IMG/VR virus record: IMGVR_UViG_3300030102_007485
Coordinates: 1 to 64,000 of that record
Length of the DNA: 64,000 nt
Reading direction: 5' to 3' (one strand)
Source: a virus
In this document: in pieces, positions 1 through 64,000 of the stretch
Position numbering within the stretch: the first letter of the stretch is position 1
Layout: each line of letters begins with the position of its first letter
The notes under the pieces: model-generated
Database searches by the model: none
Seen by the model: the letters and a program-made list of their open reading frames with translations, nothing else
Told to the model about the DNA's origin: nothing
Program-made: the position numbers and the translations under genes

Positions 1-77
1 ATGTTTTTTTCTTGCTCGGGGACAAGATCGGTCATAGTGGTATCGGTCGTGTTCTTGACACTTTGTGGATTTTCTAA
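1..77 (+). CDS. 3' part of a small hydrophobic peptide (..VFFLLGDKIGHSGIGRVLDTLWIF*), paralog of 2733-2843; 5' end lies outside the window
   Basis: Frame starting at nt 3 ends at TAA 75-77. It is near-identical in protein to 2733-2843, with many synonymous changes. Confidence 0.8.
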   Translation, partial: VFFLLGDKIGHSGIGRVLDTLWIF

Positions 78-93
78 GAAAGGTTGTGATTTA

Positions 94-276
94 ATGAATT
101 TTCAAGAATGGATGAACGAAGTAGACAAAGAGTTGGTAATCGAGACCGGATTAGATTCAAGCGATTTACCGGATGTGTTTTATATGGGAATGTTTGAAGA
201 CAACGTATCACCCTGTGATGCCGCGGCTGAAGCATTAGACCATGCAGGTTTTTTTGACTGCTTAACTTTTGGATAG
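94..276 (+). CDS. Small acidic early protein (60 aa)
   Basis: ATG 94 follows AAGAAAGG. The track start at nt 1 overlaps the upstream peptide gene. Confidence 0.75.
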   Translation: MNFQEWMNEVDKELVIETGLDSSDLPDVFYMGMFEDNVSPCDAAAEALDHAGFFDCLTFG

Positions 277-288
277 GAGGTGAGGGAA

Positions 289-357
289 ATGTCGCGACGA
301 AAAGCAAATAAGGTTGCCAGAAAAGTATGGGCAAGCGTAAAGAGAAAGAAAAAGTAA
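289..357 (+). CDS. 22-aa very basic peptide MSRRKANKVARKVWASVKRKKK
   Basis: Strong SD AGGAGGTGAGG upstream; fills the gap before the next promoter. Confidence 0.55.
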   Translation: MSRRKANKVARKVWASVKRKKK

Positions 358-412
358 AAAACATTTGACATATTGAAATCTGTTTGATAAAGTACATACA
401 CAATCAAGGAAA
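356..412 (+). promoter_or_regulatory. Sigma70-type early promoter, cassette 1
   Basis: A-tract, TTGACA 365-370, 17 bp, TG-n-TAAAGT 388-393, then ACACAATCAAGGA. Confidence 0.85.
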
Positions 413-428
413 CGTAAAGGGATATACA

Positions 429-659
429 ATGCGAAACGGACAAGTAATTGCAGCATGGTTGCGAGGTGACATTGCGGGAAGTGCGAACCTTACAACGAAT
501 GGTCAAGACATCTTTTCTTATCAGTTACAAATTGGAGAGACTCGCAACGGTGAAAAGGTTGCTTTTGACTATACTTCCGGCGGTCTTCGAGAATACTATT
601 CACAGACCACCTCAAAGCACGTTGGGATGATCAAAAGAGTCGCGGACATTATAGAATAA
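429..659 (+). CDS. Hypothetical early protein (76 aa)
   Basis: ATG 429 after AAGGGA, directly downstream of a promoter. Confidence 0.8.
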   Translation: MRNGQVIAAWLRGDIAGSANLTTNGQDIFSYQLQIGETRNGEKVAFDYTSGGLREYYSQTTSKHVGMIKRVADIIE

Positions 660-715
660 AAAAACATTTGACAGACTGAAAGTTGCTTGATAAAGTATAT
701 ACACAATCAAGGAGG
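658..715 (+). promoter_or_regulatory. Sigma70-type early promoter, cassette 2
   Basis: TTGACA 668-673, 17 bp, TG-n-TAAAGT 691-696, then ACACAATCAAGGAGG. Confidence 0.85.
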
Positions 716-723
716 CATGAACG

Positions 724-903
724 ATGCGAGTCCAAAATAGTTGGAAGAACAGAAAAGACTTGGCGATTGAAGTTGTTGGCGATATGACGCTTGAAGAGTT
801 GAAGACAATCGCTCTCGATCACATGATTGATATGTATGAGAAAGACTCCAAAGAATTCATTGCGGATTGGGTGCTTTATTACATGGATGAAAAAAAAGAA
901 TAA
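724..903 (+). CDS. Hypothetical early protein (59 aa, MRVQNSWKNR...), not in the ORF track
   Basis: SD AAGGAGG, ATG 724, TAA 901-903. Confidence 0.8.
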   Translation: MRVQNSWKNRKDLAIEVVGDMTLEELKTIALDHMIDMYEKDSKEFIADWVLYYMDEKKE

Positions 904-957
904 AAGCACTTGACTTTGTTTGTGTGTTTGATATGATGATATCACGAGTTAAGGAGA
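902..957 (+). promoter_or_regulatory. Sigma70-type early promoter, cassette 3
   Basis: TTGACT 910-915, 16 bp, TG-n-TATGAT 932-937, SD AAGGAG. Confidence 0.8.
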
Positions 958-962
958 GATAA

Positions 963-1169
963 ATGATAAGCAACCACCAACACGTTCTTGCTCTTATTGA
1001 GAATGCAGTCTGCGATGCTCTAATGGATATCAGTGAAGACTCTGGATTGACCATCGCAGAAGCGCAGCGCCTAATCTTTAAGGAAGTCTTAACGGAGGAT
1101 GATGATAGTCTTGAGTATTCTGTCTTGCAGGGGTTGAACGCATATTTATGTGATGTCATGTTGGGGTAA
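963..1169 (+). CDS. Acidic early protein, probable paralog of 1680-1904
   Basis: SD and promoter present; shares the pattern QH(V/I)L..I..A...AL...GL(T/S)I.EA. Confidence 0.8.
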   Translation: MISNHQHVLALIENAVCDALMDISEDSGLTIAEAQRLIFKEVLTEDDDSLEYSVLQGLNAYLCDVMLG

Positions 1170-1222
1170 AAAAGATTTGACATAATCAAATCTGTTTGAT
1201 ATAGTATAAACACAATCAAGGA
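1168..1222 (+). promoter_or_regulatory. Sigma70-type early promoter, cassette 4
   Basis: TTGACA 1177-1182, 17 bp, TG-n-TATAGT 1200-1205, then ACACAATCAAGGA. Confidence 0.85.
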
Positions 1223-1237
1223 AAAAGGTTAAAACAA

Positions 1238-1453
1238 ATGAACAAGTTCAATTATCTTTATGTGCTTCAGGGTGATTATGGTTATGGTCATTGGGATGAC
1301 CTAAGCGCCGCCGAAAAAACCTTCAAGGGATGGAAAGAAATTAAAGCAGACAAGAAGTGTTATGTAGAGAATGAAGGTGGCAGATATAGAATCATTGAAC
1401 GCAGAGAGTTGAATCCAGAATGGATAAAATTCCAGAATGATAAAAATAAATAA
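1238..1453 (+). CDS. Hypothetical early protein (71 aa)
   Basis: ORF track; follows a promoter and SD. Confidence 0.8.
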   Translation: MNKFNYLYVLQGDYGYGHWDDLSAAEKTFKGWKEIKADKKCYVENEGGRYRIIERRELNPEWIKFQNDKNK

Positions 1454-1495
1454 AAAAAGTATTTGACTTTCCGCGAATGCTTTGATATTATAGAG
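1452..1495 (+). promoter_or_regulatory. Sigma70-type early promoter, cassette 5
   Basis: TTGACT 1463-1468, 17 bp, TG-n-TATTAT 1486-1491. Confidence 0.8.
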
Positions 1496-1516
1496 TCATA
1501 AGGTGAGGGGATTAGA

Positions 1517-1621
1517 ATGAAGTTTGAAATTGATTTACAGGAAGTCGTTGTCATTACAGTGGATACTTTAATTGTTGCATCTATTGGTTTACTATGTGTT
1601 ATTGCCCTTGGCATCCTATAG
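1517..1621 (+). CDS. 34-aa single-TM peptide MKFEIDLQEVVVITVDTLIVASIGLLCVIALGIL
   Basis: SD GAGGGG, ATG 1517, TAG 1619-1621; hydrophobic C-terminal half. Confidence 0.65.
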   Translation: MKFEIDLQEVVVITVDTLIVASIGLLCVIALGIL

Positions 1622-1679
1622 ACCGAGAAACGCCGCCCGCGTGCGTTTACGCGCCAATTTTTTTCTAACAGGAGTTGTA

Positions 1680-1904
1680 ATGTCCGCAAATAAAAAAGAA
1701 GTTCAGCATATCCTTGACTCTATAGCGTATGCAACCTATAATGCTCTGGAGGAATTAGGTTTAAGCATTGAGGAAGCAAATAGTATTATGGAGCATGTAA
1801 CCTTGGATAGGCAGGTAGAGTCTAATGCTCGTCTAGGAATGTTGGACTATGAAAGAAAGTTAAGACTTTGCGGCGGACCTAGGCAACGCATTGTTAACCT
1901 GTAA
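1680..1904 (+). CDS. Early protein, probable paralog of 963-1169
   Basis: SD AGGAG, ATG 1680. Confidence 0.75.
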   Translation: MSANKKEVQHILDSIAYATYNALEELGLSIEEANSIMEHVTLDRQVESNARLGMLDYERKLRLCGGPRQRIVNL

Positions 1905-1940
1905 AGATTGCGAGACAGAAAAAGAAAAGGATTAAAACCA

Positions 1941-2249
1941 ATGAACCGTCAACAATACTTGAAGAGACTGGAAACATACAATAGATTGATTGATAACCTG
2001 CTACAGGAGACGCTATCGCTCAAGTATTGTTTAGCGGATAAGTATCAAGATCTAAACTTTGCAGACAAAAAAGAAATTCAGTTAAATGCTGATAAAGAGT
2101 TGTTGACATTAAAGAATCTATATGATAACTTCGAGAGACTAAAAGAAGAAAAGATAAACTTTCTTCAAGAGTATGGAATGAAGTTTAAGGTACCAGCGGG
2201 TTATTACTATGAACCGCTAAGAGACGATTTATATACAAGGGATGTATAA
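1941..2249 (+). CDS. Hypothetical coiled-coil early protein
   Basis: ATG 1941 after AAAGG; ORF track. Confidence 0.7.
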   Translation: MNRQQYLKRLETYNRLIDNLLQETLSLKYCLADKYQDLNFADKKEIQLNADKELLTLKNLYDNFERLKEEKINFLQEYGMKFKVPAGYYYEPLRDDLYTRDV

Positions 2250-2520
2250 CATGGAAACTATATGGCGACCAAGCACAGGCGATTACATTCAGGTATGGGA
2301 TACTATGCCTTCATCTTGTCGCATTCAGAATCATGGCGAGTATGGTTTAATTGTCGGAGAGTCTAAGAAGACAGACTCATTCCTAAACGATAGGGGTGTA
2401 AGAGTTTATCTTAAACATATCATTGAGGGAGAAGTTTATAAGGTTCTATTGGATGGGCACGATGAAATAGTCCACGTTAGTCAATACTGGTTACGCAATG
2501 CTCATGGTGGTCATCGGTAG
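2242..2520 (+). CDS. Hypothetical protein (SH3-like beta pattern)
   Basis: ORF track; overlaps the upstream stop. Confidence 0.65.
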   Translation: MYNMETIWRPSTGDYIQVWDTMPSSCRIQNHGEYGLIVGESKKTDSFLNDRGVRVYLKHIIEGEVYKVLLDGHDEIVHVSQYWLRNAHGGHR

Positions 2521-2662
2521 TCTATAGTATAATGAAAGGAAATGTTTATAAGTGAGAATACTTGTTAATATGTGGGTAAGTGTGGGATAGGGTGTTAGAC
2601 CTCATACACGTTCTATCTATCCATTGCAACAAGAAAAAGCAGAATAAAAACGCATTTATTTG

Positions 2663-2705
2663 AAAATAACGCTTGACTTTCGCATATAACCTGATATGAT
2701 GTATA
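2663..2705 (+). promoter_or_regulatory. Sigma70-type early promoter, cassette 6
   Basis: TTGACT 2673-2678, 16 bp, TG-n-TATGAT 2695-2700. Confidence 0.75.
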
Positions 2706-2732
2706 CACGTTAAACGATGAAAGGCATTCAAA

Positions 2733-2843
2733 ATGCTAGACAAGATCGGTGCAGTATCAATCCTTTATGTGTTCTTTCTACTTGGCGACAAGATCGGTCA
2801 TGGTGGAGTGGGCAAGGTTCTAAATACTTTGTGGATATTCTAA
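2733..2843 (+). CDS. 36-aa hydrophobic peptide MLDKIGAVSILYVFFLLGDKIGHGGVGKVLNTLWIF
   Basis: Own promoter, SD GAAAGG, and a paralog at 1-77. Confidence 0.8.
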   Translation: MLDKIGAVSILYVFFLLGDKIGHGGVGKVLNTLWIF

Positions 2844-2852
2844 AAAAAAGTT

Positions 2853-2896
2853 AAATAAATACTTGCTTTATTAGAATCAGTCCGATATAGTATAAA
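2853..2896 (+). promoter_or_regulatory. Sigma70-type early promoter, cassette 7
   Basis: TTGCTT 2863-2868, 17 bp, TATAGT 2886-2891. Confidence 0.7.
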
Positions 2897-2921
2897 AGTG
2901 ATCAGGGGAAAGGATACACAA

Positions 2922-3011
2922 ATGGGATACCTAAGCAACCAAGACGCAATACTCATCACAAAGATTCTCGGATACTTCGCGCTCATCATCGCGACCGTCT
3001 CAGTACTGTAA
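2922..3011 (+). CDS. 29-aa membrane peptide MGYLSNQDAILITKILGYFALIIATVSVL
   Basis: SD AAAGGA; hydrophobic C-terminus. Confidence 0.6.
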   Translation: MGYLSNQDAILITKILGYFALIIATVSVL

Positions 3012-3021
3012 GGGGATTATC

Positions 3022-3198
3022 ATGTTAGAGCAAATCAAAGCGATCCAAGCAAAGGCAAACGCAATCGAGACCAAATGGTCTGCCCACTGGGAAGAACACC
3101 CGCACGGCGACATCATTCTAGGCAACGTTGACCCAATGGGTGAGGATAACGCAAACATCCTACCTGCACCTACATCAAGCGCCAAGGGAGATAAATAA
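3022..3198 (+). CDS. Hypothetical protein (58 aa, MLEQIKAIQA...)
   Basis: SD AAGGGGA, ATG 3022, TAA 3196-3198. Confidence 0.65.
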   Translation: MLEQIKAIQAKANAIETKWSAHWEEHPHGDIILGNVDPMGEDNANILPAPTSSAKGDK

Positions 3199-3199
3199 A

Positions 3200-3316
3200 A
3201 TGTTTAATTCTAGATCCGCAATGAATCGTTATCATAACTCTCACCGATATCAGCGCGCCTTGTACCGCAAGGTAAGGACAACGCGACCACAACCACCCAC
3301 AACGCCTACAATGTAG
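3200..3316 (+). CDS. 38-aa basic peptide
   Basis: SD AGGGAG, ATG 3200; last ORF before the terminator. Confidence 0.5.
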   Translation: MFNSRSAMNRYHNSHRYQRALYRKVRTTRPQPPTTPTM

Positions 3317-3335
3317 GACACAGCACACACCATCT

Positions 3336-3371
3336 TACCTCCGCTTACTTTGTAGGTGGGGGTATTTTTTT
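3336..3371 (+). terminator. Intrinsic terminator closing the early array
   Basis: Stem TACCTCCGCTTAC / GTAGGTGGGGGTA (with G-U pairs) followed by a T-run. Confidence 0.75.
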
Positions 3372-3576
3372 ATCTTACTTATCCTACATTGTTTTACATG
3401 TAGGTTCATTTCTTACAGTGTGTTTCTTTGTCTTACATGTGGGACCCCCTCCCCCCCCGGAATACATCTCGTACACTATCCTACCTGTAGGTGCGCGCCC
3501 AAATACACGAGCAACACGCGCCCAAAAATTTTGAGATTTTAAAAACGAAGCAAAACTAGTTATAATAGCGCAGGGA

Positions 3577-4062
3577 GTGCAAGTGAGAAGATTACTAGTG
3601 GCAGTTTTAGCGGTAGGTACTTTGAGTTGTGAGATAAGACAAGTCAATAAAGTGGTACCAAACGAAGAGCAAGTCAAGACGGATCTATTCAAGATATACA
3701 ATAACGAACAAGATTACATCACCGGAAAAGATTGGAACACAATGCTAGAGTTGCGAAAAGAACTAGCAAAACCAGAGAACCCCAAACTTATAGTGATCAC
3801 GCAAGCACCATGCGCGAAGTCGATGCTACTGCATCGACAGATAAGGAAAAGCAACCTAAGAGACCAAGTGCAGATACTAGATTTGAAAGAAGAGTGGGTA
3901 TATAGACTACTGTTGGGCGTGGAAGATTTAGAACGAGTCCCAGCGTTGATAGTGTTTTGGGAAAACGGACCACACAAGTTAAAAGTAGTACATGAACCCC
4001 ATGAAATAATTCGCAAGGTCAGATATTGGTCAGTCAGAAAAAATCGCCAGCAAAAAAAATGA
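3577..4062 (+). CDS. Thioredoxin-like lipoprotein, CxxS variant
   Basis: Signal peptide ending TLSC; PCAKS motif; VPAL cis-Pro motif; aligns with 23756-24190. Confidence 0.6.
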   Translation: MQVRRLLVAVLAVGTLSCEIRQVNKVVPNEEQVKTDLFKIYNNEQDYITGKDWNTMLELRKELAKPENPKLIVITQAPCAKSMLLHRQIRKSNLRDQVQILDLKEEWVYRLLLGVEDLERVPALIVFWENGPHKLKVVHEPHEIIRKVRYWSVRKNRQQKK

Positions 4063-4097
4063 GATTTTAAGATATATATTATAGGCAAGGATACCCA

Positions 4098-5747
4098 ATG
4101 AGCGTTAAGAAAACAATAACCAACAACTATACAATCAACTTTAAAGAAGATGTGATACCTCAATACGGTGGTACTGAGACTTCAACCGCGGTAACAGACT
4201 TCGCTGTAACAGTGCGCAGGTCAGGATCCGATACAGCATCAGGTGATCGTGTAGGGTTTGTCACAAGAATGTGCAAACGCAAAAGCACTGCAGGCAGTTC
4301 GCCGTCGGATACAACAACAATACTTGCTTGGAGCGCGCCTAATTGGGATGGCGCTAAGGAAACAAACCTTGGCGCGGTATATCTCGTAAGTTCGAGTGCA
4401 GAAAGTTCCGTGGGCACTAACGGTAGTACCACGAATAGATGGGGAGATAACATAGGTCAATTCCCAGCAATGCGTTTAACTACATCTTTAGACACTAACC
4501 CTGGTAATGGTGGATCTGGCGGGCAGCGTACATTAGGTTCTATGCCAGGATGGGGAAGCACCTATTGGACTTCCCGACATCATGGTTTAACCGTTGACTG
4601 TAATATATGGGACAGCATTAACGGTTACTATATTAATCGAGTTATTGCTGGCGCTACCAGACACTACGGTGCCGCTGCTAATGGTAGCAATACTTATATA
4701 GGATGCGTTCATATCTGGGATATGCCCGCGGGTGTCGGTAATACAGATTTTATTACCGAGTATGTTGTTACCGCGTCTAATGCAGCATCTTCAGGGGATG
4801 AGTTCGGTGCAGAGGTCTGCGCAGTTTCAAACAATTTTGGTAGTTACTTTTTTGTATCTGAAGTCTCTAAGGACGTTGCCGGCAAGAATGCCATGGGACA
4901 AGTGCACGCATATGCTTTTAACAAGTCAAACGACCCACACCTTTACCTGGGTGCAATCAATTCTCCCGTTAGTGAGTCTAGTGCATACTGGGCAAGTTCC
5001 CTTGCTGCGGATGGAACAACATTGGTTGGCGGTATGTTGCAAAAATATAAAGCAGGCATCTTTAAACAAGTTGGATCAGCAGAATGGGCACACATACAAA
5101 CCCTTACTCACCCAAGTGGCGCAGGCGCATCAACATTCCAATATGGTTCGTCTGTGGCAGTTTGTGGGGAGTATGTTGCTGTTGGTGCACCTAGAGACGA
5201 AGAAACGGAAAGTTCCGGTTATGGTGCAGGTATGGTGTTTATATATAAGTCTGGTAGTTCTGGTTATGCACTCGAAGACGAACTTTACCTTACCGCTTCT
5301 GGTACCACTATCACCAAACTTAGTCATTTCGGTGCGCATGTCGAACTTGATACTAAAGGAACTGATAAGTATATTATCGTTGGCGCACCCCAATACGGCG
5401 AAACTGGAGAAGATCCTGGTCGTGTTGAGATCTTTAAAAGTGGATCCTCCGGATGGGCAACTCATAAGATTTACGCCCCTCATGGAGCAAACGATTACGA
5501 GTACTTAGGTTGTTCTGTTGATATTACTGGTGGCGTTGCTGTGGCAGGCGCTTATAACGATAGAGTAAGTGGAGATAGCAATAGCGGTGTGTTAGCGGGG
5601 CAAACTTATATATATGATGCAACCTCTGTTACTACCTCCACTACGACCAATAGTGGACACCCATTTAGGTTTGGCGCTAAGACTGTTTCTAACATTAGAG
5701 GGATCGGTGCTGGTACTAATATAAAGATCACTACGGATAACGAATAA
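4098..5747 (+). CDS. FG-GAP repeat beta-propeller, probably a virion or adsorption protein
   Basis: Repeats such as YGSSVAV..VAVGAP, FGAHV..IVGAP and LGCSVDI..VAGAY; Gly/Ser/Thr-rich. Confidence 0.8.
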   Translation: MSVKKTITNNYTINFKEDVIPQYGGTETSTAVTDFAVTVRRSGSDTASGDRVGFVTRMCKRKSTAGSSPSDTTTILAWSAPNWDGAKETNLGAVYLVSSSAESSVGTNGSTTNRWGDNIGQFPAMRLTTSLDTNPGNGGSGGQRTLGSMPGWGSTYWTSRHHGLTVDCNIWDSINGYYINRVIAGATRHYGAAANGSNTYIGCVHIWDMPAGVGNTDFITEYVVTASNAASSGDEFGAEVCAVSNNFGSYFFVSEVSKDVAGKNAMGQVHAYAFNKSNDPHLYLGAINSPVSESSAYWASSLAADGTTLVGGMLQKYKAGIFKQVGSAEWAHIQTLTHPSGAGASTFQYGSSVAVCGEYVAVGAPRDEETESSGYGAGMVFIYKSGSSGYALEDELYLTASGTTITKLSHFGAHVELDTKGTDKYIIVGAPQYGETGEDPGRVEIFKSGSSGWATHKIYAPHGANDYEYLGCSVDITGGVAVAGAYNDRVSGDSNSGVLAGQTYIYDATSVTTSTTTNSGHPFRFGAKTVSNIRGIGAGTNIKITTDNE

Positions 5748-5784
5748 CATAAAAATTTTTTCCCGCGAAAACGCGATAAAATAG

Positions 5785-5792
5785 ACTAATTA
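5785..5792 (+). promoter_or_regulatory. Putative late promoter ACTAATTA, leaderless (4 nt to ATG)
   Basis: The same motif and spacing recur at 16022, 21493, 47989 and 26602 (minus strand). Confidence 0.65.
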
Positions 5793-5796
5793 CAAT

Positions 5797-8103
5797 ATGA
5801 TTAAAATAAAAATTTCTCCCGAAGAAAAAATCGGCGGTTGTGGGACGCCACTTGTTGAAGCACGGGTTAAGGATGTTAAGGCAAAATATCCCGAACTAAC
5901 CCAATCCGATTGGATCGACTGGGCACGCAAAAACATTGCTGAAAAGATCAGCGATAAAGCAGTTTCTAAATATCTCCTCTATTGGGCAAAAGCAATGGAC
6001 GTCCAATTCAAAGGCGAAACGGCAGAAGAACTAAAGGGAAGCGATGATGTCATGGAGATTGCCAAAGTCATGCTTGACCTGATTGCCAAGTTTGAAGCAA
6101 ACCAGTCCCGCTTAAAAGAAAAAGATATCTATAAATACGATGTACCAGAACTTGAAAAAGCAATTAAAGATCTTGGTCTTTCATCGCGAGAAAAGAAATC
6201 AAAAGAAAAAGAAAAAGCGATTGAAGGATCCGAAATCGTATATGAAGAAGACGACATGTTTGCTGTCCGACCCTACACCGAAGGTGCTTCATGTTTCTAC
6301 GGAACAAACACCAGATGGTGCATTTCAGCAACACAATCTAGAAACTACTTTGCTCAGTACACCGAGGAAAGAAAAGGTTTCGTCATGGTTAGAATGGAAA
6401 ATTTACCAGAACAAGACGATGATAGAAGGATTGCTTTAGTGTTCGATCAATACGGTGATTTTGATGAGGCATATGATGCCCCCGACAATCAAATGGGATA
6501 TAAAGAAGTCCGCGATGTTATTGCAAGAAACTGGAGCGTTGGTCAAGGACAGGACGATAATTTATATAATAACCTTGAAGACGAAGATCAAGAGATAGTG
6601 CAATCAATTCTGGATAAACTTATGGATGCTGGCAGAGATAACATCCTAGATAACCCACCTGAAGGCGAAAGCATTGAGTCAAAATTAGAAGAATTAGAGC
6701 AAAGGTATGAATCAGAAATAGAACATGCTTATTTTAGTTCTGAGGCATACGATGATAGTTTTTGGTTTAGTGGTGGGTTTGACATTCAATTGGATCCAGA
6801 CAAACTAACAGCAGAACTTGACGACCAAGACTGGCGCGATCTTGCTGATGCTTCCGAAGAGATTCTGTCAAGTCTTGATAGGGAGTTGCAGATATATGCC
6901 TCTGAGGTTGATATCGAAGAAAGCGGCAGAGTCATGATCTCACTGAGCACTGATGAATTCGACCTTACTATTGATAGTTATGAGAATTTCCTGGAAGGAC
7001 TTGCAGAGGCAGACAAAAGATATAAAGGAATCTTAAGACTGATCGCAAAAGAGTTTATGGACCGCGGTTGGATGGGTGGCACCGACTACGACTCATTTAC
7101 TGAACAACTTAGCACCTTAAGTGATAAACTTACTAACTTTACAATCTCTCAAGATTCTGATCTAGGAGAAGAAGAAATTATTTTTAAATCTGAACCTTTT
7201 CGTGTCCCGGACGTTGATTATGGTTTTCTCAGGGACACTTTAAAAAGTGATTTGTCGAATCCAACAGTCAACGATAAAGTGTCAAAAGCAGTATCTGGTT
7301 TGAATAACAAGATCGTTTCTTTACTTAGAAAACAATTGCCCTTGCCAGGAATCCCACAAGCAAAGTTAAAAGAGTTCACTATCCCAGAGATGCTCAAGGT
7401 CAGACTTAAGTTTCATGACGGATCAGTGTGGGCACAAGTAAGATTAACAATTGATGATGTTGAAATTACAAAAGATTCTATAGATATGACTGTAGATGTT
7501 GCCAACTTTATTGACAACAATTTTCAAGAAATTGTAGAAATGGTAGTGAAAGTTGTGCATAGCGAAAGCGAAAATTATGTAAATCAAAACTCTTTAGATG
7601 AAGTAAAAAACAAGATTCGTGCAATGATCGAAGAAAAGATTGCTGCTAAACTTGCTGAGAAGAAAGATGCTTGCTATCATAAAGTAAAGTCAAGATATAA
7701 GGTTTGGCCCAGTGCATATGCCTCTGGCGCTCTAGTGAAGTGCAGAAAGGTCGGTGCTAAGAACTGGGGCAACAAATCCAAGAAAAAGGCAAACGAGTCT
7801 CACTGTACCGACGATGATGACAAAGATTCTGTAGACGAGAAAAGAAAACTAACTAAAAAACCAGGTTCTGAAAGCAATCTTGGGGACTGGTTTAAACGAA
7901 AGGGGGAGAAGGGATCCAAGAGCGGATGGGTTGACTGCAACACTTGTAGAAAAGATAAAAAAACAGGTAGAAAGACCTGCAAGGCATGTGGAAGATCTTC
8001 GGGCGAAAAGAGAGCAAAGTTTCCAAAGTGTCGCCCAACCCCTGGTGCTTGTAGTAAGAAAGGTAACTACGGCAAAAAGTCTAAAGCAGGAAAAAAGGGA
8101 TAG
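5797..8103 (+). CDS. Multidomain protein: PcfJ-like YGxxTxWC domain, acidic core and C-terminal basic Cys modules
   Basis: ASCFYGTNTRWCIS motif; C-terminal DACYHKVKSRYKVWPSAYASG and WVDCNTC modules of the kind seen in T4-like phage hypothetical proteins. Confidence 0.7.
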   Translation: MIKIKISPEEKIGGCGTPLVEARVKDVKAKYPELTQSDWIDWARKNIAEKISDKAVSKYLLYWAKAMDVQFKGETAEELKGSDDVMEIAKVMLDLIAKFEANQSRLKEKDIYKYDVPELEKAIKDLGLSSREKKSKEKEKAIEGSEIVYEEDDMFAVRPYTEGASCFYGTNTRWCISATQSRNYFAQYTEERKGFVMVRMENLPEQDDDRRIALVFDQYGDFDEAYDAPDNQMGYKEVRDVIARNWSVGQGQDDNLYNNLEDEDQEIVQSILDKLMDAGRDNILDNPPEGESIESKLEELEQRYESEIEHAYFSSEAYDDSFWFSGGFDIQLDPDKLTAELDDQDWRDLADASEEILSSLDRELQIYASEVDIEESGRVMISLSTDEFDLTIDSYENFLEGLAEADKRYKGILRLIAKEFMDRGWMGGTDYDSFTEQLSTLSDKLTNFTISQDSDLGEEEIIFKSEPFRVPDVDYGFLRDTLKSDLSNPTVNDKVSKAVSGLNNKIVSLLRKQLPLPGIPQAKLKEFTIPEMLKVRLKFHDGSVWAQVRLTIDDVEITKDSIDMTVDVANFIDNNFQEIVEMVVKVVHSESENYVNQNSLDEVKNKIRAMIEEKIAAKLAEKKDACYHKVKSRYKVWPSAYASGALVKCRKVGAKNWGNKSKKKANESHCTDDDDKDSVDEKRKLTKKPGSESNLGDWFKRKGEKGSKSGWVDCNTCRKDKKTGRKTCKACGRSSGEKRAKFPKCRPTPGACSKKGNYGKKSKAGKKG

Positions 8104-8429
8104 TGAAAATCGTAATAGAAAATCGCAAAAACAAAGTAAACGAAGTGGAATTTAATCTTTCCATGGGCGATACTTCTCCAACAGATAAAGGTATTGACCG
8201 TACTTTTGACAAGATGTTGAGGGGAAAGTATTATGACGCTTATAAGATTTTGTACAATGATGGTGCTGGTTTTTTAGACCAACCCATCCCCAACCTGCTA
8301 AGAAAATACTGGAAGTTTGCAAGAAAATTTAGCAAAATTGATGGTAGGTTCGTGCCTCCACAGGTTTGGTTAGACGACATCAAAAAAGGAGACGCCTCTT
8401 ATTACAGACAATGGAACAGGAGAAATTAA
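8103..8429 (+). CDS. Hypothetical protein with MKIVIEN leader
   Basis: ORF track; leader shared with neighbours. Confidence 0.7.
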   Translation: MKIVIENRKNKVNEVEFNLSMGDTSPTDKGIDRTFDKMLRGKYYDAYKILYNDGAGFLDQPIPNLLRKYWKFARKFSKIDGRFVPPQVWLDDIKKGDASYYRQWNRRN

Positions 8430-8430
8430 C

Positions 8431-8808
8431 ATGAAAATCATAATTGAAAACTCAAAAAATAACAATGAAAAGTATATGCACATATCTGACGGTCTGTATG
8501 AGGATGGAAGTCCTTTGGAAGAGGATTTTGAATTCCATGAACCTATGGACAACAGTGCCATTGAAGAGGCAGAGTACAGAGGCAGAAAGGTTAAACTAAA
8601 CAAACCCATGAGAGGGGATGTTAAAAAGTTTAAAGTATATGTAAAAGATCCAAAGACTGGAAACATCAAAAAGGTCAATTTTGGAGATCCAAACATGAGA
8701 ATAAAGAAATCTAACCCAAAAAGAAGGAAATCTTTCAGGGCAAGACATAATTGTGATAACCCAGGACCAAAAACAAAAGCAAGATACTGGTCCTGTAAAA
8801 AATGGTAA
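8431..8808 (+). CDS. Basic Cys protein (DUF6321-like, ..RRKSFRARHNC..KARYWSCKKW)
   Basis: Recognisable phage/giant-virus module following an acidic leader. Confidence 0.75.
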   Translation: MKIIIENSKNNNEKYMHISDGLYEDGSPLEEDFEFHEPMDNSAIEEAEYRGRKVKLNKPMRGDVKKFKVYVKDPKTGNIKKVNFGDPNMRIKKSNPKRRKSFRARHNCDNPGPKTKARYWSCKKW

Positions 8809-8833
8809 ATCTAATATCTTAAGGAGATTAAAC

Positions 8834-9184
8834 ATGAAAACTACAAAAGAAAAAATCGAAACCCTAATTCAAGAAGAAATTAAAAACTTAATTGAAGAAA
8901 AGGGTTTGACCGACGAAGCAGCAACCAGTATTCCCGGTGCTGCCACCACTGGTAAAAAAATTCCAAAACTTGACAACCTGCATCCAGTTAATTTGAAACA
9001 AATGATTGACAACATTGGAAGTTCGCTTGTTAAGGTAATGTATGACAAACCTGATCAATTAAGCATGGTCACTCTGTTTCAACAAGCGGGCAAGGAAGAT
9101 CTTGCCAAAAAGGCAGCAATGATTCGCGGACAGATTGAAGAGTTGTTGCCTGAGTTATCTGCACTGAAGGCGCTTAAAAAATAA
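8834..9184 (+). CDS. Hypothetical protein with IxxLIxEE leader
   Basis: SD AAGGAG, ATG 8834. Confidence 0.75.
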   Translation: MKTTKEKIETLIQEEIKNLIEEKGLTDEAATSIPGAATTGKKIPKLDNLHPVNLKQMIDNIGSSLVKVMYDKPDQLSMVTLFQQAGKEDLAKKAAMIRGQIEELLPELSALKALKK

Positions 9185-9199
9185 CAGGGGGACTTTAAA

Positions 9200-9517
9200 T
9201 TGAAACTTATACTGGAAGGTTGGAGGAAATTCATAACCGAAAGACATGAACCACTCTATAGTGTGGACGATGAAGTTGCGTATAACGAAAAATATGAAGA
9301 AGTAGACCAACTAATTGCCGCGGCAGAGGAAAAACAAGGCGAATTGGTCAAGATAAAGAATGGAATGTTCGTTATGTTTGATGGTGAACAGTACCTTGTA
9401 TATGACACTCCAACCCCAGCGGACACTGATGACTACAAGGATCTTTACTATTCCGAGGATCGAGACACTTTGTTGCAGGTTGCGATGGCAGATATCACAC
9501 AGGTGGACCTACAATGA
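9200..9517 (+). CDS. Acidic hypothetical protein with MKLILEGWRKF leader
   Basis: TTG start after AGGGGG. Confidence 0.75.
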   Translation: MKLILEGWRKFITERHEPLYSVDDEVAYNEKYEEVDQLIAAAEEKQGELVKIKNGMFVMFDGEQYLVYDTPTPADTDDYKDLYYSEDRDTLLQVAMADITQVDLQ

Positions 9518-9777
9518 GAGGAATGAGAGCAATTTTTGTCTTTTTTGTGCTTTTTGCTCTCTTTTTTTTACTAACTTATGGCACAGTTCTCGCAAAAGAG
9601 AAAACAAAGGTTAAGTTTTACAACTTTGATGACCTTTTGGTTGATGGGAAGGTGTCAAAACCCAAACTTCTTTATGTCGATTCAAGACAGAGGGTAAAAT
9701 TTGAAAAACTTCTTAAATTAAAAAAGGATTTTTTGCCCAAACTAAAAGAAACCGAACGTGATCCAGCACTAAGATGA
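9514..9777 (+). CDS. Secreted small protein resembling the gliding-motility protein CglF/GltF
   Basis: Signal peptide (VLA), then YNFDDLLVDGKVSKP..YVDSRQRVKFEKLLKLKKDF, matching my recollection of the CglF core. Confidence 0.6.
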   Translation: MRGMRAIFVFFVLFALFFLLTYGTVLAKEKTKVKFYNFDDLLVDGKVSKPKLLYVDSRQRVKFEKLLKLKKDFLPKLKETERDPALR

Positions 9778-10169
9778 CCATGCTTAAGATATTAATCCAA
9801 CCAAAAGACTCCAAAACTGTTTGCAAAGCGATTATCGTTGATAAAAAAGGCAGAGTTTTGCTGCTGAAACGCACTGAGTACATGAAAAAGTTTGCAAATA
9901 CTTGGGATTTGCCTGGTGGGCATGTACATGTTGGAGAATCCAACGTCGATGGGTTGCGAAGAGAAGTCAAAGAAGAGACTGATCTTGATTTGTCTGATGT
10001 AAAATTTGCCAAAACTGTAGATGGTAGGCACTTTTTTCTATGTAAAGTGGACAAATTTGACATAAAATTAAGCAATGAACACTCTGAATACCTATTTAGA
10101 GAAGTAGAAGAGTTGGATGTTCGTAACAAATTCGAAAAAATAGCGCAGGAGATACTAAAAAATGGATAA
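9774..10169 (+). CDS. NUDIX hydrolase
   Basis: Nudix box GGHVHVGESNVDGLRREVKEETD. Confidence 0.9.
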   Translation: MTMLKILIQPKDSKTVCKAIIVDKKGRVLLLKRTEYMKKFANTWDLPGGHVHVGESNVDGLRREVKEETDLDLSDVKFAKTVDGRHFFLCKVDKFDIKLSNEHSEYLFREVEELDVRNKFEKIAQEILKNG

Positions 10170-10452
10170 AGAACTACTAAAGCAGGTCATTTTAGAGACC
10201 CTCAAAGAAGAACTCGGTGCTCAACCCGAGGAGGCACCTGAAGAAGAGGGTGCTGGCATCACTACTAGTGAAATGAGGGAAGAATTGATCTCTTTGGCAA
10301 AAGATTCTAGAACTATTAGTTCTATTGCTGCTCCAGAAAGGCAGGTTATTGTTGCTGCAATCAAGGAAATGATGCAGTTGGCAGTGCAAAAAAACATTAC
10401 CAGCGGAAACGTTGCGACTTTATTAAACAAACTTTTCGCATTGAATAACTAG
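10162..10452 (+). CDS. Hypothetical protein with LKQVILE leader
   Basis: ORF track. Confidence 0.7.
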   Translation: MDKELLKQVILETLKEELGAQPEEAPEEEGAGITTSEMREELISLAKDSRTISSIAAPERQVIVAAIKEMMQLAVQKNITSGNVATLLNKLFALNN

Positions 10453-10463
10453 GAGAAAAACAA

Positions 10464-10967
10464 ATGTCAATAGGATCAGAATTTCATACACCTCAAAGTT
10501 GGGGAAAAACCCGCAGACCAAAAGCACTCAAAAGAGCTGGAGCAATTGCTGAGAAAGAGGCAGCAAGTGAGGTTGTACTCCTGAACGCTTCGCAATTAAG
10601 CGGTAGTATCGACTCTACGACCGGTGCTGGATATAACGGATATGCAACGGAAAACCAAAGATTTCTACACTTGCAAATTGAGAATAACGGTACCGGGGAT
10701 CACGTAAAGTTGTATGCTTACAATTATGCTTTTGGTTCTTGGTCGGAACTTTACTTGCCTTATGGTGCCGCTACTCAGTTGGATACTGGAGATGGAGACG
10801 GCGGTGCCCAAACAACTAATGACGTTTGGGTTGAAGCAAAATGGACATCAAAAAATGGAAAATTTATGGTAACCGTCCCTATTCACGGTATAGATCGTAT
10901 CGGTTTTGTGCACGATGGCACCAAAGGTAATGATCTCAAAGTCCGTGCTGCTTGTTCAAGTTTTTAA
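10464..10967 (+). CDS. Hypothetical beta-rich protein, possibly structural
   Basis: SD AGGAG; Gly/Thr-rich. Confidence 0.7.
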   Translation: MSIGSEFHTPQSWGKTRRPKALKRAGAIAEKEAASEVVLLNASQLSGSIDSTTGAGYNGYATENQRFLHLQIENNGTGDHVKLYAYNYAFGSWSELYLPYGAATQLDTGDGDGGAQTTNDVWVEAKWTSKNGKFMVTVPIHGIDRIGFVHDGTKGNDLKVRAACSSF

Positions 10968-10992
10968 AATTTCAAAGAACAAATGATATAAT
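10964..10992 (+). promoter_or_regulatory. Sigma70-type promoter
   Basis: TTAAAA, 17 bp, TG-n-TATAAT 10987-10992. Confidence 0.55.
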
Positions 10993-11025
10993 AACATTAT
11001 ATGATATAAAAGTCAAGGAGAAATA

Positions 11026-11256
11026 ATGTTAACCACTCAATTTTTTGTTTTCGGCATGTTGACCGGTGCAATTATTTGTGCTGGCACATTCTGGATCTGC
11101 CTGAACTACCTCAACCAATTCAAAACCCGAAGAACATTCCACATCGAACTTGAATCACCTAAAGAATATCACAGAGGTTTGCTTCGTGTCAAGGAAATAA
11201 TCAATAAAAATGAAAATTTAGGCAATAAAGCGTTTGGATCTTTTAAAAAGAAATAA
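11026..11256 (+). CDS. Single-TM membrane protein
   Basis: SD AAGGAG; hydrophobic N-terminus. Confidence 0.7.
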   Translation: MLTTQFFVFGMLTGAIICAGTFWICLNYLNQFKTRRTFHIELESPKEYHRGLLRVKEIINKNENLGNKAFGSFKKK

Positions 11257-11262
11257 AAGTAC

Positions 11263-11291
11263 TTTACAACTCTAAAAAAATATGCTATGCT
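11263..11291 (+). promoter_or_regulatory. Sigma70-type promoter
   Basis: TTTACA, 17 bp, TG-n-TATGCT. Confidence 0.55.
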
Positions 11292-11357
11292 AAAGAAGTT
11301 ATACGCTTTTACTTCTAAACTTTTAAATTTATTAGTATGTATTAATATTTAAAATAG

Positions 11358-11840
11358 ATGACTATTTTCAAAACAGGATCAGGTCAGAATGCTTCTCTTG
11401 AAGAGATAGAAAGTATCTGTAAAGATTATGTTTCGAAAGGTGCTAGAATATTTATTGGTACTGATTCATTTATGAGCAAGAAAAAAGTTTGCTTTGCTAC
11501 CGTTATTTGTCTACACGGAAACGGAAACAAAGGAAAATATTTCTTTTTAAGAGATGTCATACCCATAACGCACTATAAGGTGTTAGTTAATAGAATAACT
11601 GAAGAAGTCAGAAGATCTATTGAATGGGCAGACAAAATAAGAGAAGACTTCAAAATCCCTCAAAATAGCATAGAAGTACATATCGACGCCTCACCAGTTG
11701 AGGCAAAAATGAAAACTTCTAGGTTTATTGAAATGCTCCAGGGTTATGTTGCTGGTGCTGGGTTTGCTTATAAGATCAAACCTAATGCCTGGGCAAGTCA
11801 GACTGTTGCGGACAAACACTCTAAATCAGTAAGAATTTGA
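11358..11840 (+). CDS. RNase H-like YkuK/DUF458 family protein
   Basis: IFIGTDS, EVRRSIE, EVHID and IKPNAWASQTVADKHSK motifs. Confidence 0.85.
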   Translation: MTIFKTGSGQNASLEEIESICKDYVSKGARIFIGTDSFMSKKKVCFATVICLHGNGNKGKYFFLRDVIPITHYKVLVNRITEEVRRSIEWADKIREDFKIPQNSIEVHIDASPVEAKMKTSRFIEMLQGYVAGAGFAYKIKPNAWASQTVADKHSKSVRI

Positions 11841-11841
11841 C

Positions 11842-12156
11842 ATGAATAGTAGAATTGATGGTTATTCTATCTCCAGAGATGATCTAGTGGAGAGTTATGT
11901 TAGGAAACACTACGATCTTGGCACGATTATTGTAATGTTTAACGTACAAAACCACCTAGATTATCTTAAACAAAAAGGTTTTACAATACATAATACATAT
12001 GTGTGGGATAACGAGATAATGATCTTTGAATTTCGAGACGTCGAGGAAGCAAAATTTATATTAGACTATGTATCTGGTGAGGACTGTCCTTTCACTCAGG
12101 TCTGGAGTCATGGTAAGTTAATATGCGACAATCTTGATCGACTTGCAAAATCTTAG
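11842..12156 (+). CDS. Hypothetical protein
   Basis: ORF track. Confidence 0.65.
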   Translation: MNSRIDGYSISRDDLVESYVRKHYDLGTIIVMFNVQNHLDYLKQKGFTIHNTYVWDNEIMIFEFRDVEEAKFILDYVSGEDCPFTQVWSHGKLICDNLDRLAKS

Positions 12157-12180
12157 ACTATTTATAATTGGAGAAAGATT

Positions 12181-13014
12181 ATGGAATCATACAGCAAAAA
12201 GTGGAACACGTTTATAAAGGAAGGTGGGTTTGACCCCTCTAAATTTATCATACAGAAGACTTTAAATGCCAAAATTTGGAAAAACGGTGAAATAAAGTCA
12301 GATGTACAAAGTGCATTGATGGAGATTGCCAAGGAATTTTACGAACATCTTTCAAAAGAGGTGGACGACATACCAGAACTAGAAGATGTAATATTCACAG
12401 GTTCTGTTGCAAGTTATAATTACCACGATTTGTCAGACATAGATTTGCATCTAATTTTGGACTTTTCAAAGTTCAAGAAAAATCCTGAACTCTTAGAGAA
12501 ATATTTCACTGCAAAAAGAATTAATTGGAATAAGGTTCACAACATAATGGTAAATGGTCATGAGGTTGAGATTTATATTCAAGATGCAAACGAAGATCAC
12601 ATGGCAAGTGGGATATATTCTTTGCAAGACGATGAGTGGATAAAGAAACCTAAAAGAGAAGAGGTTTCGATTGATTTTGAAACAGCAAAGAAGAAATACA
12701 ATTCCTTGTCAAATGAGATTGCAGAATTGCAAAAAATGTTTTATGATGGTGAATATAGAAAGGTACATGATCATACAATTAAACTTAAAGATAAGATTAA
12801 GAAAATGAGGACCTCGGGATTGAGAGACGAGGGGATATATTCTAGTGAAAACTTGGCGTTTAAGATGCTGAGAATTAATTTAGATTTAGAGAGACTAAGT
12901 TCTCTTAAGACAGATTCTTATGATAGGATGATGTCTGTGACAAATTCTGAAAAAGTCAAGATTAAAGTACAAGAAGTTTGGCGGAACTTCGTGGCAAAAG
13001 GAGAAGTAAAATGA
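12181..13014 (+). CDS. Pol-beta superfamily nucleotidyltransferase
   Basis: TGS...SDIDLH and EVEIY motifs; late motif ACTATTTA at 12157. Confidence 0.85.
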   Translation: MESYSKKWNTFIKEGGFDPSKFIIQKTLNAKIWKNGEIKSDVQSALMEIAKEFYEHLSKEVDDIPELEDVIFTGSVASYNYHDLSDIDLHLILDFSKFKKNPELLEKYFTAKRINWNKVHNIMVNGHEVEIYIQDANEDHMASGIYSLQDDEWIKKPKREEVSIDFETAKKKYNSLSNEIAELQKMFYDGEYRKVHDHTIKLKDKIKKMRTSGLRDEGIYSSENLAFKMLRINLDLERLSSLKTDSYDRMMSVTNSEKVKIKVQEVWRNFVAKGEVK

Positions 13015-13913
13015 TAGACCCAGACACCCCATACGGTGTTGTAGATAACGACACAGGAGAGGTTGTTTATAAGACAACTTATAAAAATAGAAATAAAGCA
13101 CGTTCGATAAAAGACAAAAAAGATCTAAAGCACGGTAAAGTTAAGTACAGTGTAAAAGTTTTGGAGGAAGAGAGCATGAGAGAAGGATCAATGAAAAAGA
13201 CCAGTCGCTTCAAGGAAGGAGACAAAGTCGAGCACAAAGAAGAGAAACGCGGCGTAGGCACTGTTGTTTCTAGGTCTGGTGATACTGTGGGTGTTAGATG
13301 GCCATCGGGTCAAGAGTCTCATAACCATGGTATGCTTAGAAAGACTGGTGTGAAGGAGGGTCATGAAGATTCATTTTCTTATTACGATGATGAAGAGGAA
13401 CCCTACGACTATGATGGGGGAGAACCCTATGACTATGATGGTGATGAAGATGATTTAGATTACGAGTTGCGTGATAGGATGCGCGCCATCAAGGCAAAAG
13501 AAAAGGAAGAAAGAGAGAAAAAATCTGTCAAAGAAGTCAATAAAGGGCAAAAAAAGGAACTTAAAAAGATTTCTAAGGAACTTGCCAATGCATCTAAGAT
13601 GCACAAGGGGCAATCTGACAGAATCTCAGATCTTTTAGACAAGGACGACGAAAAAGAGGACATTGAAGAAGGCAAGGCAAAAAATTGCGGATGTGGACAA
13701 GATCCTTGCGTCACATATGGCATTGCTGAAGAGTTGGAAAACCCTGAGAAGGCAGACCTTGACAAGGACGGAGAACTAAGTTCTTACGAAAAAAAGAGAG
13801 GCAAAGCGATTGAGAAATCGATGAAAAAACAAAAAGGTCTAAAAGAAAAACTTTATGAGTCAAGAGACACCAAGTTGTTTCAGAAGTTACTTAAAAAGTG
13901 GACAAAGAAATAA
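13011..13913 (+). CDS. Modular charged protein (SH3-like, Tyr/Asp repeat, CGCGQDPC, EF-hand-like DLDKDGELSSYE, LLKKWT tail)
   Basis: ATG 13011 overlaps the upstream TGA; motifs visible in the translation. Confidence 0.75.
   Translation: MIDPDTPYGVVDNDTGEVVYKTTYKNRNKARSIKDKKDLKHGKVKYSVKVLEEESMREGSMKKTSRFKEGDKVEHKEEKRGVGTVVSRSGDTVGVRWPSGQESHNHGMLRKTGVKEGHEDSFSYYDDEEEPYDYDGGEPYDYDGDEDDLDYELRDRMRAIKAKEKEEREKKSVKEVNKGQKKELKKISKELANASKMHKGQSDRISDLLDKDDEKEDIEEGKAKNCGCGQDPCVTYGIAEELENPEKADLDKDGELSSYEKKRGKAIEKSMKKQKGLKEKLYESRDTKLFQKLLKKWTKK
13398..13442 (+). repeat. 24-bp tandem duplication encoding EPYDYDG twice
   Basis: GAACCCTA(C/T)GACTATGATGG at 13398 and 13422. Confidence 0.85.
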
Positions 13914-14251
13914 AAACAAGATATAAAGCAAAATTGATCCGGGTTGTCGATGGAGACACTATCGACGCCCAGATTGATTTGGGTTTCGATATCTTTGTTA
14001 ATAAAAGAATACGTTTATGGGGAATTAATGCCCCTGAGACGCGTTCAAAGGACAAGGATGAGGTTAGTGCTGGAAAGAAGACTTTGATGCGTCTAGCGTC
14101 CATTCTCGCCCTCTCAGGTGGAGAGTTTGAGGTAATCACTCACGGTGATGGCAAGTATGGTCGGTGTTTGGGCGAAATATACGTGGAAGACTTCCAAGAA
14201 AGTGTAAATCAACTACTAATCAATGAAGGTCTAGCAAAGGAATATATATAA
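13898..14251 (+). CDS. Thermonuclease (SNase-like)
   Basis: RVVDGDTI, RIRLWGINAPE and GKYGRCL motifs. Confidence 0.9.
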   Translation: MDKEIKTRYKAKLIRVVDGDTIDAQIDLGFDIFVNKRIRLWGINAPETRSKDKDEVSAGKKTLMRLASILALSGGEFEVITHGDGKYGRCLGEIYVEDFQESVNQLLINEGLAKEYI

Positions 14252-14592
14252 TGAAAAAGATTGTTGAAAATTTTCGTAAATTCGCAGATTCGGGTGATGA
14301 AATTGATAAATTGGTTGCGAAATACTATTCTGACCTGAGTGATGACGCCCGTCAGGAGAAGGTAGACTTTTTCAAGAAAAGGATGAAAGCGTCAGTTCGG
14401 ACCAATGGAGAATGGATTCGCAAAACTATGCTTCATTCTTTTGAGCAAAAAATGAAAGCAGAACGGCAAAGAAGAGAAAGGACACCAGAAGAGACCGCCG
14501 CAGCAAAGGCAGCATCAGAAAAATCAAAATTAAAATCAGATGAAAGAGAAAGGGAGATGAGAAGAAAGTACGGCAGAAGGTGGAATAAGTAA
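14251..14592 (+). CDS. Basic hypothetical protein with MKKIVENFRKF leader
   Basis: ORF track. Confidence 0.7.
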   Translation: MKKIVENFRKFADSGDEIDKLVAKYYSDLSDDARQEKVDFFKKRMKASVRTNGEWIRKTMLHSFEQKMKAERQRRERTPEETAAAKAASEKSKLKSDEREREMRRKYGRRWNK

Positions 14593-14593
14593 G

Positions 14594-14770
14594 ATGTGTA
14601 TAATTTGTGTTGAGTTGGAGAAGAACAGACTTACTGTTATCGAAGCGCGTAGGAATTATTGTGAAATGAAACCATTTCTAGGGGATCATGCTGAAGAGGT
14701 CGAAAAGTTGATGTTAGAGAAAGAGATAGAGGAAATATTACAAGGTTATATAGAATTCGAGGAGGATTAG
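14594..14770 (+). CDS. Small protein MCIICVE... (58 aa), not in the track
   Basis: ATG immediately after the upstream stop; TAG 14768-14770. Confidence 0.65.
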   Translation: MCIICVELEKNRLTVIEARRNYCEMKPFLGDHAEEVEKLMLEKEIEEILQGYIEFEED

Positions 14771-14771
14771 T

Positions 14772-14933
14772 ATGAGTATTGAGATGGTGTTGTTAATTGT
14801 TGCAGTCGCGATACAATTTTTAAACAACAGAAGGATTGATAAAAAATTAGAAGAACTAGAAGACAGGACAATCCTCACAATAAGAAACCCAGTAATGGCG
14901 AGAAGAAGTCTTTTAAGAAAAGAAAAAAAATAG
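14772..14933 (+). CDS. Small N-anchored membrane protein (53 aa), not in the track
   Basis: SD GGAGG; hydrophobic N-terminus. Confidence 0.6.
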   Translation: MSIEMVLLIVAVAIQFLNNRRIDKKLEELEDRTILTIRNPVMARRSLLRKEKK

Positions 14934-14962
14934 TTACATTGCTTGCTTCTTTGTGATAATAT
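14934..14962 (+). promoter_or_regulatory. Sigma70-type promoter for purA
   Basis: TTACAT, 17 bp, TG-n-TAATAT, preceded by an A-tract. Confidence 0.6.
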
Positions 14963-14993
14963 CAATCTACATTAACAAAGGAAGATAAAAAAC

Positions 14994-15995
14994 ATGTATG
15001 CAGATGTAGTAGTTGATCTACAGTTTGGTGATTGTGGCAAGGGGAAGGTGGCACACCATCTTTGTAAGACCGGAGACTACACTCACGTAGTGCGATATAA
15101 TGGCGGATGTAACGCTGGTCATACAATTTACCATGAAGGTAAGAGATTTATAACACACCACATACCATGTGGTGTTTTTTTTGGCATTAGGTCCATTATT
15201 GGACCTGGTTGTGTTGTCAACACTGAGCGGTTCTTGTCCGAAGTAGAAGAACTTGAGAGTGCCGGAATAGATACCAGAAGTCTTATTGGGATAGCATCAA
15301 ATGCCCACATAATTACAGACTTCCATGTATCGGAAGACAGTAGGGACACAGAGATTGGAACCACCAAACGCGGAAATGGTCCTGCGTATAGAGATAAGTA
15401 TGCCCGACGAGGTGTGCGTGCTTTAGAAGACCCAAGACTTGCCGAATACATAGTTGACATCTATGAAGAATTCCACAACAACCCAAACTTTAAAGAAATA
15501 GGGGTTTTGTTTGAAGGTGCACAAGGATTTGGATTAGACGTGGACTGGGGCGACTACCCCTATGTGACATCGTCTCATTGCACCGTTGGTTCAGCGATCT
15601 TGAACGGTATTCCACCAAGTTGTATTAGAAATGTTTGGGGTGTTGCTAAGGTTTATGAGACCTATGTTGGCGCAAAAGAGTTTCAGGGTGATGATCCTGA
15701 CTTTGATATTATCAGAGAACTTGGAGAAGAGTATGGGGCGACTACTGGTCGCCCTCGGCAAGTAAACTGGTTTGACTTAGATCGAATTGAGATGGCAGTC
15801 AATATCAACGGAGTCAACAAGTTGGTTATAAACAAAGTGGATGTTTTAAAAGAGTTGGGTCGCTGGGCAGTATACCACGGTCCAGATGTGCTCGAATTTG
15901 AAACAGCAAGTGATATGAATGGGTATATTATGGAAAATGTACGATCACCCACAGACATTGAGTATTACTTTTCCGAGAGCAAGCACAGAATTTAA
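14994..15995 (+). CDS. purA: Adenylosuccinate synthetase (short form)
   Basis: QFGDCGKGK, GGCNAGHT, EGAQG, YPYVTSS, GATTGRPR and NKVD motifs. Confidence 0.95.
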   Translation: MYADVVVDLQFGDCGKGKVAHHLCKTGDYTHVVRYNGGCNAGHTIYHEGKRFITHHIPCGVFFGIRSIIGPGCVVNTERFLSEVEELESAGIDTRSLIGIASNAHIITDFHVSEDSRDTEIGTTKRGNGPAYRDKYARRGVRALEDPRLAEYIVDIYEEFHNNPNFKEIGVLFEGAQGFGLDVDWGDYPYVTSSHCTVGSAILNGIPPSCIRNVWGVAKVYETYVGAKEFQGDDPDFDIIRELGEEYGATTGRPRQVNWFDLDRIEMAVNINGVNKLVINKVDVLKELGRWAVYHGPDVLEFETASDMNGYIMENVRSPTDIEYYFSESKHRI

Positions 15996-16033
15996 AAGTT
16001 TTGTTGTTTTGATTCGATATACCTATTTATTGT

Positions 16034-16531
16034 ATGGATTTACACAAACTACAAGACTTAACTGAAGAGTTTCTTCGCTTCTTTGCTGAACAGAGGCAAA
16101 TCAATCTTGATGACATGCCACAGGTAAATTTTGTCATGGATGAAAAGTTTGCAAACGATCCCTTCGGAATGACTGGGTATTACAATCCTGAAAACTCAGA
16201 AATTTACGCATTCGTTCCAGGGCGTCACTATAAAGACATTATGAGAACTGTCGCGCATGAGTGCATACATCATGTGCAAAATCTACGCGGTGATCTTTCG
16301 GAAATGGGAGACATGGGGGAAGGTTATGCACAAAATAACCAAAAGATGAGAGAGATGGAGAAAGAGGCGTACCTTGAGGGGAATATGCTTTTTCGAGATT
16401 GGACCGACACGCGCAAAGAAGGATACAAAAAAAAGAAGTTGATGAAAGAAAATCGCGACTTGCAACCTACAAGCAAGAGTGAAGTTTTGTACAAAAGACT
16501 TTTGAAAAAATGGACGAGACACGACCGATGA
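16034..16531 (+). CDS. Zincin-like metallopeptidase with LLKKWT tail
   Basis: RTVAHECIHH..Q followed by EKEAY. Confidence 0.75.
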   Translation: MDLHKLQDLTEEFLRFFAEQRQINLDDMPQVNFVMDEKFANDPFGMTGYYNPENSEIYAFVPGRHYKDIMRTVAHECIHHVQNLRGDLSEMGDMGEGYAQNNQKMREMEKEAYLEGNMLFRDWTDTRKEGYKKKKLMKENRDLQPTSKSEVLYKRLLKKWTRHDR

Positions 16532-16779
16532 ATTACGATGACATGAACCAAATAACAAAAAAGTTTCTGCTAAATGAAGGCGAAACTTCCATCAAAGAGT
16601 ATGTTCAATCTCTTATGGAAATAATAAATTCCTTGACTTTAACCACTCAGCGTGATATAAATAGAAGAAAGATAGCGAATAGTCACGTTAAAGAAATTAG
16701 AAGAAGATGTCGGAGACTGGAAGAAAGAATCGGTCTCTTGGAAGAACAGATAACTATCCTGGAAGAAACCAAGGAGTAG
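16528..16779 (+). CDS. Coiled-coil hypothetical protein
   Basis: ATG overlaps the upstream stop. Confidence 0.65.
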   Translation: MNYDDMNQITKKFLLNEGETSIKEYVQSLMEIINSLTLTTQRDINRRKIANSHVKEIRRRCRRLEERIGLLEEQITILEETKE

Positions 16780-16783
16780 AAAC

Positions 16784-18886
16784 ATGAGTGGTCTCGGTGG
16801 TCACATGCCTCATATTCATGAGGATTATAATCTTACTTTTTTTCAACTAAAAAAAATCTTAAAGGAATTATCAAACGGTAATACGACCGGAACTGAAAAG
16901 TTAGACGGTCAAAATTTATATATCTCGTACTCTCTTTCTGAGGGTTGTGCCAAGGCGGCACGAAATAAGACAAACATCAAAGACGGCGGTTTAAATTCTG
17001 CTGAACTAGCAAGTAAATTTTTTGGACGTGGAGACCTAGAGTCATCTTTCAACGATGCTTTTGCTCGCTTTGAAGAAGTGGTTTCAAAAATGTCTGACGA
17101 TGAAAAGCGCACTGTCTTTGGAGAAAGTGCTGACATTTACTATAATGTAGAAATAATTGATCCACGAACTCAAAACATCATTGAATATAACACGACTGCA
17201 ATGGTGATCCACCGCTCTAATCACATTTGTGTTAACGGTAAGCATAATTTCAATAAACTAGAAGAGATTTTAAATAGAGTCAATTCCTTCGATCACAAGG
17301 TGGTGACAAACCCAATCAGAAAAATTGGACCACTATCTGAGTCGAAGACTGTGGAGTATCTTTCCCGAATTGACGCTGCCTATCAAGAGGTTGGGTTAAA
17401 GGAGACTTCCACAATCGCTGAATATCTTGTGCACAAGTGTTTGCCTAAAGTTATGGAATTGGGTTTGTCTAAAGAGAAAAATTCTTCAATCTTGAAGAGA
17501 CTTGTTACGAGAAAGTTCCCAAACCTAAATGAAATTAAAAAAGGACTCACTGCCGAACAGAAAAAGTCAGTATCTAAGTTGATCAATGACAAATCCACTG
17601 TACGAGATGCTATGTTTGTCGTCGAGAGCGTACTGCACGATTTCTCAGTTTCATTATTGTCTACCTTTACTAGCGGTTACTCGAACAACACAGGCGGCAA
17701 AGGACTATATGAAAGGTTTGTGACCGCCAAGTCCAAGATTGAAACAAGTGAGTATGATAAGGCAAGAAGTATCTTAAAACTTAACATGTCTAAGATTTCT
17801 CAATTAGAGGACGTAATTTTCGAGACTGAGGGTTTTGTCTTCAATAGTGGCGACATGGTGTACAAGATCACTGGCAACTTTGCTCCAGTTAATCAGATTT
17901 TAGGATTGTTTACATTTGGTCGCGGTGAGGTGCCACCACTTAGGGAGGTGGAGGAGAAGGAAGAGGATCCCAAACCAGAGGTACCCAGTCAAAAGATTGC
18001 TGTATTTCCAGGTGCTTTTAAACCACCGCACATGGGTCACCTCAAGGTGGTTGATCATTTCCTTGAGGACAAAAATGTGGACAAGGTGGTGGTCTTAATT
18101 TCAGATCCTAGTTCAAGGCAATCACAAAGGTCCATATCTCCTGCTAGAGATATCACCGCAAATGACTCCAAAGAGATTTGGGAGAAGATGACATCTGGTC
18201 GAAGCGGCATTGAGATCGTAGTTTCATCAGCACCCAGTCCAGTGTCCTCGACCTTTGAGTACATCGGAGAAGATGGATCAGCGCCAAAAAACGCAACCAT
18301 TCTTCTCGCATCTAGTGATAAGGACAACGACAGTCGTTTCAGGTCCGTAGAAAGGTATGCTAGAGGCGACTTAGACGTGGTAGTTGATACTATCCCTTCA
18401 ACAAACCATTCGACGTCTTATATGCAAAATTTATCGCAAGATAAGAAGATTTTAAATGATCTGCCTTCCTTGCAGTCAGGAAAGGATCCAAGTTTGTTTC
18501 ACGCTTCAGACATGAGATATCTTATTGGTCTAGCGCAAGAAGGAAATAAGAATGCAACATTTTTGCTTGGGGACTTTTTGCCAGAAAATGTAATTCAGTA
18601 TGTACTAAGACTTTTCTCAGTAGATTTGTCAGAAGATTTTCAGTCAAAGATGAAAAAGAGGTTGTCTAAGTCGCATGTGGATCTTTTAGATCAGGGGGGT
18701 CAACCAAATTCTTCGCCCTATAACCAAAAGCGACCAAAAGACAAATCTAACGCTTTTTTGGCAAAAGAAGAGGAAGAGTTAGAAGAGATCTCTGCGATGG
18801 GGGCAGGTGCCGTTTCTGGTTATTCTGCTCCGGTTGGACAGAAGAAAAGGAAAAAAAGAAAAAAAAATCCTAATTACAAGGATTGA
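16784..18886 (+). CDS. Fusion of a ligase-like (DUF6267-like) adenylation domain and an HxGH nucleotidyltransferase
   Basis: EKLDG, EGFVF and YKITG motifs, then FPGAFKPPHMGH and HASDMR. Confidence 0.75.
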   Translation: MSGLGGHMPHIHEDYNLTFFQLKKILKELSNGNTTGTEKLDGQNLYISYSLSEGCAKAARNKTNIKDGGLNSAELASKFFGRGDLESSFNDAFARFEEVVSKMSDDEKRTVFGESADIYYNVEIIDPRTQNIIEYNTTAMVIHRSNHICVNGKHNFNKLEEILNRVNSFDHKVVTNPIRKIGPLSESKTVEYLSRIDAAYQEVGLKETSTIAEYLVHKCLPKVMELGLSKEKNSSILKRLVTRKFPNLNEIKKGLTAEQKKSVSKLINDKSTVRDAMFVVESVLHDFSVSLLSTFTSGYSNNTGGKGLYERFVTAKSKIETSEYDKARSILKLNMSKISQLEDVIFETEGFVFNSGDMVYKITGNFAPVNQILGLFTFGRGEVPPLREVEEKEEDPKPEVPSQKIAVFPGAFKPPHMGHLKVVDHFLEDKNVDKVVVLISDPSSRQSQRSISPARDITANDSKEIWEKMTSGRSGIEIVVSSAPSPVSSTFEYIGEDGSAPKNATILLASSDKDNDSRFRSVERYARGDLDVVVDTIPSTNHSTSYMQNLSQDKKILNDLPSLQSGKDPSLFHASDMRYLIGLAQEGNKNATFLLGDFLPENVIQYVLRLFSVDLSEDFQSKMKKRLSKSHVDLLDQGGQPNSSPYNQKRPKDKSNAFLAKEEEELEEISAMGAGAVSGYSAPVGQKKRKKRKKNPNYKD

Positions 18887-18896
18887 GGGTTTAGAC

Positions 18897-19592
18897 ATGA
18901 TTTCTAGAGAAGAGATGCATAAAGAATTTGTACTAAGAGAAAGTATAAAAAAGACAATTAAAAACAAAATAGAGACGAGTTTGAGGGCAAAAAAGACCGA
19001 CCTTATTGAAGAGATTAAATTAAGGTCTGCCATAAACAAGATTCTCAGAGAAGCAGAACAAGACCCAAGTTCAGATCCTCATCCAAATACTGGTATAAAT
19101 TTTTTAAAGGTCCTATTCAAGAATACAAATTTTCTTGCCTCCCTAGAAGAAGCGTATAAGTCCCTAACCACTACAGACGAACAAAGAAAGTCATTTGAGT
19201 CTCACATATTCAAGGGAATAGAGATGACATTTTCTCGACTAGACGACATGGACACAGAAGATATCAAAGAAGAGGTGGACCTAGACATTGCACCAGAAGA
19301 GACTCCAGGGTATGTTGAGAAAAATTCAAAGACTAAAAAAGATGAAGAAAACGATGAGCGCGAAGAGTTTGACATTGTAGGGACAGATGAGACAGGAAGA
19401 AACGTTGCGTTTGAGACATACAAGAAGGTAGAAAAGTCCCTGATAGATCAATATGTGTCTATGGGAGACGATGATGATCGTGCCGCCTTCAAGAAGTATT
19501 TGATGTTAAATTTACAGCATTATTTTGATCAGTGGGAGTCAGAACTATCACCCACTGAACCTTCAGAAGAAGAACAGTTTGACGAAGTTTAG
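18897..19592 (+). CDS. Acidic hypothetical protein
   Basis: ATG 18897 after GAGGG. Confidence 0.7.
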   Translation: MISREEMHKEFVLRESIKKTIKNKIETSLRAKKTDLIEEIKLRSAINKILREAEQDPSSDPHPNTGINFLKVLFKNTNFLASLEEAYKSLTTTDEQRKSFESHIFKGIEMTFSRLDDMDTEDIKEEVDLDIAPEETPGYVEKNSKTKKDEENDEREEFDIVGTDETGRNVAFETYKKVEKSLIDQYVSMGDDDDRAAFKKYLMLNLQHYFDQWESELSPTEPSEEEQFDEV

Positions 19593-19609
19593 TTCGTACG
19601 AAATTCTTT

Positions 19610-19642
19610 AAAAAGAGCAAGTCTTAACTTGCTCTTTTTTTT
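19610..19642. terminator. Bidirectional intrinsic terminator overlapping a promoter
   Basis: AAAAGAGCAAG / CTTGCTCTTTT stem; TTAACT 19624-19629, 17 bp, TG-n-TATAAT 19647-19652. Confidence 0.7.
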
Positions 19643-19658
19643 ATGGTATAATCCTTTT

Positions 19659-20033
19659 ATGAAAAAGCAAGAAGTCTTAAAGCGCCGCCGCGGAAAAAAT
19701 TACTATACATCTTTATCTAAAGATTTAAAAAAAAGTGGTAAGATTGATTCTTTTTTTGAAATTCAATTAGCACAACTAACGATTGAAGACATACTGGCAC
19801 TTAAATTGGAATTGGCAGCAAAGTCTTTTAACGGCAAGTTGTACGGATATCCTGTTATACAAAACATTACAAATATAGTGAGAGAGGCATCAATAAAGTT
19901 TGCACTCTCTGTGACTCCTTCTAAGGGTGAAGCAAGTAATCTGCTTGGTTGTACCTTGGAGGATCTAAACAATTACATAAAAAAGTATCATCTACAAGAA
20001 TTTTGTGAAGCAATAATTACAAAAAGGAATTAA
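19659..20033 (+). CDS. Putative Fis-like HTH protein, leaderless
   Basis: C-terminal SKGEASNLLGCT..L..YIKKY; ATG lies 6 nt after the -10 element. Confidence 0.55.
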   Translation: MKKQEVLKRRRGKNYYTSLSKDLKKSGKIDSFFEIQLAQLTIEDILALKLELAAKSFNGKLYGYPVIQNITNIVREASIKFALSVTPSKGEASNLLGCTLEDLNNYIKKYHLQEFCEAIITKRN

Positions 20034-20037
20034 ATAT

Positions 20038-20787
20038 ATGACGATTGACCCCTACAGAACGATATATGTTTTTGATATTGACGGCACATTAACCGAACCA
20101 CGACAAAAAATGACCGAAGATTTTTGCTTCTTGTTCTCGGATTGGTCTCAGACAAGGGAAGTGGTCCTTGCAACAGGAAGTGATTATCAGAAAGTAAAGC
20201 AACAATTACCTTCCAGCATACTTGACCGTTGTCAGTTGGTTTTCTGCTGCATGGGTAATGAAGTGAGAAATTCTGATGGTACGGTAATAGATACAAACTC
20301 CTTTACGTTGTCTGAGGAGATGGAAAATGACTTGAAAAATTTTTTGGTCAATTCTTCATACGCTGAAAAAGTGGGACGCCACATTGAATATCGCACCGGC
20401 ATGGTCAACTTTTCTGTAGTCGGCAGAAATGCTAGTCTTGAGCAACGCAAGCGATACAATTTGTGGGACAAAGTAAATCAGGAAAGAATGTCTATAGCGG
20501 AGGCAATAAATTCAAAATACCCTGAAATCGACGCAACCGTCGGAGGATCAATAAGTATTGACATCATAAAAAAAGGGGCAGACAAAGGACAGGTGGTAAA
20601 ATACCTGCAAGATCTTAAGGTTGAAAGACTTGTTTTTGTCGGTGATCGTTGCTATCCTGGAGGAAACGACTTTGGTATTGTAAGAGAGTTAGAGGTTAGT
20701 AGTTTAGTGTATGAGTGGTTTAATGTAGAAAGTCCCAAGGGAACTATTGATTTGATTTTAAATAATTCTGCATTTAAAAGATTTTAG
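20038..20787 (+). CDS. Eukaryote-type phosphomannomutase (HAD-IIB)
   Basis: FDIDGTLT, IEYRTGMVNFS, GGSISID and GDRCYPGGND motifs. Confidence 0.9.
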   Translation: MTIDPYRTIYVFDIDGTLTEPRQKMTEDFCFLFSDWSQTREVVLATGSDYQKVKQQLPSSILDRCQLVFCCMGNEVRNSDGTVIDTNSFTLSEEMENDLKNFLVNSSYAEKVGRHIEYRTGMVNFSVVGRNASLEQRKRYNLWDKVNQERMSIAEAINSKYPEIDATVGGSISIDIIKKGADKGQVVKYLQDLKVERLVFVGDRCYPGGNDFGIVRELEVSSLVYEWFNVESPKGTIDLILNNSAFKRF

Positions 20788-20836
20788 TGTGTCACATAGG
20801 AATTGAGCATAATAATTAAACCGGGAGGTATTAGAT

Positions 20837-20905
20837 ATGAGTGATTCAAAGAAATGCAGTTGTTGCGAGTGTTGCACATGTACTTGTGAAAAGTGCTGCG
20901 AATAA
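20837..20905 (+). CDS. 22-aa metallothionein-like peptide MSDSKKCSCCECCTCTCEKCCE
   Basis: SD GGGAGGT; 9 Cys in 22 aa; late motif AATAATTA at 20811. Confidence 0.65.
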   Translation: MSDSKKCSCCECCTCTCEKCCE

Positions 20906-20911
20906 AGATTT

Positions 20912-21222
<311 letters not shown>

Positions 21223-21245
21223 TTTTTAACATTGGAGACTATTTG

Positions 21246-21428
21246 ATGAAGCATTTAAAACAAAATAATATATCTTATATTAAGCATTTTTTCAGAGGGG
21301 TTGGTTTTGTTTTTTGGTCCTTGAAAATGTTAGGTGTATGTCTTATCCATGCTGTTTTCCCATTTTGGCATGAAGACACCTTTTCCAGAGAAGTTGGTAA
21401 ATTATCATCACGATTAAAAAATTTGTAA
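21246..21428 (+). CDS. DUF6356-like small membrane protein
   Basis: HL....SY..HF...IHAVFPF pattern; SD GGAG. Confidence 0.75.
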   Translation: MKHLKQNNISYIKHFFRGVGFVFWSLKMLGVCLIHAVFPFWHEDTFSREVGKLSSRLKNL

Positions 21429-21504
21429 GTTTGTATCACTTTTTGATTTAGAATCAGGCAGCACCTAGGCAACGTCTTTTATGAACTTGGCAACTATTTA
21501 AACC

Positions 21505-22092
21505 ATGCAGATCTTAATCGAAAAGTGGTCCAAGAAATATAAGAGATCAATTGATTGTAACAATCCAAAAGGTTTTTCTCAAAAAGCACACTGTCAAAGC
21601 AGAAAAAAGAGAGAAAATCTTACCTTAAATCAAATAATTCAAATTATTGATGAAGAAATACAAAATTTTCTAGATGAAAGGTGTCAAAAAGGTTACAAAA
21701 CTCACCCTACAAGAAAAACTAAGAAAATGTTTGGTAGGACTTACAGAAATTGTGTCAAAGCAGATGAAAGTTCTGATCCAAAAAAGGGAACTGGTAAAAA
21801 ACCAAAGGGATCTGGTAGAAGACTTTACACTGATGAAGACCCAAGTGACACTGTGAGTGTTAAGTTTCGAACTGTTTCTGACATAAAAGACACCTTTTCA
21901 AAGTCAAGTTTTAAAAGCAAGTCACATAAAAGACAATCTCAGATTATAAACCTAGTCCATCAGCGAGTTAGGGCAGCATATAATAATGCGAAAGACCCAG
22001 AAACCAAAGCAAGACTCAAGAAAGCACTTGATTATGCTAAGAAAAAGAAAGAGTCTTCAAAAGAGAAGACAAAGAGGATGAATAGAAAATGA
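21505..22092 (+). CDS. Polymodular basic Cys protein
   Basis: Modules KWSKKYKRSIDCNNPKGFSQKAHC, RCQKGY..NCVK and DPKKGTGKKPKGSGRRLYTDE, separated by xxE sites. Confidence 0.75.
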   Translation: MQILIEKWSKKYKRSIDCNNPKGFSQKAHCQSRKKRENLTLNQIIQIIDEEIQNFLDERCQKGYKTHPTRKTKKMFGRTYRNCVKADESSDPKKGTGKKPKGSGRRLYTDEDPSDTVSVKFRTVSDIKDTFSKSSFKSKSHKRQSQIINLVHQRVRAAYNNAKDPETKARLKKALDYAKKKKESSKEKTKRMNRK

Positions 22093-22511
22093 AAAAGATT
22101 ATAATAAAGATTATGAAAAAAGTAAAAGACTATATTTGCCCTCCTGCAACTCAAGATTTGAAACTAAACACTAAAAATCGTGATGCTACAATCAAACAAT
22201 ACAACTATGGTCCACTAAATGTTGATGAACCTGATGATTATTGGAAAGATATTGCAAAATATTGGAAAACTTCAGAGAAGGCAGCAAAGAAATCGAACTG
22301 TGGTAATTGCGTCGCCTTCGACATATCCCCAAGGATGAAAGATTGTATGCCGGGTGATACATTTGATAAGGATGGTCAACTCGGATATTGCTGGATGCAC
22401 CACTTTAAATGCCATTCCGCTAGGTCTTGCCACACTTGGGCGAAGGGTGGACCAATCAAGATAGACGATGAGTCTCATAAGTGGCAAGACAAGAATAAGT
22501 TTGGCAAGTGA
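22089..22511 (+). CDS. Cys/His-rich (HiPIP-like CxNC) phage protein
   Basis: CGNCVAFD..GYC..HFKC..RSC..W.KGG pattern. Confidence 0.75.
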   Translation: MKKIIIKIMKKVKDYICPPATQDLKLNTKNRDATIKQYNYGPLNVDEPDDYWKDIAKYWKTSEKAAKKSNCGNCVAFDISPRMKDCMPGDTFDKDGQLGYCWMHHFKCHSARSCHTWAKGGPIKIDDESHKWQDKNKFGK

Positions 22512-22516
22512 TTTGT

Positions 22517-22900
22517 ATGGCGTATTCAAAACAAGTGATTGATCATTTTGAAAATCCAAGAAATGTAGGTTCTTTTGATAAGGACGACACATCTGTTGGT
22601 ACGGGTATCGTAGGTGCACCTGCTTGTGGAGACGTAATGAAGTTGCAAATAAAGGTGGACGAGAATGGCATAATTCAGGACGCAAAGTTCAAAACATATG
22701 GTTGTGGTTCTGCCATTGCTTCATCTTCTCTTGTCACAGAGTGGATAAAGGGTCGCTCTCTGGATGATGCCCTTATGATTAAAAATGTGGAAATAGCAAA
22801 TCATCTTTCCCTCCCCCCAGTCAAGATTCATTGCTCTGTTTTAGCGGAGGATGCAATAAAGTCTGCAATTGAAGACTACAAATCAAAATTAACAAACTAA
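22517..22900 (+). CDS. iscU: Fe-S cluster scaffold IscU
   Basis: YS..VIDHFENPRNVG, APACGD, GCGSAIASSS and LPPVKIHCS motifs. Confidence 0.95.
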   Translation: MAYSKQVIDHFENPRNVGSFDKDDTSVGTGIVGAPACGDVMKLQIKVDENGIIQDAKFKTYGCGSAIASSSLVTEWIKGRSLDDALMIKNVEIANHLSLPPVKIHCSVLAEDAIKSAIEDYKSKLTN

Positions 22901-22939
22901 TTAAGTTAAAAATTATTGTTTTTATAGGGAGATTAATCG

Positions 22940-23740
22940 ATGAAGTTATTGATGGAACAGTGGAGAGTGTACCAAGAACAGGTAAAGGAAGACGATAAAT
23001 TTAATCACCTTCTTACAGAAATATTAAATTCAAAAGAGGAAAAACAGATTGATGCTTTGATCTCCGAGTGGATTAGCGAGCAAGAGCAAATTTTAAATGA
23101 AATTGATTTTAAAGGCGCAATTGCGAAGGGTATGGAGTTTATAAGTAGAAAAGTCAACGAGGTGCTTTTAAGAGTGTACTTTAAGGCGGTTGATATTGTG
23201 GGCAACAGGATATCTGCCATAGGGCAAAAACATCCTGTACTTGCAAGGGTTGGTACAGTTGCGCTGATAACTGTCTGTATGTTGTGTGCTTCCGCTATCG
23301 CAAACACTGCAATGGCATCTGGTGCAGAAGGAAACCCAGAACTCGACAAATATGTAGACATGTTACAGGGAATTATGACCGATAAGATAACTGACCTAGG
23401 ACAGTACGGCGCTCAAGATTTGTTAAAAGATAGTGATCCAGAGATAAAGGCAAAATTGGCAGATGCGATAAACCACTTGGAAGGAATGAAGGGGTCTCTA
23501 AACAGTCTTGCTGATTTGAAAAAGGTTGACGGTGAAATTGGAAAGACAATAAAGACCACCAGTGATTGGATGGTGGACCTCTATCAGAATCCGCCAGAGG
23601 GTATGGATCGAGATTCTGTTAAGACCGCGTTGGAAAACTGGCAACGAGTAGGTGAGCAAATCGAACAGGTTCATTACGAATATAGCGAATACACTTCCGG
23701 TGGTACCACTCGTTCATCTGAAAAGTTCAAGAGCAACTAG
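22940..23740 (+). CDS. Hypothetical protein with MKLLMEQWR leader and an internal TM segment
   Basis: SD GGGAG; late motif at 22896; hydrophobic VGTVALITVCMLCASAIA. Confidence 0.75.
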   Translation: MKLLMEQWRVYQEQVKEDDKFNHLLTEILNSKEEKQIDALISEWISEQEQILNEIDFKGAIAKGMEFISRKVNEVLLRVYFKAVDIVGNRISAIGQKHPVLARVGTVALITVCMLCASAIANTAMASGAEGNPELDKYVDMLQGIMTDKITDLGQYGAQDLLKDSDPEIKAKLADAINHLEGMKGSLNSLADLKKVDGEIGKTIKTTSDWMVDLYQNPPEGMDRDSVKTALENWQRVGEQIEQVHYEYSEYTSGGTTRSSEKFKSN

Positions 23741-23755
23741 GGGGTGTGGTGGTTA

Positions 23756-24190
23756 ATGAGGTGGACAAGATACATTTTGCTTTTTTTTATGTTTGCTTGT
23801 GCATCTTCAACACAACCAAAGGAAAGCGGAAACACCGAACTTATAGTGACATATGAAGGTCGAGAGGTTCACCGATCTGGGTCTAGATACAATAGTATGC
23901 AAGACTTGTCAAATGCGATAAATTATTCTTCTTCTGAGGTGTACATAATATTTGGTGCAAAGTGGTGCGAAAGTTGCACCCTTTTATACAAAGCGCTTGA
24001 GCAGTCGGGACACTTGGAAAAAGTTTTGATCCTAAATGTTGATGAACCCTGGGTTGCAAAGTTGGCATCCGCAGGTGGTGTCAAGGCGGTGCCAACCATG
24101 TTTGTAGTGGGGTCAGACGGAAAACCTATTGCAATAAAGGGCGGCGCATCACAGATTGTACTTTATCTAGTGATAAACCTAAAAGTGTAA
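23756..24190 (+). CDS. Thioredoxin-like lipoprotein
   Basis: Lipobox-like MFAC; WCESC and AVPT motifs. Confidence 0.8.
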   Translation: MRWTRYILLFFMFACASSTQPKESGNTELIVTYEGREVHRSGSRYNSMQDLSNAINYSSSEVYIIFGAKWCESCTLLYKALEQSGHLEKVLILNVDEPWVAKLASAGGVKAVPTMFVVGSDGKPIAIKGGASQIVLYLVINLKV

Positions 24191-24699
24191 TGGACTTTGC
24201 TATTTTACCACACATCATATGTCTCACCATGGCATCTCCAGAATTTCATTTAAATAAATCTAAACAAGATTTGGTCTGTAAGTTTGCAAACCAAATTGTT
24301 GATCAATCCATAGAGAATGGGATTGATCCGACCTTAACTGTGGCACTAATATATATTGAAAGTGGTTGGGATAAGGACGCGGTCAGTCATGCAGGTGCTT
24401 GTGGTTTATCACAGGTTATCCCCAAATATACTGGGAGCAAGTTGACAAAAACCAAAAGATACACTTGTGAGCAACTAAAGAATCCAAAAAATTCTATTAG
24501 TGCAGGAATAAAGACACTCAGGTATTGGGTTCATGAGTATGGCAAGGGCAGGGTTCGAGTTGGTTTATGTGGGTACTCATCAGGATTTAGGTGCAAGGGT
24601 AAGGGAAAATTAAAAAGGGGTTATCGATATGCAAAAAAAGTTCTTAAGGTTAAAAGCAAAATAGACAGGGCATACAAAAATCGCTTAAAAATACCATAA
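24190..24699 (+). CDS. Lytic transglycosylase (SLT domain)
   Basis: IESGW, GACGLSQV and CGYSSG motifs. Confidence 0.85.
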   Translation: MDFAILPHIICLTMASPEFHLNKSKQDLVCKFANQIVDQSIENGIDPTLTVALIYIESGWDKDAVSHAGACGLSQVIPKYTGSKLTKTKRYTCEQLKNPKNSISAGIKTLRYWVHEYGKGRVRVGLCGYSSGFRCKGKGKLKRGYRYAKKVLKVKSKIDRAYKNRLKIP

Positions 24700-24719
24700 T
24701 TTTGTAATAAGATTCTAGT

Positions 24720-24893
24720 ATGAGAAAATTTGATATAACAATAAAAAATAAAACAACTTTAGAAAAGAAAAACTTTTTTGAGCAATATTATACATTTGCT
24801 GAAGCATTCAGGTTTGCTTTTCTGCAGTGTCACAATGGAATGTCCCGTGAGTGGGAAATAATGTCGATTAAACAAGCGGAGATTGCTCAATGA
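24720..24893 (+). CDS. Small hypothetical protein (57 aa), not in the track
   Basis: Fills the gap; its TGA overlaps the ClpP ATG. Confidence 0.55.
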   Translation: MRKFDITIKNKTTLEKKNFFEQYYTFAEAFRFAFLQCHNGMSREWEIMSIKQAEIAQ

Positions 24894-25534
24894 AGGATCA
24901 TTTTTGGGGAAATGAAACAGAAGAGATATCCGAGGAGAAAAAAATGACTCCTCACGAGTATGCCTCGGAATCTAAAACAGGTCATGCAGCAACAGACAAT
25001 GACCAAGTCGAATTTAGTCACAATAGAATATATTTTTACTCTGCTGTGACTAGACCAAAAATATTAAAGTTAAACAAAGGCATTTTTAATATGAATGTTA
25101 ATCTAACTTCACGAACAACTATGATGGATTACCAACCACCCCCAATCAAGTTGCATATAAATAGTTATGGGGGGTCTGTGTTCGCTGGACTCTCTGCTGT
25201 TGATTATATCAAGAATTCAAAAATACCAATACATAGTGTTATTGATGGTTGCGCTGCATCTGCTGCCACTCTAATGTCAGTTGTTGCTGATAGGAGATAT
25301 ATGCACAAAAATGCCTGCATGTTGGTCCACGAATTGTCAGGATTGATGTGGGGTAAATTCAAAGACATGAAGGATGACATGGAGAACTCAAGCATGTTGA
25401 TGGATAAGATTCGAAAAATATACAAGGAGCACACAAAGATACCAAAAAATGAGTTGGAGAAGATTCTGCAACATGACATTTGGTGGGAAGCAGATAAGTG
25501 CCTAGAGTATGGATTGGTGGATGAGATAATATGA
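24890..25534 (+). CDS. clpP: ClpP-family protease subunit
   Basis: INSYGGSV, GCAASAA, LVHE and CLEYGLVD motifs. Confidence 0.9.
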   Translation: MKDHFWGNETEEISEEKKMTPHEYASESKTGHAATDNDQVEFSHNRIYFYSAVTRPKILKLNKGIFNMNVNLTSRTTMMDYQPPPIKLHINSYGGSVFAGLSAVDYIKNSKIPIHSVIDGCAASAATLMSVVADRRYMHKNACMLVHELSGLMWGKFKDMKDDMENSSMLMDKIRKIYKEHTKIPKNELEKILQHDIWWEADKCLEYGLVDEII

Positions 25535-25860
25535 CAACAAAAAAACCCGCAACAAGAAAAAGGGCGACCACAAAAAGTCGTAAAACAAAAAATAAAGAAA
25601 TAGATTTTGACACAGCAAAAGAGATCGTAACCACTGTGTTAAAAAGCAGAGAAGAGTTTCTTGGAATAAATTGGAACAACTTTAGAAAGATTGACGACCT
25701 ATATCAGACTACTATGGAAAAGATGTCACTGGACGCGTTAATCACCTTATTGGAGCATCCAGATGTAAAAAATGTGTACTTCCACCCTTCCGTTGCCCCG
25801 CCAGGTTCAGGCGTTGATGGTATTGCACTTAGGTACAGGGTTTATTTTGAGTTTAATTGA
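25531..25860 (+). CDS. Hypothetical protein
   Basis: ORF track. Confidence 0.65.
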   Translation: MTTKKPATRKRATTKSRKTKNKEIDFDTAKEIVTTVLKSREEFLGINWNNFRKIDDLYQTTMEKMSLDALITLLEHPDVKNVYFHPSVAPPGSGVDGIALRYRVYFEFN

Positions 25861-26597
25861 TTGATCACTCGTCTTCCTTCTTCTAGGAATTCTACTAGAT
25901 CTTCGTGCCTAACCGAAAGAGTCACATGATGAAAGTTGCGAACAGAAGCAAAAACTATGCCTATCAGTTCATAATCTTCATTAAAGATCCCACTTCCAGA
26001 GGAACCTCCAATAGCAGGAATACTGTACAGGTCTGAGTTCACGTCCTCCGCATGTCCAGAGTATATGCCATGTAATATGGGCACTGCAGGAAGGTGTGTA
26101 ACTCCTCCCGGCGCTGCAATATTGTAACTTTGATCTCCCACGGTGGGTTTTTTGCCAACCTTAACGGCGTCCGCATCAATTTTTATTTTTGTTGCCATTA
26201 GGCATATATCTTTTTTTTCTAAAAGCGGATTTGTAGAAATTATTATCACTGACTCTATAAACCTTTTTTCATGGTCTATGACAAAAACTGAAGATTTTAA
26301 TATTTCTACATTTCTTTTGACGTCGTCGTCAATTAGGACCTGACAGACATGCGCCGCCGTAAGAATTAGAGTGTTTTTCTTGGTGTGACCAACGATGATC
26401 CCAGACCCAGTTGAAAAATACTTGCCTGGTGTACAGTTTGAGTTTTTTCTGCATTTCACAACCTCCACTTGTTTGATGATCTTTACAAAAGATGTCATTG
26501 GTGGTTTTGCCTTATTTCTTACGGATGTGGTGATACAAGAGGTTAATCCAAATAGGCAACAAATACCTATTAATTTAATGATCATAACTTTACCCAT
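25842..26597 (-). CDS. Trypsin-like serine protease, probable lipoprotein; the only minus-strand gene
   Basis: LTAAHVC, DICL and GGSSGSG motifs; LTSC lipobox. Confidence 0.88.
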   Translation of the reverse strand: MGKVMIIKLIGICCLFGLTSCITTSVRNKAKPPMTSFVKIIKQVEVVKCRKNSNCTPGKYFSTGSGIIVGHTKKNTLILTAAHVCQVLIDDDVKRNVEILKSSVFVIDHEKRFIESVIIISTNPLLEKKDICLMATKIKIDADAVKVGKKPTVGDQSYNIAAPGGVTHLPAVPILHGIYSGHAEDVNSDLYSIPAIGGSSGSGIFNEDYELIGIVFASVRNFHHVTLSVRHEDLVEFLEEGRRVINQLNSK

Positions 26598-26645
26598 ATA
26601 CTAAGTATATTATAAAAATTAAATTTTATTTAGGAGAATTAGACA

Positions 26646-26876
26646 ATGATAAATCCAGTAATGTTTTTATCCCTATGTGTGTTTGGCACACTACCACATC
26701 AGGCGTTAGTGCAATCCCCCAATCCTCACCAGAGGCAGAACGAGGTTGACGACTTGTTTTACAAAAGAAACAATTATAAGATTCTTACAGATGAGCAAAA
26801 AAGGAACAATTTTGTCAACATTGAGTACACCGCTTTGCCAACCAATTGGAAAAAACAACGCGTTACTTCTAATTAA
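26646..26876 (+). CDS. Hypothetical secreted protein
   Basis: SD AGGAG; hydrophobic N-terminus. Confidence 0.6.
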   Translation: MINPVMFLSLCVFGTLPHQALVQSPNPHQRQNEVDDLFYKRNNYKILTDEQKRNNFVNIEYTALPTNWKKQRVTSN

Positions 26877-26897
26877 AGAAGAACACTAGGAGAAGTT

Positions 26898-28208
26898 TTG
26901 GCAAAGAAAAATTACGTTCTAGACACCAGCGTGTGTTTGACAGATTCACAATCAATTTATAATTTTAAAAACAATGACATCGTCATACCTTTAAAGGTTT
27001 TGGACGAAATAGATAACCACAAAAAAAGACAAGATTCCGTCGGCGTCCAGGCAAGAAACATTATACGCATATTGGACCAACTAAGGGATAGGGGCAATCT
27101 ATTTCGAGGGGTTCGAATAGAGAAGGGCAAAGGAATGTTGATTGTAAAAAAGTACAACCCGTTTGTACTCCCCGATGATCTAGATTTGGACGACCCAGAT
27201 AACCAAATTATTGCAACTGCGCTCACTAGTCAAGACGAGAATAAAAAAAGAAAAGTCATAATGATATCTAGGGATATAAATATGAGAGTCAAGTGTGATG
27301 CTCTGGGTATTGAGTCCATGGATTATGATCTGGAACAGGTGGTAGAAGATCCAGACGTCTTGTTTGCAGGTAGTTCTTCCTTGCAGGTTTCAGATAGTAG
27401 GGTGGACGAATTTTATTCTAGTTCTACAAGTATTAGTAAAAAAGACGGAAAATTTTACCCAAATCAGTTTATAATGTTAACATCGGATGAGAGCGAAAAG
27501 AAGACAGCACTTTCAAAGTTTAGGGACTATGACACTCCTTTGGAAAAGGTTGCCACTATTAAGTCAACGGTTTGGGGCGTCCGAGGTAGAAACAGAGAAC
27601 AAGTGTACGCACTGGATCTTCTGATGGATGATACCATCCCAGTTGTAACGCTAGTTGGGCAAGCAGGGTCTGGGAAAACTCTTCTTGCTCTTTGTGCAGG
27701 ATTAGAACAAACGTTTGGTGCAGATCCCAAGTATAAAAAGATAGTTGTAACTAAACCAATACAACCCGTTGGAAAGGAAATAGGATTTTTACCTGGAACC
27801 ATGGAAGAAAAAATGTTGCCTTGGTTGGCACCCATACAAGATAACTTGCAATACTTGTTTGGAAACGACAAGATGACTCTTGACATGTATGTTGATGAGG
27901 GTAAGATTGAAGTCGAAGCGATGACATTTATTCGAGGGCGATCAATAGCAAATGCGTACATTATAGTAGACGAAGTTCAGAACATGACTCAACACGAGAT
28001 AAAGACAATCCTCACCCGCGTTGGCGAGGGTACCAAAGTGATTTTAACTGGCGACATAGATCAAATAGATAACGTGTACATTGATGCAACCAATAATGGA
28101 CTTACCTATGTGGTAGAGAGGTTTAAAGACCAGTCCATAAGTGGTCACATAACTTTGAAAAAGGGAGAGAGGTCTGATGTGGCAACTATTGCTGCTAAGA
28201 TTTTGTAG
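26898..28208 (+). CDS. phoH: PIN-PhoH fusion (PhoH2-like)
   Basis: VLDTSV PIN motif; GQAGSGKT, IGFLPG, RGRS, DEVQN and GDIDQID motifs. Confidence 0.92.
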   Translation: MAKKNYVLDTSVCLTDSQSIYNFKNNDIVIPLKVLDEIDNHKKRQDSVGVQARNIIRILDQLRDRGNLFRGVRIEKGKGMLIVKKYNPFVLPDDLDLDDPDNQIIATALTSQDENKKRKVIMISRDINMRVKCDALGIESMDYDLEQVVEDPDVLFAGSSSLQVSDSRVDEFYSSSTSISKKDGKFYPNQFIMLTSDESEKKTALSKFRDYDTPLEKVATIKSTVWGVRGRNREQVYALDLLMDDTIPVVTLVGQAGSGKTLLALCAGLEQTFGADPKYKKIVVTKPIQPVGKEIGFLPGTMEEKMLPWLAPIQDNLQYLFGNDKMTLDMYVDEGKIEVEAMTFIRGRSIANAYIIVDEVQNMTQHEIKTILTRVGEGTKVILTGDIDQIDNVYIDATNNGLTYVVERFKDQSISGHITLKKGERSDVATIAAKIL

Positions 28209-28216
28209 ATTAGATT

Positions 28217-28504
28217 ATGAAAGTTTACTTTAAAGAGGGGGAAGGATTGATCAAAGAGGAGAGCACTAGAGTCTCTACAGAACTAAAGGATATTTTGGTA
28301 CAGTATGTTGGCAACAAGGTTTGTACCAATGGAGACACGGTCACAGTCGAAGACATAGTGGAGGTAGTGGCGGACGAGTTTCCAGAATTCCTGATGGTTG
28401 TGGCAGAAGAGAATTGGATTAGAGGATACACCCAGGCACTACAGGACAAGAAAAGCGTTTATAACGCAAGCAAGGTAAATGATGAGAAAGGTGATAAAGA
28501 GTAG
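28217..28504 (+). CDS. Hypothetical protein
   Basis: ORF track. Confidence 0.7.
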   Translation: MKVYFKEGEGLIKEESTRVSTELKDILVQYVGNKVCTNGDTVTVEDIVEVVADEFPEFLMVVAEENWIRGYTQALQDKKSVYNASKVNDEKGDKE

Positions 28505-29147
28505 GGAAAGGAATAGATCGAATTTTATGTTCGATGGAATACAAATTAGCATCAAGGATGCCCTCCCAAAAGAAGTCAATTTAAGAAAGGTACTCACCGC
28601 CGTCAAAAGTGTAGTACCAAATAAATATTTTAGGTACATAGATGCCATCTACATTGGTCAATTTGAGATGCTAAGAAAGAATGATTTCAGCGCTGTTTAC
28701 GACCAGGGGGCAATATTTCTTAGCAATAAACAAGTTTCTGAGGTTGACACCGTGTCTCACATGGTTCATGAGTTCGCTCATGCTGTTGAGCAAAATAACG
28801 CTTCCCTTGTCTACACGGATGGTGCTATAGAAAGAGAATTTATTTCGAAAAGAGAGCGGGTCCATTCTTTGCTCTCTTCAGAGGGTTTTGGTATTTCATT
28901 ATCGTCCTTTTACGATGTGGAGTATAATCCTCAACTTGATGATGTTCTTTATAATGACATTGGGTATCCAATGTTGGCAATGTTGACAACAAATATTTTC
29001 TACTCTCCTTACGCGATCACTTCGATTAATGAATATTTCGCAAATACGTTTGAGGTGTTTTATAACAAGAGGGATGTAGGGTTTGTTAAAAAGGTATGTC
29101 CTGAAGTGTATTATAAAATAATTGAACTGGAGAACAACAATGACTGA
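28479..29147 (+). CDS. Zincin-like metallopeptidase
   Basis: HEFAH followed by NEYFA. Confidence 0.65.
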   Translation: MMRKVIKSRERNRSNFMFDGIQISIKDALPKEVNLRKVLTAVKSVVPNKYFRYIDAIYIGQFEMLRKNDFSAVYDQGAIFLSNKQVSEVDTVSHMVHEFAHAVEQNNASLVYTDGAIEREFISKRERVHSLLSSEGFGISLSSFYDVEYNPQLDDVLYNDIGYPMLAMLTTNIFYSPYAITSINEYFANTFEVFYNKRDVGFVKKVCPEVYYKIIELENNND

Positions 29148-29448
29148 TAGAGTTACTTATAAAATAAATGAATGTGATTCAAAAATTGAATTGCTAGTTG
29201 AGATTGCACCCCGATTTGTGGCGAAAGAGGATGTAACAACTGTTAGCACGGAAAGTGTTTTGAAAATTTTGCTTGACAAAAACTTAAAATATGATACAAT
29301 ATTATCGTGTCCTGCTGTGAGTTTGTGCAACAAAAACAAAGGGTCACTAACACATGGTAAGTGGGTTTTTTCTAAAAAGAAGGAGCAAAGTGAACCAACA
29401 AAACCAAAACCAAGAAGATCAAGAAAAACTACCAAGACCAAAGATTAG
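29140..29448 (+). CDS. Hypothetical protein
   Basis: SD GGAG, ATG 29140. Confidence 0.65.
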   Translation: MTDRVTYKINECDSKIELLVEIAPRFVAKEDVTTVSTESVLKILLDKNLKYDTILSCPAVSLCNKNKGSLTHGKWVFSKKKEQSEPTKPKPRRSRKTTKTKD

Positions 29449-30217
29449 TTATTCTGAGTTTAAAACATTCCAAGATTGTGCCTTTAAACACAAACTTCAA
29501 TACATTGAGCAGGTTGCAAAGTTTGAGGGCAATGAATACACTGCTTTCGGCACTGCTATGCACCATGTTTGTGAGAATGTTGTAGAAAACAACAACCTCA
29601 CAAAAGACCAACTTCATGAAATTTTTATGCAAAAATTAGTGGAAGAGGTGACTCTTTTAAAAGAAAAGTCTATAGAATTCAACAAAAAAACCTTGCTAGA
29701 GATGAAAGATCAGGGTGTAAGCATGTTGACGGACATTTTACCATCCCTTCAGGAGTACTTTGGCGAATTTGAAGTTGTATCTGTCGAAGAGGAGATGTAT
29801 GAGAATATGTCTTTGATAGATATGGTTAAGACTAACTTTAAAGGATTTATAGATCTTGTAATAAAAACAACTGATGGCAAATATCATATAATTGACTGGA
29901 AGACGTGCTCGTGGGGTTGGAATATGAAAAAGAGATCTGACCCCTTGGTCAACTATCAGTTAACTTATTATAAGGTGTTCTTTTCACAAAAGCATAGCAT
30001 ACCACTTTCCGCCATTGAAACACATTTTGCGTTATTGAAGCGAACTGCAAAAAAAGATAGAGTTGAGATTTTTCGTGTCACGAGTGGAGAAAGAAAAATA
30101 AATAATTCCTTAAAACTTTTGCAGAAAACTGTTAAAAGTATTAATAACGGAGTTTCTTTCAAGAATAGGATGTCTTGCAAGTATTGCAACTTCTATAAAA
30201 CTGAACATTGTACATAG
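29390..30217 (+). CDS. RecB/Cas4-like PD-(D/E)XK nuclease with Fe-S Cys motif
   Basis: SYS..C, GTAMH, GFIDL, IIDWKT, QL.YY and CKYC..C; GTG start after AGGAG. Confidence 0.88.
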   Translation: MNQQNQNQEDQEKLPRPKISYSEFKTFQDCAFKHKLQYIEQVAKFEGNEYTAFGTAMHHVCENVVENNNLTKDQLHEIFMQKLVEEVTLLKEKSIEFNKKTLLEMKDQGVSMLTDILPSLQEYFGEFEVVSVEEEMYENMSLIDMVKTNFKGFIDLVIKTTDGKYHIIDWKTCSWGWNMKKRSDPLVNYQLTYYKVFFSQKHSIPLSAIETHFALLKRTAKKDRVEIFRVTSGERKINNSLKLLQKTVKSINNGVSFKNRMSCKYCNFYKTEHCT

Positions 30218-30225
30218 GAATTTAA

Positions 30226-31458
30226 ATGACAGAAAAAATAAAAATTATGACTATATCTGACTCGCCTTTTGCCCCCTCCGGAGTCGGAACTCAAACAAGA
30301 TACATGATCGAAGCACTTTTAAAGACAGGTAAGTTTTCTGTTTTTTCAATCGCAGGAGCAATTCAGCACGCAGATTATAGACTGATAAAAACAGATGAGT
30401 ATGGTGAGGATTGGATAACTCAACCCATTGATGGGTATGGAAACCCTGAAGTCATAAGGTCTATGGTGATGAATAAGAAACCAGATATCCTATGGTTTAT
30501 GACTGATCCAAGATTCTATGAATGGTTGTGGAATATGGACTCAGAAATTAGAAAAAACGTTCCTATGGTTTATTATCATGTTTGGGACAACTATCCATAT
30601 CCAACTTTTAATAGGAAGTGGTATCTTTCTAATGACTTTGTTGCAACAATCAGCAAAGTCACAGATGATATTGTAAAGACCGTTGCACCAGAGGTGGAAT
30701 CTCTTTATGTGCCTCATGCAGTTGAGTCTGAGGTTTTTTCAAAAAAAGATGTGCCAAAAAGAGAGGGGTTGAAAGATAAGTTTGTCTTCTTTTGGAATAA
30801 TAGGAATGCTAGGCGTAAACAGTCGGGTACTTTGATTTTCTGGTTTAAGGAGTTCCTTGATAAGGTTGGGCATGACAAGGCATCACTGATCATGCACACG
30901 GAACCAAATGATCAGCATGGGCAGGATTTAATTGCAATATTGGAAGAACTGGATTTAACAGACGGTCAGGTCTTGTTATCGACTCAAAAAATGCCATTAG
31001 AGCAGTTGGCAGGTCTTTACAACATGGCAGACTGCACTATAAACATTTCTGATGCTGAAGGGTTCGGATTGGCAACACTAGAGTCTTTGTCTTGTGAAAC
31101 GCCAATTATAGTTACGATGACAGGTGGATTACAAGAACAGGTAACCGATGGAGAAGAGTGGTTTGGTGTCGGAATAAATCCAACAGCAAAGGCGATCATC
31201 GGTTCTCAGCAGGTGCCATGGATATATGAAGATAGGATTTGCAAAGAGGACTTCCTAGCAGCGTTAGAAAGGATGTACAACATGTCAGACGAAGATCGTG
31301 CGACGATGGGAAGGAAGGGCAGAGAGCACGTAGAAAAGAATTATTCCTTCCCTCAGTATGAGTCTAAGTGGGTTGACCTTCTTGAGGACTTACATCAAAG
31401 ACATGGATCTTGGGAAACTAGAAAGAATTATCAAACTTGGGAGTTGACAGAATTATGA
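30226..31458 (+). CDS. GT4-type glycosyltransferase
   Basis: NRNARRK and AEGFGLATLE motifs. Confidence 0.9.
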   Translation: MTEKIKIMTISDSPFAPSGVGTQTRYMIEALLKTGKFSVFSIAGAIQHADYRLIKTDEYGEDWITQPIDGYGNPEVIRSMVMNKKPDILWFMTDPRFYEWLWNMDSEIRKNVPMVYYHVWDNYPYPTFNRKWYLSNDFVATISKVTDDIVKTVAPEVESLYVPHAVESEVFSKKDVPKREGLKDKFVFFWNNRNARRKQSGTLIFWFKEFLDKVGHDKASLIMHTEPNDQHGQDLIAILEELDLTDGQVLLSTQKMPLEQLAGLYNMADCTINISDAEGFGLATLESLSCETPIIVTMTGGLQEQVTDGEEWFGVGINPTAKAIIGSQQVPWIYEDRICKEDFLAALERMYNMSDEDRATMGRKGREHVEKNYSFPQYESKWVDLLEDLHQRHGSWETRKNYQTWELTEL

Positions 31459-32729
31459 AAATACTATTAGAGGCACCAATCTTAACTCAATCTGGGTATG
31501 GAGAGCACGCAAGGTTTGTTTTTCGCGCACTTGAGCAAATTCCAGGTATAGACGTATACATTAATCCTCTGTCGTGGGGAACAACTAGTTGGGTTTCCGA
31601 CGCTAACTCTGAGAGAGGGGCAATCGATGAAAACATAAGAAAGAATGTTTTGTATGTTCAAAATTGTAAAAATGCGTCTGTAGAACCTCAATATGATGTG
31701 CAGATTCATGTTGGCATTCCAAATGAATTTCAAAAAAAGGCAAAATATTCAGTTTGTGTTACTGCTGGAATTGAAACGGACAAGGTTCACCCCAAGTGGA
31801 TTGCAAACATTGCGTCTGGCATAGACAAAATAATTGTGCCATCTGAACATGCAAAGTCTGGGTTTGTGAGCACTGAATATCAGTTTCAGCAGCAGGATGG
31901 TCAGGCGATCACTTTAGGTTGCCGAGCACCTGTCGAGGTTGTTCCTTATCCCGTTAAGGATTTGAAATCAGACCCAATAGACGTTCAGTTTGAGCATGAT
32001 TTTAATTTCTTGACGGTTGCTATGTGGGGCAAGAGAAAGAACTTAGAAAACACAATAAAATGGTTTGTTGAGGAGTTTAGGGAGGAAGAGGTTGGACTGA
32101 TCCTGAAAACCAACCTATCTAGAAACTCGACACCAGATAGAGAGTTGTCTAAGGCATCTATATCAAGCATCTTGTCGAATATGGGAGAAAGAAAGTGCAA
32201 GGTGTACCTATTGCATGGAGAACTCTCTGAGGAGCAACTACATTCCTTATATGAACACCCCAAGGTCAAAGCATATGTCACAGCAACGCATGGGGAGGGT
32301 TTTGGTCTTCCTCTTTTTGAGGCGGCATATTCAGGACTGCCGATTGTTGCGACGGATTGGAGCGGTCACTTGGACTTTTTAACCGCAGAAGTCAAGGACA
32401 AGAAATCAAAAAAGTTAAAATTAAAAAAACTTTTTGCCAAAGTAGATTATAATCTAGATAACGTGCCACAAGACGTAGTTTGGGAAAACATCATATATCA
32501 AGATTCCAAGTGGGCGTTTCCGAAAGAAAAGTCTTTTAAAGATCAGATTAGAAAGTGCTATAAGCAATATGGTGTTTATAAGTCGTTTGCTAAGACCTTA
32601 AAAGAGTCCGTAGTGGAAGAGTATGAGTATTCAAAGGTGTTGGAGCAAATGAAGACCGCACTTATTCCCGCCGAGATGCTTCCAGACCCTGCTTGGGCAG
32701 ACGCTTTATCGTCAATAGAGATATTGTGA
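31455..32729 (+). CDS. GT4-type glycosyltransferase
   Basis: SGYG, RKN and HGEGFGLPLFEA motifs. Confidence 0.9.
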   Translation: MKILLEAPILTQSGYGEHARFVFRALEQIPGIDVYINPLSWGTTSWVSDANSERGAIDENIRKNVLYVQNCKNASVEPQYDVQIHVGIPNEFQKKAKYSVCVTAGIETDKVHPKWIANIASGIDKIIVPSEHAKSGFVSTEYQFQQQDGQAITLGCRAPVEVVPYPVKDLKSDPIDVQFEHDFNFLTVAMWGKRKNLENTIKWFVEEFREEEVGLILKTNLSRNSTPDRELSKASISSILSNMGERKCKVYLLHGELSEEQLHSLYEHPKVKAYVTATHGEGFGLPLFEAAYSGLPIVATDWSGHLDFLTAEVKDKKSKKLKLKKLFAKVDYNLDNVPQDVVWENIIYQDSKWAFPKEKSFKDQIRKCYKQYGVYKSFAKTLKESVVEEYEYSKVLEQMKTALIPAEMLPDPAWADALSSIEIL

Positions 32730-33562
32730 AAATAGGATTTTTGTCAGATTTTTTTGAGCAACACTTGCTTGGCGGCGCTGAACTGAATGATGGTGTTTTG
32801 ATAGATCACTTACAGAAAAGTCATCAAGTTATCCGCTTGATTAGTTCTGCTACAACCAAATCTGACATTGATTCTGTTGATTTTGTAATAGTCTCCAATT
32901 TCGCAAGTGCGAACCCTCAGTTGCTAGACTACATCATATTTTCTAAACCTTATTTGGTGTACGAGCATGATCACAAATATGTTACAAATAGGGATCCATC
33001 TAAATTCAAAAATTTTAATATCCCAAACGAATTTATTGTAAATAGGGAGTTGTACGCTTCGGCAAGAAAAGTAGTTTGTCTGAGCAGTAGTCAGACTTCT
33101 ATAATTGAATCAAATTTAGGTTTAAAGAATTTGGAAAATATATCTTGTAGTTTGTGGAGTCAAAAGAGACTAAACCTTCTAAGAGAACTTAGTAAGGTTG
33201 AAAAAAATCAAATTTTTGCAATAATGGATTCTGCCAATCCTATAAAAAATACTGTGCTCGCTCAAAAGATGTGTGAACAAAAAAGCATTCCTTACGAACT
33301 TATAAGCAGTAAAGACCAAGAGCAGTTTATAAGAATTCTATCTAGGTATGAGGGTTTGGTATTTATCCCTGGCGTTCTGGAGTCGTTGTCTCGATTGGTT
33401 ACCGAGGCAAAAATGATGAATTGTAAAATAATTACAACTCCAAAGATGCTGGGTGCTTCTTACGAAGATTGGTTTTCTCTCTCTGGTGAACCCCTTATAG
33501 ACGTCATAGAGGAGAACGTCGCCCGTGCATTGAATCTTTTTGGAGAAATTATAGAACAATGA
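32726..33562 (+). CDS. GT-B glycosyltransferase-like protein
   Basis: GGAE and ESLSRLVTEAK motifs. Confidence 0.7.
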   Translation: MKIGFLSDFFEQHLLGGAELNDGVLIDHLQKSHQVIRLISSATTKSDIDSVDFVIVSNFASANPQLLDYIIFSKPYLVYEHDHKYVTNRDPSKFKNFNIPNEFIVNRELYASARKVVCLSSSQTSIIESNLGLKNLENISCSLWSQKRLNLLRELSKVEKNQIFAIMDSANPIKNTVLAQKMCEQKSIPYELISSKDQEQFIRILSRYEGLVFIPGVLESLSRLVTEAKMMNCKIITTPKMLGASYEDWFSLSGEPLIDVIEENVARALNLFGEIIEQ

Positions 33563-34467
33563 TTGTTATAACTGGAGCAAATGGGTTTATAGGCAAGAAC
33601 TTGTTGAAAAGTTTTCCTAAAAATCAAGACATTATTGCTGTTGATTACTCACACAATAATCTAAAGCAGGAAATAAAGCAACGAAAAAAGCATTTATATT
33701 TGTTAAGTCCAAAGGACTTTTTGGACATGTTTAGATCAGGACCTTGTTCGATAAGTTTTGTGTTTCACCAAGGTGCTTGCACAGATACTACCTGCCACGA
33801 CACAGCGTACATGCTTGAAAGAAACTACGACTACACGTACAAACTAATAAACTTATGCGTGTCATCCTCAACACCTTTAGTGTATGCAAGTTCTGCCTCG
33901 GTTTATGGTGACGGACCTTTTAGCGAAACGTCTCAAATGAATCCTAAAAACATTTATGCAAAATCAAAAAGTATGATCGACGATTATGTGTCCGTTATAA
34001 GTCAGACCACTAAATCGCAAATTACCGGACTGAGGTATTTTAACGTGTATGGTCCCTTTGAAGAGAGCAAGGGTAAAATGTCTTCTGTATTGAATCAGTT
34101 TAAAAAGCAGATCGATACAACGGGAACTATAAAAATATTTGAAAACAGTCAGGCATATAAAAGAGATTTTATATTTGTGAATGATATTGTAAAAATAAAC
34201 AAGCATTTTTATGAAAGCGGACATTCGGGTATATTCAATTGTGGCACCGGACAGGCAGAAAGATTTACTGAAATACCAAGAGTCTTAAAAAAATATTATG
34301 AGTTTGATATAATTGAGATACCAATGCCGCAAACTTTGATTGGTAAATATCAAGAGTTTACAGAATCTGACACAGCAAATCTGAGAGGTTTTGGGGAATA
34401 CAAGGAGGGGTTCCTTTCCCTTGAGCAGGGAATTGAGGAGTACGTCAAATATTGGGAAAAAGAGTAG
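33559..34467 (+). CDS. hldD: ADP-L-glycero-D-manno-heptose 6-epimerase
   Basis: TGANGFIG, FHQGACTDT, YASSASVYG, YAKSK and LRYFNVYGP.E..KGKM motifs. Confidence 0.85.
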   Translation: MIVITGANGFIGKNLLKSFPKNQDIIAVDYSHNNLKQEIKQRKKHLYLLSPKDFLDMFRSGPCSISFVFHQGACTDTTCHDTAYMLERNYDYTYKLINLCVSSSTPLVYASSASVYGDGPFSETSQMNPKNIYAKSKSMIDDYVSVISQTTKSQITGLRYFNVYGPFEESKGKMSSVLNQFKKQIDTTGTIKIFENSQAYKRDFIFVNDIVKINKHFYESGHSGIFNCGTGQAERFTEIPRVLKKYYEFDIIEIPMPQTLIGKYQEFTESDTANLRGFGEYKEGFLSLEQGIEEYVKYWEKE

Positions 34468-34856
34468 CGTTTGTTAACGGGTGTTTTGATGTTTTACACT
34501 TTGGTCATTTGAAGTTGTTAGAGTTTGCCCGCAATGATGCGGATTTTTTAATTGTGGCAATCGACAGCGATTCTCGTGTAAAAGAGTCAAAGGGTGACTC
34601 AAGACCCTTCAACAAGCAAGAGGTAAGAAAATACTTTTTACAGTCCTTGAGGTTTGTAGATCGTGTAGAGGTTTTTGCATCGGATTCAGAACTTGAGCAA
34701 CTAGTTAGGTTGAACAATCCAGATGTGATGATCGTTGGGTCTGATTATCGCAATAAAACGGTGATTGGTTCCCAATATGCTAAGGAACTAAAGTTTTTTG
34801 AGAGAATAGATGACCATTCAACAACAAAAATATTGCAGCATACTTCTAATAGGTGA
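34452..34856 (+). CDS. hldC: Heptose-1-phosphate nucleotidyltransferase (RfaE domain II)
   Basis: NGCFDVLHFGH, KGDSRP, GSDY and STT motifs. Confidence 0.8.
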   Translation: MGKRVAFVNGCFDVLHFGHLKLLEFARNDADFLIVAIDSDSRVKESKGDSRPFNKQEVRKYFLQSLRFVDRVEVFASDSELEQLVRLNNPDVMIVGSDYRNKTVIGSQYAKELKFFERIDDHSTTKILQHTSNR

Positions 34857-35607
34857 TTCGTGTGTGGACAAGTTCCACTATGGCACTTGTGATAGGATAA
34901 GTCCAGAGGCACCAGTATCTGTATTTAAGCATATTAAGACTGAAGAAAGAGACGGCATGTGCCTGAATGTCAAGATGAATCTATTGGCATTCGGTTTTGC
35001 AGAAATTTCTGTTATTACCAATGCAGAGAGTATTTCCAAGGAAAGGTTTATAGATGCCAATTCTGGACAGCATTTATTGAGAACTGATTTCGGTGAAAGG
35101 GAGAAATTAAAACCCTTTATGGTTACCTCAAATGTAGAGAAGGATATAGCAGGTTATGACTATGTGGTTATTTCGGACTATGAAAAAGGGTTTATTACCT
35201 ATGAGACCGCTGAGAAAATAGTCACTTCATGTGTTAAAAATGGTGTTCCTGTTTTTGTTGACTCTAAAAAGCGAGACCTGTCTTGTTTTGACGGTGCAAT
35301 TATAAAAATAAATGAAAAAGAATTCGATGTCCTAGATAAGACAACTGTCAATAAGGAAAACTTGGTTGTTACTTATGGAAAGGGCGGCGCGAAATGGAAA
35401 GGGATTTCTTATCCCACCAACGTGGTAGAAGTCTCAGATGTGAGTGGTGCAGGAGATACCTTTCTTGCCGCATTGGTCTATGGACACTACGCGTTTGGAA
35501 GTATGGACGAAGCAATAAGGTTAGCAAACAGGTGTTCCGGGTTTGTTGTTCAGAAAAGTGGAACGTATGCGCTGAGTTGGCAAGATGTACAAGACATATG
35601 TAATTGA
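34810..35607 (+). CDS. hldA: Heptose-7-phosphate kinase (RfaE domain I, PfkB family)
   Basis: RISPEAPV, ISDYEKG and DVSGAGDT motifs. Confidence 0.85.
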   Translation: MTIQQQKYCSILLIGDSCVDKFHYGTCDRISPEAPVSVFKHIKTEERDGMCLNVKMNLLAFGFAEISVITNAESISKERFIDANSGQHLLRTDFGEREKLKPFMVTSNVEKDIAGYDYVVISDYEKGFITYETAEKIVTSCVKNGVPVFVDSKKRDLSCFDGAIIKINEKEFDVLDKTTVNKENLVVTYGKGGAKWKGISYPTNVVEVSDVSGAGDTFLAALVYGHYAFGSMDEAIRLANRCSGFVVQKSGTYALSWQDVQDICN

Positions 35608-35926
35608 TATAGACGGTACAATATGTACCAAAACTGATGGAGATTATCGAGATGCCCGCCCTTTTGAAGACAGGATTGCGGTGCTAAACGAATTGCATGA
35701 TCGAGGTCATCAGATAATATATTTAACCGCTAGGGGAATGGGTCGCTTTAACAATGATGAATATTTGGCGAATAGGATGTTTTACAAACTTACAAAAGAT
35801 CAACTAGAGCAGTGGGGTGTCAAGTATACTTCCCTGTTTTTGGGCAAACCCGCGGGAGATATATATGTCGATGACAAAGGGTGCAGTGACGTTGATTTCT
35901 TTAGTACCAGGAGATTTGAACAATGA
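35585..35926 (+). CDS. Minimal HAD phosphatase (capsule-biosynthesis phosphatase type)
   Basis: DIDGT, TARG and GKP.GD.YVDDK motifs. Confidence 0.8.
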   Translation: MYKTYVIDIDGTICTKTDGDYRDARPFEDRIAVLNELHDRGHQIIYLTARGMGRFNNDEYLANRMFYKLTKDQLEQWGVKYTSLFLGKPAGDIYVDDKGCSDVDFFSTRRFEQ

Positions 35927-36288
35927 CCGACAAAACACATTTGGATATGCATTTTGTCCCAAAGGGTTGGGGGTTTGAGAAGTGGATTGTAAACTGTGAT
36001 GAGTATTGTGGTAAGTTATTGTATTTTGTAAAGGGTAAAAGGTGCTCATGGCACTATCACGAATTAAAAGACGAGGTGTTCTACATACAGTCTGGAAAGA
36101 TATTAGTGAAATACTCAGAGTCAGATGACATAGGATCTGCACAAGAGAGGGTCCTGGCAAGGGGTGATAACTTCCATGTATACAGGGGATTGAGGCATCA
36201 AATGATCGCACTAGAGGACACAGAATTGTTTGAGTTCTCGACACAACATTTCGATTCGGATAGTTATAGGATTCAAAAGGGGGACTAA
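35923..36288 (+). CDS. Cupin (sugar isomerase/epimerase-like)
   Basis: VPKGWG, SWHYH..KDE and H motifs. Confidence 0.8.
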   Translation: MTDKTHLDMHFVPKGWGFEKWIVNCDEYCGKLLYFVKGKRCSWHYHELKDEVFYIQSGKILVKYSESDDIGSAQERVLARGDNFHVYRGLRHQMIALEDTELFEFSTQHFDSDSYRIQKGD

Positions 36289-36289
36289 A

Positions 36290-37105
36290 TTGAATTATCT
36301 TTTTATATGCATGAAGCGAGGCGGGCAGCACGGTGTTGTCAATTGGTTTGCTCAACAGAACAGGCACAGTACCCTTCACTTAAATAATTGTATCAAGGGT
36401 TGGGAGCAAAATAGACTTCTCCCTATGAAAGAGCACATGGTTGTCCACTATAGATATGCAGGACAAAACCACGATATTAAAAACTATTTTGTCGATCACA
36501 AATTTGATCCCAAGAACAGCAAAGAGTTGAGGGAGCAATTTTATAAAGCAGATTTTTCAGATGTTGTAGATAAGATTTATAACATAGAAGATCTGACGAT
36601 CAGAGAATTCAATCAAAGGCAAATGTGGGATTATGAGGACATGGGGGCAAATAGTAAGTCGATAATTATTTTGCGAGATCCGTATAACTTTATTGCCTCG
36701 TGCCTTCAGCGACTTGTGAACCCCCCTGATCCTGGCGCAACGGACGTTGGGTTAGAATTACCAAGAAGAATGGAGGATTGGAAGGAGCACGCAAAGCAGG
36801 TCTTAGACGGCACCGAGACCACCCAAGAAACAGAGTTTATTAGTTTCAATGAGTGGTTCGCCAGCAAAGATTACAGAGAGTCCATTTGTGACAATTTGGA
36901 TTTGACTTTTACAGATTTTGGAATCAACGATGTTATGAATTTTGGCAGTGGTAGTTCTTTTGATAGGCAAAAGTTTGATGGATCTGCCCAAAAGATGAGC
37001 GTCCTATCCAGGTACGAATCATGGAAAGATCATTCTGCGTTTAAGCATTTGGTAGATGATGAGGTTGAGTATTATGCAAAAGAAATTTTTGGTATAAAGT
37101 TGTGA
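36290..37105 (+). CDS. Sulfotransferase-like protein
   Basis: KRGGQH (5'PSB-like) and LRDPYN..AS (3'PB-like). Confidence 0.55.
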   Translation: MNYLFICMKRGGQHGVVNWFAQQNRHSTLHLNNCIKGWEQNRLLPMKEHMVVHYRYAGQNHDIKNYFVDHKFDPKNSKELREQFYKADFSDVVDKIYNIEDLTIREFNQRQMWDYEDMGANSKSIIILRDPYNFIASCLQRLVNPPDPGATDVGLELPRRMEDWKEHAKQVLDGTETTQETEFISFNEWFASKDYRESICDNLDLTFTDFGINDVMNFGSGSSFDRQKFDGSAQKMSVLSRYESWKDHSAFKHLVDDEVEYYAKEIFGIKL

Positions 37106-37857
37106 AAGACCTTCTGATTCTTTATCCCCATGGATTGGGTGACTGTATTTTGTTGACCCCGGCGATAAGAGAGTTTTACTACAAAACAGGTAATAAGGTA
37201 CACATTGCAACTCTAGAGAGATTTAGAACAGCAAAGTTTTTTGAGAACAATCCCTATGTTGATAAAATTTTTTACACAAAGGACGCTTGGCACGATTATC
37301 CCAACTCTCAAGTAGGGTTTTTCTCTCTCAAGGAAGAATGGAAGCAGTTCGCAAAAGATAATGGATTTTCCGGGTTCGTGATGCCAATGCACTCAGAACC
37401 AATAAATAAGATAGTGCTAAACTGTCAACATCTGGGAATCACAAAGGCATCAAGTTACAAGACTGAAGTTTATACGAGCAAGCAGGATGCGGAAAGGGCA
37501 AAAGAGTTGGTGAGTAGTTTGGTGAGTGACTCAAATTATGGGTTTGTTCAGACTACAACGGGCGTCCCAAGCAAGGATCTGCCTCAAGGGTACGGCAGGA
37601 AGTACCTTAATGACATGGGTATTGAAAGTGTTATCGAGATAGGAAAAGAGATAAATTTTCTGGACGAAAACATAAACGTTCAGTTTGAGATTCTCCGCAC
37701 TGCAGCAGCAGTGTGTATACCAGATTCGGTATTTTATCACGCATGTCACGCCATGGACAAGAAGGTTGATTTTGCTTATTTTGGAAGAGGTCCTGGTGTC
37801 TACGAGAGGGTGCGCCCACTTCATGAAGTGCAAGAGAGGATAGTGTACAAATTGTAG
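37102..37857 (+). CDS. GT9 (heptosyltransferase-like) glycosyltransferase
   Basis: GLGDCILLTP, NPYVD and DSVFYHAC motifs. Confidence 0.7.
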   Translation: MKDLLILYPHGLGDCILLTPAIREFYYKTGNKVHIATLERFRTAKFFENNPYVDKIFYTKDAWHDYPNSQVGFFSLKEEWKQFAKDNGFSGFVMPMHSEPINKIVLNCQHLGITKASSYKTEVYTSKQDAERAKELVSSLVSDSNYGFVQTTTGVPSKDLPQGYGRKYLNDMGIESVIEIGKEINFLDENINVQFEILRTAAAVCIPDSVFYHACHAMDKKVDFAYFGRGPGVYERVRPLHEVQERIVYKL

Positions 37858-37867
37858 GGGGGTTAGA

Positions 37868-38467
37868 ATGTCTGATTACATAAAGATAATAAAAACAAAT
37901 AAAAAAAATATACAATTTGACATCCGACATAGGAGTGTTATAGACAGTTTTCCTGTCTATGACCCTGTAAGAACAGTCTTAGATGTTGGGTGTGGTCACG
38001 CCGCCGTCCCTAGGGAGTTGAGTGCCATGGGATTCACTGTCGATGCCATAGACATCGAGGAGAAAAGCAGTTGGAGTGAACCCACAGGCGTAAATTTTAT
38101 TCAGGATGATTTTATGGTTTCTAATAAGATTAAAAATGAGTATGACGTTGTTATGTGTTGTGAGGTGTTGGAGCATTTGACAAATTACAAAGAATTTTTT
38201 AACAAACTAATCAGTCTCGCAAAGCACAGACTGATCATCACTGTACCTTGGGAAAGATCCTACGACATGCCAGGTGATCCACCCATAGGTCATTGTAATT
38301 TTTGGTCAGATCAAGAAACTGGTAGTTTTAAGTCGATTGATGAGTTTTTGGATTTTGCAGAACCCTATTCTGTTTCCATATCAAAAATCTTAACAAAACC
38401 AAGAGATGTTTCTATGAAGCAAAAGGATTACCTAATCATCATAGACAAAAGGCAGACACATGGTTAG
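37868..38467 (+). CDS. Class I SAM methyltransferase
   Basis: VLDVGCG, EVLEH and ITVP motifs. Confidence 0.88.
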   Translation: MSDYIKIIKTNKKNIQFDIRHRSVIDSFPVYDPVRTVLDVGCGHAAVPRELSAMGFTVDAIDIEEKSSWSEPTGVNFIQDDFMVSNKIKNEYDVVMCCEVLEHLTNYKEFFNKLISLAKHRLIITVPWERSYDMPGDPPIGHCNFWSDQETGSFKSIDEFLDFAEPYSVSISKILTKPRDVSMKQKDYLIIIDKRQTHG

Positions 38468-39332
38468 TGTCCTATTCGTGGGAGTTTTTGATAAAACCCG
38501 AACCTCAACAAATACATCTCAAATATTGTCATTTAAGAACATAGGTTGCGAGGTTGTTGGATATGACTATAGAAGGCGCGCACTAGAAATTGGCAATTCC
38601 AATAGAGACGTTGAGATTGTAGACCTTGTGAGGAAGAGGTCGTTTGACCTTGTTGTTTACAGTAAGTGTAGTGAGGTTTCAAGTGAAGTCTTTGTTGAAA
38701 ATGCAAAAACAACTAAAACATGTATGTGGTTTATGGACCCGCTTATTTCATACAGCGACGAGATGCGCCAAAAAACTCGACTAGTAGACTATTTTTGTTG
38801 TGATAAGGAGAATGTGCTGGAAGAGGCAAAAAAATATAATGAAAAAAGTTTTCATGTGTGCGAAGGGTACGATGAAGAAGTAGACAAACCAGTGCATGTA
38901 GATGTCAAGTACGATGTCAGTTTTATAGGCGATACATATGGTGATCGACTATCAAAGATCCGCAACATAAACACCCCAGTTCAGGTTATCAATGGTGTTT
39001 ATGGTAAGAAACACGCTGAAGCGGTTTGCAGTACAAGGATAAATTTAAACTTTTGCACCTCAGACGGCGCTTCTGACAGGGTTTACAAGATCATGGCATC
39101 CGGTGGGTTTTTGTTGTCTGATGATTGGAAAGGTCGCGAAAAACACTTTAAAGATGGTCAAGAAATTGTTATATTTAAATCTGTGGAAGATCTCAACGAA
39201 AAGATAGATTATTATCTAAAAAATCCACAACAAAGAAAAGACATAGCAAACAGTGCTTTGAAGAAAGTTAAAAAATTCAATAGAGCAAACTGGGCAAAAA
39301 GAATAATCGACATATATGAGCAAATTAGATAA
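38460..39332 (+). CDS. Glycosyltransferase (Glyco_trans_1_2/CgeB-like)
   Basis: DVSFIG, RVYKIMASGGF and IDYYLKNP..R motifs. Confidence 0.8.
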   Translation: MVSVLFVGVFDKTRTSTNTSQILSFKNIGCEVVGYDYRRRALEIGNSNRDVEIVDLVRKRSFDLVVYSKCSEVSSEVFVENAKTTKTCMWFMDPLISYSDEMRQKTRLVDYFCCDKENVLEEAKKYNEKSFHVCEGYDEEVDKPVHVDVKYDVSFIGDTYGDRLSKIRNINTPVQVINGVYGKKHAEAVCSTRINLNFCTSDGASDRVYKIMASGGFLLSDDWKGREKHFKDGQEIVIFKSVEDLNEKIDYYLKNPQQRKDIANSALKKVKKFNRANWAKRIIDIYEQIR

Positions 39333-40140
39333 GCATTTGGTCGCTGGTCCTTGGATTGGTGAGTTTGGTTGGGAATTATTTGCTTGGCAGGCATACATCA
39401 GGGCAATGTCAAGACTTTATGAAAAAACAACAATAATTTGTAGAAGCAGTTCTGTGCACTTGTATGAAGATTTTTCAAATGACTTTATTGACTGCAGTCC
39501 CACTGACGGACAAGCAGATTCTTTTTTTATGAATGGGGTAGACTTGAATTTACTTTGCAATAAAGTGCTTAGGGAGAATCGTCAACTTCTAGGTCCAAAA
39601 ACAGTGTTTGTGCCACCCAGGCGAGTGGGTTTTCCGCCACAAACCTCTTATTTGGAGGCAATTTCTTTTGGACAGCATTCTGTAAAACCGGAATATATAA
39701 AGTACGGACGTAAGAACAAGAGGCAATACGACTATGTTTTCCACATCAGGAGCAGAGAACTTAGAAAGCAGGATAATTGGAGTATTGAAAATTGGCAAAA
39801 CTTAAGAAAACTTTTGGGAGACGACAAAAGAATTGCGTGCATTGGGACGAAAAGGTCTTCAGGTATCATTGGGGATGTTGACGACCTCAGAGATCAACCT
39901 CTGAAGGAGGTTTGTGATGTTCTGTACAATTCCAGTTGTGCATTTGGTCCTTCTTCTGGACCTATGCATCTTGCAAGTTTGTGTGGTACTCCACATGTTG
40001 TCTGGTCTCGACCCGAGAACAAAAATAGGTACGAAATTACATGGAATCCACTAAGTACAAAAGTGTTGTTCATGGGTGATCATTCGTGGCATCCTAGTTC
40101 AGAGTATGTGTATGAAAATTATAAAAAATGGAGTGAGTAA
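39316..40140 (+). CDS. GT9-like glycosyltransferase
   Basis: GEFGWEL, NW..W and SSGPMHLASLCGTP motifs. Confidence 0.7.
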   Translation: MSKLDKHLVAGPWIGEFGWELFAWQAYIRAMSRLYEKTTIICRSSSVHLYEDFSNDFIDCSPTDGQADSFFMNGVDLNLLCNKVLRENRQLLGPKTVFVPPRRVGFPPQTSYLEAISFGQHSVKPEYIKYGRKNKRQYDYVFHIRSRELRKQDNWSIENWQNLRKLLGDDKRIACIGTKRSSGIIGDVDDLRDQPLKEVCDVLYNSSCAFGPSSGPMHLASLCGTPHVVWSRPENKNRYEITWNPLSTKVLFMGDHSWHPSSEYVYENYKKWSE

Positions 40141-41742
40141 GTGAAGATAGTAGGTTTTCAGTCTGGACATGATGTTTCGTACTGTATTTTAGAAAATGGA
40201 GTGCCCATAGTGCACGAAGAGTTGGAGAGGGTCATAAGAAAGAAAGAACCAGGTGGTGATGGTTTAGAATTCTTTTTTGAAAGAAACAAAGATTTGCAGG
40301 ATATCAAGCATTTCGCCTTTGGTTGTTTTGGTTCGAGGAGCGAGTATTGGTCTAAGCGAGCGCGATTTGATCCATTTAAAAAAGAGTTTGATAAAAAAAT
40401 GAAGGACGTTTTGAGGTCGTCTGGAGGGAGGTATTATGAACTGGGTCACCATTTGAGTCATGCAGCAAACGCATACTATACAAGTCCATTTGATGAGGCA
40501 ATGATAATAACAGTCGATGGAGGCGGTTCAGAGTCTCCTGGACAAACAACCGCACTGACTATAAATTATGGCATACAAAACAAGATAAATAGACTACACA
40601 TATATCCAGAACATCAGGTAAATTTAGGGAGTTTATGGTTCAAATTTACAGGAGAGATCTTTGGTCTTTCCACTGGTTATCCAATAGGAAATCAGGCAGG
40701 TTCGGTCATGGCAATGGCAACCATGGGTGAGGCAAAGTACCTAGACTTGATGCACCTAAACATGGCGTACGATACAAATATGCCTAATTTTATAAAATTA
40801 AAAGAAATTGCTTCAAGGTCAGAACAAGACTCTTTTGATGTCGCAGCAACTTTGCAAGTCTATACAGAGACTACATTTAGAGATGCAATAGAGTTTTGGA
40901 TGAACAAGTACAAACCCAACAATGTCTGCTTTTCGGGAGGAGTGTCTCTTAATTGTGTAATGCTTGGTAAAATAAAAGACTGGTTTCCTTTTGTAAAGCA
41001 TATTTTTTGTGACCCTGTGCCTTATGACGGCGGATTATCGCTAGGATCAGCAAGGTATGTCTGGCATCACTTGTTGGATAATCCAAAAATAAAGTCTGCG
41101 GAAAATATGACGCCATATCTTGGCAGACCATACAATGAAAATGAAATCACTGCATCCATTGAGGAATACAGGTCATCAGGCAAAATAAGGACAAAAAGCA
41201 CTACAGATGACGAAGTTTTAGATCTTCTTGATTCTCAAAAGATAGTTGCTGTATTTGGTGGCGCATCCGAATCTGGTCGCCGCGCTCTTGGTAATAGGAG
41301 TATACTGGCAGACCCTAGATCTGATAAGATGAAAGACACGATTAATCAGAGAGTCAAGCATCGTCAGTGGTACAGACCCTTTGCCCCTTCAATCTTGATA
41401 GAGGACACCAAGGATTGGTTTGAGGACGCCGTTTACAGTCCTTATATGTCATTTGCACTAAAATTTAAAAAAGACAAGGCGTCACAAGTCCCAGCGGTGG
41501 TGCATGAAGACGGAACAGGAAGGTTGCAAACGGTACAATCTTCTCTTAACCCATGGTACCACAATTTTATTACAAAATGGAAAGAAAAGTCAGGAGTGCC
41601 AATATTGCTGAACACCAGTTTTAATGACAGGGAACCAATAGTTGAGACTCCAGAGGATGCAATCAAGTGCTTTATTGGAACTGATATTGATTATTTGTAC
41701 TTTTATGAAACTGGTAATCTGGTCTCGAAAGGGGACGTTTAG
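40141..41742 (+). CDS. Carbamoyltransferase (NodU/CmcH family)
   Basis: GHD, HHLSHA, DGGG, GGVSLN, RALGNRS, RPFAP and LNTSFN motifs. Confidence 0.92.
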   Translation: MKIVGFQSGHDVSYCILENGVPIVHEELERVIRKKEPGGDGLEFFFERNKDLQDIKHFAFGCFGSRSEYWSKRARFDPFKKEFDKKMKDVLRSSGGRYYELGHHLSHAANAYYTSPFDEAMIITVDGGGSESPGQTTALTINYGIQNKINRLHIYPEHQVNLGSLWFKFTGEIFGLSTGYPIGNQAGSVMAMATMGEAKYLDLMHLNMAYDTNMPNFIKLKEIASRSEQDSFDVAATLQVYTETTFRDAIEFWMNKYKPNNVCFSGGVSLNCVMLGKIKDWFPFVKHIFCDPVPYDGGLSLGSARYVWHHLLDNPKIKSAENMTPYLGRPYNENEITASIEEYRSSGKIRTKSTTDDEVLDLLDSQKIVAVFGGASESGRRALGNRSILADPRSDKMKDTINQRVKHRQWYRPFAPSILIEDTKDWFEDAVYSPYMSFALKFKKDKASQVPAVVHEDGTGRLQTVQSSLNPWYHNFITKWKEKSGVPILLNTSFNDREPIVETPEDAIKCFIGTDIDYLYFYETGNLVSKGDV

Positions 41743-42476
41743 TGAAAAGGTTTTTGTGCACAAGCAATAAGTATGTAGATATTGTGGCAGATCACGCGCT
41801 TCTTTATAATAAGTTCTCTTCAGAAAGGAGGGAAGTAGAAGTCTTAGGGTTTGACCCTCCCTCGGTTGAATATCCGGATAATTACAAGTTTGTCTCCATG
41901 GGTAAGCAAGAGGACTTTCCTAATAAGGACTGGTCTACTCCAATTTTGCCTTTTATTGATGCAATAGAGGGTAGGTGTTTTGAGTTTTGGTGGGATGACA
42001 TGTTTCCAATTAGACCGTTCCGAGAAGACTTGTATGAAGAGGGGTCACGATTGATTGAGGATGGGAAGGTTCAAAAAGTCCATTTTTTCATGGGGTCGAA
42101 AGAACAATACTATTCGTGCAAACCTTATAACCAAAACTTTATGGTACTTTCGCAAGAAGCAGAGTACCGCTCAGGATTACCCGCCGCTTTTTGGGACAAG
42201 GAATATTTTTTAAAAAACTTAAAACCAGGCATGACTCCATGGCAATATGAAATACACAATCAACCAAAAATGTATCGCGATGGTGCGATACAATTGATAC
42301 CAAAAAATGAACCAATTGTGGGATGGGTCAACATGTTTAGGCAGGGAAAGTTTAATGATTGGATGTGGAACAATTACAAGAATAGTGAAACTGGTCATTT
42401 TGCTTGGAATAAGTTTCAAAAATTGACGCCCGACGTGGCAGCAATCGTGGGATCCTATGAAGGAAAGGAATTGTGA
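41742..42476 (+). CDS. Putative GT-A-like protein
   Basis: WDDMF and TPWQYE motifs; gene context. Confidence 0.5.
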   Translation: MKRFLCTSNKYVDIVADHALLYNKFSSERREVEVLGFDPPSVEYPDNYKFVSMGKQEDFPNKDWSTPILPFIDAIEGRCFEFWWDDMFPIRPFREDLYEEGSRLIEDGKVQKVHFFMGSKEQYYSCKPYNQNFMVLSQEAEYRSGLPAAFWDKEYFLKNLKPGMTPWQYEIHNQPKMYRDGAIQLIPKNEPIVGWVNMFRQGKFNDWMWNNYKNSETGHFAWNKFQKLTPDVAAIVGSYEGKEL

Positions 42477-43576
42477 TGAAAATACCTCAGTTTATGCCTC
42501 TCGTCGGAAAGGACGAATATACTGCAATTAAGAAATGCTTTGAAGATAATTGGATTACCGAAGGACCACAGGCGAAAATTTTTAAAGAAAAGTTGTTAAA
42601 GTTGATTGGGTCCAAGCACGGTGAGTTCGCTCCAAACGGCACACTGGCAATCTACTTAGCATTAAAGGCGGCGGGGGTCCAACCGGGTGATGAGGTGTTG
42701 GTACCTAATTTCACCTTTATTGCATCTGCTACATCTGTTGTCATGGTTGGTGCAACTCCAATTTTTGTGGATGTAGACGAGAACTTGCAAATAGATCTAA
42801 GTAAGTGTGGTGCACGCCTATCTGACAAGACCACGGCGATTATGACCGCTCACATGTACGGCACTTGTGGAGATATGCCATCGGTTATGCAGTTTGCAAG
42901 AAAGCATGGACTTGTTGTTGTTGAGGACGCCGCACAAGCACTCGGAGTTACTTGGGACGGTCAGCACGCTGGGACTTTTGGAGATGTTGCAACTTTTTCT
43001 TTTTTTGCTGATAAGACAATCACTTGTGGCGAAGGTGGTTTTGTAATCACAAACGACGACAACGTGGCAGAAGAGTTAGTTTATCTAAGAAATCAAGGAA
43101 GGATAAACAGGGGCACCTTTGTCCATCCAGAGATAGGGTATAACTTCAGAATAACAGACATGCACGCAGCAATGGGCAATGTTCAAATAGGCAAACTAGA
43201 TTGGATAGTGGGTAGAAAACTAGAGATATACCAGGCGTATAAAAAAAGATTGCAAAGCAATTCAAGGTTTTCTTTTTTTGGTCCCATGAAAAAGTCTGGG
43301 TTTATACCATTTAGAGTTTGTATTATTGATAAACTGGGGCAAGCGTCAAACGTGATGGATAAGTTGCAAGAACATGGCGTTGAACCACGAACTTTTTTCT
43401 ACCCAATGCACAAGCAACCATGTTTTTCGGACATTGTCAAAAAAGCAAACTACTCAGAGGACGAGTTCTCTGTGTCTAATAAAATGTATGAAAGTGGTGT
43501 TTGTCTTCCCACCTTTTTGCAAATTACGGATGAAGAAATAGACTACATTTGTGATATAATCAATAGTAATTTTTAG
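42473..43576 (+). CDS. DegT-family aminotransferase (GDP-perosamine synthase-like)
   Basis: EDAAQ, FSFFADKTITCGEGG (catalytic Lys) and GYNFR motifs. Confidence 0.88.
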   Translation: MMKIPQFMPLVGKDEYTAIKKCFEDNWITEGPQAKIFKEKLLKLIGSKHGEFAPNGTLAIYLALKAAGVQPGDEVLVPNFTFIASATSVVMVGATPIFVDVDENLQIDLSKCGARLSDKTTAIMTAHMYGTCGDMPSVMQFARKHGLVVVEDAAQALGVTWDGQHAGTFGDVATFSFFADKTITCGEGGFVITNDDNVAEELVYLRNQGRINRGTFVHPEIGYNFRITDMHAAMGNVQIGKLDWIVGRKLEIYQAYKKRLQSNSRFSFFGPMKKSGFIPFRVCIIDKLGQASNVMDKLQEHGVEPRTFFYPMHKQPCFSDIVKKANYSEDEFSVSNKMYESGVCLPTFLQITDEEIDYICDIINSNF

Positions 43577-43587
43577 GAGGTTATATT

Positions 43588-44745
43588 ATGAAATACCCGT
43601 TGGTCAAAGACACAATACGTGATAGCGACATAGATTCTCTTTGTGAGTGGTTGAAGACGTATCCAAGGTTATCTAAGGGTCCTTTGACGCCTGTCTTTGA
43701 GGACAAGTGGTCAAAGTGGTTAGGTTCAAAATATTCTGTTTATGTAAATTCTGGTTCTTCTGCAAATTTACTTATATTAAGCGCTCTTGTGGAGACAGGT
43801 AGAATCTCTAGGGACGCAAAGGTCGTAGTGCCTGCTGTTAGTTGGGCAACTGACCTCGCCCCAGTGATGCAACTAGGGTTGTCACCTGTTTTGTGTGATT
43901 GTAATATGGAGGATCTTTCAATAGACCTGGAGCAGTTTGAAAAGGTTTGCCAAGTCGAACGACCTCAAGCAATAATTTTTGTCAGTGTTCTTGGATTGGT
44001 GCCAGATATGGAGCGTTTGACGTCCATTTGCGAGAGATATGGAGTTATTCTTATAGAAGATACTTGTGAATCCTTCGGCAGCGAGTACCAGGGTAAAAAG
44101 TTGGGTACTTTTGGACTCGCTTCCACGTTTAGTTTGTATTTTGGTCATCACCTGTCAACGATTGAGGGTGGAATTGTCTCCACTGACGATGCTGATCTGT
44201 ACAATGCTCTGTTAAGTATTCGGAGTCATGGTTGGATGCGAGATTGCGAAAGTGAATACGCACTAAAAAAACACAAAGAGTGGCAAACAGAAGAATTTAA
44301 CAGTTGTTATACTTTTTACTACCCAGGGTTCAACCTTCGCAGTACTGATCTCCAGGCACATATCGGAATTAGACAGATGGATTATGCAGATACCGTGAAT
44401 CGCACTCGTGAACAAAATTTTAGATATTATTTGCAATCGATTTCAGATGAAATTTGGAAACCGATGTATCGTGAGGGTTGTTTTGTCTCTAATTTTTGCT
44501 ATCCTTTGGTAGTAGACAACCGACAGACTGTGTGTGACCACCTAGAACGAAACGGCATTGAAACAAGACCGCTTATTGCGGGGTCTATGTCTAGTCAACC
44601 ATTTTATGTTCAAAGATATGGTGAAAGTTTGATGCCAAATGCAGACAGAGTACACAAAAATGGTCTGTATATACCAAATAATCATGCTATGACACCACAG
44701 CAGGTAGGTTTTATATCATCTGTCGTAAATCGATCCATTCAGTAA
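43588..44745 (+). CDS. ColD/E1-type PLP 3-dehydratase
   Basis: NSGSSANL, EDTCE and YFGHHLSTIEGG (His in place of Lys). Confidence 0.82.
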   Translation: MKYPLVKDTIRDSDIDSLCEWLKTYPRLSKGPLTPVFEDKWSKWLGSKYSVYVNSGSSANLLILSALVETGRISRDAKVVVPAVSWATDLAPVMQLGLSPVLCDCNMEDLSIDLEQFEKVCQVERPQAIIFVSVLGLVPDMERLTSICERYGVILIEDTCESFGSEYQGKKLGTFGLASTFSLYFGHHLSTIEGGIVSTDDADLYNALLSIRSHGWMRDCESEYALKKHKEWQTEEFNSCYTFYYPGFNLRSTDLQAHIGIRQMDYADTVNRTREQNFRYYLQSISDEIWKPMYREGCFVSNFCYPLVVDNRQTVCDHLERNGIETRPLIAGSMSSQPFYVQRYGESLMPNADRVHKNGLYIPNNHAMTPQQVGFISSVVNRSIQ

Positions 44746-45245
44746 TGAATTTTCCTAAAAAACAGGCAAAAACCCAATCTTTTGATGGTCTGGTCATCGA
44801 TAATCCAGATTGTTACCATGATTTTAGAGGATATTACTGGACAGTCTGCAAAGATGATGAGAAAATATACAATCATGACAAGATCACTGTCTCAAAAAGG
44901 AATGTTCTTAGGGGGATCCATGGTGACTTTAACACCGTCAAGATGGTATCGTGCGTATACGGTGAAATCTACTGTGTGGTTGTGGACAAGAGACCAGATT
45001 CCAAGACATACGACCAGTGGCGCTGGATAATGCTCAGTCACACCAATAGAACAACCGTAAAAATCCCCGCAGGTGTTGGATTGTCCTATCTTGTAACCAG
45101 TGACGAGGCGACAGTGCTTTATAAACTCTCTTATAGAGGGTCTTATCAGGATTCAGACAACCAATTTACATACAAGTGGGACGACCCAAATTTGGGGATA
45201 GATTGGCCAATTAGTTCTCCAATATTGCAAAAAAGAGATAAATAA
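44745..45245 (+). CDS. RmlC-like NDP-4-keto sugar 3,5-epimerase
   Basis: DFRG, NVLRGIH and WDDPNLGIDWP motifs. Confidence 0.85.
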   Translation: MNFPKKQAKTQSFDGLVIDNPDCYHDFRGYYWTVCKDDEKIYNHDKITVSKRNVLRGIHGDFNTVKMVSCVYGEIYCVVVDKRPDSKTYDQWRWIMLSHTNRTTVKIPAGVGLSYLVTSDEATVLYKLSYRGSYQDSDNQFTYKWDDPNLGIDWPISSPILQKRDK

Positions 45246-45283
45246 AGAAAAAAAAACATAAATATATGGTAGTATGGTGTAGT

Positions 45284-45451
45284 ATGACTTACGAATTATG
45301 GCAACTGGTGACTTATGGAGAGGGAGAACCGCCGACCCCCTTGTTTAAGATCGCAGAATCTAAAGAATTTGAAGATATTTATAGACTATTCATGAAAGAG
45401 GTAAAAACTAAGTTGTGTGTAATAGTCCTACAAAAGGAGGGCAAGAATTGA
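45284..45451 (+). CDS. Small hypothetical protein
   Basis: ORF track. Confidence 0.5.
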   Translation: MTYELWQLVTYGEGEPPTPLFKIAESKEFEDIYRLFMKEVKTKLCVIVLQKEGKN

Positions 45452-46413
45452 AGCGAGCACTCATAACTGGCATTAGCGGACAGGACGGAAGTTACTTGGC
45501 AGAGTATCTACTTGGTTTGGGATATGAAGTCCACGGCACCGTCCGACGCCACTCTGTTTCTGAGAATCAGACAGCAAGACTTAAAGACATAGAGAACAGC
45601 ATACAGACTCATTATGCGGATCTAACAGATCACCACTCCCTCAGAAGGGTCTTCAATGTCTCACAACCAGATGAGATCTACAACCTTGCCGCTATGAGTC
45701 ATGTTAGGGTTAGTTTCGATATGCCAGCATACACAATACAAACGAATGCACTGGGTGTTCTTAATATGTTGGAGATTTACAGAGAGAGTTTTCCAAAAGC
45801 AAAGTTCTATCAAGCATCATCATCTGAAATGTTTGGAAACTCGATAGATTCGGATGGAATTCAAAGACTTAGCACCCCAATGAACCCTGTCAGTCCGTAT
45901 GGGTGCTCTAAGGTTATGGGATATAATCTGGTTAGGCACTATAGAAATGCTTACGGATTACATGCCTGTAATGGCGTTTTGTTCAATCATGAGTCGCCTC
46001 GTAGAGGAACAAACTTTGTGACCAACAAGGTTGTAAAAACCGCGGTACAAATAAAAAAAGGCGTTGTAGACAAATTAGAACTTGGGAACCTAGACGCAAA
46101 AAGGGATTGGGGTCACTCTCTTGACTACGTCAGAGCAATGCATATGATCACAAATCACACCACACCAGATGAGTTTGTCATTGCAACTGGGATAACTCAT
46201 TCTGTCAGAGACTTGTGTGAAACCGTTTTTTCTAAACTGGGCATGAATTATAAAGATTATGTCGTACAAAATCAAAAATATATGCGACCAGAAGAGTTGG
46301 AATATCTCAAAGGTGATCCAACTCGCGCCAAAGAAATTTTAGGATGGGAACCAGAGTATACCTTTGATTCTATGATCGAAGAGATGATAGCAAGATGGAT
46401 GCGCGAGATCTGA
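45448..46413 (+). CDS. gmd: GDP-mannose 4,6-dehydratase
   Basis: TGISGQDGSYL, SHVRVSF, LFNHESPRRG and RDWG motifs. Confidence 0.95.
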   Translation: MKRALITGISGQDGSYLAEYLLGLGYEVHGTVRRHSVSENQTARLKDIENSIQTHYADLTDHHSLRRVFNVSQPDEIYNLAAMSHVRVSFDMPAYTIQTNALGVLNMLEIYRESFPKAKFYQASSSEMFGNSIDSDGIQRLSTPMNPVSPYGCSKVMGYNLVRHYRNAYGLHACNGVLFNHESPRRGTNFVTNKVVKTAVQIKKGVVDKLELGNLDAKRDWGHSLDYVRAMHMITNHTTPDEFVIATGITHSVRDLCETVFSKLGMNYKDYVVQNQKYMRPEELEYLKGDPTRAKEILGWEPEYTFDSMIEEMIARWMREI

Positions 46414-46416
46414 GGT

Positions 46417-46737
46417 ATGTATAAGAAGATACTTAAAACCGTTTTGGGGTTTCCCAAAAATACCAATTTTTATAGCACCGCAGCAAAAGAGGTGCTTTCT
46501 AGGAAAATAACAGAGACTATTAAGGAGAAAATAGAAATGAGATTATCAAACCAGGCATTAGGTGCTATTATGATGGCGCTGCAAAACTCACTTATGAATC
46601 AGACTGACATTGTTCCAGTCTTGCAGGGACTTCACTTTCAATTGACTGACAACGAAGAACTTAAAGTGTTAAACCCGCCAGCAGTTAAGGCGTCTGACGT
46701 AACACCTGAAACAAATAATACAACAGGCAGCGACTAA
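46417..46737 (+). CDS. Hypothetical protein (alternative start 46537)
   Basis: ORF track; both starts have an SD. Confidence 0.6.
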   Translation: MYKKILKTVLGFPKNTNFYSTAAKEVLSRKITETIKEKIEMRLSNQALGAIMMALQNSLMNQTDIVPVLQGLHFQLTDNEELKVLNPPAVKASDVTPETNNTTGSD

Positions 46738-46740
46738 GAA

Positions 46741-46992
46741 GTGCCTCAGTATCTTTATGAGTGTAAGGTGTGCAAGCACCGTATGGATGTTTGGCATTCC
46801 ATGACTGTCAAACTAACAGACTGTGAAGAGTGTGGTGCACCAAACTCCCTGTTTCGTTTACCGTCCATGGATAATACGTCCATTAGCGTGCTGAATAAAA
46901 AAAAGACGGGGCAAATAGTTGATCAATACATAAAAGATACTAAAGAATCCATAAGAAAACAAAAAAAGGAAATGAAGAGCACAAAGTTATGA
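46741..46992 (+). CDS. FmdB-like zinc-ribbon protein
   Basis: MPQYLYECKVC...CEECG pattern. Confidence 0.85.
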   Translation: MPQYLYECKVCKHRMDVWHSMTVKLTDCEECGAPNSLFRLPSMDNTSISVLNKKKTGQIVDQYIKDTKESIRKQKKEMKSTKL

Positions 46993-47303
46993 TAGAGTTG
47001 TTTTTAGTATTGTCAGTATGTCTAAACCTTTTCGGATTCATCTATGTTAGATGGGTCTTGAGGCAATTCAATGACTTAAACGATAATTTAAAATCTCTGT
47101 TTGATGATTTGATGATGTATGGCGTGCATGTTGACTCAATCCACCAAACAGAGATGTATTACGGAGACTCTACCCTGAAAATGCTAATAGACCACACTAA
47201 GGAATTGACAAAACAAATAGAGGAGTATAAAGATTACCTTTTTCCGGGTGAAGAAACAGACGAATATGAAGCAAACGACGACACGACGACGCAAGAGAAC
47301 TAA
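46989..47303 (+). CDS. N-anchored membrane/coiled-coil protein
   Basis: Hydrophobic N-terminus. Confidence 0.7.
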   Translation: MIELFLVLSVCLNLFGFIYVRWVLRQFNDLNDNLKSLFDDLMMYGVHVDSIHQTEMYYGDSTLKMLIDHTKELTKQIEEYKDYLFPGEETDEYEANDDTTTQEN

Positions 47304-47976
47304 GAACAACTATTTTACAAAAGTTCATGAAAATGCCATTGTAGAATATACGCATACCGACTGCCCTAAGCGTAGGACTGAACTTTATGTAGATTTCATT
47401 GGACCCGCATTCAATGAGATGGTTGATAAAATAACCTATACATATAAGTTTTCAAATCTTCCAAACATTGATCCACTAAAAGAAGAGTGTAAAATATGGT
47501 TAACAACCATATTAGATAAGTATGATCAGAGTAAAGGTTCGAAAGCATTTTCGTACTTTAGTGTGGTCACGAAGCATTGGTTCTTTCACAAGGTAAAGAA
47601 AAACGCCACACGACAAAGGAGAGAAGTTTCCTATGAGGAGTTAAATGAAACCTCTGGTTCAGACCTCAAAGAAGTGCGCATCGACGGTCAAGAATACCTC
47701 TCACAAAGAGAGGAAGCAGAGTTCTGGAACAGTTTATTTTCCCAGGTCAACAGGTGGGACGACAACAATCTTAAAGAAAATGAGAAAAAAGTTTTAGATG
47801 CTGTTAGGATATTGATGGAAAACGTAGATGAAATTGACATGTTTAACAAAAAAGCAATTTACCTATATCTAAGGGAAATAACGGGACTAAAAACCAAACA
47901 AGTCGTTAGTAATTTGAAAAAGATACGAGAAAAATATAGGATATTTAAGATTAAGTGGGATCGTGGTGAAGTATAA
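47266..47976 (+). CDS. Phage late sigma factor-like protein (gp55-like)
   Basis: NYFT, KYDQSKGSKAFSYFS (sigma region-2-like) and a C-terminal HTH-like LREITGLKTKQV. Confidence 0.6.
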   Translation: MKQTTTRRRKRTKNNYFTKVHENAIVEYTHTDCPKRRTELYVDFIGPAFNEMVDKITYTYKFSNLPNIDPLKEECKIWLTTILDKYDQSKGSKAFSYFSVVTKHWFFHKVKKNATRQRREVSYEELNETSGSDLKEVRIDGQEYLSQREEAEFWNSLFSQVNRWDDNNLKENEKKVLDAVRILMENVDEIDMFNKKAIYLYLREITGLKTKQVVSNLKKIREKYRIFKIKWDRGEV

Positions 47977-48000
47977 TTATAGAACAGCGATAATTACAAC

Positions 48001-48288
48001 ATGAAAGAAGTACAAGAATACTTAGAAGAAGCAATTCAAAATATCAAGCACGACCGTGCAGCAACAAAATCATTGTTGATGACTTTGATGAAGTACATGC
48101 AAATATCCGAAGATCGACATAAAGAGGTCGGTCTAATTGCTGCGAAGTACCTTGAGACGTTGCAACGTTCAAACGAGCAGTTGGTCAAGATCACCGGGAT
48201 AGTCTCCAGGAAGGCATCAATCTCAGATACAATAACAGAACAGGATAAGCAGGACTTGTTTGATATTATAAACTCAGAGGAGGAATAG
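48001..48288 (+). CDS. Hypothetical coiled-coil protein, leaderless
   Basis: GATAATTA-CAAC-ATG. Confidence 0.7.
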   Translation: MKEVQEYLEEAIQNIKHDRAATKSLLMTLMKYMQISEDRHKEVGLIAAKYLETLQRSNEQLVKITGIVSRKASISDTITEQDKQDLFDIINSEEE

Positions 48289-48290
48289 AT

Positions 48291-50030
48291 GTGTCGCTGG
48301 ATGATTTCTTGGTGCCTGATGGGTTGAATCCACGGTCTAAAAAAGATTTTCTTTTTAACGGCGTTGCAGTGTCAACTATCCCTGGAACCCACTTGGGTCC
48401 TAACATTTTGGCAGAAGCCGCAAGACTATCAAAAGAAGATAATACAAAAATATTGAATGAAAACTCGAACTTTGCTTTGGCGGTTGTACTCAGAGCAGAG
48501 ATCGCGGAAGATCCGCGATCTGCATCTGCCTGGTTGCGCGGTCACGCCAGGAGGTTTCAATTGCAACCTCCCGAGGGTAGTTCACTAGTTATATGCCAGG
48601 TGTATGCTGCCAGTGATAAATATCATTGTGGCGCTGGCAGTGTTCGGATAGATGGTTCTTCAACTCCAGTTTCTTCCCAGGTTGCTAAATCTGCCGAACC
48701 CTTCACTTCACAACCCATTCAAACAAATAACGACGGGCATGAACAGTTTTCACCAGCATTTTATGCCTTGGTGCCACCTGCAAGTGTGCCACCCGTAGGA
48801 TCTGTCATTGAGGTTAGGTACTTGTCAGATGAACCTTATGGTTCTGGCGTATGGCGTCTCCACGGCGGACAATTATCCAATATCCCAGGAATTTTTGAAA
48901 ACAATGCTCTAAGTTCTATGGGTCTTGCTGAAAATGGATTGCCTTACTTCGGAGGCGAAATGTCGCCAAAGGATCCAGGTCATCGTTGGGAGGTAAAGGT
49001 CAATGACCCGCCACAGGTAAAGGTCGCAAAACAAGAGTATAACAAGTGGGGACCTACAGGGGCAAAGCAGTATTGTAATTCGTGGGCACACAAAAAAGAT
49101 CTCTGTGGAGACAAGGATTATTACTATAGGGATTGGAACTATCAAACCTGGAACGCCATCGCAATGTACTGGAAAGATGGTGCAAAATCAAAATTTTGCG
49201 TAAATTTAACAATTGAGGATCAAATTTATCTTAAAAACAATATCGTTAGACTGCCTAACGGTAGCACTCGTTCTCGCGCTGATATGCATTGGAGTGGTGC
49301 TTTTATACAGTTCTGTATGAGGACTGATCCGTTTTTCAAGGACATGGTGTGGCCAACAGAGGATCGACAAGGCGTAAAACAGGCAGAAAACAGGGGATTG
49401 CACTCAAGATACATACGCGGATCAATGTATAATACGTTCAAGGTTTTAGATGGTTACGATCTTAAACCAGGCGAGTATGTGTATATCCCAATGACAAGTA
49501 AAATGTCCCCCCTCTATATGAAAAGAGACCATGGATTCGGATCCCAGTTGCAAAAGTTAGGTGTCAACGCCAAGGCAATGGTGAAAGGCAATTACGCCAC
49601 CGAAGAGGTAATGAGGTACAAGAGTGGTGATATATGTCAAAAAATATCTAAATTGCCGAAATCTAAAAAGGATAAGACCTTAATTGACAAATATCATGGA
49701 GACATTGCGGTGGAGGACCAACCAGATGGAAAGACCATCCCAGGTGATAGACCCGAGAATTGGAAACTAGTTGGAAAAGTCTCAGACAAGAGGTTCACAG
49801 ATGCAAAGTTAAAGAAACTACATGGTTTTCGAATCGGTGGAAATGTTGGCGGTGCTGTCGCGCCCCAGTTAACTGCACCGTGTGCAGGGTATACAACCAA
49901 CAGAAGAGAGGTTATTGAAGCGCTTCGAAAACTTGGCAAAGATTTGCGCGGCAAGGGCACAAATATAATAACGTGGTTCAGGGCTCCAGAAAACCTTGGC
50001 AAAAGCGCAGACCAAAGGGCAACATACTAG
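48291..50030 (+). CDS. Baseplate-region protein with a DUF2272/CHAP-like domain
   Basis: HWSGAFI, HSRYI, HGDI and IGGNV motifs. Confidence 0.55.
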   Translation: MSLDDFLVPDGLNPRSKKDFLFNGVAVSTIPGTHLGPNILAEAARLSKEDNTKILNENSNFALAVVLRAEIAEDPRSASAWLRGHARRFQLQPPEGSSLVICQVYAASDKYHCGAGSVRIDGSSTPVSSQVAKSAEPFTSQPIQTNNDGHEQFSPAFYALVPPASVPPVGSVIEVRYLSDEPYGSGVWRLHGGQLSNIPGIFENNALSSMGLAENGLPYFGGEMSPKDPGHRWEVKVNDPPQVKVAKQEYNKWGPTGAKQYCNSWAHKKDLCGDKDYYYRDWNYQTWNAIAMYWKDGAKSKFCVNLTIEDQIYLKNNIVRLPNGSTRSRADMHWSGAFIQFCMRTDPFFKDMVWPTEDRQGVKQAENRGLHSRYIRGSMYNTFKVLDGYDLKPGEYVYIPMTSKMSPLYMKRDHGFGSQLQKLGVNAKAMVKGNYATEEVMRYKSGDICQKISKLPKSKKDKTLIDKYHGDIAVEDQPDGKTIPGDRPENWKLVGKVSDKRFTDAKLKKLHGFRIGGNVGGAVAPQLTAPCAGYTTNRREVIEALRKLGKDLRGKGTNIITWFRAPENLGKSADQRATY

Positions 50031-50031
50031 G

Positions 50032-51102
50032 ATGAGTACTAAGGCAATTAGGGGTCCGGTCGTATTAAAGAAGGAGGGGGTTGGATACTCTGAAAAGGCA
50101 GAAGAGTGTCCAGAGTATAACGCACGCGATGGCGATTGTGTGATAGACGGCCGCGGCATTGTAAACAAGGGAACTGCTTATGCAAATAATAACGCGTCAA
50201 TTGTTCTAGGTCGCGACCGAGGAATGACAGGGACTGTGTTATCGGGATACGGCGGTGCTGCCGACGAGGGCACCGGTACAATTGATATTGTAGCAGGAAG
50301 AATGTCTCCAGTTCCAAAAAGTAAATCTCCGAGTGGTCAAAAATACATTAATGATCCAATATTTACATACGCTTTTGCAGCAAAGGAAGGAATCAAAGAT
50401 GATCGAGGTAATACAGTAAACTACTTTACCGACGCTTCTAGAATCTATGTAAGTCAAAAAACCGATGTAGACTATAATTTTAGAATCTCTGCTGGACGTG
50501 TAAACCCTTCGCCAAGCCGCGGTCAGAACCCGGCAAGTGCAATAGTCTTGCAATCAGACGACTTAAGGTTCGTTTCAAGAAGAGGTATTAAACTAGTAAC
50601 GTTAGGATCTAGAGGGTATGGAGAGATCCCTGTTCAAACATCATTGGGTGCAAGGGTAACGAAAACTTATGGTATTGAACTGCTTGCAGGCAATGGATAT
50701 GACGCAAATGGTGAGGCACTTGAGGCAGAACCACTGGTAAGAGGAAAGCAACTTGCGCACTGTTTTAATGAACTTGCAGTACGAATAGAAGAGGTGCAAG
50801 ATGGATTTTTTAAGTTTATGAAAGATCAGATACAATTAAATAATCTTCTGATGAACCACACTCATGGGGAGACTTTTGCCGGCGCAATTACCCTTTGGTC
50901 TCCATCTGCCCAAGGTGGTGCTTTGCACGCGAACATTAGTGCCATAAAGAATGCTTTTTCGCAACTCCATTCAGGTATGAATTTGTTGGACTGGAGAAAA
51001 GAGTGGTTGGGTCTAGAAATAAAGAATACTGTCTCTGGAGAAACCAATTCTGCTGTTGGCGCATCTGCTAAATTTAATAGCAAATATAATTCAACTAATT
51101 AG
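50032..51102 (+). CDS. Baseplate hub/spike (gp5 C-terminal-like) protein
   Basis: NNASIVLGRDR, IVLQSD, EPLVRG..L and HTH (His-Thr-His); located before gp25. Confidence 0.55.
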   Translation: MSTKAIRGPVVLKKEGVGYSEKAEECPEYNARDGDCVIDGRGIVNKGTAYANNNASIVLGRDRGMTGTVLSGYGGAADEGTGTIDIVAGRMSPVPKSKSPSGQKYINDPIFTYAFAAKEGIKDDRGNTVNYFTDASRIYVSQKTDVDYNFRISAGRVNPSPSRGQNPASAIVLQSDDLRFVSRRGIKLVTLGSRGYGEIPVQTSLGARVTKTYGIELLAGNGYDANGEALEAEPLVRGKQLAHCFNELAVRIEEVQDGFFKFMKDQIQLNNLLMNHTHGETFAGAITLWSPSAQGGALHANISAIKNAFSQLHSGMNLLDWRKEWLGLEIKNTVSGETNSAVGASAKFNSKYNSTN

Positions 51103-51140
51103 TAATTATATGTAGTAATACACAAGTGAATTAAAGGGTT

Positions 51141-54100
51141 ATGACTCAAAAAGTACACATTGGATTGTCAAAGATAAAGTTTGAACCATCTTTAGGTTTC
51201 TCCTTCTCAGCAGACGAGTATATGACTCCTGGTGAGCACCATGTGGATTTCCTTGTCTTTAAGGATTTTCTTTCAAGGAAGGTTTTAAAGTCACTATATG
51301 TCTTTGGATCTGTTGATGGGATGCTTGGAAATAGATCCACGGAATCTGCACGACCCTCAATGAGAAAACTCTCCATGGATGAGGGTAATAGGTTTTGTGA
51401 AAAGACTGTAAGAGCAATCAAGGCATACCAACTATTAAACAGAAGGTCAATATTGCATTATGGTCAAAAACATTTTTCCTGGGCATCAACAACCCCAGAG
51501 CAATCAAAAAGTCTGCACCCCGGAGAAGTTTCAAAAATAATGACCAATGACTTCAAGATTGCGTCAACTCCCGACTTTTCCAAAGAGTTCGGTTTGTTGG
51601 GACCAGCAACAATTGCTGTTATGTTGGGTTATCGCTTTCATAGGACTCACATTAATCCTGATTGGAACAAAGGTCTTGTTGTAGACAATGGTGTTGCTGC
51701 GTATGGGTCTATGGTGGAATCAGACCAATCCAACAACTTCTTTTCAAGTTTGTCATCAAGGCAAAAAAGAAGAGCGGAAGAGTTTGATCGAATTTATAGT
51801 CTGAGAAAAGAATACCAGGAATATAAGAAAAACTCGCCCGCCCCTTCAGAGCAAGATAAAAAGAATTTCTTAGACGCAAAAGGCGTAAAGTATCAGTTCA
51901 TGGAAGATTTGGGTGACACCACATTTTCACTCATTGAACAAGAGGCGGATGTCAGGATTTCATACACACCAATGACCGATACTCCTGATGACGGTGAGAT
52001 TTTAGTCGTCGAATCGGTCATGACAAGAAAGTTGTACGACAAGGTCTATAAAAGTTCACCAACCATGAAGTTTTCACCTGCAACTGCTAGTAGTCTACTT
52101 GATTCCTTGCGGGCTTTTGTGAACCGCCGAAAAGGTCTTGAGGGTGCAAACGGGTCTTCTGTTTCTCGATCTGGCATGACTGCAAAAAAGGCGGTTGATA
52201 TATTATCAAAACCGCAACCTTCCGCACAAGGAGACGATCCTTGGATCGGAACTGGAGAGGTCAAAAATTTTGTGCACATATATGTAGACTCTGACTACAC
52301 CATTGAAGAAGAAGCGGAACTATATGCCCGCTTTGGGGGCAAGGTTGCAACGAAGACTCCTCCTTTAAGAAAGCGTAAGCAGAAGGGACTAAAAAAAGAT
52401 GATGCCTTTGTCAAGGAGATTCAGTTTGCCCTTCTTGTCAACGGTGTTTTAGACTCTTTTGATGTACCTGTGATAGAGTCAGAAAAGGAGCGAGTTCAAC
52501 TGAGAGTGGAGGATTCATCAGATGCTGTTGTTAGTCTTTTTAAAGAATCTGGGGTTGATCTCGACTCGGCCCGAATAGCGGTCGCACAACAAAACGATCA
52601 ATTACCGCCAGATGCACAGGGTGACATGAGTTTTTCTTTCGACATTGGTGATGCTGACAAGGAGGGTCACACTGTCCCGGTTTCAGAGTTCAAAAACAGA
52701 CCCACGGGACATATAACATACCTTGAGTACTTGCTGTATGTTGATGGAAAGTTTGGACAAGGTACAGAGTCTGCCGTAAAAAGTTTTCAGTCTAACCATG
52801 GGTTGAAGTCTGATGGGGTTGTAGGTACTCTAACTTATCGCAAGATCTATCAAGTCCATGGAGACAAACTGAGCAAATATGGTTTTGAGAGCATTAAGGA
52901 CACCCTTGGTGCCAGAGCGGAAGTTGCAAACAAGAAGCATGACTACAAGTACTTGACAAGAGATTTGTCTCGTAAAGCGCTGCAGAAAGTTTTTGCTTAT
53001 TATAAAAAAGAAACAACCTGGAAGTTAAATCTTGCTGACCCTGAGATAAATGACATATATCCTGGAAAGTACAACCCAACTTTGACACAACCAGTCACTT
53101 TATCAATCAACGATGACACTTTATTTGATTTTGAGGACGTTGATGCAGAACCATTTAGAACCATTCACGAAGAAATTGACCTTCCAGAATCTTTTTGTAC
53201 AGTAAGGTCGCAACTCAGACCACTTTCTGACATTATGGCAAACTTATCTAATGATGTCGAAGCAAAAAGGAGTTATTGGGCAACAGAGTCTGTAGCAGAC
53301 TTTTTTATACCTCCAACTAGACCTGGAGGTTATTTTATGGTTGAATATGTGATAGATCGTAAAAAATTAGATCTTGTTTTATCGAAAACAGATGCAAAGG
53401 TTGTTGATGCAGTAGATGCTGGGATTATGGCATTTGAGACTGCTGCTGTTATTTATGACAAGGTTTCAAAGTTCTTGGAAGACCCCTCCGCGGCATATGA
53501 ATTAGCAGAAGAAAAGGTTTCCAAGGCAATTGACGACTATGCTTCCGCTAAAATTGAAGCAATAAGTGAATACAAGAGAGATGCAATCAAGAATGCAGGA
53601 AAGAATACAAGAAATGCTTGGAAAAAACTAAGGAAGAAAAAACAAAAAGATCGAAGGAACCGTTTACTCAAAGAGCGCGCTGCCAAAAATGCAAGTCAAA
53701 TACAATCAAGAGATGTTCAACTTTTGGGTGGAACAGCAAAGTTTGAAACTCGCTTGTTTAGGAAAAAGATAGACAAGGTTGCCAACAAGATGATTGATCT
53801 GAATCAATCTTTTCAGGACATGAAAAAGGAGCAGAGCAACATCCAAGCAACAAACAAAGACTTGGGCGCTAGAGGGTACTCTCACAAAAAAAAGGAAGAC
53901 CCATTTCAGTCTTATAGCGACTTTTTAAATATGAAACCCGAATTAGATTTAAAGAAGGATGCAGAGAGATTGAGGGAAATACCTGGTGCTATGGAGACTT
54001 TTTTAAAGTTAAATGGACAACATCTTGAAGATAAGTTCAATAGGTTTTTGGAGTTTGATTTTGCAAAAGTCCGTGATAGGTACGGCAATATATTGGGTGC

Positions 54101-57100
54101 AAAAATCAAGAGCATATATTTTGTCGGACAAAAACCAGCGGACTATATTGATGAACAGGTCTCCACCGCCGCGGCCTTTGCGGGATCAGAAGAGTCTTTT
54201 CGTGCGTCCCGTCGCAAGTTGGAGCACGGGTTTGATGCACTTATTAAAAAGTCTCCTTTTAACGATCATAGGATAATGTCCTACTTTGCGCAAATGAATG
54301 TTATCGATAAGGAACTGTTCAAATCTGCCTGGGGTTCCCGCTGCGGCGAATATGAGACACTGCCTGTCATGGACTTTATCAGCAAGTATGTTTATCCTGC
54401 ACCTGGTATCTCTTCATTGACTAACGATGCCACGCCTGTAAATAAAAAGACAAGTTCAGGAAAGCCTGTAATTACAGTAAAGGAGAATATAGAAGAGAAT
54501 GTAGGGTTGATGTTCTCTCAGTTAAAGACGTCTGCTCAGCGATTGACTGAGCAAGCGTCTGTTACTGCTCAAAATGTGGACTCTTTGGTGCAATTTAAAA
54601 AAGGAAAAACATATGACGCAAACGACCTGTTACCACTTGGCGAGTTGTGTACGTGGGAAGAGATAACTCAAAAGTTCATAAACACTTTCGATTTTAAGTC
54701 GTACTGGTGTGAATTTAGTGCGTGCTTGCCTGATATACCGTGGCCAATTGTTATTGATTTGACGTTTGATATCCCAAAACTTCCAAAACTTCCAACTTTA
54801 AAGCAGTTGAGGATCATATTCGACCAACTCTATATCAGTTTGGTGGAGATGCTGGTGCGCTTTTTTTGCACTTTGATTAATAAATTGCTTGATTTAATTA
54901 GATTTCCAAACTGTGATGAAATTTTTGAGGCAGCACTTTTTGGTGCAGCAAGTCTTGTGAACGCAATTCAGGAGCACGACAGTATGGAGACCCCTGTGCC
55001 AATTGGGTCTTACGACATTTCATCGCAGTTTTTGAGAGGGGTCGACCAGTCTAATTTTAATTCCAGCAAAACGAAGGTTCAAAAAAAGATGTTAAACTCT
55101 TTGACGTCTTATGGGATTCCTGCAGAACTTTTATCTGACCCAGACTCTGGAGTTAACGGATCTTCGATGACTGATATGATAAATGATCTTTCTGCCCTGA
55201 TGAGACCAACAGAACTGACCTCTCTTCTGCGCGGTAATGCAACCCCAGAAGTTTTGACAATAATCGTAAATTACATAGATATGAACATACCTGCTTTGTC
55301 TGAATATCTAAGTAGTGAAAATTCAATACAAGATTTTTTCTCTAACTTGGGTGGACTGATTGATGTAGAGGTTTTGAACAGAATAGACAAGATACCTCAA
55401 ATTCTGGCAGAGAACAGGTTCTGTCCGGAAACCGTTGACGCAAGATCCAGAATTATAATGGGTGATCTTTCTGAGGATCAACTCAGGTCGGCAATAAATG
55501 CACACAACTCAAAGAGTACTCAAACTGCTGAAGCAGTCCGAGCGATGATGACCGACAATCCGATTGCAAGTGCTATGGGTGACCTTTATAATCCAGGAGA
55601 TCCTAATGCAATTATCTCCGACGTGCCTGCACCGATGGTTGAGATAATTGAGAGTACAGCAAAATCAATCTTTGAAGTGCCAAAATTTTCTTTTATTGCC
55701 GATGTTTCAAGGTATACAGACCTGTTGTACGATCAGGCGAGCAGACCACTGGAGTACGAAGACCCAGAATTTAATTTAGATATAGAAAACAAAGCATTAG
55801 AAGCGATAGAGATTCTAACAAAAAACGAGGCAGAAATAAGAAACGCCCTTACAGGTGCAAATGTTGTTCGTAAATGGAGGTTGCGAGAACGACTTTACGA
55901 AAAATTCCATTATGATGTTTTTGTGGTCGAAAAGAAATTCAAAACCCAAAGGCGTAAACGCAACCGTCAAGGGTCTACAAAACTGGTTACTACAGTTAAA
56001 TTGTATCCGGAAGTTTCTGATGAGTTGATGCAACAACTTAAGAGTGGTGCACTGACTGACAGTTGTGGTGGCGTTACCGATTTGAACGAAAATGGAAGAA
56101 CCGAATTTCATTTTCTAATAAAAAGAATTGGTTCCTATAACTCAGATCTTTCCCCTGGTGTCCCTTCTTTTGAGAACTTGCAGTTAGAATTGGTAAACCA
56201 AGTGTTTAAGTTGTCGAATTATGTACCAGACTTTTTACCAACAGGTGCTTCCCTCATGGTTAAACCCCAAAAAGAAGACGAAGATGGGATTTTAATCCCT
56301 AATGCTCCGATTCTGCGCCGCGATGATGGTACTGCTATAAAATCAAGTTTGAACATGAACGACGTGTCGGAATCGGAAAAGACTGGATTGATTCGTCAAA
56401 TTACTGACTCAATTGTAACCAGGATCACTGAATTGCAAAATGCTGTAATGAGGCACCTGGAAGTAAACATGTCAGATAAGAATGATTCTGCTCTTCTCCC
56501 CGAGATCAGAAAGTACTATGATCGATCTGAAGAGACCAGAAGAGAGAGAGGTCTGGTCGGTGACGAAGAAGAGTTCTTTAGGGTGGTACCAAGCGCAACA
56601 GCAGACGGTTTTAGTTTTGAGTTGTCTTTGCCAAAAAGATTTCAGTCGTCTCTGGTTTATGAGGAGGTGGCTTCTGAGGGAGACGAAGACTTGTACAGAA
56701 TAGTCATAAACGATCAGGTGCTGATGAAATCCTCAGAGAATTTTTATGGATGTGACATTTTACCACAAGAATATGCCCGTCCCCCCGGCGTGTCTTCTCT
56801 TGCCAAGAAGGGAATATACGTGGATATTGTGCGTCGTTCGATGGTAGATCATTTTAAAAGGTATCAAAGGAGTGAGGGATACGGTGCGGCACTGTCCAGT
56901 CTTAGACGGGCATTTACCCGAGATTTAGAATCCCCTGGTCAAATTGCAGATCAATTGCACGAAGACTCGTACAACAGTACTTTTGAAATGTTTTTTGAAG
57001 AAATCATGGACCAAATGTCTGACTCTAGAATCTTTAATGATCCTGAGTATATAGAAAAACTAGATGTCAGAATAAGAGGTGCAAGAGAGTATGATAAAAA

Positions 57101-60100
57101 TGGATGCCTAGTTAGATCAACTAAGGGTCTTATAGATTTTGAGGAAATTGTAAAAAGTGCTTCTTCTCGTGTTCTTTCGGCATTTAATGACCCCTCCTTC
57201 CATCCGTCCAAGATGGAATTTAATGCTGGGTCCATGGGTCCGTTTGAGAAGGGTATAATTCATTCTGCGATATATTTGATGGTCAATTTTTTGCTAATCG
57301 AATTTGCGCTGCGAGGCGGCATTGCCTTTTCATCATTTTCTCCAAATGCTCTGTTTGGAAAAGAATCAAGTGGTGCAAACGATAATTTTCTTCATAATTA
57401 TTTGGTCAATTTTATATCAAATAGTCTGTCGCAAGTGATGGTTAGTGCAAACGTAGCGTTCCCTGAATCAACTAAGATAACAGACAAGACTCTTTTGTAC
57501 CCATTCAGAGATGTCTTTATGAATCACTGCGTAGAGTACGTTCGAGTTGTATCTCCAAGCACTGTTAGCACGAGTGATAAATCTGCAAATCAAAAGAGTG
57601 CAATTTCCTATATTGTCAACGAGGTGATAAAAGAAGGTCAACTAATTGATATGATTGAGGGGCTTTTTCACGGCACAGAGCAGGAAAAGAAACCCTTTGT
57701 TAAAACTTTCCTGGAAAATTCACAAATTTTGTCCATACCAGAGGAGACCACTCCAGATGGAATGTGGAAACTAAGTGATGTGGAAGAACCAGAAAATGCC
57801 ATAGAAAAGGGTCGGTTCTTGTTGCAAAAGTATATAAGGGTTACAGGACCTGCCGCTTCAAGAGATTTGTCTCAATATACTTTTAGTGAGGAGTTCTTGT
57901 CTAAAAAGGATGAAATACTTCAGCGTCTTAGGGAGGTGGATCCCAATCAAGATTTGTTGGTAGATGATCCAGTTGCTGTCGCTGATCGAATTGATGCAAG
58001 AATTGATGTTCTTGAGGAAATGGAACCTCTACCTGGCGCTGCCGACGATGATTACAGAACACCTTTGGAGAATGAGCAAACGGAAGTAGTTTCAATCGAG
58101 GAACTCAATAGTTATTTGAGAAACTCGTACCAAGGGTCCTTTAATGAAGAATTGTGTAACTTGTTAGGTCTCATTTACACAGAAGACCCAGAGAACCCCT
58201 GTTTTTTGATGCCGGAAGCATTCACTCGTTTTCCAGGCAAACTTATTAAGAAAAACTTTAAAAGATATAAGATTGACAGAGGTTTTACCGTTCGTAATCA
58301 AGGTCAGATTGAGGGAATTGGACTTCGCTTCCGATACAGGGATTGGGTTGGCCGAGGGCGCAGTGGGTGGAAAGACGAGGAAGAACTACTTGCATACAAT
58401 GCAAATCCTCCTCTAGACCAAGCTGGTCGCCCAATGGTCGGGGGTTTTAACGATAGAAATGTTGTAAGATCCCGCGATGTGCGTTTTTCCTATGAAGTTG
58501 ATCAGCAAAACGGAGATCGAGGATTCTTCAATGATGTTTTTGACCAATCCCTACTATCAGATGCTAATCAACCGGAATCCTCTCTTTATAGTACAGGTAT
58601 ATTCTCGAAACTTGGTCGCGCAGGACAATTGGGGGCACTTGTTCATGTGGAGGATGCTGATCCTGAATATTTAATGCTTGAAGAAGATGTTTGCAAGATC
58701 TCATCTGATTTCGGAAAAGAGGGCATAACTAAGATTTTTGAGGGGTATTCTGCTGGTGGTTTTGTAGCCGAGCGAGAAGATCTGTTACTAACTGCAGAAA
58801 TGAAAAACTTTTCGGAATCTTTTACACCAATCATCGGGGCAGGAATTCAAAAACCTAAAGGACCGGAAACATTCTCTCTACTCAGCATGGGTCAGGGCGA
58901 GAAATTGAAACAAGGAGTGGTCGATGCAGTGCCCTTTATGGACAGTGCCTTTAACACATACCAGAATTCTCCAGACTTGATTCCGCTCGACATGCTCACT
59001 AACCGGTCTAATTCTTTGCAAGAAGGTGGGGACTACAGTTACGGATCATCCCACCCTAAAATTGAGGATCTTGGTCCTCGCGGTATGAGGAGGATGGAGC
59101 AAAATGACAATCCTCAAGAACAGTTGTTTGGTTGGAAGAAGGGAAAGATAACCGAAGAAGAATTCAATCAATATAGGTCCATGGAAAACCTTTCGGATGG
59201 TTTAAGACCTAGGTTGCAAAACGATATTAAAATACTAGGTCCAAACGATGTTTATGAGGAATGGACACATTACCTTATAGAGGATCCAGGATACGTTTTT
59301 GGACATCCCGGAGAATCTTTGCACCATCCAGAAAGCATGGGGTGCATGATGGACCCATATCACTTTGATGGAACCGACGCCCCCCGCGATGAATATGGTG
59401 ATGACTGGTCGTACGTCCATCGTCATTGGGTAGATAGAGCGTTTTTAGAATGTTGTCGTGCCATTGAGGACAAATCTCTCTTGACTGATGAGAGTAAAAA
59501 GCAATCTCGGGTTGGTCAATATTGGGGTTGGGGTTTTGCAAGGTTTAAGCGCCATGGTACCGGGCAAGGACGTAACACCGACCGGTACAATCCGGGACAT
59601 GGTCGCTATGATCAGGTTTTCCGATTTAACCATGAAAAGCGTTGGGACGGCAGTAAGGAGAAAGCCACAGAGCATCGACGGAGAATTAGACAGTTTCCTA
59701 ATCGTGCGGCAATCATGGTCAGACCATTGGGGTACCAAAACGAGTCTTACGAGCATGAAAAGACTAACGAATTAGGGGCAAACGAGTATGCTTCCCCTTT
59801 AAAGATATTGGTAACCAGGATAGACTATAAGATTGGGGATACAGTTTTACACTCTGATGTTTACATGGGGTCAGAATATAATGACGGCGGTATATTGGCA
59901 GGGTCTGATCTTCGTGCCTCGCATACGGAGAACGAATATCGCTCCTTAATGCTGTCCGAAGCAATAAACAGACTTATGATGGAGTGGGTTGAGAATAATA
60001 CATCTGCAATTAATCTTTATAATGGAGAGGTGTCTAGCGATTTTCTTCGTGACAACTTGCGAAAAAGAATTGAAGAATATGTAAGTATGTATGTTTCTAA

Positions 60101-62864
60101 TGGACTCGGTCCCACCCGCGCAGTCAACGAGGAAGATAAAGCGATCTTGTTTACTGTTTGCACCATTGGTACAATTAAATTCTATCTAGAAAACTTCCTT
60201 GGAATGACGCTCCCCTCCACTGTGGATTACGCTACGCCCCAAAGATGGTACAATGCTTTGGGTCGAGGTCAGTTTGCATTCACTCCTCGCGGTCAGGCAC
60301 AAATGCCTTCTGCTGAGTTTAGAGCGACGCTGATGATTTTAGTTGCGGATATAATAGCAAACGGTTTTTCTAATCTGGTCACAGAAGACGCCGTTCAAGC
60401 ATATATCGATTCTGAACTTTCAGATATTTCACAGTTTCCAGACAATTTTGCACCACAACAAGGCGTTGGAGCGATTGACGCTCGTGCATTCTTAGAACTT
60501 GGGCGCGCTTTGCAAGAGACGCCAGCAATTGAACTGATCCTTGACACTCGCATCAACGACCAGTTTCAGGTGATGGCAAAGTCGCTGTTTAATCTTCATG
60601 GAAATAATGAAGATTTTGGTCTTCGTCCGTTGTCGAGAACATATCAGTGGAAAAAGCAAGACCTAACCGCACCATTTGATTTTTCTAGATATAAGACTAA
60701 CATGTTGACTATTCCCAAAGTTTACAGTGCTGCTGCCCTAATAGCAGGAAATCTTAACGAAGTCACCCACCTACAACCTCCGTGGCGACAACCAGACTTT
60801 GAACCTATTGTATTTGGACACCCACAACCAAGAGTTAGTTCAACGAGAAGCAAGTTCGGGGGATATTCCCTAACACAGCAGTGCACTGCTTTATTCAATA
60901 AGTCAAACGCAGTCGATATCGGCGCTTCTGGTTGGGGTGACCAACGACTCTTTCGTTTTAGTGATCCGGAGCAAACGCTAGAACAAAAATTAGCAGTAAT
61001 TTGTAACAAGTATACTGAAGGTGTTTTGAATCAAAGAACTTATGAGGGATTCTGGGGATACACTAGTTCTCCAAATTACCTAGAGGGCATGTCTTTTCAC
61101 ACTTTAGTAAGTTATCATAAAGATTATGGTTATCGTATGCCATACTCTCGCGGCGCGGACATCGTCCGCGAAGGGGCGACGTCCAATAGAGAACTCGAAG
61201 AATATGATTGGAGCATTTTTCTTCAGGTTCAAGATACTTTCCCCGCGGTTTGTGATTTGCTTGGTGGAAACACTGGTGGCGATGATGACTACGGCACATA
61301 TGAAAATGAGTATGCCTTGGAAAGATTACCGTATCCCCAAGGTTTTCAGGGAGCGTTTGCGGGCAGAGATTTGCCCCCTGTTGGTAATTTGTCAGATCAC
61401 TATCTGATTGGAGATGGTTATGGACTACCAAGAGAAGAGGAGATTCAAAACTTTATAAGCGTTCGAGGAGATCACAACAAGTCTATCGCCGAAATGGCAA
61501 TTCTTTCACAAGATCAGGAACTCTTGACAGGATTTCGAGCATACATGATTAATCGTGGGATAGGTTTAGTCTTTAAGGCAGACTCTGACGAAAGAAAGTT
61601 CTGGAATACGGCAGGAGACCAACTTGCTACACCGAGAGATGAGGGTGATACTATGGCAAACTATGGTGGGCAACCCTTAAATCCTGCTGGTATATTTGAA
61701 GAATTAAATGCGGTTCTTAAAGAAGAACTTTCAACCAGATTGCAAAATATAATAGAAGGAAGCAATTATCAGGTAGGATTGCGCATGGTTCAGATATTGC
61801 CAAAAAGCGTTTCAGATTCAATGGATAATATTCTTAATAGTCTAGGTCCACAAGATCCACTCAGACTCGCACTTGAATTGCTCATGGTTGAAGAGAGGAT
61901 TGTAAAGGTAAAACTCGATATACCAGGTGATGCGCAGGAAGGGATTAGTTATGCACTGCCCATAGTGCATGTGGAAGAGGGGATGGATCGCTGCAACCTT
62001 AATTGGAGAAATATTTCAGTATCTGCAGGTACGATGATTCCAGAATTGTTGGATATGCTTTCTGCAGACGAGAGAATGGTGGATTTTATAGAAAAGTCTT
62101 TCCCCCTACAGAGACTATCTTTATTGTCTGGTCTATACTCTATTATGGCACTTTCGACAAAGGATGAGTTTAATGATTTCATGATGCCCTCAAAACTTTC
62201 TATAAGTGGGGTGTTTTCTTCGATCTTGACAAAGACCGAGTTTGAAGGTGTTCCGTCTGGTGTTGATCTGTGGATGATGGCGAATGGTTACATGACGTCT
62301 ACTGGTCCAAAACCCGATTTGGATTTGATGGGACAAATGGGTGACTTTTTCACGCAATTAATACTGAACGCCCTGAATACCCCAATAATTCTAATAAAGA
62401 ATTTGGCAGGTGGGTTAGATCCCGCTTATAAGTCAATGATGAAAAGTCAAGGACCTGGTTCCAAGCAGGTCAAGAGTCTAAACTATTCATCTATCAGTGC
62501 AAACGGGTTGGAATCCAGGATGAGTAACGGAGTTAATTGTGATGGGGAGTATGTACCGGTGAATCTTGGATTCCCAAGAGATCTGGCAGCGAACTTAGTT
62601 CCAATACCGAACAGGGATTTCTTCAGGGCGCTCAAGAAGTTTGCATTCTTTATAAGAAGAAAAAAGAGGGGAGGCGTTTTCGACAGTTATGGGGATTTCT
62701 TGGGACCATTCGGCGCTATCGCTTTGGCGCTACCTGATCTTAGGGGTGATACCCCCGCTGCGGTAGCGGCAAGGGCAAAGCAGACAACAAGAACACCTCC
62801 AGAGCAATGCGAACCAGCAGAGATTGTTGAAATTAGTGAAAATAACACAGAAGAAGATAATTAA
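51141..62864 (+). CDS. Giant 3907-aa virion/baseplate-associated protein with peptidoglycan-binding domain(s)
   Basis: Uninterrupted ORF; VDGKFGQGTESAVKSFQ..GLKSDGVVG PG_binding_1 motif; lies between the hub gene and gp25. Confidence 0.8.
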   Translation: MTQKVHIGLSKIKFEPSLGFSFSADEYMTPGEHHVDFLVFKDFLSRKVLKSLYVFGSVDGMLGNRSTESARPSMRKLSMDEGNRFCEKTVRAIKAYQLLNRRSILHYGQKHFSWASTTPEQSKSLHPGEVSKIMTNDFKIASTPDFSKEFGLLGPATIAVMLGYRFHRTHINPDWNKGLVVDNGVAAYGSMVESDQSNNFFSSLSSRQKRRAEEFDRIYSLRKEYQEYKKNSPAPSEQDKKNFLDAKGVKYQFMEDLGDTTFSLIEQEADVRISYTPMTDTPDDGEILVVESVMTRKLYDKVYKSSPTMKFSPATASSLLDSLRAFVNRRKGLEGANGSSVSRSGMTAKKAVDILSKPQPSAQGDDPWIGTGEVKNFVHIYVDSDYTIEEEAELYARFGGKVATKTPPLRKRKQKGLKKDDAFVKEIQFALLVNGVLDSFDVPVIESEKERVQLRVEDSSDAVVSLFKESGVDLDSARIAVAQQNDQLPPDAQGDMSFSFDIGDADKEGHTVPVSEFKNRPTGHITYLEYLLYVDGKFGQGTESAVKSFQSNHGLKSDGVVGTLTYRKIYQVHGDKLSKYGFESIKDTLGARAEVANKKHDYKYLTRDLSRKALQKVFAYYKKETTWKLNLADPEINDIYPGKYNPTLTQPVTLSINDDTLFDFEDVDAEPFRTIHEEIDLPESFCTVRSQLRPLSDIMANLSNDVEAKRSYWATESVADFFIPPTRPGGYFMVEYVIDRKKLDLVLSKTDAKVVDAVDAGIMAFETAAVIYDKVSKFLEDPSAAYELAEEKVSKAIDDYASAKIEAISEYKRDAIKNAGKNTRNAWKKLRKKKQKDRRNRLLKERAAKNASQIQSRDVQLLGGTAKFETRLFRKKIDKVANKMIDLNQSFQDMKKEQSNIQATNKDLGARGYSHKKKEDPFQSYSDFLNMKPELDLKKDAERLREIPGAMETFLKLNGQHLEDKFNRFLEFDFAKVRDRYGNILGAKIKSIYFVGQKPADYIDEQVSTAAAFAGSEESFRASRRKLEHGFDALIKKSPFNDHRIMSYFAQMNVIDKELFKSAWGSRCGEYETLPVMDFISKYVYPAPGISSLTNDATPVNKKTSSGKPVITVKENIEENVGLMFSQLKTSAQRLTEQASVTAQNVDSLVQFKKGKTYDANDLLPLGELCTWEEITQKFINTFDFKSYWCEFSACLPDIPWPIVIDLTFDIPKLPKLPTLKQLRIIFDQLYISLVEMLVRFFCTLINKLLDLIRFPNCDEIFEAALFGAASLVNAIQEHDSMETPVPIGSYDISSQFLRGVDQSNFNSSKTKVQKKMLNSLTSYGIPAELLSDPDSGVNGSSMTDMINDLSALMRPTELTSLLRGNATPEVLTIIVNYIDMNIPALSEYLSSENSIQDFFSNLGGLIDVEVLNRIDKIPQILAENRFCPETVDARSRIIMGDLSEDQLRSAINAHNSKSTQTAEAVRAMMTDNPIASAMGDLYNPGDPNAIISDVPAPMVEIIESTAKSIFEVPKFSFIADVSRYTDLLYDQASRPLEYEDPEFNLDIENKALEAIEILTKNEAEIRNALTGANVVRKWRLRERLYEKFHYDVFVVEKKFKTQRRKRNRQGSTKLVTTVKLYPEVSDELMQQLKSGALTDSCGGVTDLNENGRTEFHFLIKRIGSYNSDLSPGVPSFENLQLELVNQVFKLSNYVPDFLPTGASLMVKPQKEDEDGILIPNAPILRRDDGTAIKSSLNMNDVSESEKTGLIRQITDSIVTRITELQNAVMRHLEVNMSDKNDSALLPEIRKYYDRSEETRRERGLVGDEEEFFRVVPSATADGFSFELSLPKRFQSSLVYEEVASEGDEDLYRIVINDQVLMKSSENFYGCDILPQEYARPPGVSSLAKKGIYVDIVRRSMVDHFKRYQRSEGYGAALSSLRRAFTRDLESPGQIADQLHEDSYNSTFEMFFEEIMDQMSDSRIFNDPEYIEKLDVRIRGAREYDKNGCLVRSTKGLIDFEEIVKSASSRVLSAFNDPSFHPSKMEFNAGSMGPFEKGIIHSAIYLMVNFLLIEFALRGGIAFSSFSPNALFGKESSGANDNFLHNYLVNFISNSLSQVMVSANVAFPESTKITDKTLLYPFRDVFMNHCVEYVRVVSPSTVSTSDKSANQKSAISYIVNEVIKEGQLIDMIEGLFHGTEQEKKPFVKTFLENSQILSIPEETTPDGMWKLSDVEEPENAIEKGRFLLQKYIRVTGPAASRDLSQYTFSEEFLSKKDEILQRLREVDPNQDLLVDDPVAVADRIDARIDVLEEMEPLPGAADDDYRTPLENEQTEVVSIEELNSYLRNSYQGSFNEELCNLLGLIYTEDPENPCFLMPEAFTRFPGKLIKKNFKRYKIDRGFTVRNQGQIEGIGLRFRYRDWVGRGRSGWKDEEELLAYNANPPLDQAGRPMVGGFNDRNVVRSRDVRFSYEVDQQNGDRGFFNDVFDQSLLSDANQPESSLYSTGIFSKLGRAGQLGALVHVEDADPEYLMLEEDVCKISSDFGKEGITKIFEGYSAGGFVAEREDLLLTAEMKNFSESFTPIIGAGIQKPKGPETFSLLSMGQGEKLKQGVVDAVPFMDSAFNTYQNSPDLIPLDMLTNRSNSLQEGGDYSYGSSHPKIEDLGPRGMRRMEQNDNPQEQLFGWKKGKITEEEFNQYRSMENLSDGLRPRLQNDIKILGPNDVYEEWTHYLIEDPGYVFGHPGESLHHPESMGCMMDPYHFDGTDAPRDEYGDDWSYVHRHWVDRAFLECCRAIEDKSLLTDESKKQSRVGQYWGWGFARFKRHGTGQGRNTDRYNPGHGRYDQVFRFNHEKRWDGSKEKATEHRRRIRQFPNRAAIMVRPLGYQNESYEHEKTNELGANEYASPLKILVTRIDYKIGDTVLHSDVYMGSEYNDGGILAGSDLRASHTENEYRSLMLSEAINRLMMEWVENNTSAINLYNGEVSSDFLRDNLRKRIEEYVSMYVSNGLGPTRAVNEEDKAILFTVCTIGTIKFYLENFLGMTLPSTVDYATPQRWYNALGRGQFAFTPRGQAQMPSAEFRATLMILVADIIANGFSNLVTEDAVQAYIDSELSDISQFPDNFAPQQGVGAIDARAFLELGRALQETPAIELILDTRINDQFQVMAKSLFNLHGNNEDFGLRPLSRTYQWKKQDLTAPFDFSRYKTNMLTIPKVYSAAALIAGNLNEVTHLQPPWRQPDFEPIVFGHPQPRVSSTRSKFGGYSLTQQCTALFNKSNAVDIGASGWGDQRLFRFSDPEQTLEQKLAVICNKYTEGVLNQRTYEGFWGYTSSPNYLEGMSFHTLVSYHKDYGYRMPYSRGADIVREGATSNRELEEYDWSIFLQVQDTFPAVCDLLGGNTGGDDDYGTYENEYALERLPYPQGFQGAFAGRDLPPVGNLSDHYLIGDGYGLPREEEIQNFISVRGDHNKSIAEMAILSQDQELLTGFRAYMINRGIGLVFKADSDERKFWNTAGDQLATPRDEGDTMANYGGQPLNPAGIFEELNAVLKEELSTRLQNIIEGSNYQVGLRMVQILPKSVSDSMDNILNSLGPQDPLRLALELLMVEERIVKVKLDIPGDAQEGISYALPIVHVEEGMDRCNLNWRNISVSAGTMIPELLDMLSADERMVDFIEKSFPLQRLSLLSGLYSIMALSTKDEFNDFMMPSKLSISGVFSSILTKTEFEGVPSGVDLWMMANGYMTSTGPKPDLDLMGQMGDFFTQLILNALNTPIILIKNLAGGLDPAYKSMMKSQGPGSKQVKSLNYSSISANGLESRMSNGVNCDGEYVPVNLGFPRDLAANLVPIPNRDFFRALKKFAFFIRRKKRGGVFDSYGDFLGPFGAIALALPDLRGDTPAAVAARAKQTTRTPPEQCEPAEIVEISENNTEEDN

Positions 62865-62882
62865 TTCAACAGGAGGGTTCTT

Positions 62883-63284
62883 ATGTCTAGGGGATTAGCA
62901 GTAAAATTACCTTTGAGAATATCAGAAGAGTTTGGACCATACGACCTTCACACGGATATTAAGACAATGGTTCATCAAAATTTAAAGATGATTTTACTAA
63001 CAAATCCAGGAGAAAGAATAATGAATCCGGATTTTGGAGTTGGTCTTCAAACGTTTCTCCATGAACAAAACACGGCATCTTTGGTTGGTCGAATTTCATC
63101 CAAAATTCAAGAGCAGGTAGAAACGCACTTAGATTTTATAGAAATAACGGAAACATACATAGGTCCAGATCAAAATTCTCTTAATCCATCCGACAATGTT
63201 TTGTCCATAGTTATAAAATATAATATCATCCCAATCTCAGAAGAGGATATTCTATCAATTACTCTCTCAGATTTTGGTTTGTAA
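62883..63284 (+). CDS. Baseplate wedge protein, gp25/GPW family
   Basis: LLTNPGERIMNPDFGVGL motif. Confidence 0.92.
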   Translation: MSRGLAVKLPLRISEEFGPYDLHTDIKTMVHQNLKMILLTNPGERIMNPDFGVGLQTFLHEQNTASLVGRISSKIQEQVETHLDFIEITETYIGPDQNSLNPSDNVLSIVIKYNIIPISEEDILSITLSDFGL

Positions 63285-63317
63285 ACCTAATTATTTGGAA
63301 AGTTTTGAGGTTTTTTG

Positions 63318-64000
63318 ATGTCAATTAAGAAGATAGTTCCTATAGATTACACAAGTCGTGATTTTAATTCAATTAAAAACGACCTAATAGAATACACCAA
63401 AAGGTATTATCCAGAAATCTTTAGGGATTTTAATGAAGCAAGTTTTGGTTCCTTGATGCTGGATACGGTCTCATACATTGGGGATATTTTGTCCTTTTAC
63501 TTGGACTATCATGCCAATGAGTCTTTTATAGAAACATCTATAGAGTATTCAAACGTTTTAAACCACGCAAAGCAAATGGGTTACAAGCATTCAACCGCAC
63601 CATCATCGCATGGAGTGGTAGATATACACTGTCTTATCCCCGCCAGCACAACATCTACAGCACCCGATTTTCAGTATGTTCCAACCTTGAGAAAGGGTAC
63701 GACTTTTGGTACCAATTCTGGAAAGATATTTACCTTAAACGAGGACGTTAGTTTTGATCCTACCGGAAGAAACGAGGTGTACGTCTACTCAGAAACAGCA
63801 CAAGGACCATCTTACTATGTAGTCCGTTCATCAGGGCAAGTTGTTTCAGGACGTCTTGAGCGCAAGGAGGTTACCGTAGGGGATTTTCAAAGATTTTTAA
63901 GAGTTGGTCTTGGTGACTCTCAAGTGTCTGAAATCATTTCAGTGACAGATGCACAAGGAAATGTATACTATGAAGTTGATTATTTGTCTCAAAATATCAT
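63318..64000 (+). CDS. Baseplate wedge gp6/J-like protein, truncated by the window end
   Basis: ATG 63318; IDYTSRDFNSIK..YYP..DFNEASFG..SYIGDILSFYLD..ANESF. Confidence 0.9.
   Translation, partial: MSIKKIVPIDYTSRDFNSIKNDLIEYTKRYYPEIFRDFNEASFGSLMLDTVSYIGDILSFYLDYHANESFIETSIEYSNVLNHAKQMGYKHSTAPSSHGVVDIHCLIPASTTSTAPDFQYVPTLRKGTTFGTNSGKIFTLNEDVSFDPTGRNEVYVYSETAQGPSYYVVRSSGQVVSGRLERKEVTVGDFQRFLRVGLGDSQVSEIISVTDAQGNVYYEVDYLSQNI

Follow-up and report, generated by a model that had tools for sequence, protein, structure and literature searches.

The question raised by this locus is why the DNA of a phage is nearly devoid of a word as short as RGCY (AGCT, GGCC, AGCC, and GGCT) and what removed it. The DNA studied comes from an uncultured marine T4-like phage whose IMG/VR virus record is 77,879 bp long. 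The initial 64 kb of this record (positions 1 to 64,000) are referred to as the window and have a G+C content of 39.7%. Only 21 RGCY sites were counted on its + strand (AGCT 2, GGCC 9, AGCC 5, and GGCT 5), while the comparison words RGCR, YGCY, and YGCR were found 939, 654, and 673 times, respectively. The RGCY set is self-complementary, and its two non-palindromic members, AGCC and GGCT, are present in equal numbers on the + strand. The extreme avoidance that the initial annotation had described was therefore real and even stronger than claimed. The stretch 4001-8000, which largely overlaps the region that had been scanned by eye (4081-8100), includes one RGCY and 82 RGCR, and all the exceptions that had been pointed out (225, 7706, 10535, 13300, 45205, 48416, 49351, 52112, and 58421) are genuine. 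When both strands were considered together, AGCT, GGCC, AGCC, and GGCT were the four most depleted among all 256 tetramers, with observed/expected ratios (O/E) that are, in ascending order, 0.01, 0.035, 0.035, and 0.087 under a first-order Markov model and of 0.02-0.14 under the maximal-order model. Depletion was not confined to the palindromes AGCT and GGCC, since AGCC/GGCT are equally depleted. The next lowest tetramer was GCTA/TAGC (O/E 0.47, first-order Markov), a value that is largely a side effect of the RGCY purge. No strong avoidance of any other 4-, 5-, or 6-mer free of RGCY was found.

A codon-aware null expectation was obtained by shuffling synonymous codons 200 times within each gene, a procedure that preserves the proteins and the codon usage of every gene, using 82 ORFs that represent 95% of the contig. 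The whole 77.9-kb contig has 23 RGCY sites, while 512 ± 16 were expected and the minimum among the shuffled versions was 454. With the Markov and codon-shuffle controls in place, the O/E after codon-aware correction was 0.045, far from 1. The depletion was found in all three codon phases (3, 9, and 11 sites vs. 140, 161, and 210 expected). RGCY depletion is independent of base composition and codon usage. The purge spans the window from 1 to 64000 and runs on to the end of the contig at 77,879. It was also seen upstream, in a metagenome contig (L278, positions 1-12643) that overlaps the first 77 bases of the record: these 12,643 bp include 3 RGCY vs. 212 RGCR. The completeness of the record is 43% (CheckV), and addition of the 12.6 kb upstream brings the DNA seen to ~90 kb, about half of a phage genome of ~190 kb.

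The way in which the sites were removed was apparent in the codon context. Alanine is encoded by GCY in 484 of 917 cases (53%) when the preceding codon ends in Y, but in only 11 of 474 (2%) when it ends in R. Similarly, glycine is encoded by GGC in 250 of 992 cases before R and in 2 of 605 before Y, and serine by AGC in 155 of 355 cases before R and in 1 of 178 before Y. A leucine codon of the CTN type follows an xRG codon once in 129 cases. Proline was found after xRG codons in 8 cases, 6 of them Trp-Pro. The purge works through a synonymous codon choice that depends on the neighboring base. No dipeptide other than Trp-Pro (TGG CCN) forces an RGCY, and the six Trp-Pro of the contig account for 6 of its 11 GGCC and 6 of its 23 RGCY sites. 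The following surviving sites, forced and unforced, illustrate both situations; the island mentioned in them is a more permissive region at 48.3-59.7 kb.

7706-7709, + strand: forced GGCC, Trp-Pro (TGG CCC), no recoding possible (codon context)
13300-13303, + strand: forced GGCC, Trp-Pro (TGG CCA) (codon context)
45205-45208, + strand: forced GGCC, Trp-Pro (TGG CCA) (codon context)
49351-49354, + strand: forced GGCC, Trp-Pro (TGG CCA), inside the permissive island (codon context)
54742-54745, + strand: forced GGCC, Trp-Pro (TGG CCA), inside the permissive island (codon context)
10535-10538, + strand: unforced AGCT in AGA GCT (Arg-Ala), outside the island (codon context)
225: unforced GGCT, outside the island

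Only three unforced sites were found in the 66 kb outside 48.3-59.7 kb. Two of them, 225 and 10535, are the only ones of this kind in the window, and the third, at contig position 76653, is located beyond it.

The remaining sites are not evenly distributed. Between 48416 and 59663 there are 16 of the 23 RGCY sites of the contig and 14 of the 17 unforced ones, all within a region that is permissive in relative terms:

48291-59700, + strand: relatively permissive island (codon-shuffle expectation vs. observed)
52112-52115, + strand: polymorphic GGCT, GACT in a diverged strain (52113 G>A, reads of run X3)
58350-58353, + strand: polymorphic GGCC, GGCA in a diverged strain (58353 C>A, reads of run X3)

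Three genes contribute to the island: an orphan one coding for 579 aa, one coding for 368 aa, and that of a variable 3,907-aa tail protein, of which the island covers the first ~2,850 residues. The island has 16 sites vs. 94.8 expected (O/E 0.17), while the rest of the contig has 7 vs. 414.5 (O/E 0.017), and the clustering of the unforced sites in it is significant (P = 2e-8). The impression that the exceptions are denser in genes then labeled "baseplate" was thus borne out. In the last 3.2 kb of the giant gene coding for the 3,907-aa protein there are zero RGCY sites. A foreign origin of the 48-60 kb region was considered and is unsupported by composition: its tetranucleotide signature is ordinary, with a correlation of 0.8-0.9 with the remaining contig. 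No proteins of the contig are less conserved than those of the island, for which no close relatives were found in IMG/VR.

Contigs of two independent studies match 46-64 kb without any difference. A diverged strain was detected in an independent marine run (X3), in which cover is missing over 49.0-50.2 kb, that is, most of the orphan 579-aa gene, and the flanks are covered. This pattern suggests that 49000-50200, located upstream of the tail genes, is a cassette that can be replaced. Among the best-supported 40 of the 86 differences found in this strain, two destroy a residual RGCY, both in the island (the polymorphic sites listed above), and none creates one, while the random expectation for those 40 differences is 0.11 sites lost (P = 0.0035) and 1.4 gained. 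Selection against RGCY is ongoing, and the depletion is still being maintained. In our reading, the island is the part of the genome with the fastest turnover, its host-recognition genes being subject to recombination and replacement, and new RGCY sites enter it faster than purging removes them. A parallel was found in a related purged record (G003), where one gene with 5 residual sites is 78% identical to that of an unpurged relative while the core genes are 50-60% identical. Either recent import or rapid local evolution would explain the island, and the data fit both.

The gene content of the contig includes PhoH, ClpP, a Cas4-like PD-(D/E)XK nuclease, RNase H-like and NifU-like proteins, a short PurA-like enzyme, and a tmRNA, as well as a 16-kb sugar/glycosyltransferase cluster and two giant tail proteins (3,907 and 3,375 aa). 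In positions 1-12643 of contig L278, upstream of the record, there are genes for Hsp70/DnaK (625 aa), the UV-damage endonuclease UvdE, a membrane protein of the haemolysin III family, and a pair consisting of an AAA_5 ATPase and a DUF2201 (VWA/metallopeptidase) protein. DNA nearly identical to that of the record was found in marine metagenomes of several studies, at least four, dated 2014 to 2025. A search for a near relative among cultured phages was negative, with no megablast match for 18 kb. The only nucleotide link to cultured phages obtained by blastn is a stretch of 126-138 bp, 81-84% identical, at 7351-7489 of the window. It is located within a 768-aa gene (5797-8103) and matches the gene for a hypothetical protein of many T4-like cyanophages of Synechococcus/Prochlorococcus (S-RIM2 and others). 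The PurA-like enzyme is an adenylosuccinate synthetase of 333 aa (14994-15995, + strand) that is conserved across the family and is named "PurZ-like" in PHROGs. A reading of it as PurZ, which would imply a Z-genome with 2-aminoadenine DNA, was discarded since the protein is far closer to PurA: against solved structures, bacterial PurA proteins were matched with E = 1e-57 to 1e-53 and PurZ of phiVC8 and S-2L with 1e-21 to 1e-16. The enzyme has an NKVD stretch opposite the TKLD of PurA, and the C-terminus of PurA is missing. It is a reasonable inference, as the initial annotation had suggested, that the phage DNA is not globally shielded by hypermodification, and none of the results speaks against it.

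The phage family is T4-like, as relatives encode a T4-type Gp23 capsid protein. Many relatives are present in IMG/VR, with genomes of about 140-195 kb, one of them with direct terminal repeats. In most of 160 related loci the RGCY O/E is 0.8-1.2. The exceptions are L091/L092 (O/E 0.006-0.02), L144-L146 (0.05-0.08), and a partial case, L016/L017 (0.25). Only three lineages are purged. The sister locus of the window, L085, has an RGCY O/E of 0.98 (SH-aLRT 96), and at least three changes of the purged state were counted on a tree of the PurA-like protein. Purging of RGCY is evolutionarily labile. Other words were purged as well. The related record G001 (145 kb; L161-L168) has zero AGCT, GGCC, CCGG, CGCG, and GATC, with 119-594 expected for each, and 19 AGCC/GGCT vs. 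636 expected. G003 has no GGCC and 3 AGCT, and in the complete genomes G006 and G010 no word is avoided. Trp-Pro is absent from G001 and G003, where 16.7 and 15.7 were expected (P about 1e-7), while the phage of the window has 6 vs. 10.7 expected. In the lineages of G001 and G003 the constraint on the DNA extends to the protein level. Among 138 non-redundant loci, the words that were nearly eliminated are GGCC (16 loci), GATC (6), GACC/GGTC (5), AGCT (5), AGCC/GGCT (4), CCGG (4), and CGCG (2), with one case each of TGCA, ACGT, CATG, CTAG, and TCGA; TTAA was likewise purged in the family. That relatives purge different words is the pattern expected from differing nuclease repertoires of their hosts (or enemies).

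Two other profiles in the family were recorded. In L016 and L017 (record G004) the O/E of AGCC/GGCT is 0.10, lower than those of AGCT (0.35) and GGCC (0.47), and that of CCGG is 0.05. This profile does not fit a simple RGCY target or a palindrome-only one. In L012, L073, L076, L084, and L095, GACC/GGTC is nearly absent (O/E 0.04-0.15), in some of them together with a partial depletion of GGCC. This loss may reflect a GGWCC-type or other target.

Enzymes that could act on RGCY were sought in the phage and its relatives. The C5 methyltransferase family (PF00145) had no match in the contig or among the records of 43 relatives, 10 of which have a completeness of 90% or more. N6/N4 methylases (PF01555) were absent from the contig and from the purged records, and were found in 5 of the 43 relatives, all five unpurged. 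No restriction-nuclease family was detected in the 90 kb available, about half of the genome, with ~60 proteins scanned by Pfam, PHROGs, and PADLOC. The sole PD-(D/E)XK protein (29354-30217) resembles Cas4/RecB, and its conservation is the same in unpurged relatives. An all-against-all comparison of gene content was carried out between the purged G000, G001, and G003 and the unpurged G006 and G010; the purged records in it are 80% and 78% complete and the unpurged genomes are complete. No plausible avoider-specific gene emerged from this comparison. Its candidates were a 195-aa, a NifU-like, a 140-aa, a peptidoglycan-binding, and a 141-aa protein, none of them a nuclease or a methylase. Of these, the 195-aa protein (21505-22092) was discarded as avoider-specific because it is present in unpurged relatives too, and the NifU-like protein because it is simply a conserved protein. 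Conversely, the AAA_5 and DUF2201 pair, which had seemed specific to the unpurged genomes, was found upstream of the window in L278.

Some observations made during these searches concern neighboring genes and the host. At 22089-22900 (+ strand), the 140-aa and NifU-like proteins are 81% and 74% identical to the products of adjacent genes of G001, while identity in the core genes is about 50-66% between these phages. Either strong conservation or a recent exchange between two RGCY-purged lineages would account for this identity. A class I SAM-dependent methyltransferase (Methyltransf_23/11/25; 37868-38467, + strand) is encoded inside the glycan cluster. None of the four relatives compared has it, and its substrate is probably a sugar or another small molecule and not DNA. 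Contigs of the family (L198-L207; PhoH 51-67% identical) are included in metagenome-assembled genomes (MAGs) with mutually incompatible labels, namely Woesearchaeota, Methanosarcinales, Pelagibacter (TMED166, MED605), WOR-3, Gammaproteobacteria, Bacteroidetes, and Balneolaceae. These labels evidently result from mis-binned phage DNA. The tmRNA is of the one-piece type (20912-21220, + strand; Rfam RF00023, 130 bits), and its tag peptide, ANDDVEIFEDYALAA, may hint at the host clade but does not give a firm host.

Two processes had been put forward in the initial annotation to account for the pattern, long-term selection and erosion by methyl-C deamination. In the second one, a host or phage methylase would produce RG(5mC)Y, which deamination would erode to RGTY/RACY. 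M.CviJI, M.AluI, and M.HaeIII are C5 methylases, a fact that counts in favor of such a process. Orthologous ORFs from 20 sources, all unpurged and comprising 18 loci and 2 whole genomes, were aligned codon-wise with the window, and the places were counted at which an RGCY of the relative lies in codons for the same amino acids. Of 423 such orthologous places, the RGCY was kept in the window at 1, while 26-28% of the control words were kept (RGCR, 129/469; YGCY, 90/341). The replacements followed every synonymous route, with 124 cases of Y>R at position 4, 73 of R>Y at position 1, 71 of C>A, 113 of C>T, and 49 of G>A. Although no single change is commoner than C>T (113 of 553 single-base changes listed), which is in agreement with deamination, transversions are the majority of the replacements at the 423 places. 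Furthermore, the products of deamination, RGTY/RACY, have an O/E of 0.94-1.06 under the maximal-order Markov model, that is, they are not enriched, while RGCR/YGCY are enriched 1.4-1.6 fold. The loss of xxR-GCY sites by deamination would require Ala>Val or Ala>Thr changes, yet 11 such sites were observed vs. about 210 expected and the alanines were retained. No C5 methylase was present in the contig or the 43 relatives. Since the replacements are mostly transversions and RGTY is not enriched, selection and not 5mC deamination made the pattern. Mutational decay is accordingly extremely improbable, and this part of the initial proposal did not hold.

Selection could still come from sources other than a single restriction enzyme of the host. 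The phage, or phages that compete with it, could carry a nuclease that cuts the DNA of the host or of rivals, the genome of its owner being safe because it lacks RGCY. This arrangement would parallel that of the chloroviruses with R.CviJI/M.CviJI, and viral MAGs from the sea include restriction and fused restriction-modification genes and phage m4C methylases for RGCY, with viral motifs that are rarely common to prokaryotic MAGs (PMC8919816). With about half of the genome available, the other half could still encode a methylase or nuclease of the phage. However, no restriction-type nuclease was detected by Pfam, PHROGs, or PADLOC in the 90 kb available, the Cas4/RecB-like protein is conserved alike in unpurged relatives, and purged and unpurged genomes differ in no plausible shared gene. 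We consider a phage-borne nuclease unlikely. The effect could also be the sum of several enzymes, one AluI-like (AGCT), one HaeIII-like (GGCC), and a third pressure on AGCC/GGCT. Some relatives do purge GGCC alone (16 of the 138 loci) or AGCT alone, and the AGCC/GGCT minimum in L016/L017 also points in this direction. Nonetheless, the four words drop together and to a similar depth in each of the three strongly purged lineages, which is more parsimoniously explained by one degenerate specificity. We know of no enzyme class whose target would be a non-palindromic 4-mer alone. In addition, RGCY has been seen as a single methylation motif in marine viruses (PMC8919816). A combination of enzymes is thus quite unlikely. 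Finally, RGCY could be avoided for a reason other than cleavage, as a packaging, transcription, or replication signal or as the substrate of a modification-dependent system acting after promiscuous methylation. This explanation is very unlikely: in close relatives, whose gene order and machinery are the same, RGCY is found at chance frequency, and sister lineages avoid unrelated palindromes, which points to changing external enemies and not to an internal signal.

We therefore consider it probable that strong and continuing selection is exerted against every RGCY by an RGCY-cutting system, most probably a Type II-like enzyme of the host. In this model, the phage would meet during infection a DNA-cutting system that recognizes the degenerate 4-bp palindrome RGCY. 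The agent would most probably be an orthodox Type II-like restriction enzyme of the marine host with the specificity of CviJI, and RGCY would be selected against on either strand and in every occurrence. The phage would escape by offering no target, as appears to be the case because no cytosine methylase was seen in 90 kb. Wherever the protein permits, a synonymous or neighboring codon would be picked such that R-G-C-Y does not form. The original proposal, long-term selection by an RGCY-targeting host defense, combined two claims that fared differently. Selection is the better supported of them, by the context-dependent synonymous rewriting, the survivors forced by Trp-Pro, the gain and loss specific to lineages, and the purging of other palindromes by relatives. 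Ownership by the host is weaker, as neither the host nor an RGCY nuclease was found; we infer both that the agent is a nuclease and that it belongs to the host. To our knowledge, the characterized RGCY enzymes (CviJI and CviKI-1) come from chloroviruses and not from bacteria, and we know of no characterized prokaryotic restriction enzyme for RGCY. The 23 remaining sites, which would still be cleavable, also argue against this explanation.

The phage is a case of restriction-site avoidance, a known phenomenon, and the point of interest is the missing enzyme. Rusinov et al. (2018) described site avoidance as widespread, mostly for orthodox Type II sites and in non-temperate dsDNA phages, with a near-complete loss of such sites in about a tenth of the genomes of prokaryotic viruses (PMC6286503). 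The present case is like those (PMC6286503) in that a short self-complementary word was almost eliminated by synonymous changes in a large T4-like phage in a lineage-specific manner. It differs from the classical ones in that the word, RGCY, is degenerate and in that the cognate host enzyme, which defines those cases, is missing. A full-text literature search for "RGCY" yielded no published description of RGCY avoidance in phages.

The recognition word is identical to that of the CviJI system of chlorovirus IL-3A, in which R.CviJI cuts RG^CY and M.CviJI makes 5mC. That system, however, belongs to a virus of eukaryotic algae with its own DNA C5-methylated, while here there is no C5 methylase in the 90 kb or in the 43 relatives. 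SMRT sequencing, which has served to study methylation in marine viruses, detects 5mC poorly. In a marine SMRT study, Hiraoka et al. (2022) found that m4C-RGCY was more frequent in viral MAGs than any other methylated motif; the 9 viral MAGs concerned are Myoviridae-like and have phage-encoded m4C methylases (PMC8919816). Viral motifs were rarely common to prokaryotic MAGs in that study, so that no host RGCY methylase was seen there (PMC8919816). Habitat, kind of phage, and word are the same as in our case (PMC8919816), but those phages keep their sites and N4-methylate them, while the phage of the window has no N6/N4 methylase in the available sequence and removes them. As m4C-RGCY is the commonest motif in marine viral genomes, RGCY appears to be contested in the sea.

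These findings lead us to propose, tentatively and as somewhat less than an even prospect, that an abundant and as yet undescribed RGCY nuclease, bacterial or carried by phages, may be present in the sea and act as a major selective force on large marine dsDNA viruses. If so, some lineages would answer it by N4-methylation and others by purging. In random DNA, an RGCY is found about every 64 bp, and its purge constrains roughly one codon pair in fifty. A pressure that is strong and repeated implies a common nuclease, undescribed from marine prokaryotes, and the m4C-RGCY methylation points likewise. Given at least three changes of the purged state in a single T4-like family, the distribution of purging could serve as a marker of host range or enemies of uncultured phages. 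Discovery of the enzyme would explain a major constraint on the genomes of marine phages and would provide a marker, readable from sequence only, that ties uncultured phages to their hosts or competitors.

Follow-up and report, generated by a model that had tools for sequence, protein, structure and literature searches.

Short leader peptides shared by unrelated proteins of an uncultured marine myovirus: candidate addresses for the phage head

The window, the whole stretch of 64,000 nucleotides that was analysed (positions 1 to 64,000 of IMG/VR record IMGVR_UViG_3300030102_007485), lies in a contig that is a piece, 43% complete, of the genome of an uncultured marine "Far-T4" myovirus with a full size of ~180 kb. 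An earlier note on this DNA had pointed out that otherwise unrelated ORFs between positions 5797 and 23740 share short strings, had sorted these into three classes (A, B and C), and had read them as portable tags that load more than 12 cargo proteins into the head. All of the quoted strings exist at the genes named (genes are denoted below by the position of their first nucleotide). The features that bear on this proposal, all on the plus strand, are collected in Table 1.

Table 1. Leaders, related helices, homologues and late-motif copies in the window.
Feature	Coordinates	Strand	Details
Class A leader, canonical	9200..9241	+	14 codons, TTG start, 105-aa protein; 42 bits
Class A leader	22940..22981	+	29.6 bits; matches relaxed DNA pattern
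Class A leader, weaker (W8 to F)	14251..14292	+	113-aa protein; 15.1 bits
Class A leader, degenerate	12181..12222	+	in-register alignment with orthologues' canonical A tags
Untagged orthologue of A-tagged family	22089..22511	+	at least 6 relatives with canonical class A leaders
Class B leader, canonical	8834..8899	+	22 codons, 116-aa protein; 32.2 bits N-terminal, core 15.3
Class B leader, shifted two residues	10162..10227	+	96-aa protein; core 20.7 bits, residue 6
Internal class B helix	21634..21678	+	core 20.8 bits at residue 44 of 21505..22092
B-like helix, degenerate	7615..7659	+	inside 768-aa protein 5797..8103; below class B threshold
Helical N-terminal segment ending L-R-E	19020..19052	+	in 18897..19592; not class B by profile
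Class C C-terminal helix	13875..13904	+	in 13011..13913
Class C C-terminal helix	16487..16516	+	in 16034..16531
Head-module homologue	10464..10967	+	167 aa; 37% identity to L270:11650-12057
CTAATTA	5786..5792	+	11 nt before 5797
CTATTTA	10092..10098	+	70 nt before 10162
CTATTTA	12158..12164	+	23 nt before 12181
CTATTTA	16023..16029	+	11 nt before 16034
CTAATTA	18870..18876	+	27 nt before 18897
CTATTTA	21494..21500	+	11 nt before 21505
CTAATTA	22897..22903	+	43 nt before 22940

The class A leader occupies 14 residues counted from Met1, with the consensus M-K-L-L-x-E-N-W-R-K-F-[LIV]-x-E; similarity ends past residue 14, and the bodies beyond differ. When IMG/VR was searched with a back-translated DNA pattern, at least 120 loci were found, several with 2 to 4 copies each, and a version of it shortened by one hydrophobic residue gave no IMG/VR matches. 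In IMG/VR the leader heads at least 59 body clusters that are unrelated by BLAST, and NUDIX, AAA_33/Zeta-toxin kinase, HD, Pkinase, GNAT, pentapeptide and PGDYG domains were found on its representatives. Among the matches listed, Glu was present at position 14 in 105 of 121 class A tags (84 to 87% across tag sets), and position 12 was L, I, V or M in 109 of 121 (L, I or V in ~90%). Glu14 and the hydrophobic position 12 were conserved though absent from the search pattern.

A motif scan of the contig proteome (24,710 aa) bore out the N-terminal placement of class A: the regular expression [ILVM][ILVM]E.[WF][RS] had four matches, all at residue 4 of proteins. Scores were obtained from a profile trained on ~300 tags from related contigs, for which 5 of 23,282 N-termini scored at least 14 bits in the reversed-peptide null. 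Genes 9200, 22940 and 14251 were recovered by this profile and 8103 reached 10.1 bits; 8431, 21505 and 12181 had no score on it. The leader of 9200, which terminates in I-T-E, was the sole match in the contig to the body-independent tag. That of 12181 ends in I-K-E and aligns with the canonical A tags that its L231, L050 and L056 orthologues carry; in the AF2 model, residues 1 to 16 (pLDDT <50) form a detached helix and the fold is predicted to begin near residue 20. Fold matches of this product are weak, and it may be a Pol-beta-fold nucleotidyltransferase-like protein. The 22940 product (266 aa, with a low-confidence AF2 model) is all-helical with one hydrophobic segment, and its leader has L-M-E at residues 4 to 6. 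In both 22940 and 14251, positions 12 to 14 are not L/I-x-E, and the sole such motif is at residues 4 to 6. Class A membership of 9200, 22940, 14251 and 12181, the last degenerate, is thus well supported, by profile for the first three and by orthology for 12181.

Class B leaders have a 22-residue consensus that begins M-K-I-T-K-x-Q-L-K-Q-I-I-K-E-E-L; they were found at 120 or more IMG/VR loci and head at least 114 BLAST-unrelated body clusters. I-K-E is always at residues 12 to 14, and Glu22 is present in just ~37 to 39% of tags. In shuffled proteomes the class B core gave 0.2 matches of 8 bits or more, and 8834, 10162 and 21505 were assigned to the class by profile. The leader of 8834 ends L-I-E-E; in 21505..22092 (195 aa, basic) the B helix lies between an N-terminal Cys module and a conserved basic body. 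The strings of 5797 and 18897, also listed as class B, had no score on the core profile. That of 5797, whose product matches PHROG 727 at residues 604 to 667, directly precedes a basic domain (K-K-D-A-C-Y-H-K..W-P-S-A-Y-A-S-G), and relatives carry a B-type leader or helix before the same domain at the matching position. We therefore regard 8834, 10162, 21505 and, by position and in degenerate form, 5797 as well-supported members of class B, but not 18897, the orthologues of which have 50 to 60 helical residues followed by a conserved P-D-V-D-P-T-P-N-K domain.

The C-terminal strings grouped as class C did not hold up as a portable tag. There are only two copies in the window, encoded by different codons, and none elsewhere in 1.7 million residues of relatives' six-frame ORFs. 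One is in 16034..16531, which is metallopeptidase-like with a weak match to Pfam DUF6782; the other is in 13011..13913, the last ~60 residues of which resemble the C-terminal module of 16034 orthologues. Class C is the local form of a conserved basic amphipathic C-terminal helix specific to the 16034 family. The starts of 8103, 8431 and 21505, listed as class A, are part of a separate recurring module, as is the C-terminal W-R-N-F of 12181; in this module an I-K-I-type strand and E-K-W stand ahead of a C-x-N-P-K-G-F domain; MKIVIEN-type starts were rejected as class A tags on this ground. Part of the original list (8103, 8431 and 18897) might also reflect chance likeness of short helical or strand-like N-termini, to which we give a small chance: these three do not rise above background with the clade profiles, and an M-K-I-h-I-E-type start is found on an untagged glycosyltransferase-like protein at 31455 as well, but chance does not account for 9200, 22940, 14251, 8834, 10162 and 21505, which score far above the null. 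The estimate of more than 12 cargos was too high, with ~7 to 9 genes well supported in the window.

Five of the listed genes had been described as lying directly behind a late motif, and the survey raised this number to seven. In relatives, the clade late motif, CTA(A/T)TTA, stands ahead of structural genes, those for the scaffold among them. On its plus strand the contig has 11 copies, 10 of which sit 11 to 70 nt ahead of a gene start, and 7 of the 10 genes concerned are on the original list. Clade-wide, enrichment of the motif directly upstream was only mild for A-tagged genes (18% versus 10%) and was not seen for B-tagged ones. From these positions, the tagged genes of the window are probably expressed late, alongside head assembly.

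The leaders are virus-specific, portable and limited to a clade that possesses a gp21-type prohead protease. In 596 Gb of prokaryote genomes class A had 2 matches, of which one came from a MAG with phage contigs in it; the leader was nearly absent from GenBank phage isolates, with no cultured tag-bearing phage among 50,697 GenBank phage records. All tag carriers that are at least 81% complete are marine "Far-T4" myoviruses of 145 to 205 kb with a T4 gp21-type prohead protease, Pfam Peptidase_S77 (the T4 gp21 family) being found in every such record. These S77-positive records include complete relatives, the proteins of which are 62 to 77% identical to those of the window. The S77 protease and head genes were not found in the 43% complete contig itself, so that no tagged gene of the window sits in a head module.

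Exchange of leaders was seen among orthologues. Those of 21505, 22089, 12181 and 8431 have A, B, hybrid or no leaders; 22089..22511, untagged in the window, is 66 to 70% identical to proteins of L091, L115, L074, L109, L052 and L097. In its orthologues, the basic body of 21505 is headed by an A leader, a B leader or a hybrid. Portability, as first proposed, is thus upheld in that the tags head unrelated bodies within a protease-bearing clade, although some of the listed genes are untagged in the clade sense; a code of three classes was not borne out, and on one body A and B can replace each other. Tagged genes occur in tandem arrays with stops overlapping starts, and a single genome can hold at least 10 of them. 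Such arrays, together with the differing leaders of orthologues, are what would be expected if leaders were mainly recombination handles for cassette exchange of cargo genes, with a peptide of little function. However, in 125 distinct leader copies most synonymous sites vary in the DNA, yet the amino acids are constant (Arg9 and Leu3 of class A each use six codons), which argues for selection on the peptide and makes the handle explanation very improbable; recombination may be a by-product of peptide-selected leaders.

The same free synonymous variation around a fixed peptide argues against a role at the mRNA level. It thereby bears on the idea that leaders set protein amount or lifetime, as a Clp-type degradation signal or a booster of translation initiation, which we consider improbable. 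The leaders are N-terminal, with an M-K start and A/T-rich codons, and the contig encodes ClpP at 24890..25534; yet ClpP homologues occur in few tag-bearing loci only, none was found in G004, a complete genome with ten tagged genes, and a degradation signal would need no conserved L/I-x-E end.

The closest parallel is the capsid-targeting sequence (CTS) of phage T4, carried by internal proteins IPI, IPII and IPIII and cut off by the prohead protease gp21 (Mullaney and Black 1996, reviewed in PMC9026906). T4 CTS propeptides have 10 to 19 residues and are cleaved by gp21 past L/I-X-E, and CTS-like leaders are common to unrelated basic proteins (PMC9026906); IPII and IPIII share the ten-residue start MKTYQEFIAE. 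Like these, the clade leaders are short and N-terminal, with an M-K start, Glu6, an aromatic residue three positions from the end and, in both classes, an L/I-x-E motif, which forms the end of the class A consensus; they head unrelated bodies, including several small, basic ones, in a clade that has, as seen in relatives, a gp21-family protease and a T4-type head module. The claim that tags end at L/I-x-E held for 9200, 12181, 8834 and the clade class A consensus, but not for 14251, 22940 or, at Glu22, most class B tags. Unlike the T4 CTS, the clade leaders are of two types, 14 and 22 residues long versus 10 (class B slightly exceeding the T4 range of 10 to 19); one genome can have at least 10 tagged genes, and the tagged bodies are much more diverse than in T4, falling into dozens to hundreds of families of which many look enzyme-like. 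The clade profiles gave negative scores with T4 IPII, IPIII, gp67, gp68 and gp21; the resemblance to T4 therefore lies in the grammar and not in demonstrable homology.

On balance we lean towards reading the class A and B leaders as T4-CTS-like head-loading leaders clipped by the gp21-type prohead protease. Tagged proteins would be made late; the amphipathic leader would dock each onto the scaffolding core of the assembling prohead, and the protease would cut past L/I-x-E within the leader or at its end. The freed body would stay in the head, either among the core and internal proteins or as cargo, which would be packaged and enter the host together with the DNA. Such a load would resemble the large one that giant phages deliver with their DNA: in phiKZ, 201phi2-1 and SPN3US, propeptides of many head-internal proteins are removed past Glu by a gp21-related protease (PMC9026906). 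These giant phages differ in having S/A-x-E cleavage motifs and long propeptides, with no single shared short leader. Against head loading, many cargo bodies of the clade look like ordinary enzymes and could have their role inside the infected cell. Encapsulins likewise use a short terminal cargo-loading peptide to direct unrelated enzymes into an HK97-fold shell; their peptides are usually C-terminal, uncleaved and bound to the shell protein itself, and the system is non-viral.

Linkage to the protease gene, assessed in fragments that are at most 30% complete, separated the two classes: 12 of 18 class B fragments carried it versus 3.1 expected (P = 3e-6), and 2 of 23 class A fragments versus 4.3 expected. 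Class B genes are in this way linked to the head module, and no linkage was seen for class A, the arrays of which are distant from the head module. This distance would suit leaders that are docking helices for a shared partner other than the prohead (a host hub, a chaperone, a membrane surface or another phage assembly) and organise unrelated phage enzymes in the infected cell, not in the capsid. Tags modelled as amphipathic helices detached from the fold, and the many bodies that are enzymes with plausible intracellular roles, would fit as well, and we regard such docking as possible though rather unlikely. It leaves unexplained the conserved Glu14 with L/I/V at position 12, the restriction of tags to the clade with the gp21-type protease, the exchange of A and B leaders on one basic, internal-protein-like body, and the tagged genes that adjoin the protease gene.

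In 10 of 12 head modules from relatives, such a gene closely neighbours the protease gene in the interval from portal to scaffold, and in head-module genes an A-like motif begins 3 to 13 residues from the N-terminus. T4 has gp67, gp68 and gp22 in the equivalent interval; gp67 and gp68 are small, and their propeptides, like those of gp21 and Alt, are cleaved at L/I-x-E. The small B-tagged and A-like-tagged genes of relatives thus share the portal-protease position of gp67 and gp68, although no sequence homology to these was detected and the window's own tagged genes lie outside a head module. Taken together, the earlier proposal, that short portable tags may address unrelated proteins to the head, is partly supported. 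At the position aligned with the T4 gp23 cleavage site, the capsid protein of the clade reads L-[KR]-E and then A-S, and the relative of 10464..10967 at L270:11650-12057 lies in a head module, 1.4 kb downstream of the prohead protease.

Two of the leaders proposed in the earlier note, which had read short tags on otherwise unrelated proteins as signals for loading cargo into the phage head, were found to recur far beyond the window. Class A, a 14-residue N-terminal leader (M-K-L-L-x-E-N-W-R-K-F-[LIV]-x-E), was tested on independent sequence, so as not to be judged on the data that had suggested it. The back-translated pattern M-K-h-h-h-E-x-W-R-K-F matched at least 120 IMG/VR loci, and several of these held two to four copies; a control pattern with one hydrophobic residue fewer gave zero matches in IMG/VR, and in 596 Gb of prokaryote genomes the class A pattern was matched twice. 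Positions 12 and 14 were conserved though absent from the search pattern, position 12 being L, I, V or M in 109 and position 14 Glu in 105 of the 121 non-redundant class A ORFs among the matches listed. Likeness between these proteins stopped after residue 14, and their bodies formed at least 59 unrelated clusters, with NUDIX, AAA_33/Zeta-toxin kinase, HD, protein kinase, GNAT, pentapeptide repeat and PGDYG among their domains; for most tagged bodies, Pfam and PHROGs gave no annotation. Class A codons varied freely at synonymous sites, which indicates that selection acts on the peptide. A role of the leaders as recombination handles explains fewer observations than loading into the head, and an explanation purely at the level of DNA or recombination was rejected on codon diversity. 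A class A tag was also carried by L122 (NHHP01000006.1), a locus of a MAG labelled Candidatus Pelagibacter sp. TMED166 (assembly G090), which in addition holds close homologues of IscU and ClpP of the window and two gp21-type protease genes; together these point to phage contigs binned inside the MAG.

The pattern of the 22-residue class B leader was likewise present at at least 120 IMG/VR loci. In related loci, the helix I/L-x-x-I-I-x-E-E-L was usually preceded by M-K-I-T-K-x-Q and stood exactly seven residues after the start. Among the matches listed, 151 distinct class B ORFs (median, 110 aa) had bodies in at least 114 unrelated clusters, and the helix was also found between domains within multi-domain basic proteins. 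Relatives combine small, very basic, Cys-containing domains (for example, W-P-S-A-Y-A-S-G..K-N-W-G, C-W-P-G-Y-E-K-K and D-P-K-K-G-T-G-K-K-P-K-G-S-G-R-R) in many shuffled arrangements, with class B helices and Lys runs often lying between them; the domains look like DNA-associated internal proteins.

Within the window, every tag string that had been quoted was present in the sequence, and the 24,710-aa proteome of the contig contained four matches to [ILVM][ILVM]E.[WF][RS], each at residue 4 of a protein. Profiles of A and B were built iteratively from related loci, with reversed peptides as the null, and set tags apart from background very clearly; at 20 bits or more they retrieved about 340 (A) and about 470 (B) N-termini and one reversed peptide each. 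By profile, membership of class A was upheld for genes 9200 (42 bits, TTG start), 22940 (29.6 bits) and 14251 (15.1 bits) and was borderline for 8103, but 8431, 21505 and 12181 dropped out; class B retained 8834 (32 bits), 10162 and an internal copy in 21505 (core about 21 bits for each of the latter two) but lost 5797 and 18897. As for the expected absence of tags from metabolic and tail genes, no metabolic, glycan-cluster or tail protein of the contig scored, with the exception of two marginal internal matches. Comparison of orthologues showed that the M-K-I-V-I-E-type starts (8103, 8431 and 21505) and the C-terminal W-R-N-F of 12181, which had been assigned to class A, belong to another recurring module. 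This module, an I-K-I-type strand followed by E-x-W, is N-terminal, but C-terminal in the 12181 family, and in some relatives it continues into a C-x-N-P-K-G-F domain.

Coincidence as the source of the weakest members of the tag list explains fewer observations than loading into the head. The nucleotidyltransferase-like protein 12181 aligned in register with orthologues bearing canonical A tags, and its N-terminus was therefore taken to be a decayed tag; the B-like string of 5797 occupies the site where relatives carry a B leader ahead of the same basic domain. Six orthologues of gene 22089 retain a tag that this gene itself has lost. Ahead of the basic body of 21505, the leader differs between phages and is A, B or a hybrid. 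In the AlphaFold2 model of 12181, the leader was a low-confidence helix detached from a fold that begins near residue 20, as would fit an exposed, removable peptide; a fold search with this protein gave weak nucleotidyltransferase matches only, and the model of 22940 was discarded because its confidence was too low. Seven to nine genes of the window were flagged as candidate virion-internal proteins, and the window is a partly degenerate example of the tag system on an incomplete contig.

Class C, the third proposed type, did not stand as a portable tag of the clade. It comprises one pair, the C-terminal helices of 13011 and 16034, whose codons differ between the copies, and it was rejected in that role because its local form was absent from the relatives searched. 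In the 16034 family, a basic C-terminal helix is conserved, and class C is its local version; the final 60 or so residues of 13011 are similar to the C-terminal module of this family.

The contig, of which the window is the first 64 kb, is 77,879 bp long, carries nearly all genes on the plus strand and is 43% complete (CheckV), which implies a full genome of about 180 kb. By gene order and Pfam matches, it encodes ClpP, PhoH and PurA; it also codes for a late sigma factor similar to gp55, and genes for giant tail proteins adjoin that for a gp25-like baseplate protein. A series of strong sigma-70-like promoters (T-T-G-A-C-A, a 17-nt spacer and a T-A-T-A-type box) precedes small genes in the first 3.5 kb, which is probably the early region. 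Neither head genes nor Peptidase_S77 was found in the examined sequence of this contig. Many of its proteins were 40 to 77% identical to proteins of tag-carrying IMG/VR contigs, which include two complete genomes of 185 to 187 kb, both with a T4 gp21-type protease. Megablast of the region against GenBank phages returned a 40-nt chance match and nothing else. By capsid protein, the nearest cultured phages were Flavobacterium phage immuto (48% identity), Microcystis phage Mel-JY01 and Rhodothermus phage RM378, which places the contig in the "Far-T4" branch. The ClpP-family protease gene (Pfam CLP_protease, 7e-27) lies away from any head gene and is present in some relatives only, and a phage tmRNA (tag peptide A-N-D-D-V-E-I-F-E-D-Y-A-L-A-A) lies amid the tagged-gene region.

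Among the matches listed, all tag-bearing records with a completeness of 81% or more had Pfam Peptidase_S77 (the T4 gp21 family). For the genomes of tag carriers, a size of about 180 kb was indicated by fragment sizes and CheckV estimates alike, and complete genomes carried A on 4 to 10 and B on 4 to 7 of about 235 genes, with ten A-tagged genes in tandem in one genome. Of the listed fragments at most 30% complete, those with class B held a protease gene in 12 of 18 cases (3.1 expected; P = 3e-6), whereas those with class A held one in 2 of 23 (4.3 expected; no linkage). Class B genes are thus physically linked to the head module; class A genes show no such link. Twelve head modules shared an order that starts with large terminase, gp20-type portal, two conserved genes, often an A-like tagged gene and a small membrane protein, and continues with B-tagged small genes, the protease, more B-tagged genes, a conserved 130- to 144-aa protein and, later, scaffold-like and capsid proteins; in 10 of the 12, a tagged gene lay within about a kilobase of the protease gene. 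In T4, the matching position is occupied by gp67 and gp68, which are prohead core proteins, and gp21 and gp22 come after them. The capsid protein of the clade has L-[KR]-E and then A-S at the site aligned with the propeptide cleavage site of T4 gp23, which suggests that L/I-x-E specificity is retained. The 130- to 144-aa protein, encoded shortly 3' of the protease gene, has a class-B-like N-terminal helix (x-x-L-K-K-L-I-K-P-x-V-K-E-C-I-x-E-V-L-I-E-E-G) and is a candidate for a part of the core to which B leaders could bind or which they could imitate. A 167-aa protein of the window, homologous to a gene just 3' of the prohead protease in the head module of a relative, may be a structural paralogue amid the tagged genes.

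Positions of features in the window and in related loci (L numbers)
Feature	Window	Related loci
I-K-I/E-x-W module	12940-13014, 21505-21600, 8103-8125, 8431-8453, 5797-5815	
Shuffled basic Cys domains	7600-8100, 8560-8808, 21650-22092	also in relatives
Conserved 130- to 144-aa protein with B-like helix		L270:10901-11332; equivalents in L269, L271, L273, L275, L278
167-aa protein and its homologue	10464-10967	L270:11629-12060
Sigma-70-like promoter series	300-3000	
ClpP-family protease gene	24890-25534	
Phage tmRNA	20912-21220	
Late motif 11 nt before ATG	5786-5799, 16023-16036, 21494-21507	

Internal proteins of T4 have N-terminal propeptides of 10 to 19 residues, which direct them to the core and which gp21 cuts off after L/I-X-E; in IPIII, residues 1 to 10 are enough for targeting, and T4-related phages have other basic proteins with similar leaders (PMC9026906). 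The first ten residues of T4 IPII and IPIII are identical. Class A resembles this capsid targeting sequence (CTS) in M-K, Glu at position 6 and an aromatic residue followed by a terminal L/I-x-E but has four extra residues in its middle. Neither clade profile scored on T4 proteins, head proteins included; homology of the leaders to the CTS was therefore rejected, and functional analogy is claimed instead. On this analogy, we lean towards leaders that load proteins into the head, where tagged proteins would presumably pass through docking, cleavage, packaging and injection. A docking helix for a non-capsid partner explains fewer observations, as does a stability or translation signal, and the idea of a ClpP degron is weakened by the finding that ClpP is not universal among tag carriers. 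A broader reading of head loading is speculative and, taken whole, rather doubtful: an abundant uncultured marine Far-T4 clade might pre-load its capsids with a large, fast-changing enzyme kit (kinases, NUDIX and HD hydrolases, acetyltransferases, nucleotidyltransferases and DNA-mimic-like repeat proteins) through two leaders with different destinations, B for proteins that form the scaffolding core beside the protease or lie within it and A for exchangeable cargo from separate arrays, which would be injected with the DNA and act before any phage gene expression, for example, against host defence signalling.

The principle of head-loading leaders is already known from T-even phages. In full-text literature searches on the motif and on CTS in marine phages, neither leader was described, nor was the scale on which the two occur. 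Tagged proteins and the bare A and B leaders, run by tblastn against 50,697 phage isolates, retrieved no tagged relatives. Should the leaders be head-loading signals, particle-borne proteins would be the products of about 5% of the genes in a widespread group of ocean phages, a cargo that far exceeds the three internal proteins of T4 and its Alt both in size and in enzyme-like character. Hundreds of marine "hypothetical proteins" would then be assigned a location and a time of action, pre-packaged enzymes for counter-defence or takeover would be indicated, and an uncultured lineage would offer natural, short, sequence-defined packaging tags.

In relatives, a conserved A-C-T-A-T-T-T-A or A-C-T-A-A-T-T-A element was found upstream of scaffold and other structural genes. 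CTATTTA has four copies on the plus strand of the contig, before 10162, 12181, 16034 and 21505, and CTAATTA has seven copies in the contig, before 5797, 18897, 22940, PhoH, the 3907-aa tail protein and a baseplate gene, with one intragenic. This listing confirmed that the five tagged genes named earlier stand directly behind the late motif and raised their number to seven. Across the clade, enrichment of the motif directly upstream of tagged genes was modest, as expected if tagged arrays share one promoter, and is no strong evidence beyond the window. At three genes of the window, the motif begins exactly 11 nt before the ATG with no Shine-Dalgarno sequence; late mRNAs from these genes would then have almost no leader or none at all. 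Distances from motif to start in relatives peaked at 25 to 26 nt, with a second peak at 11 to 12 nt.
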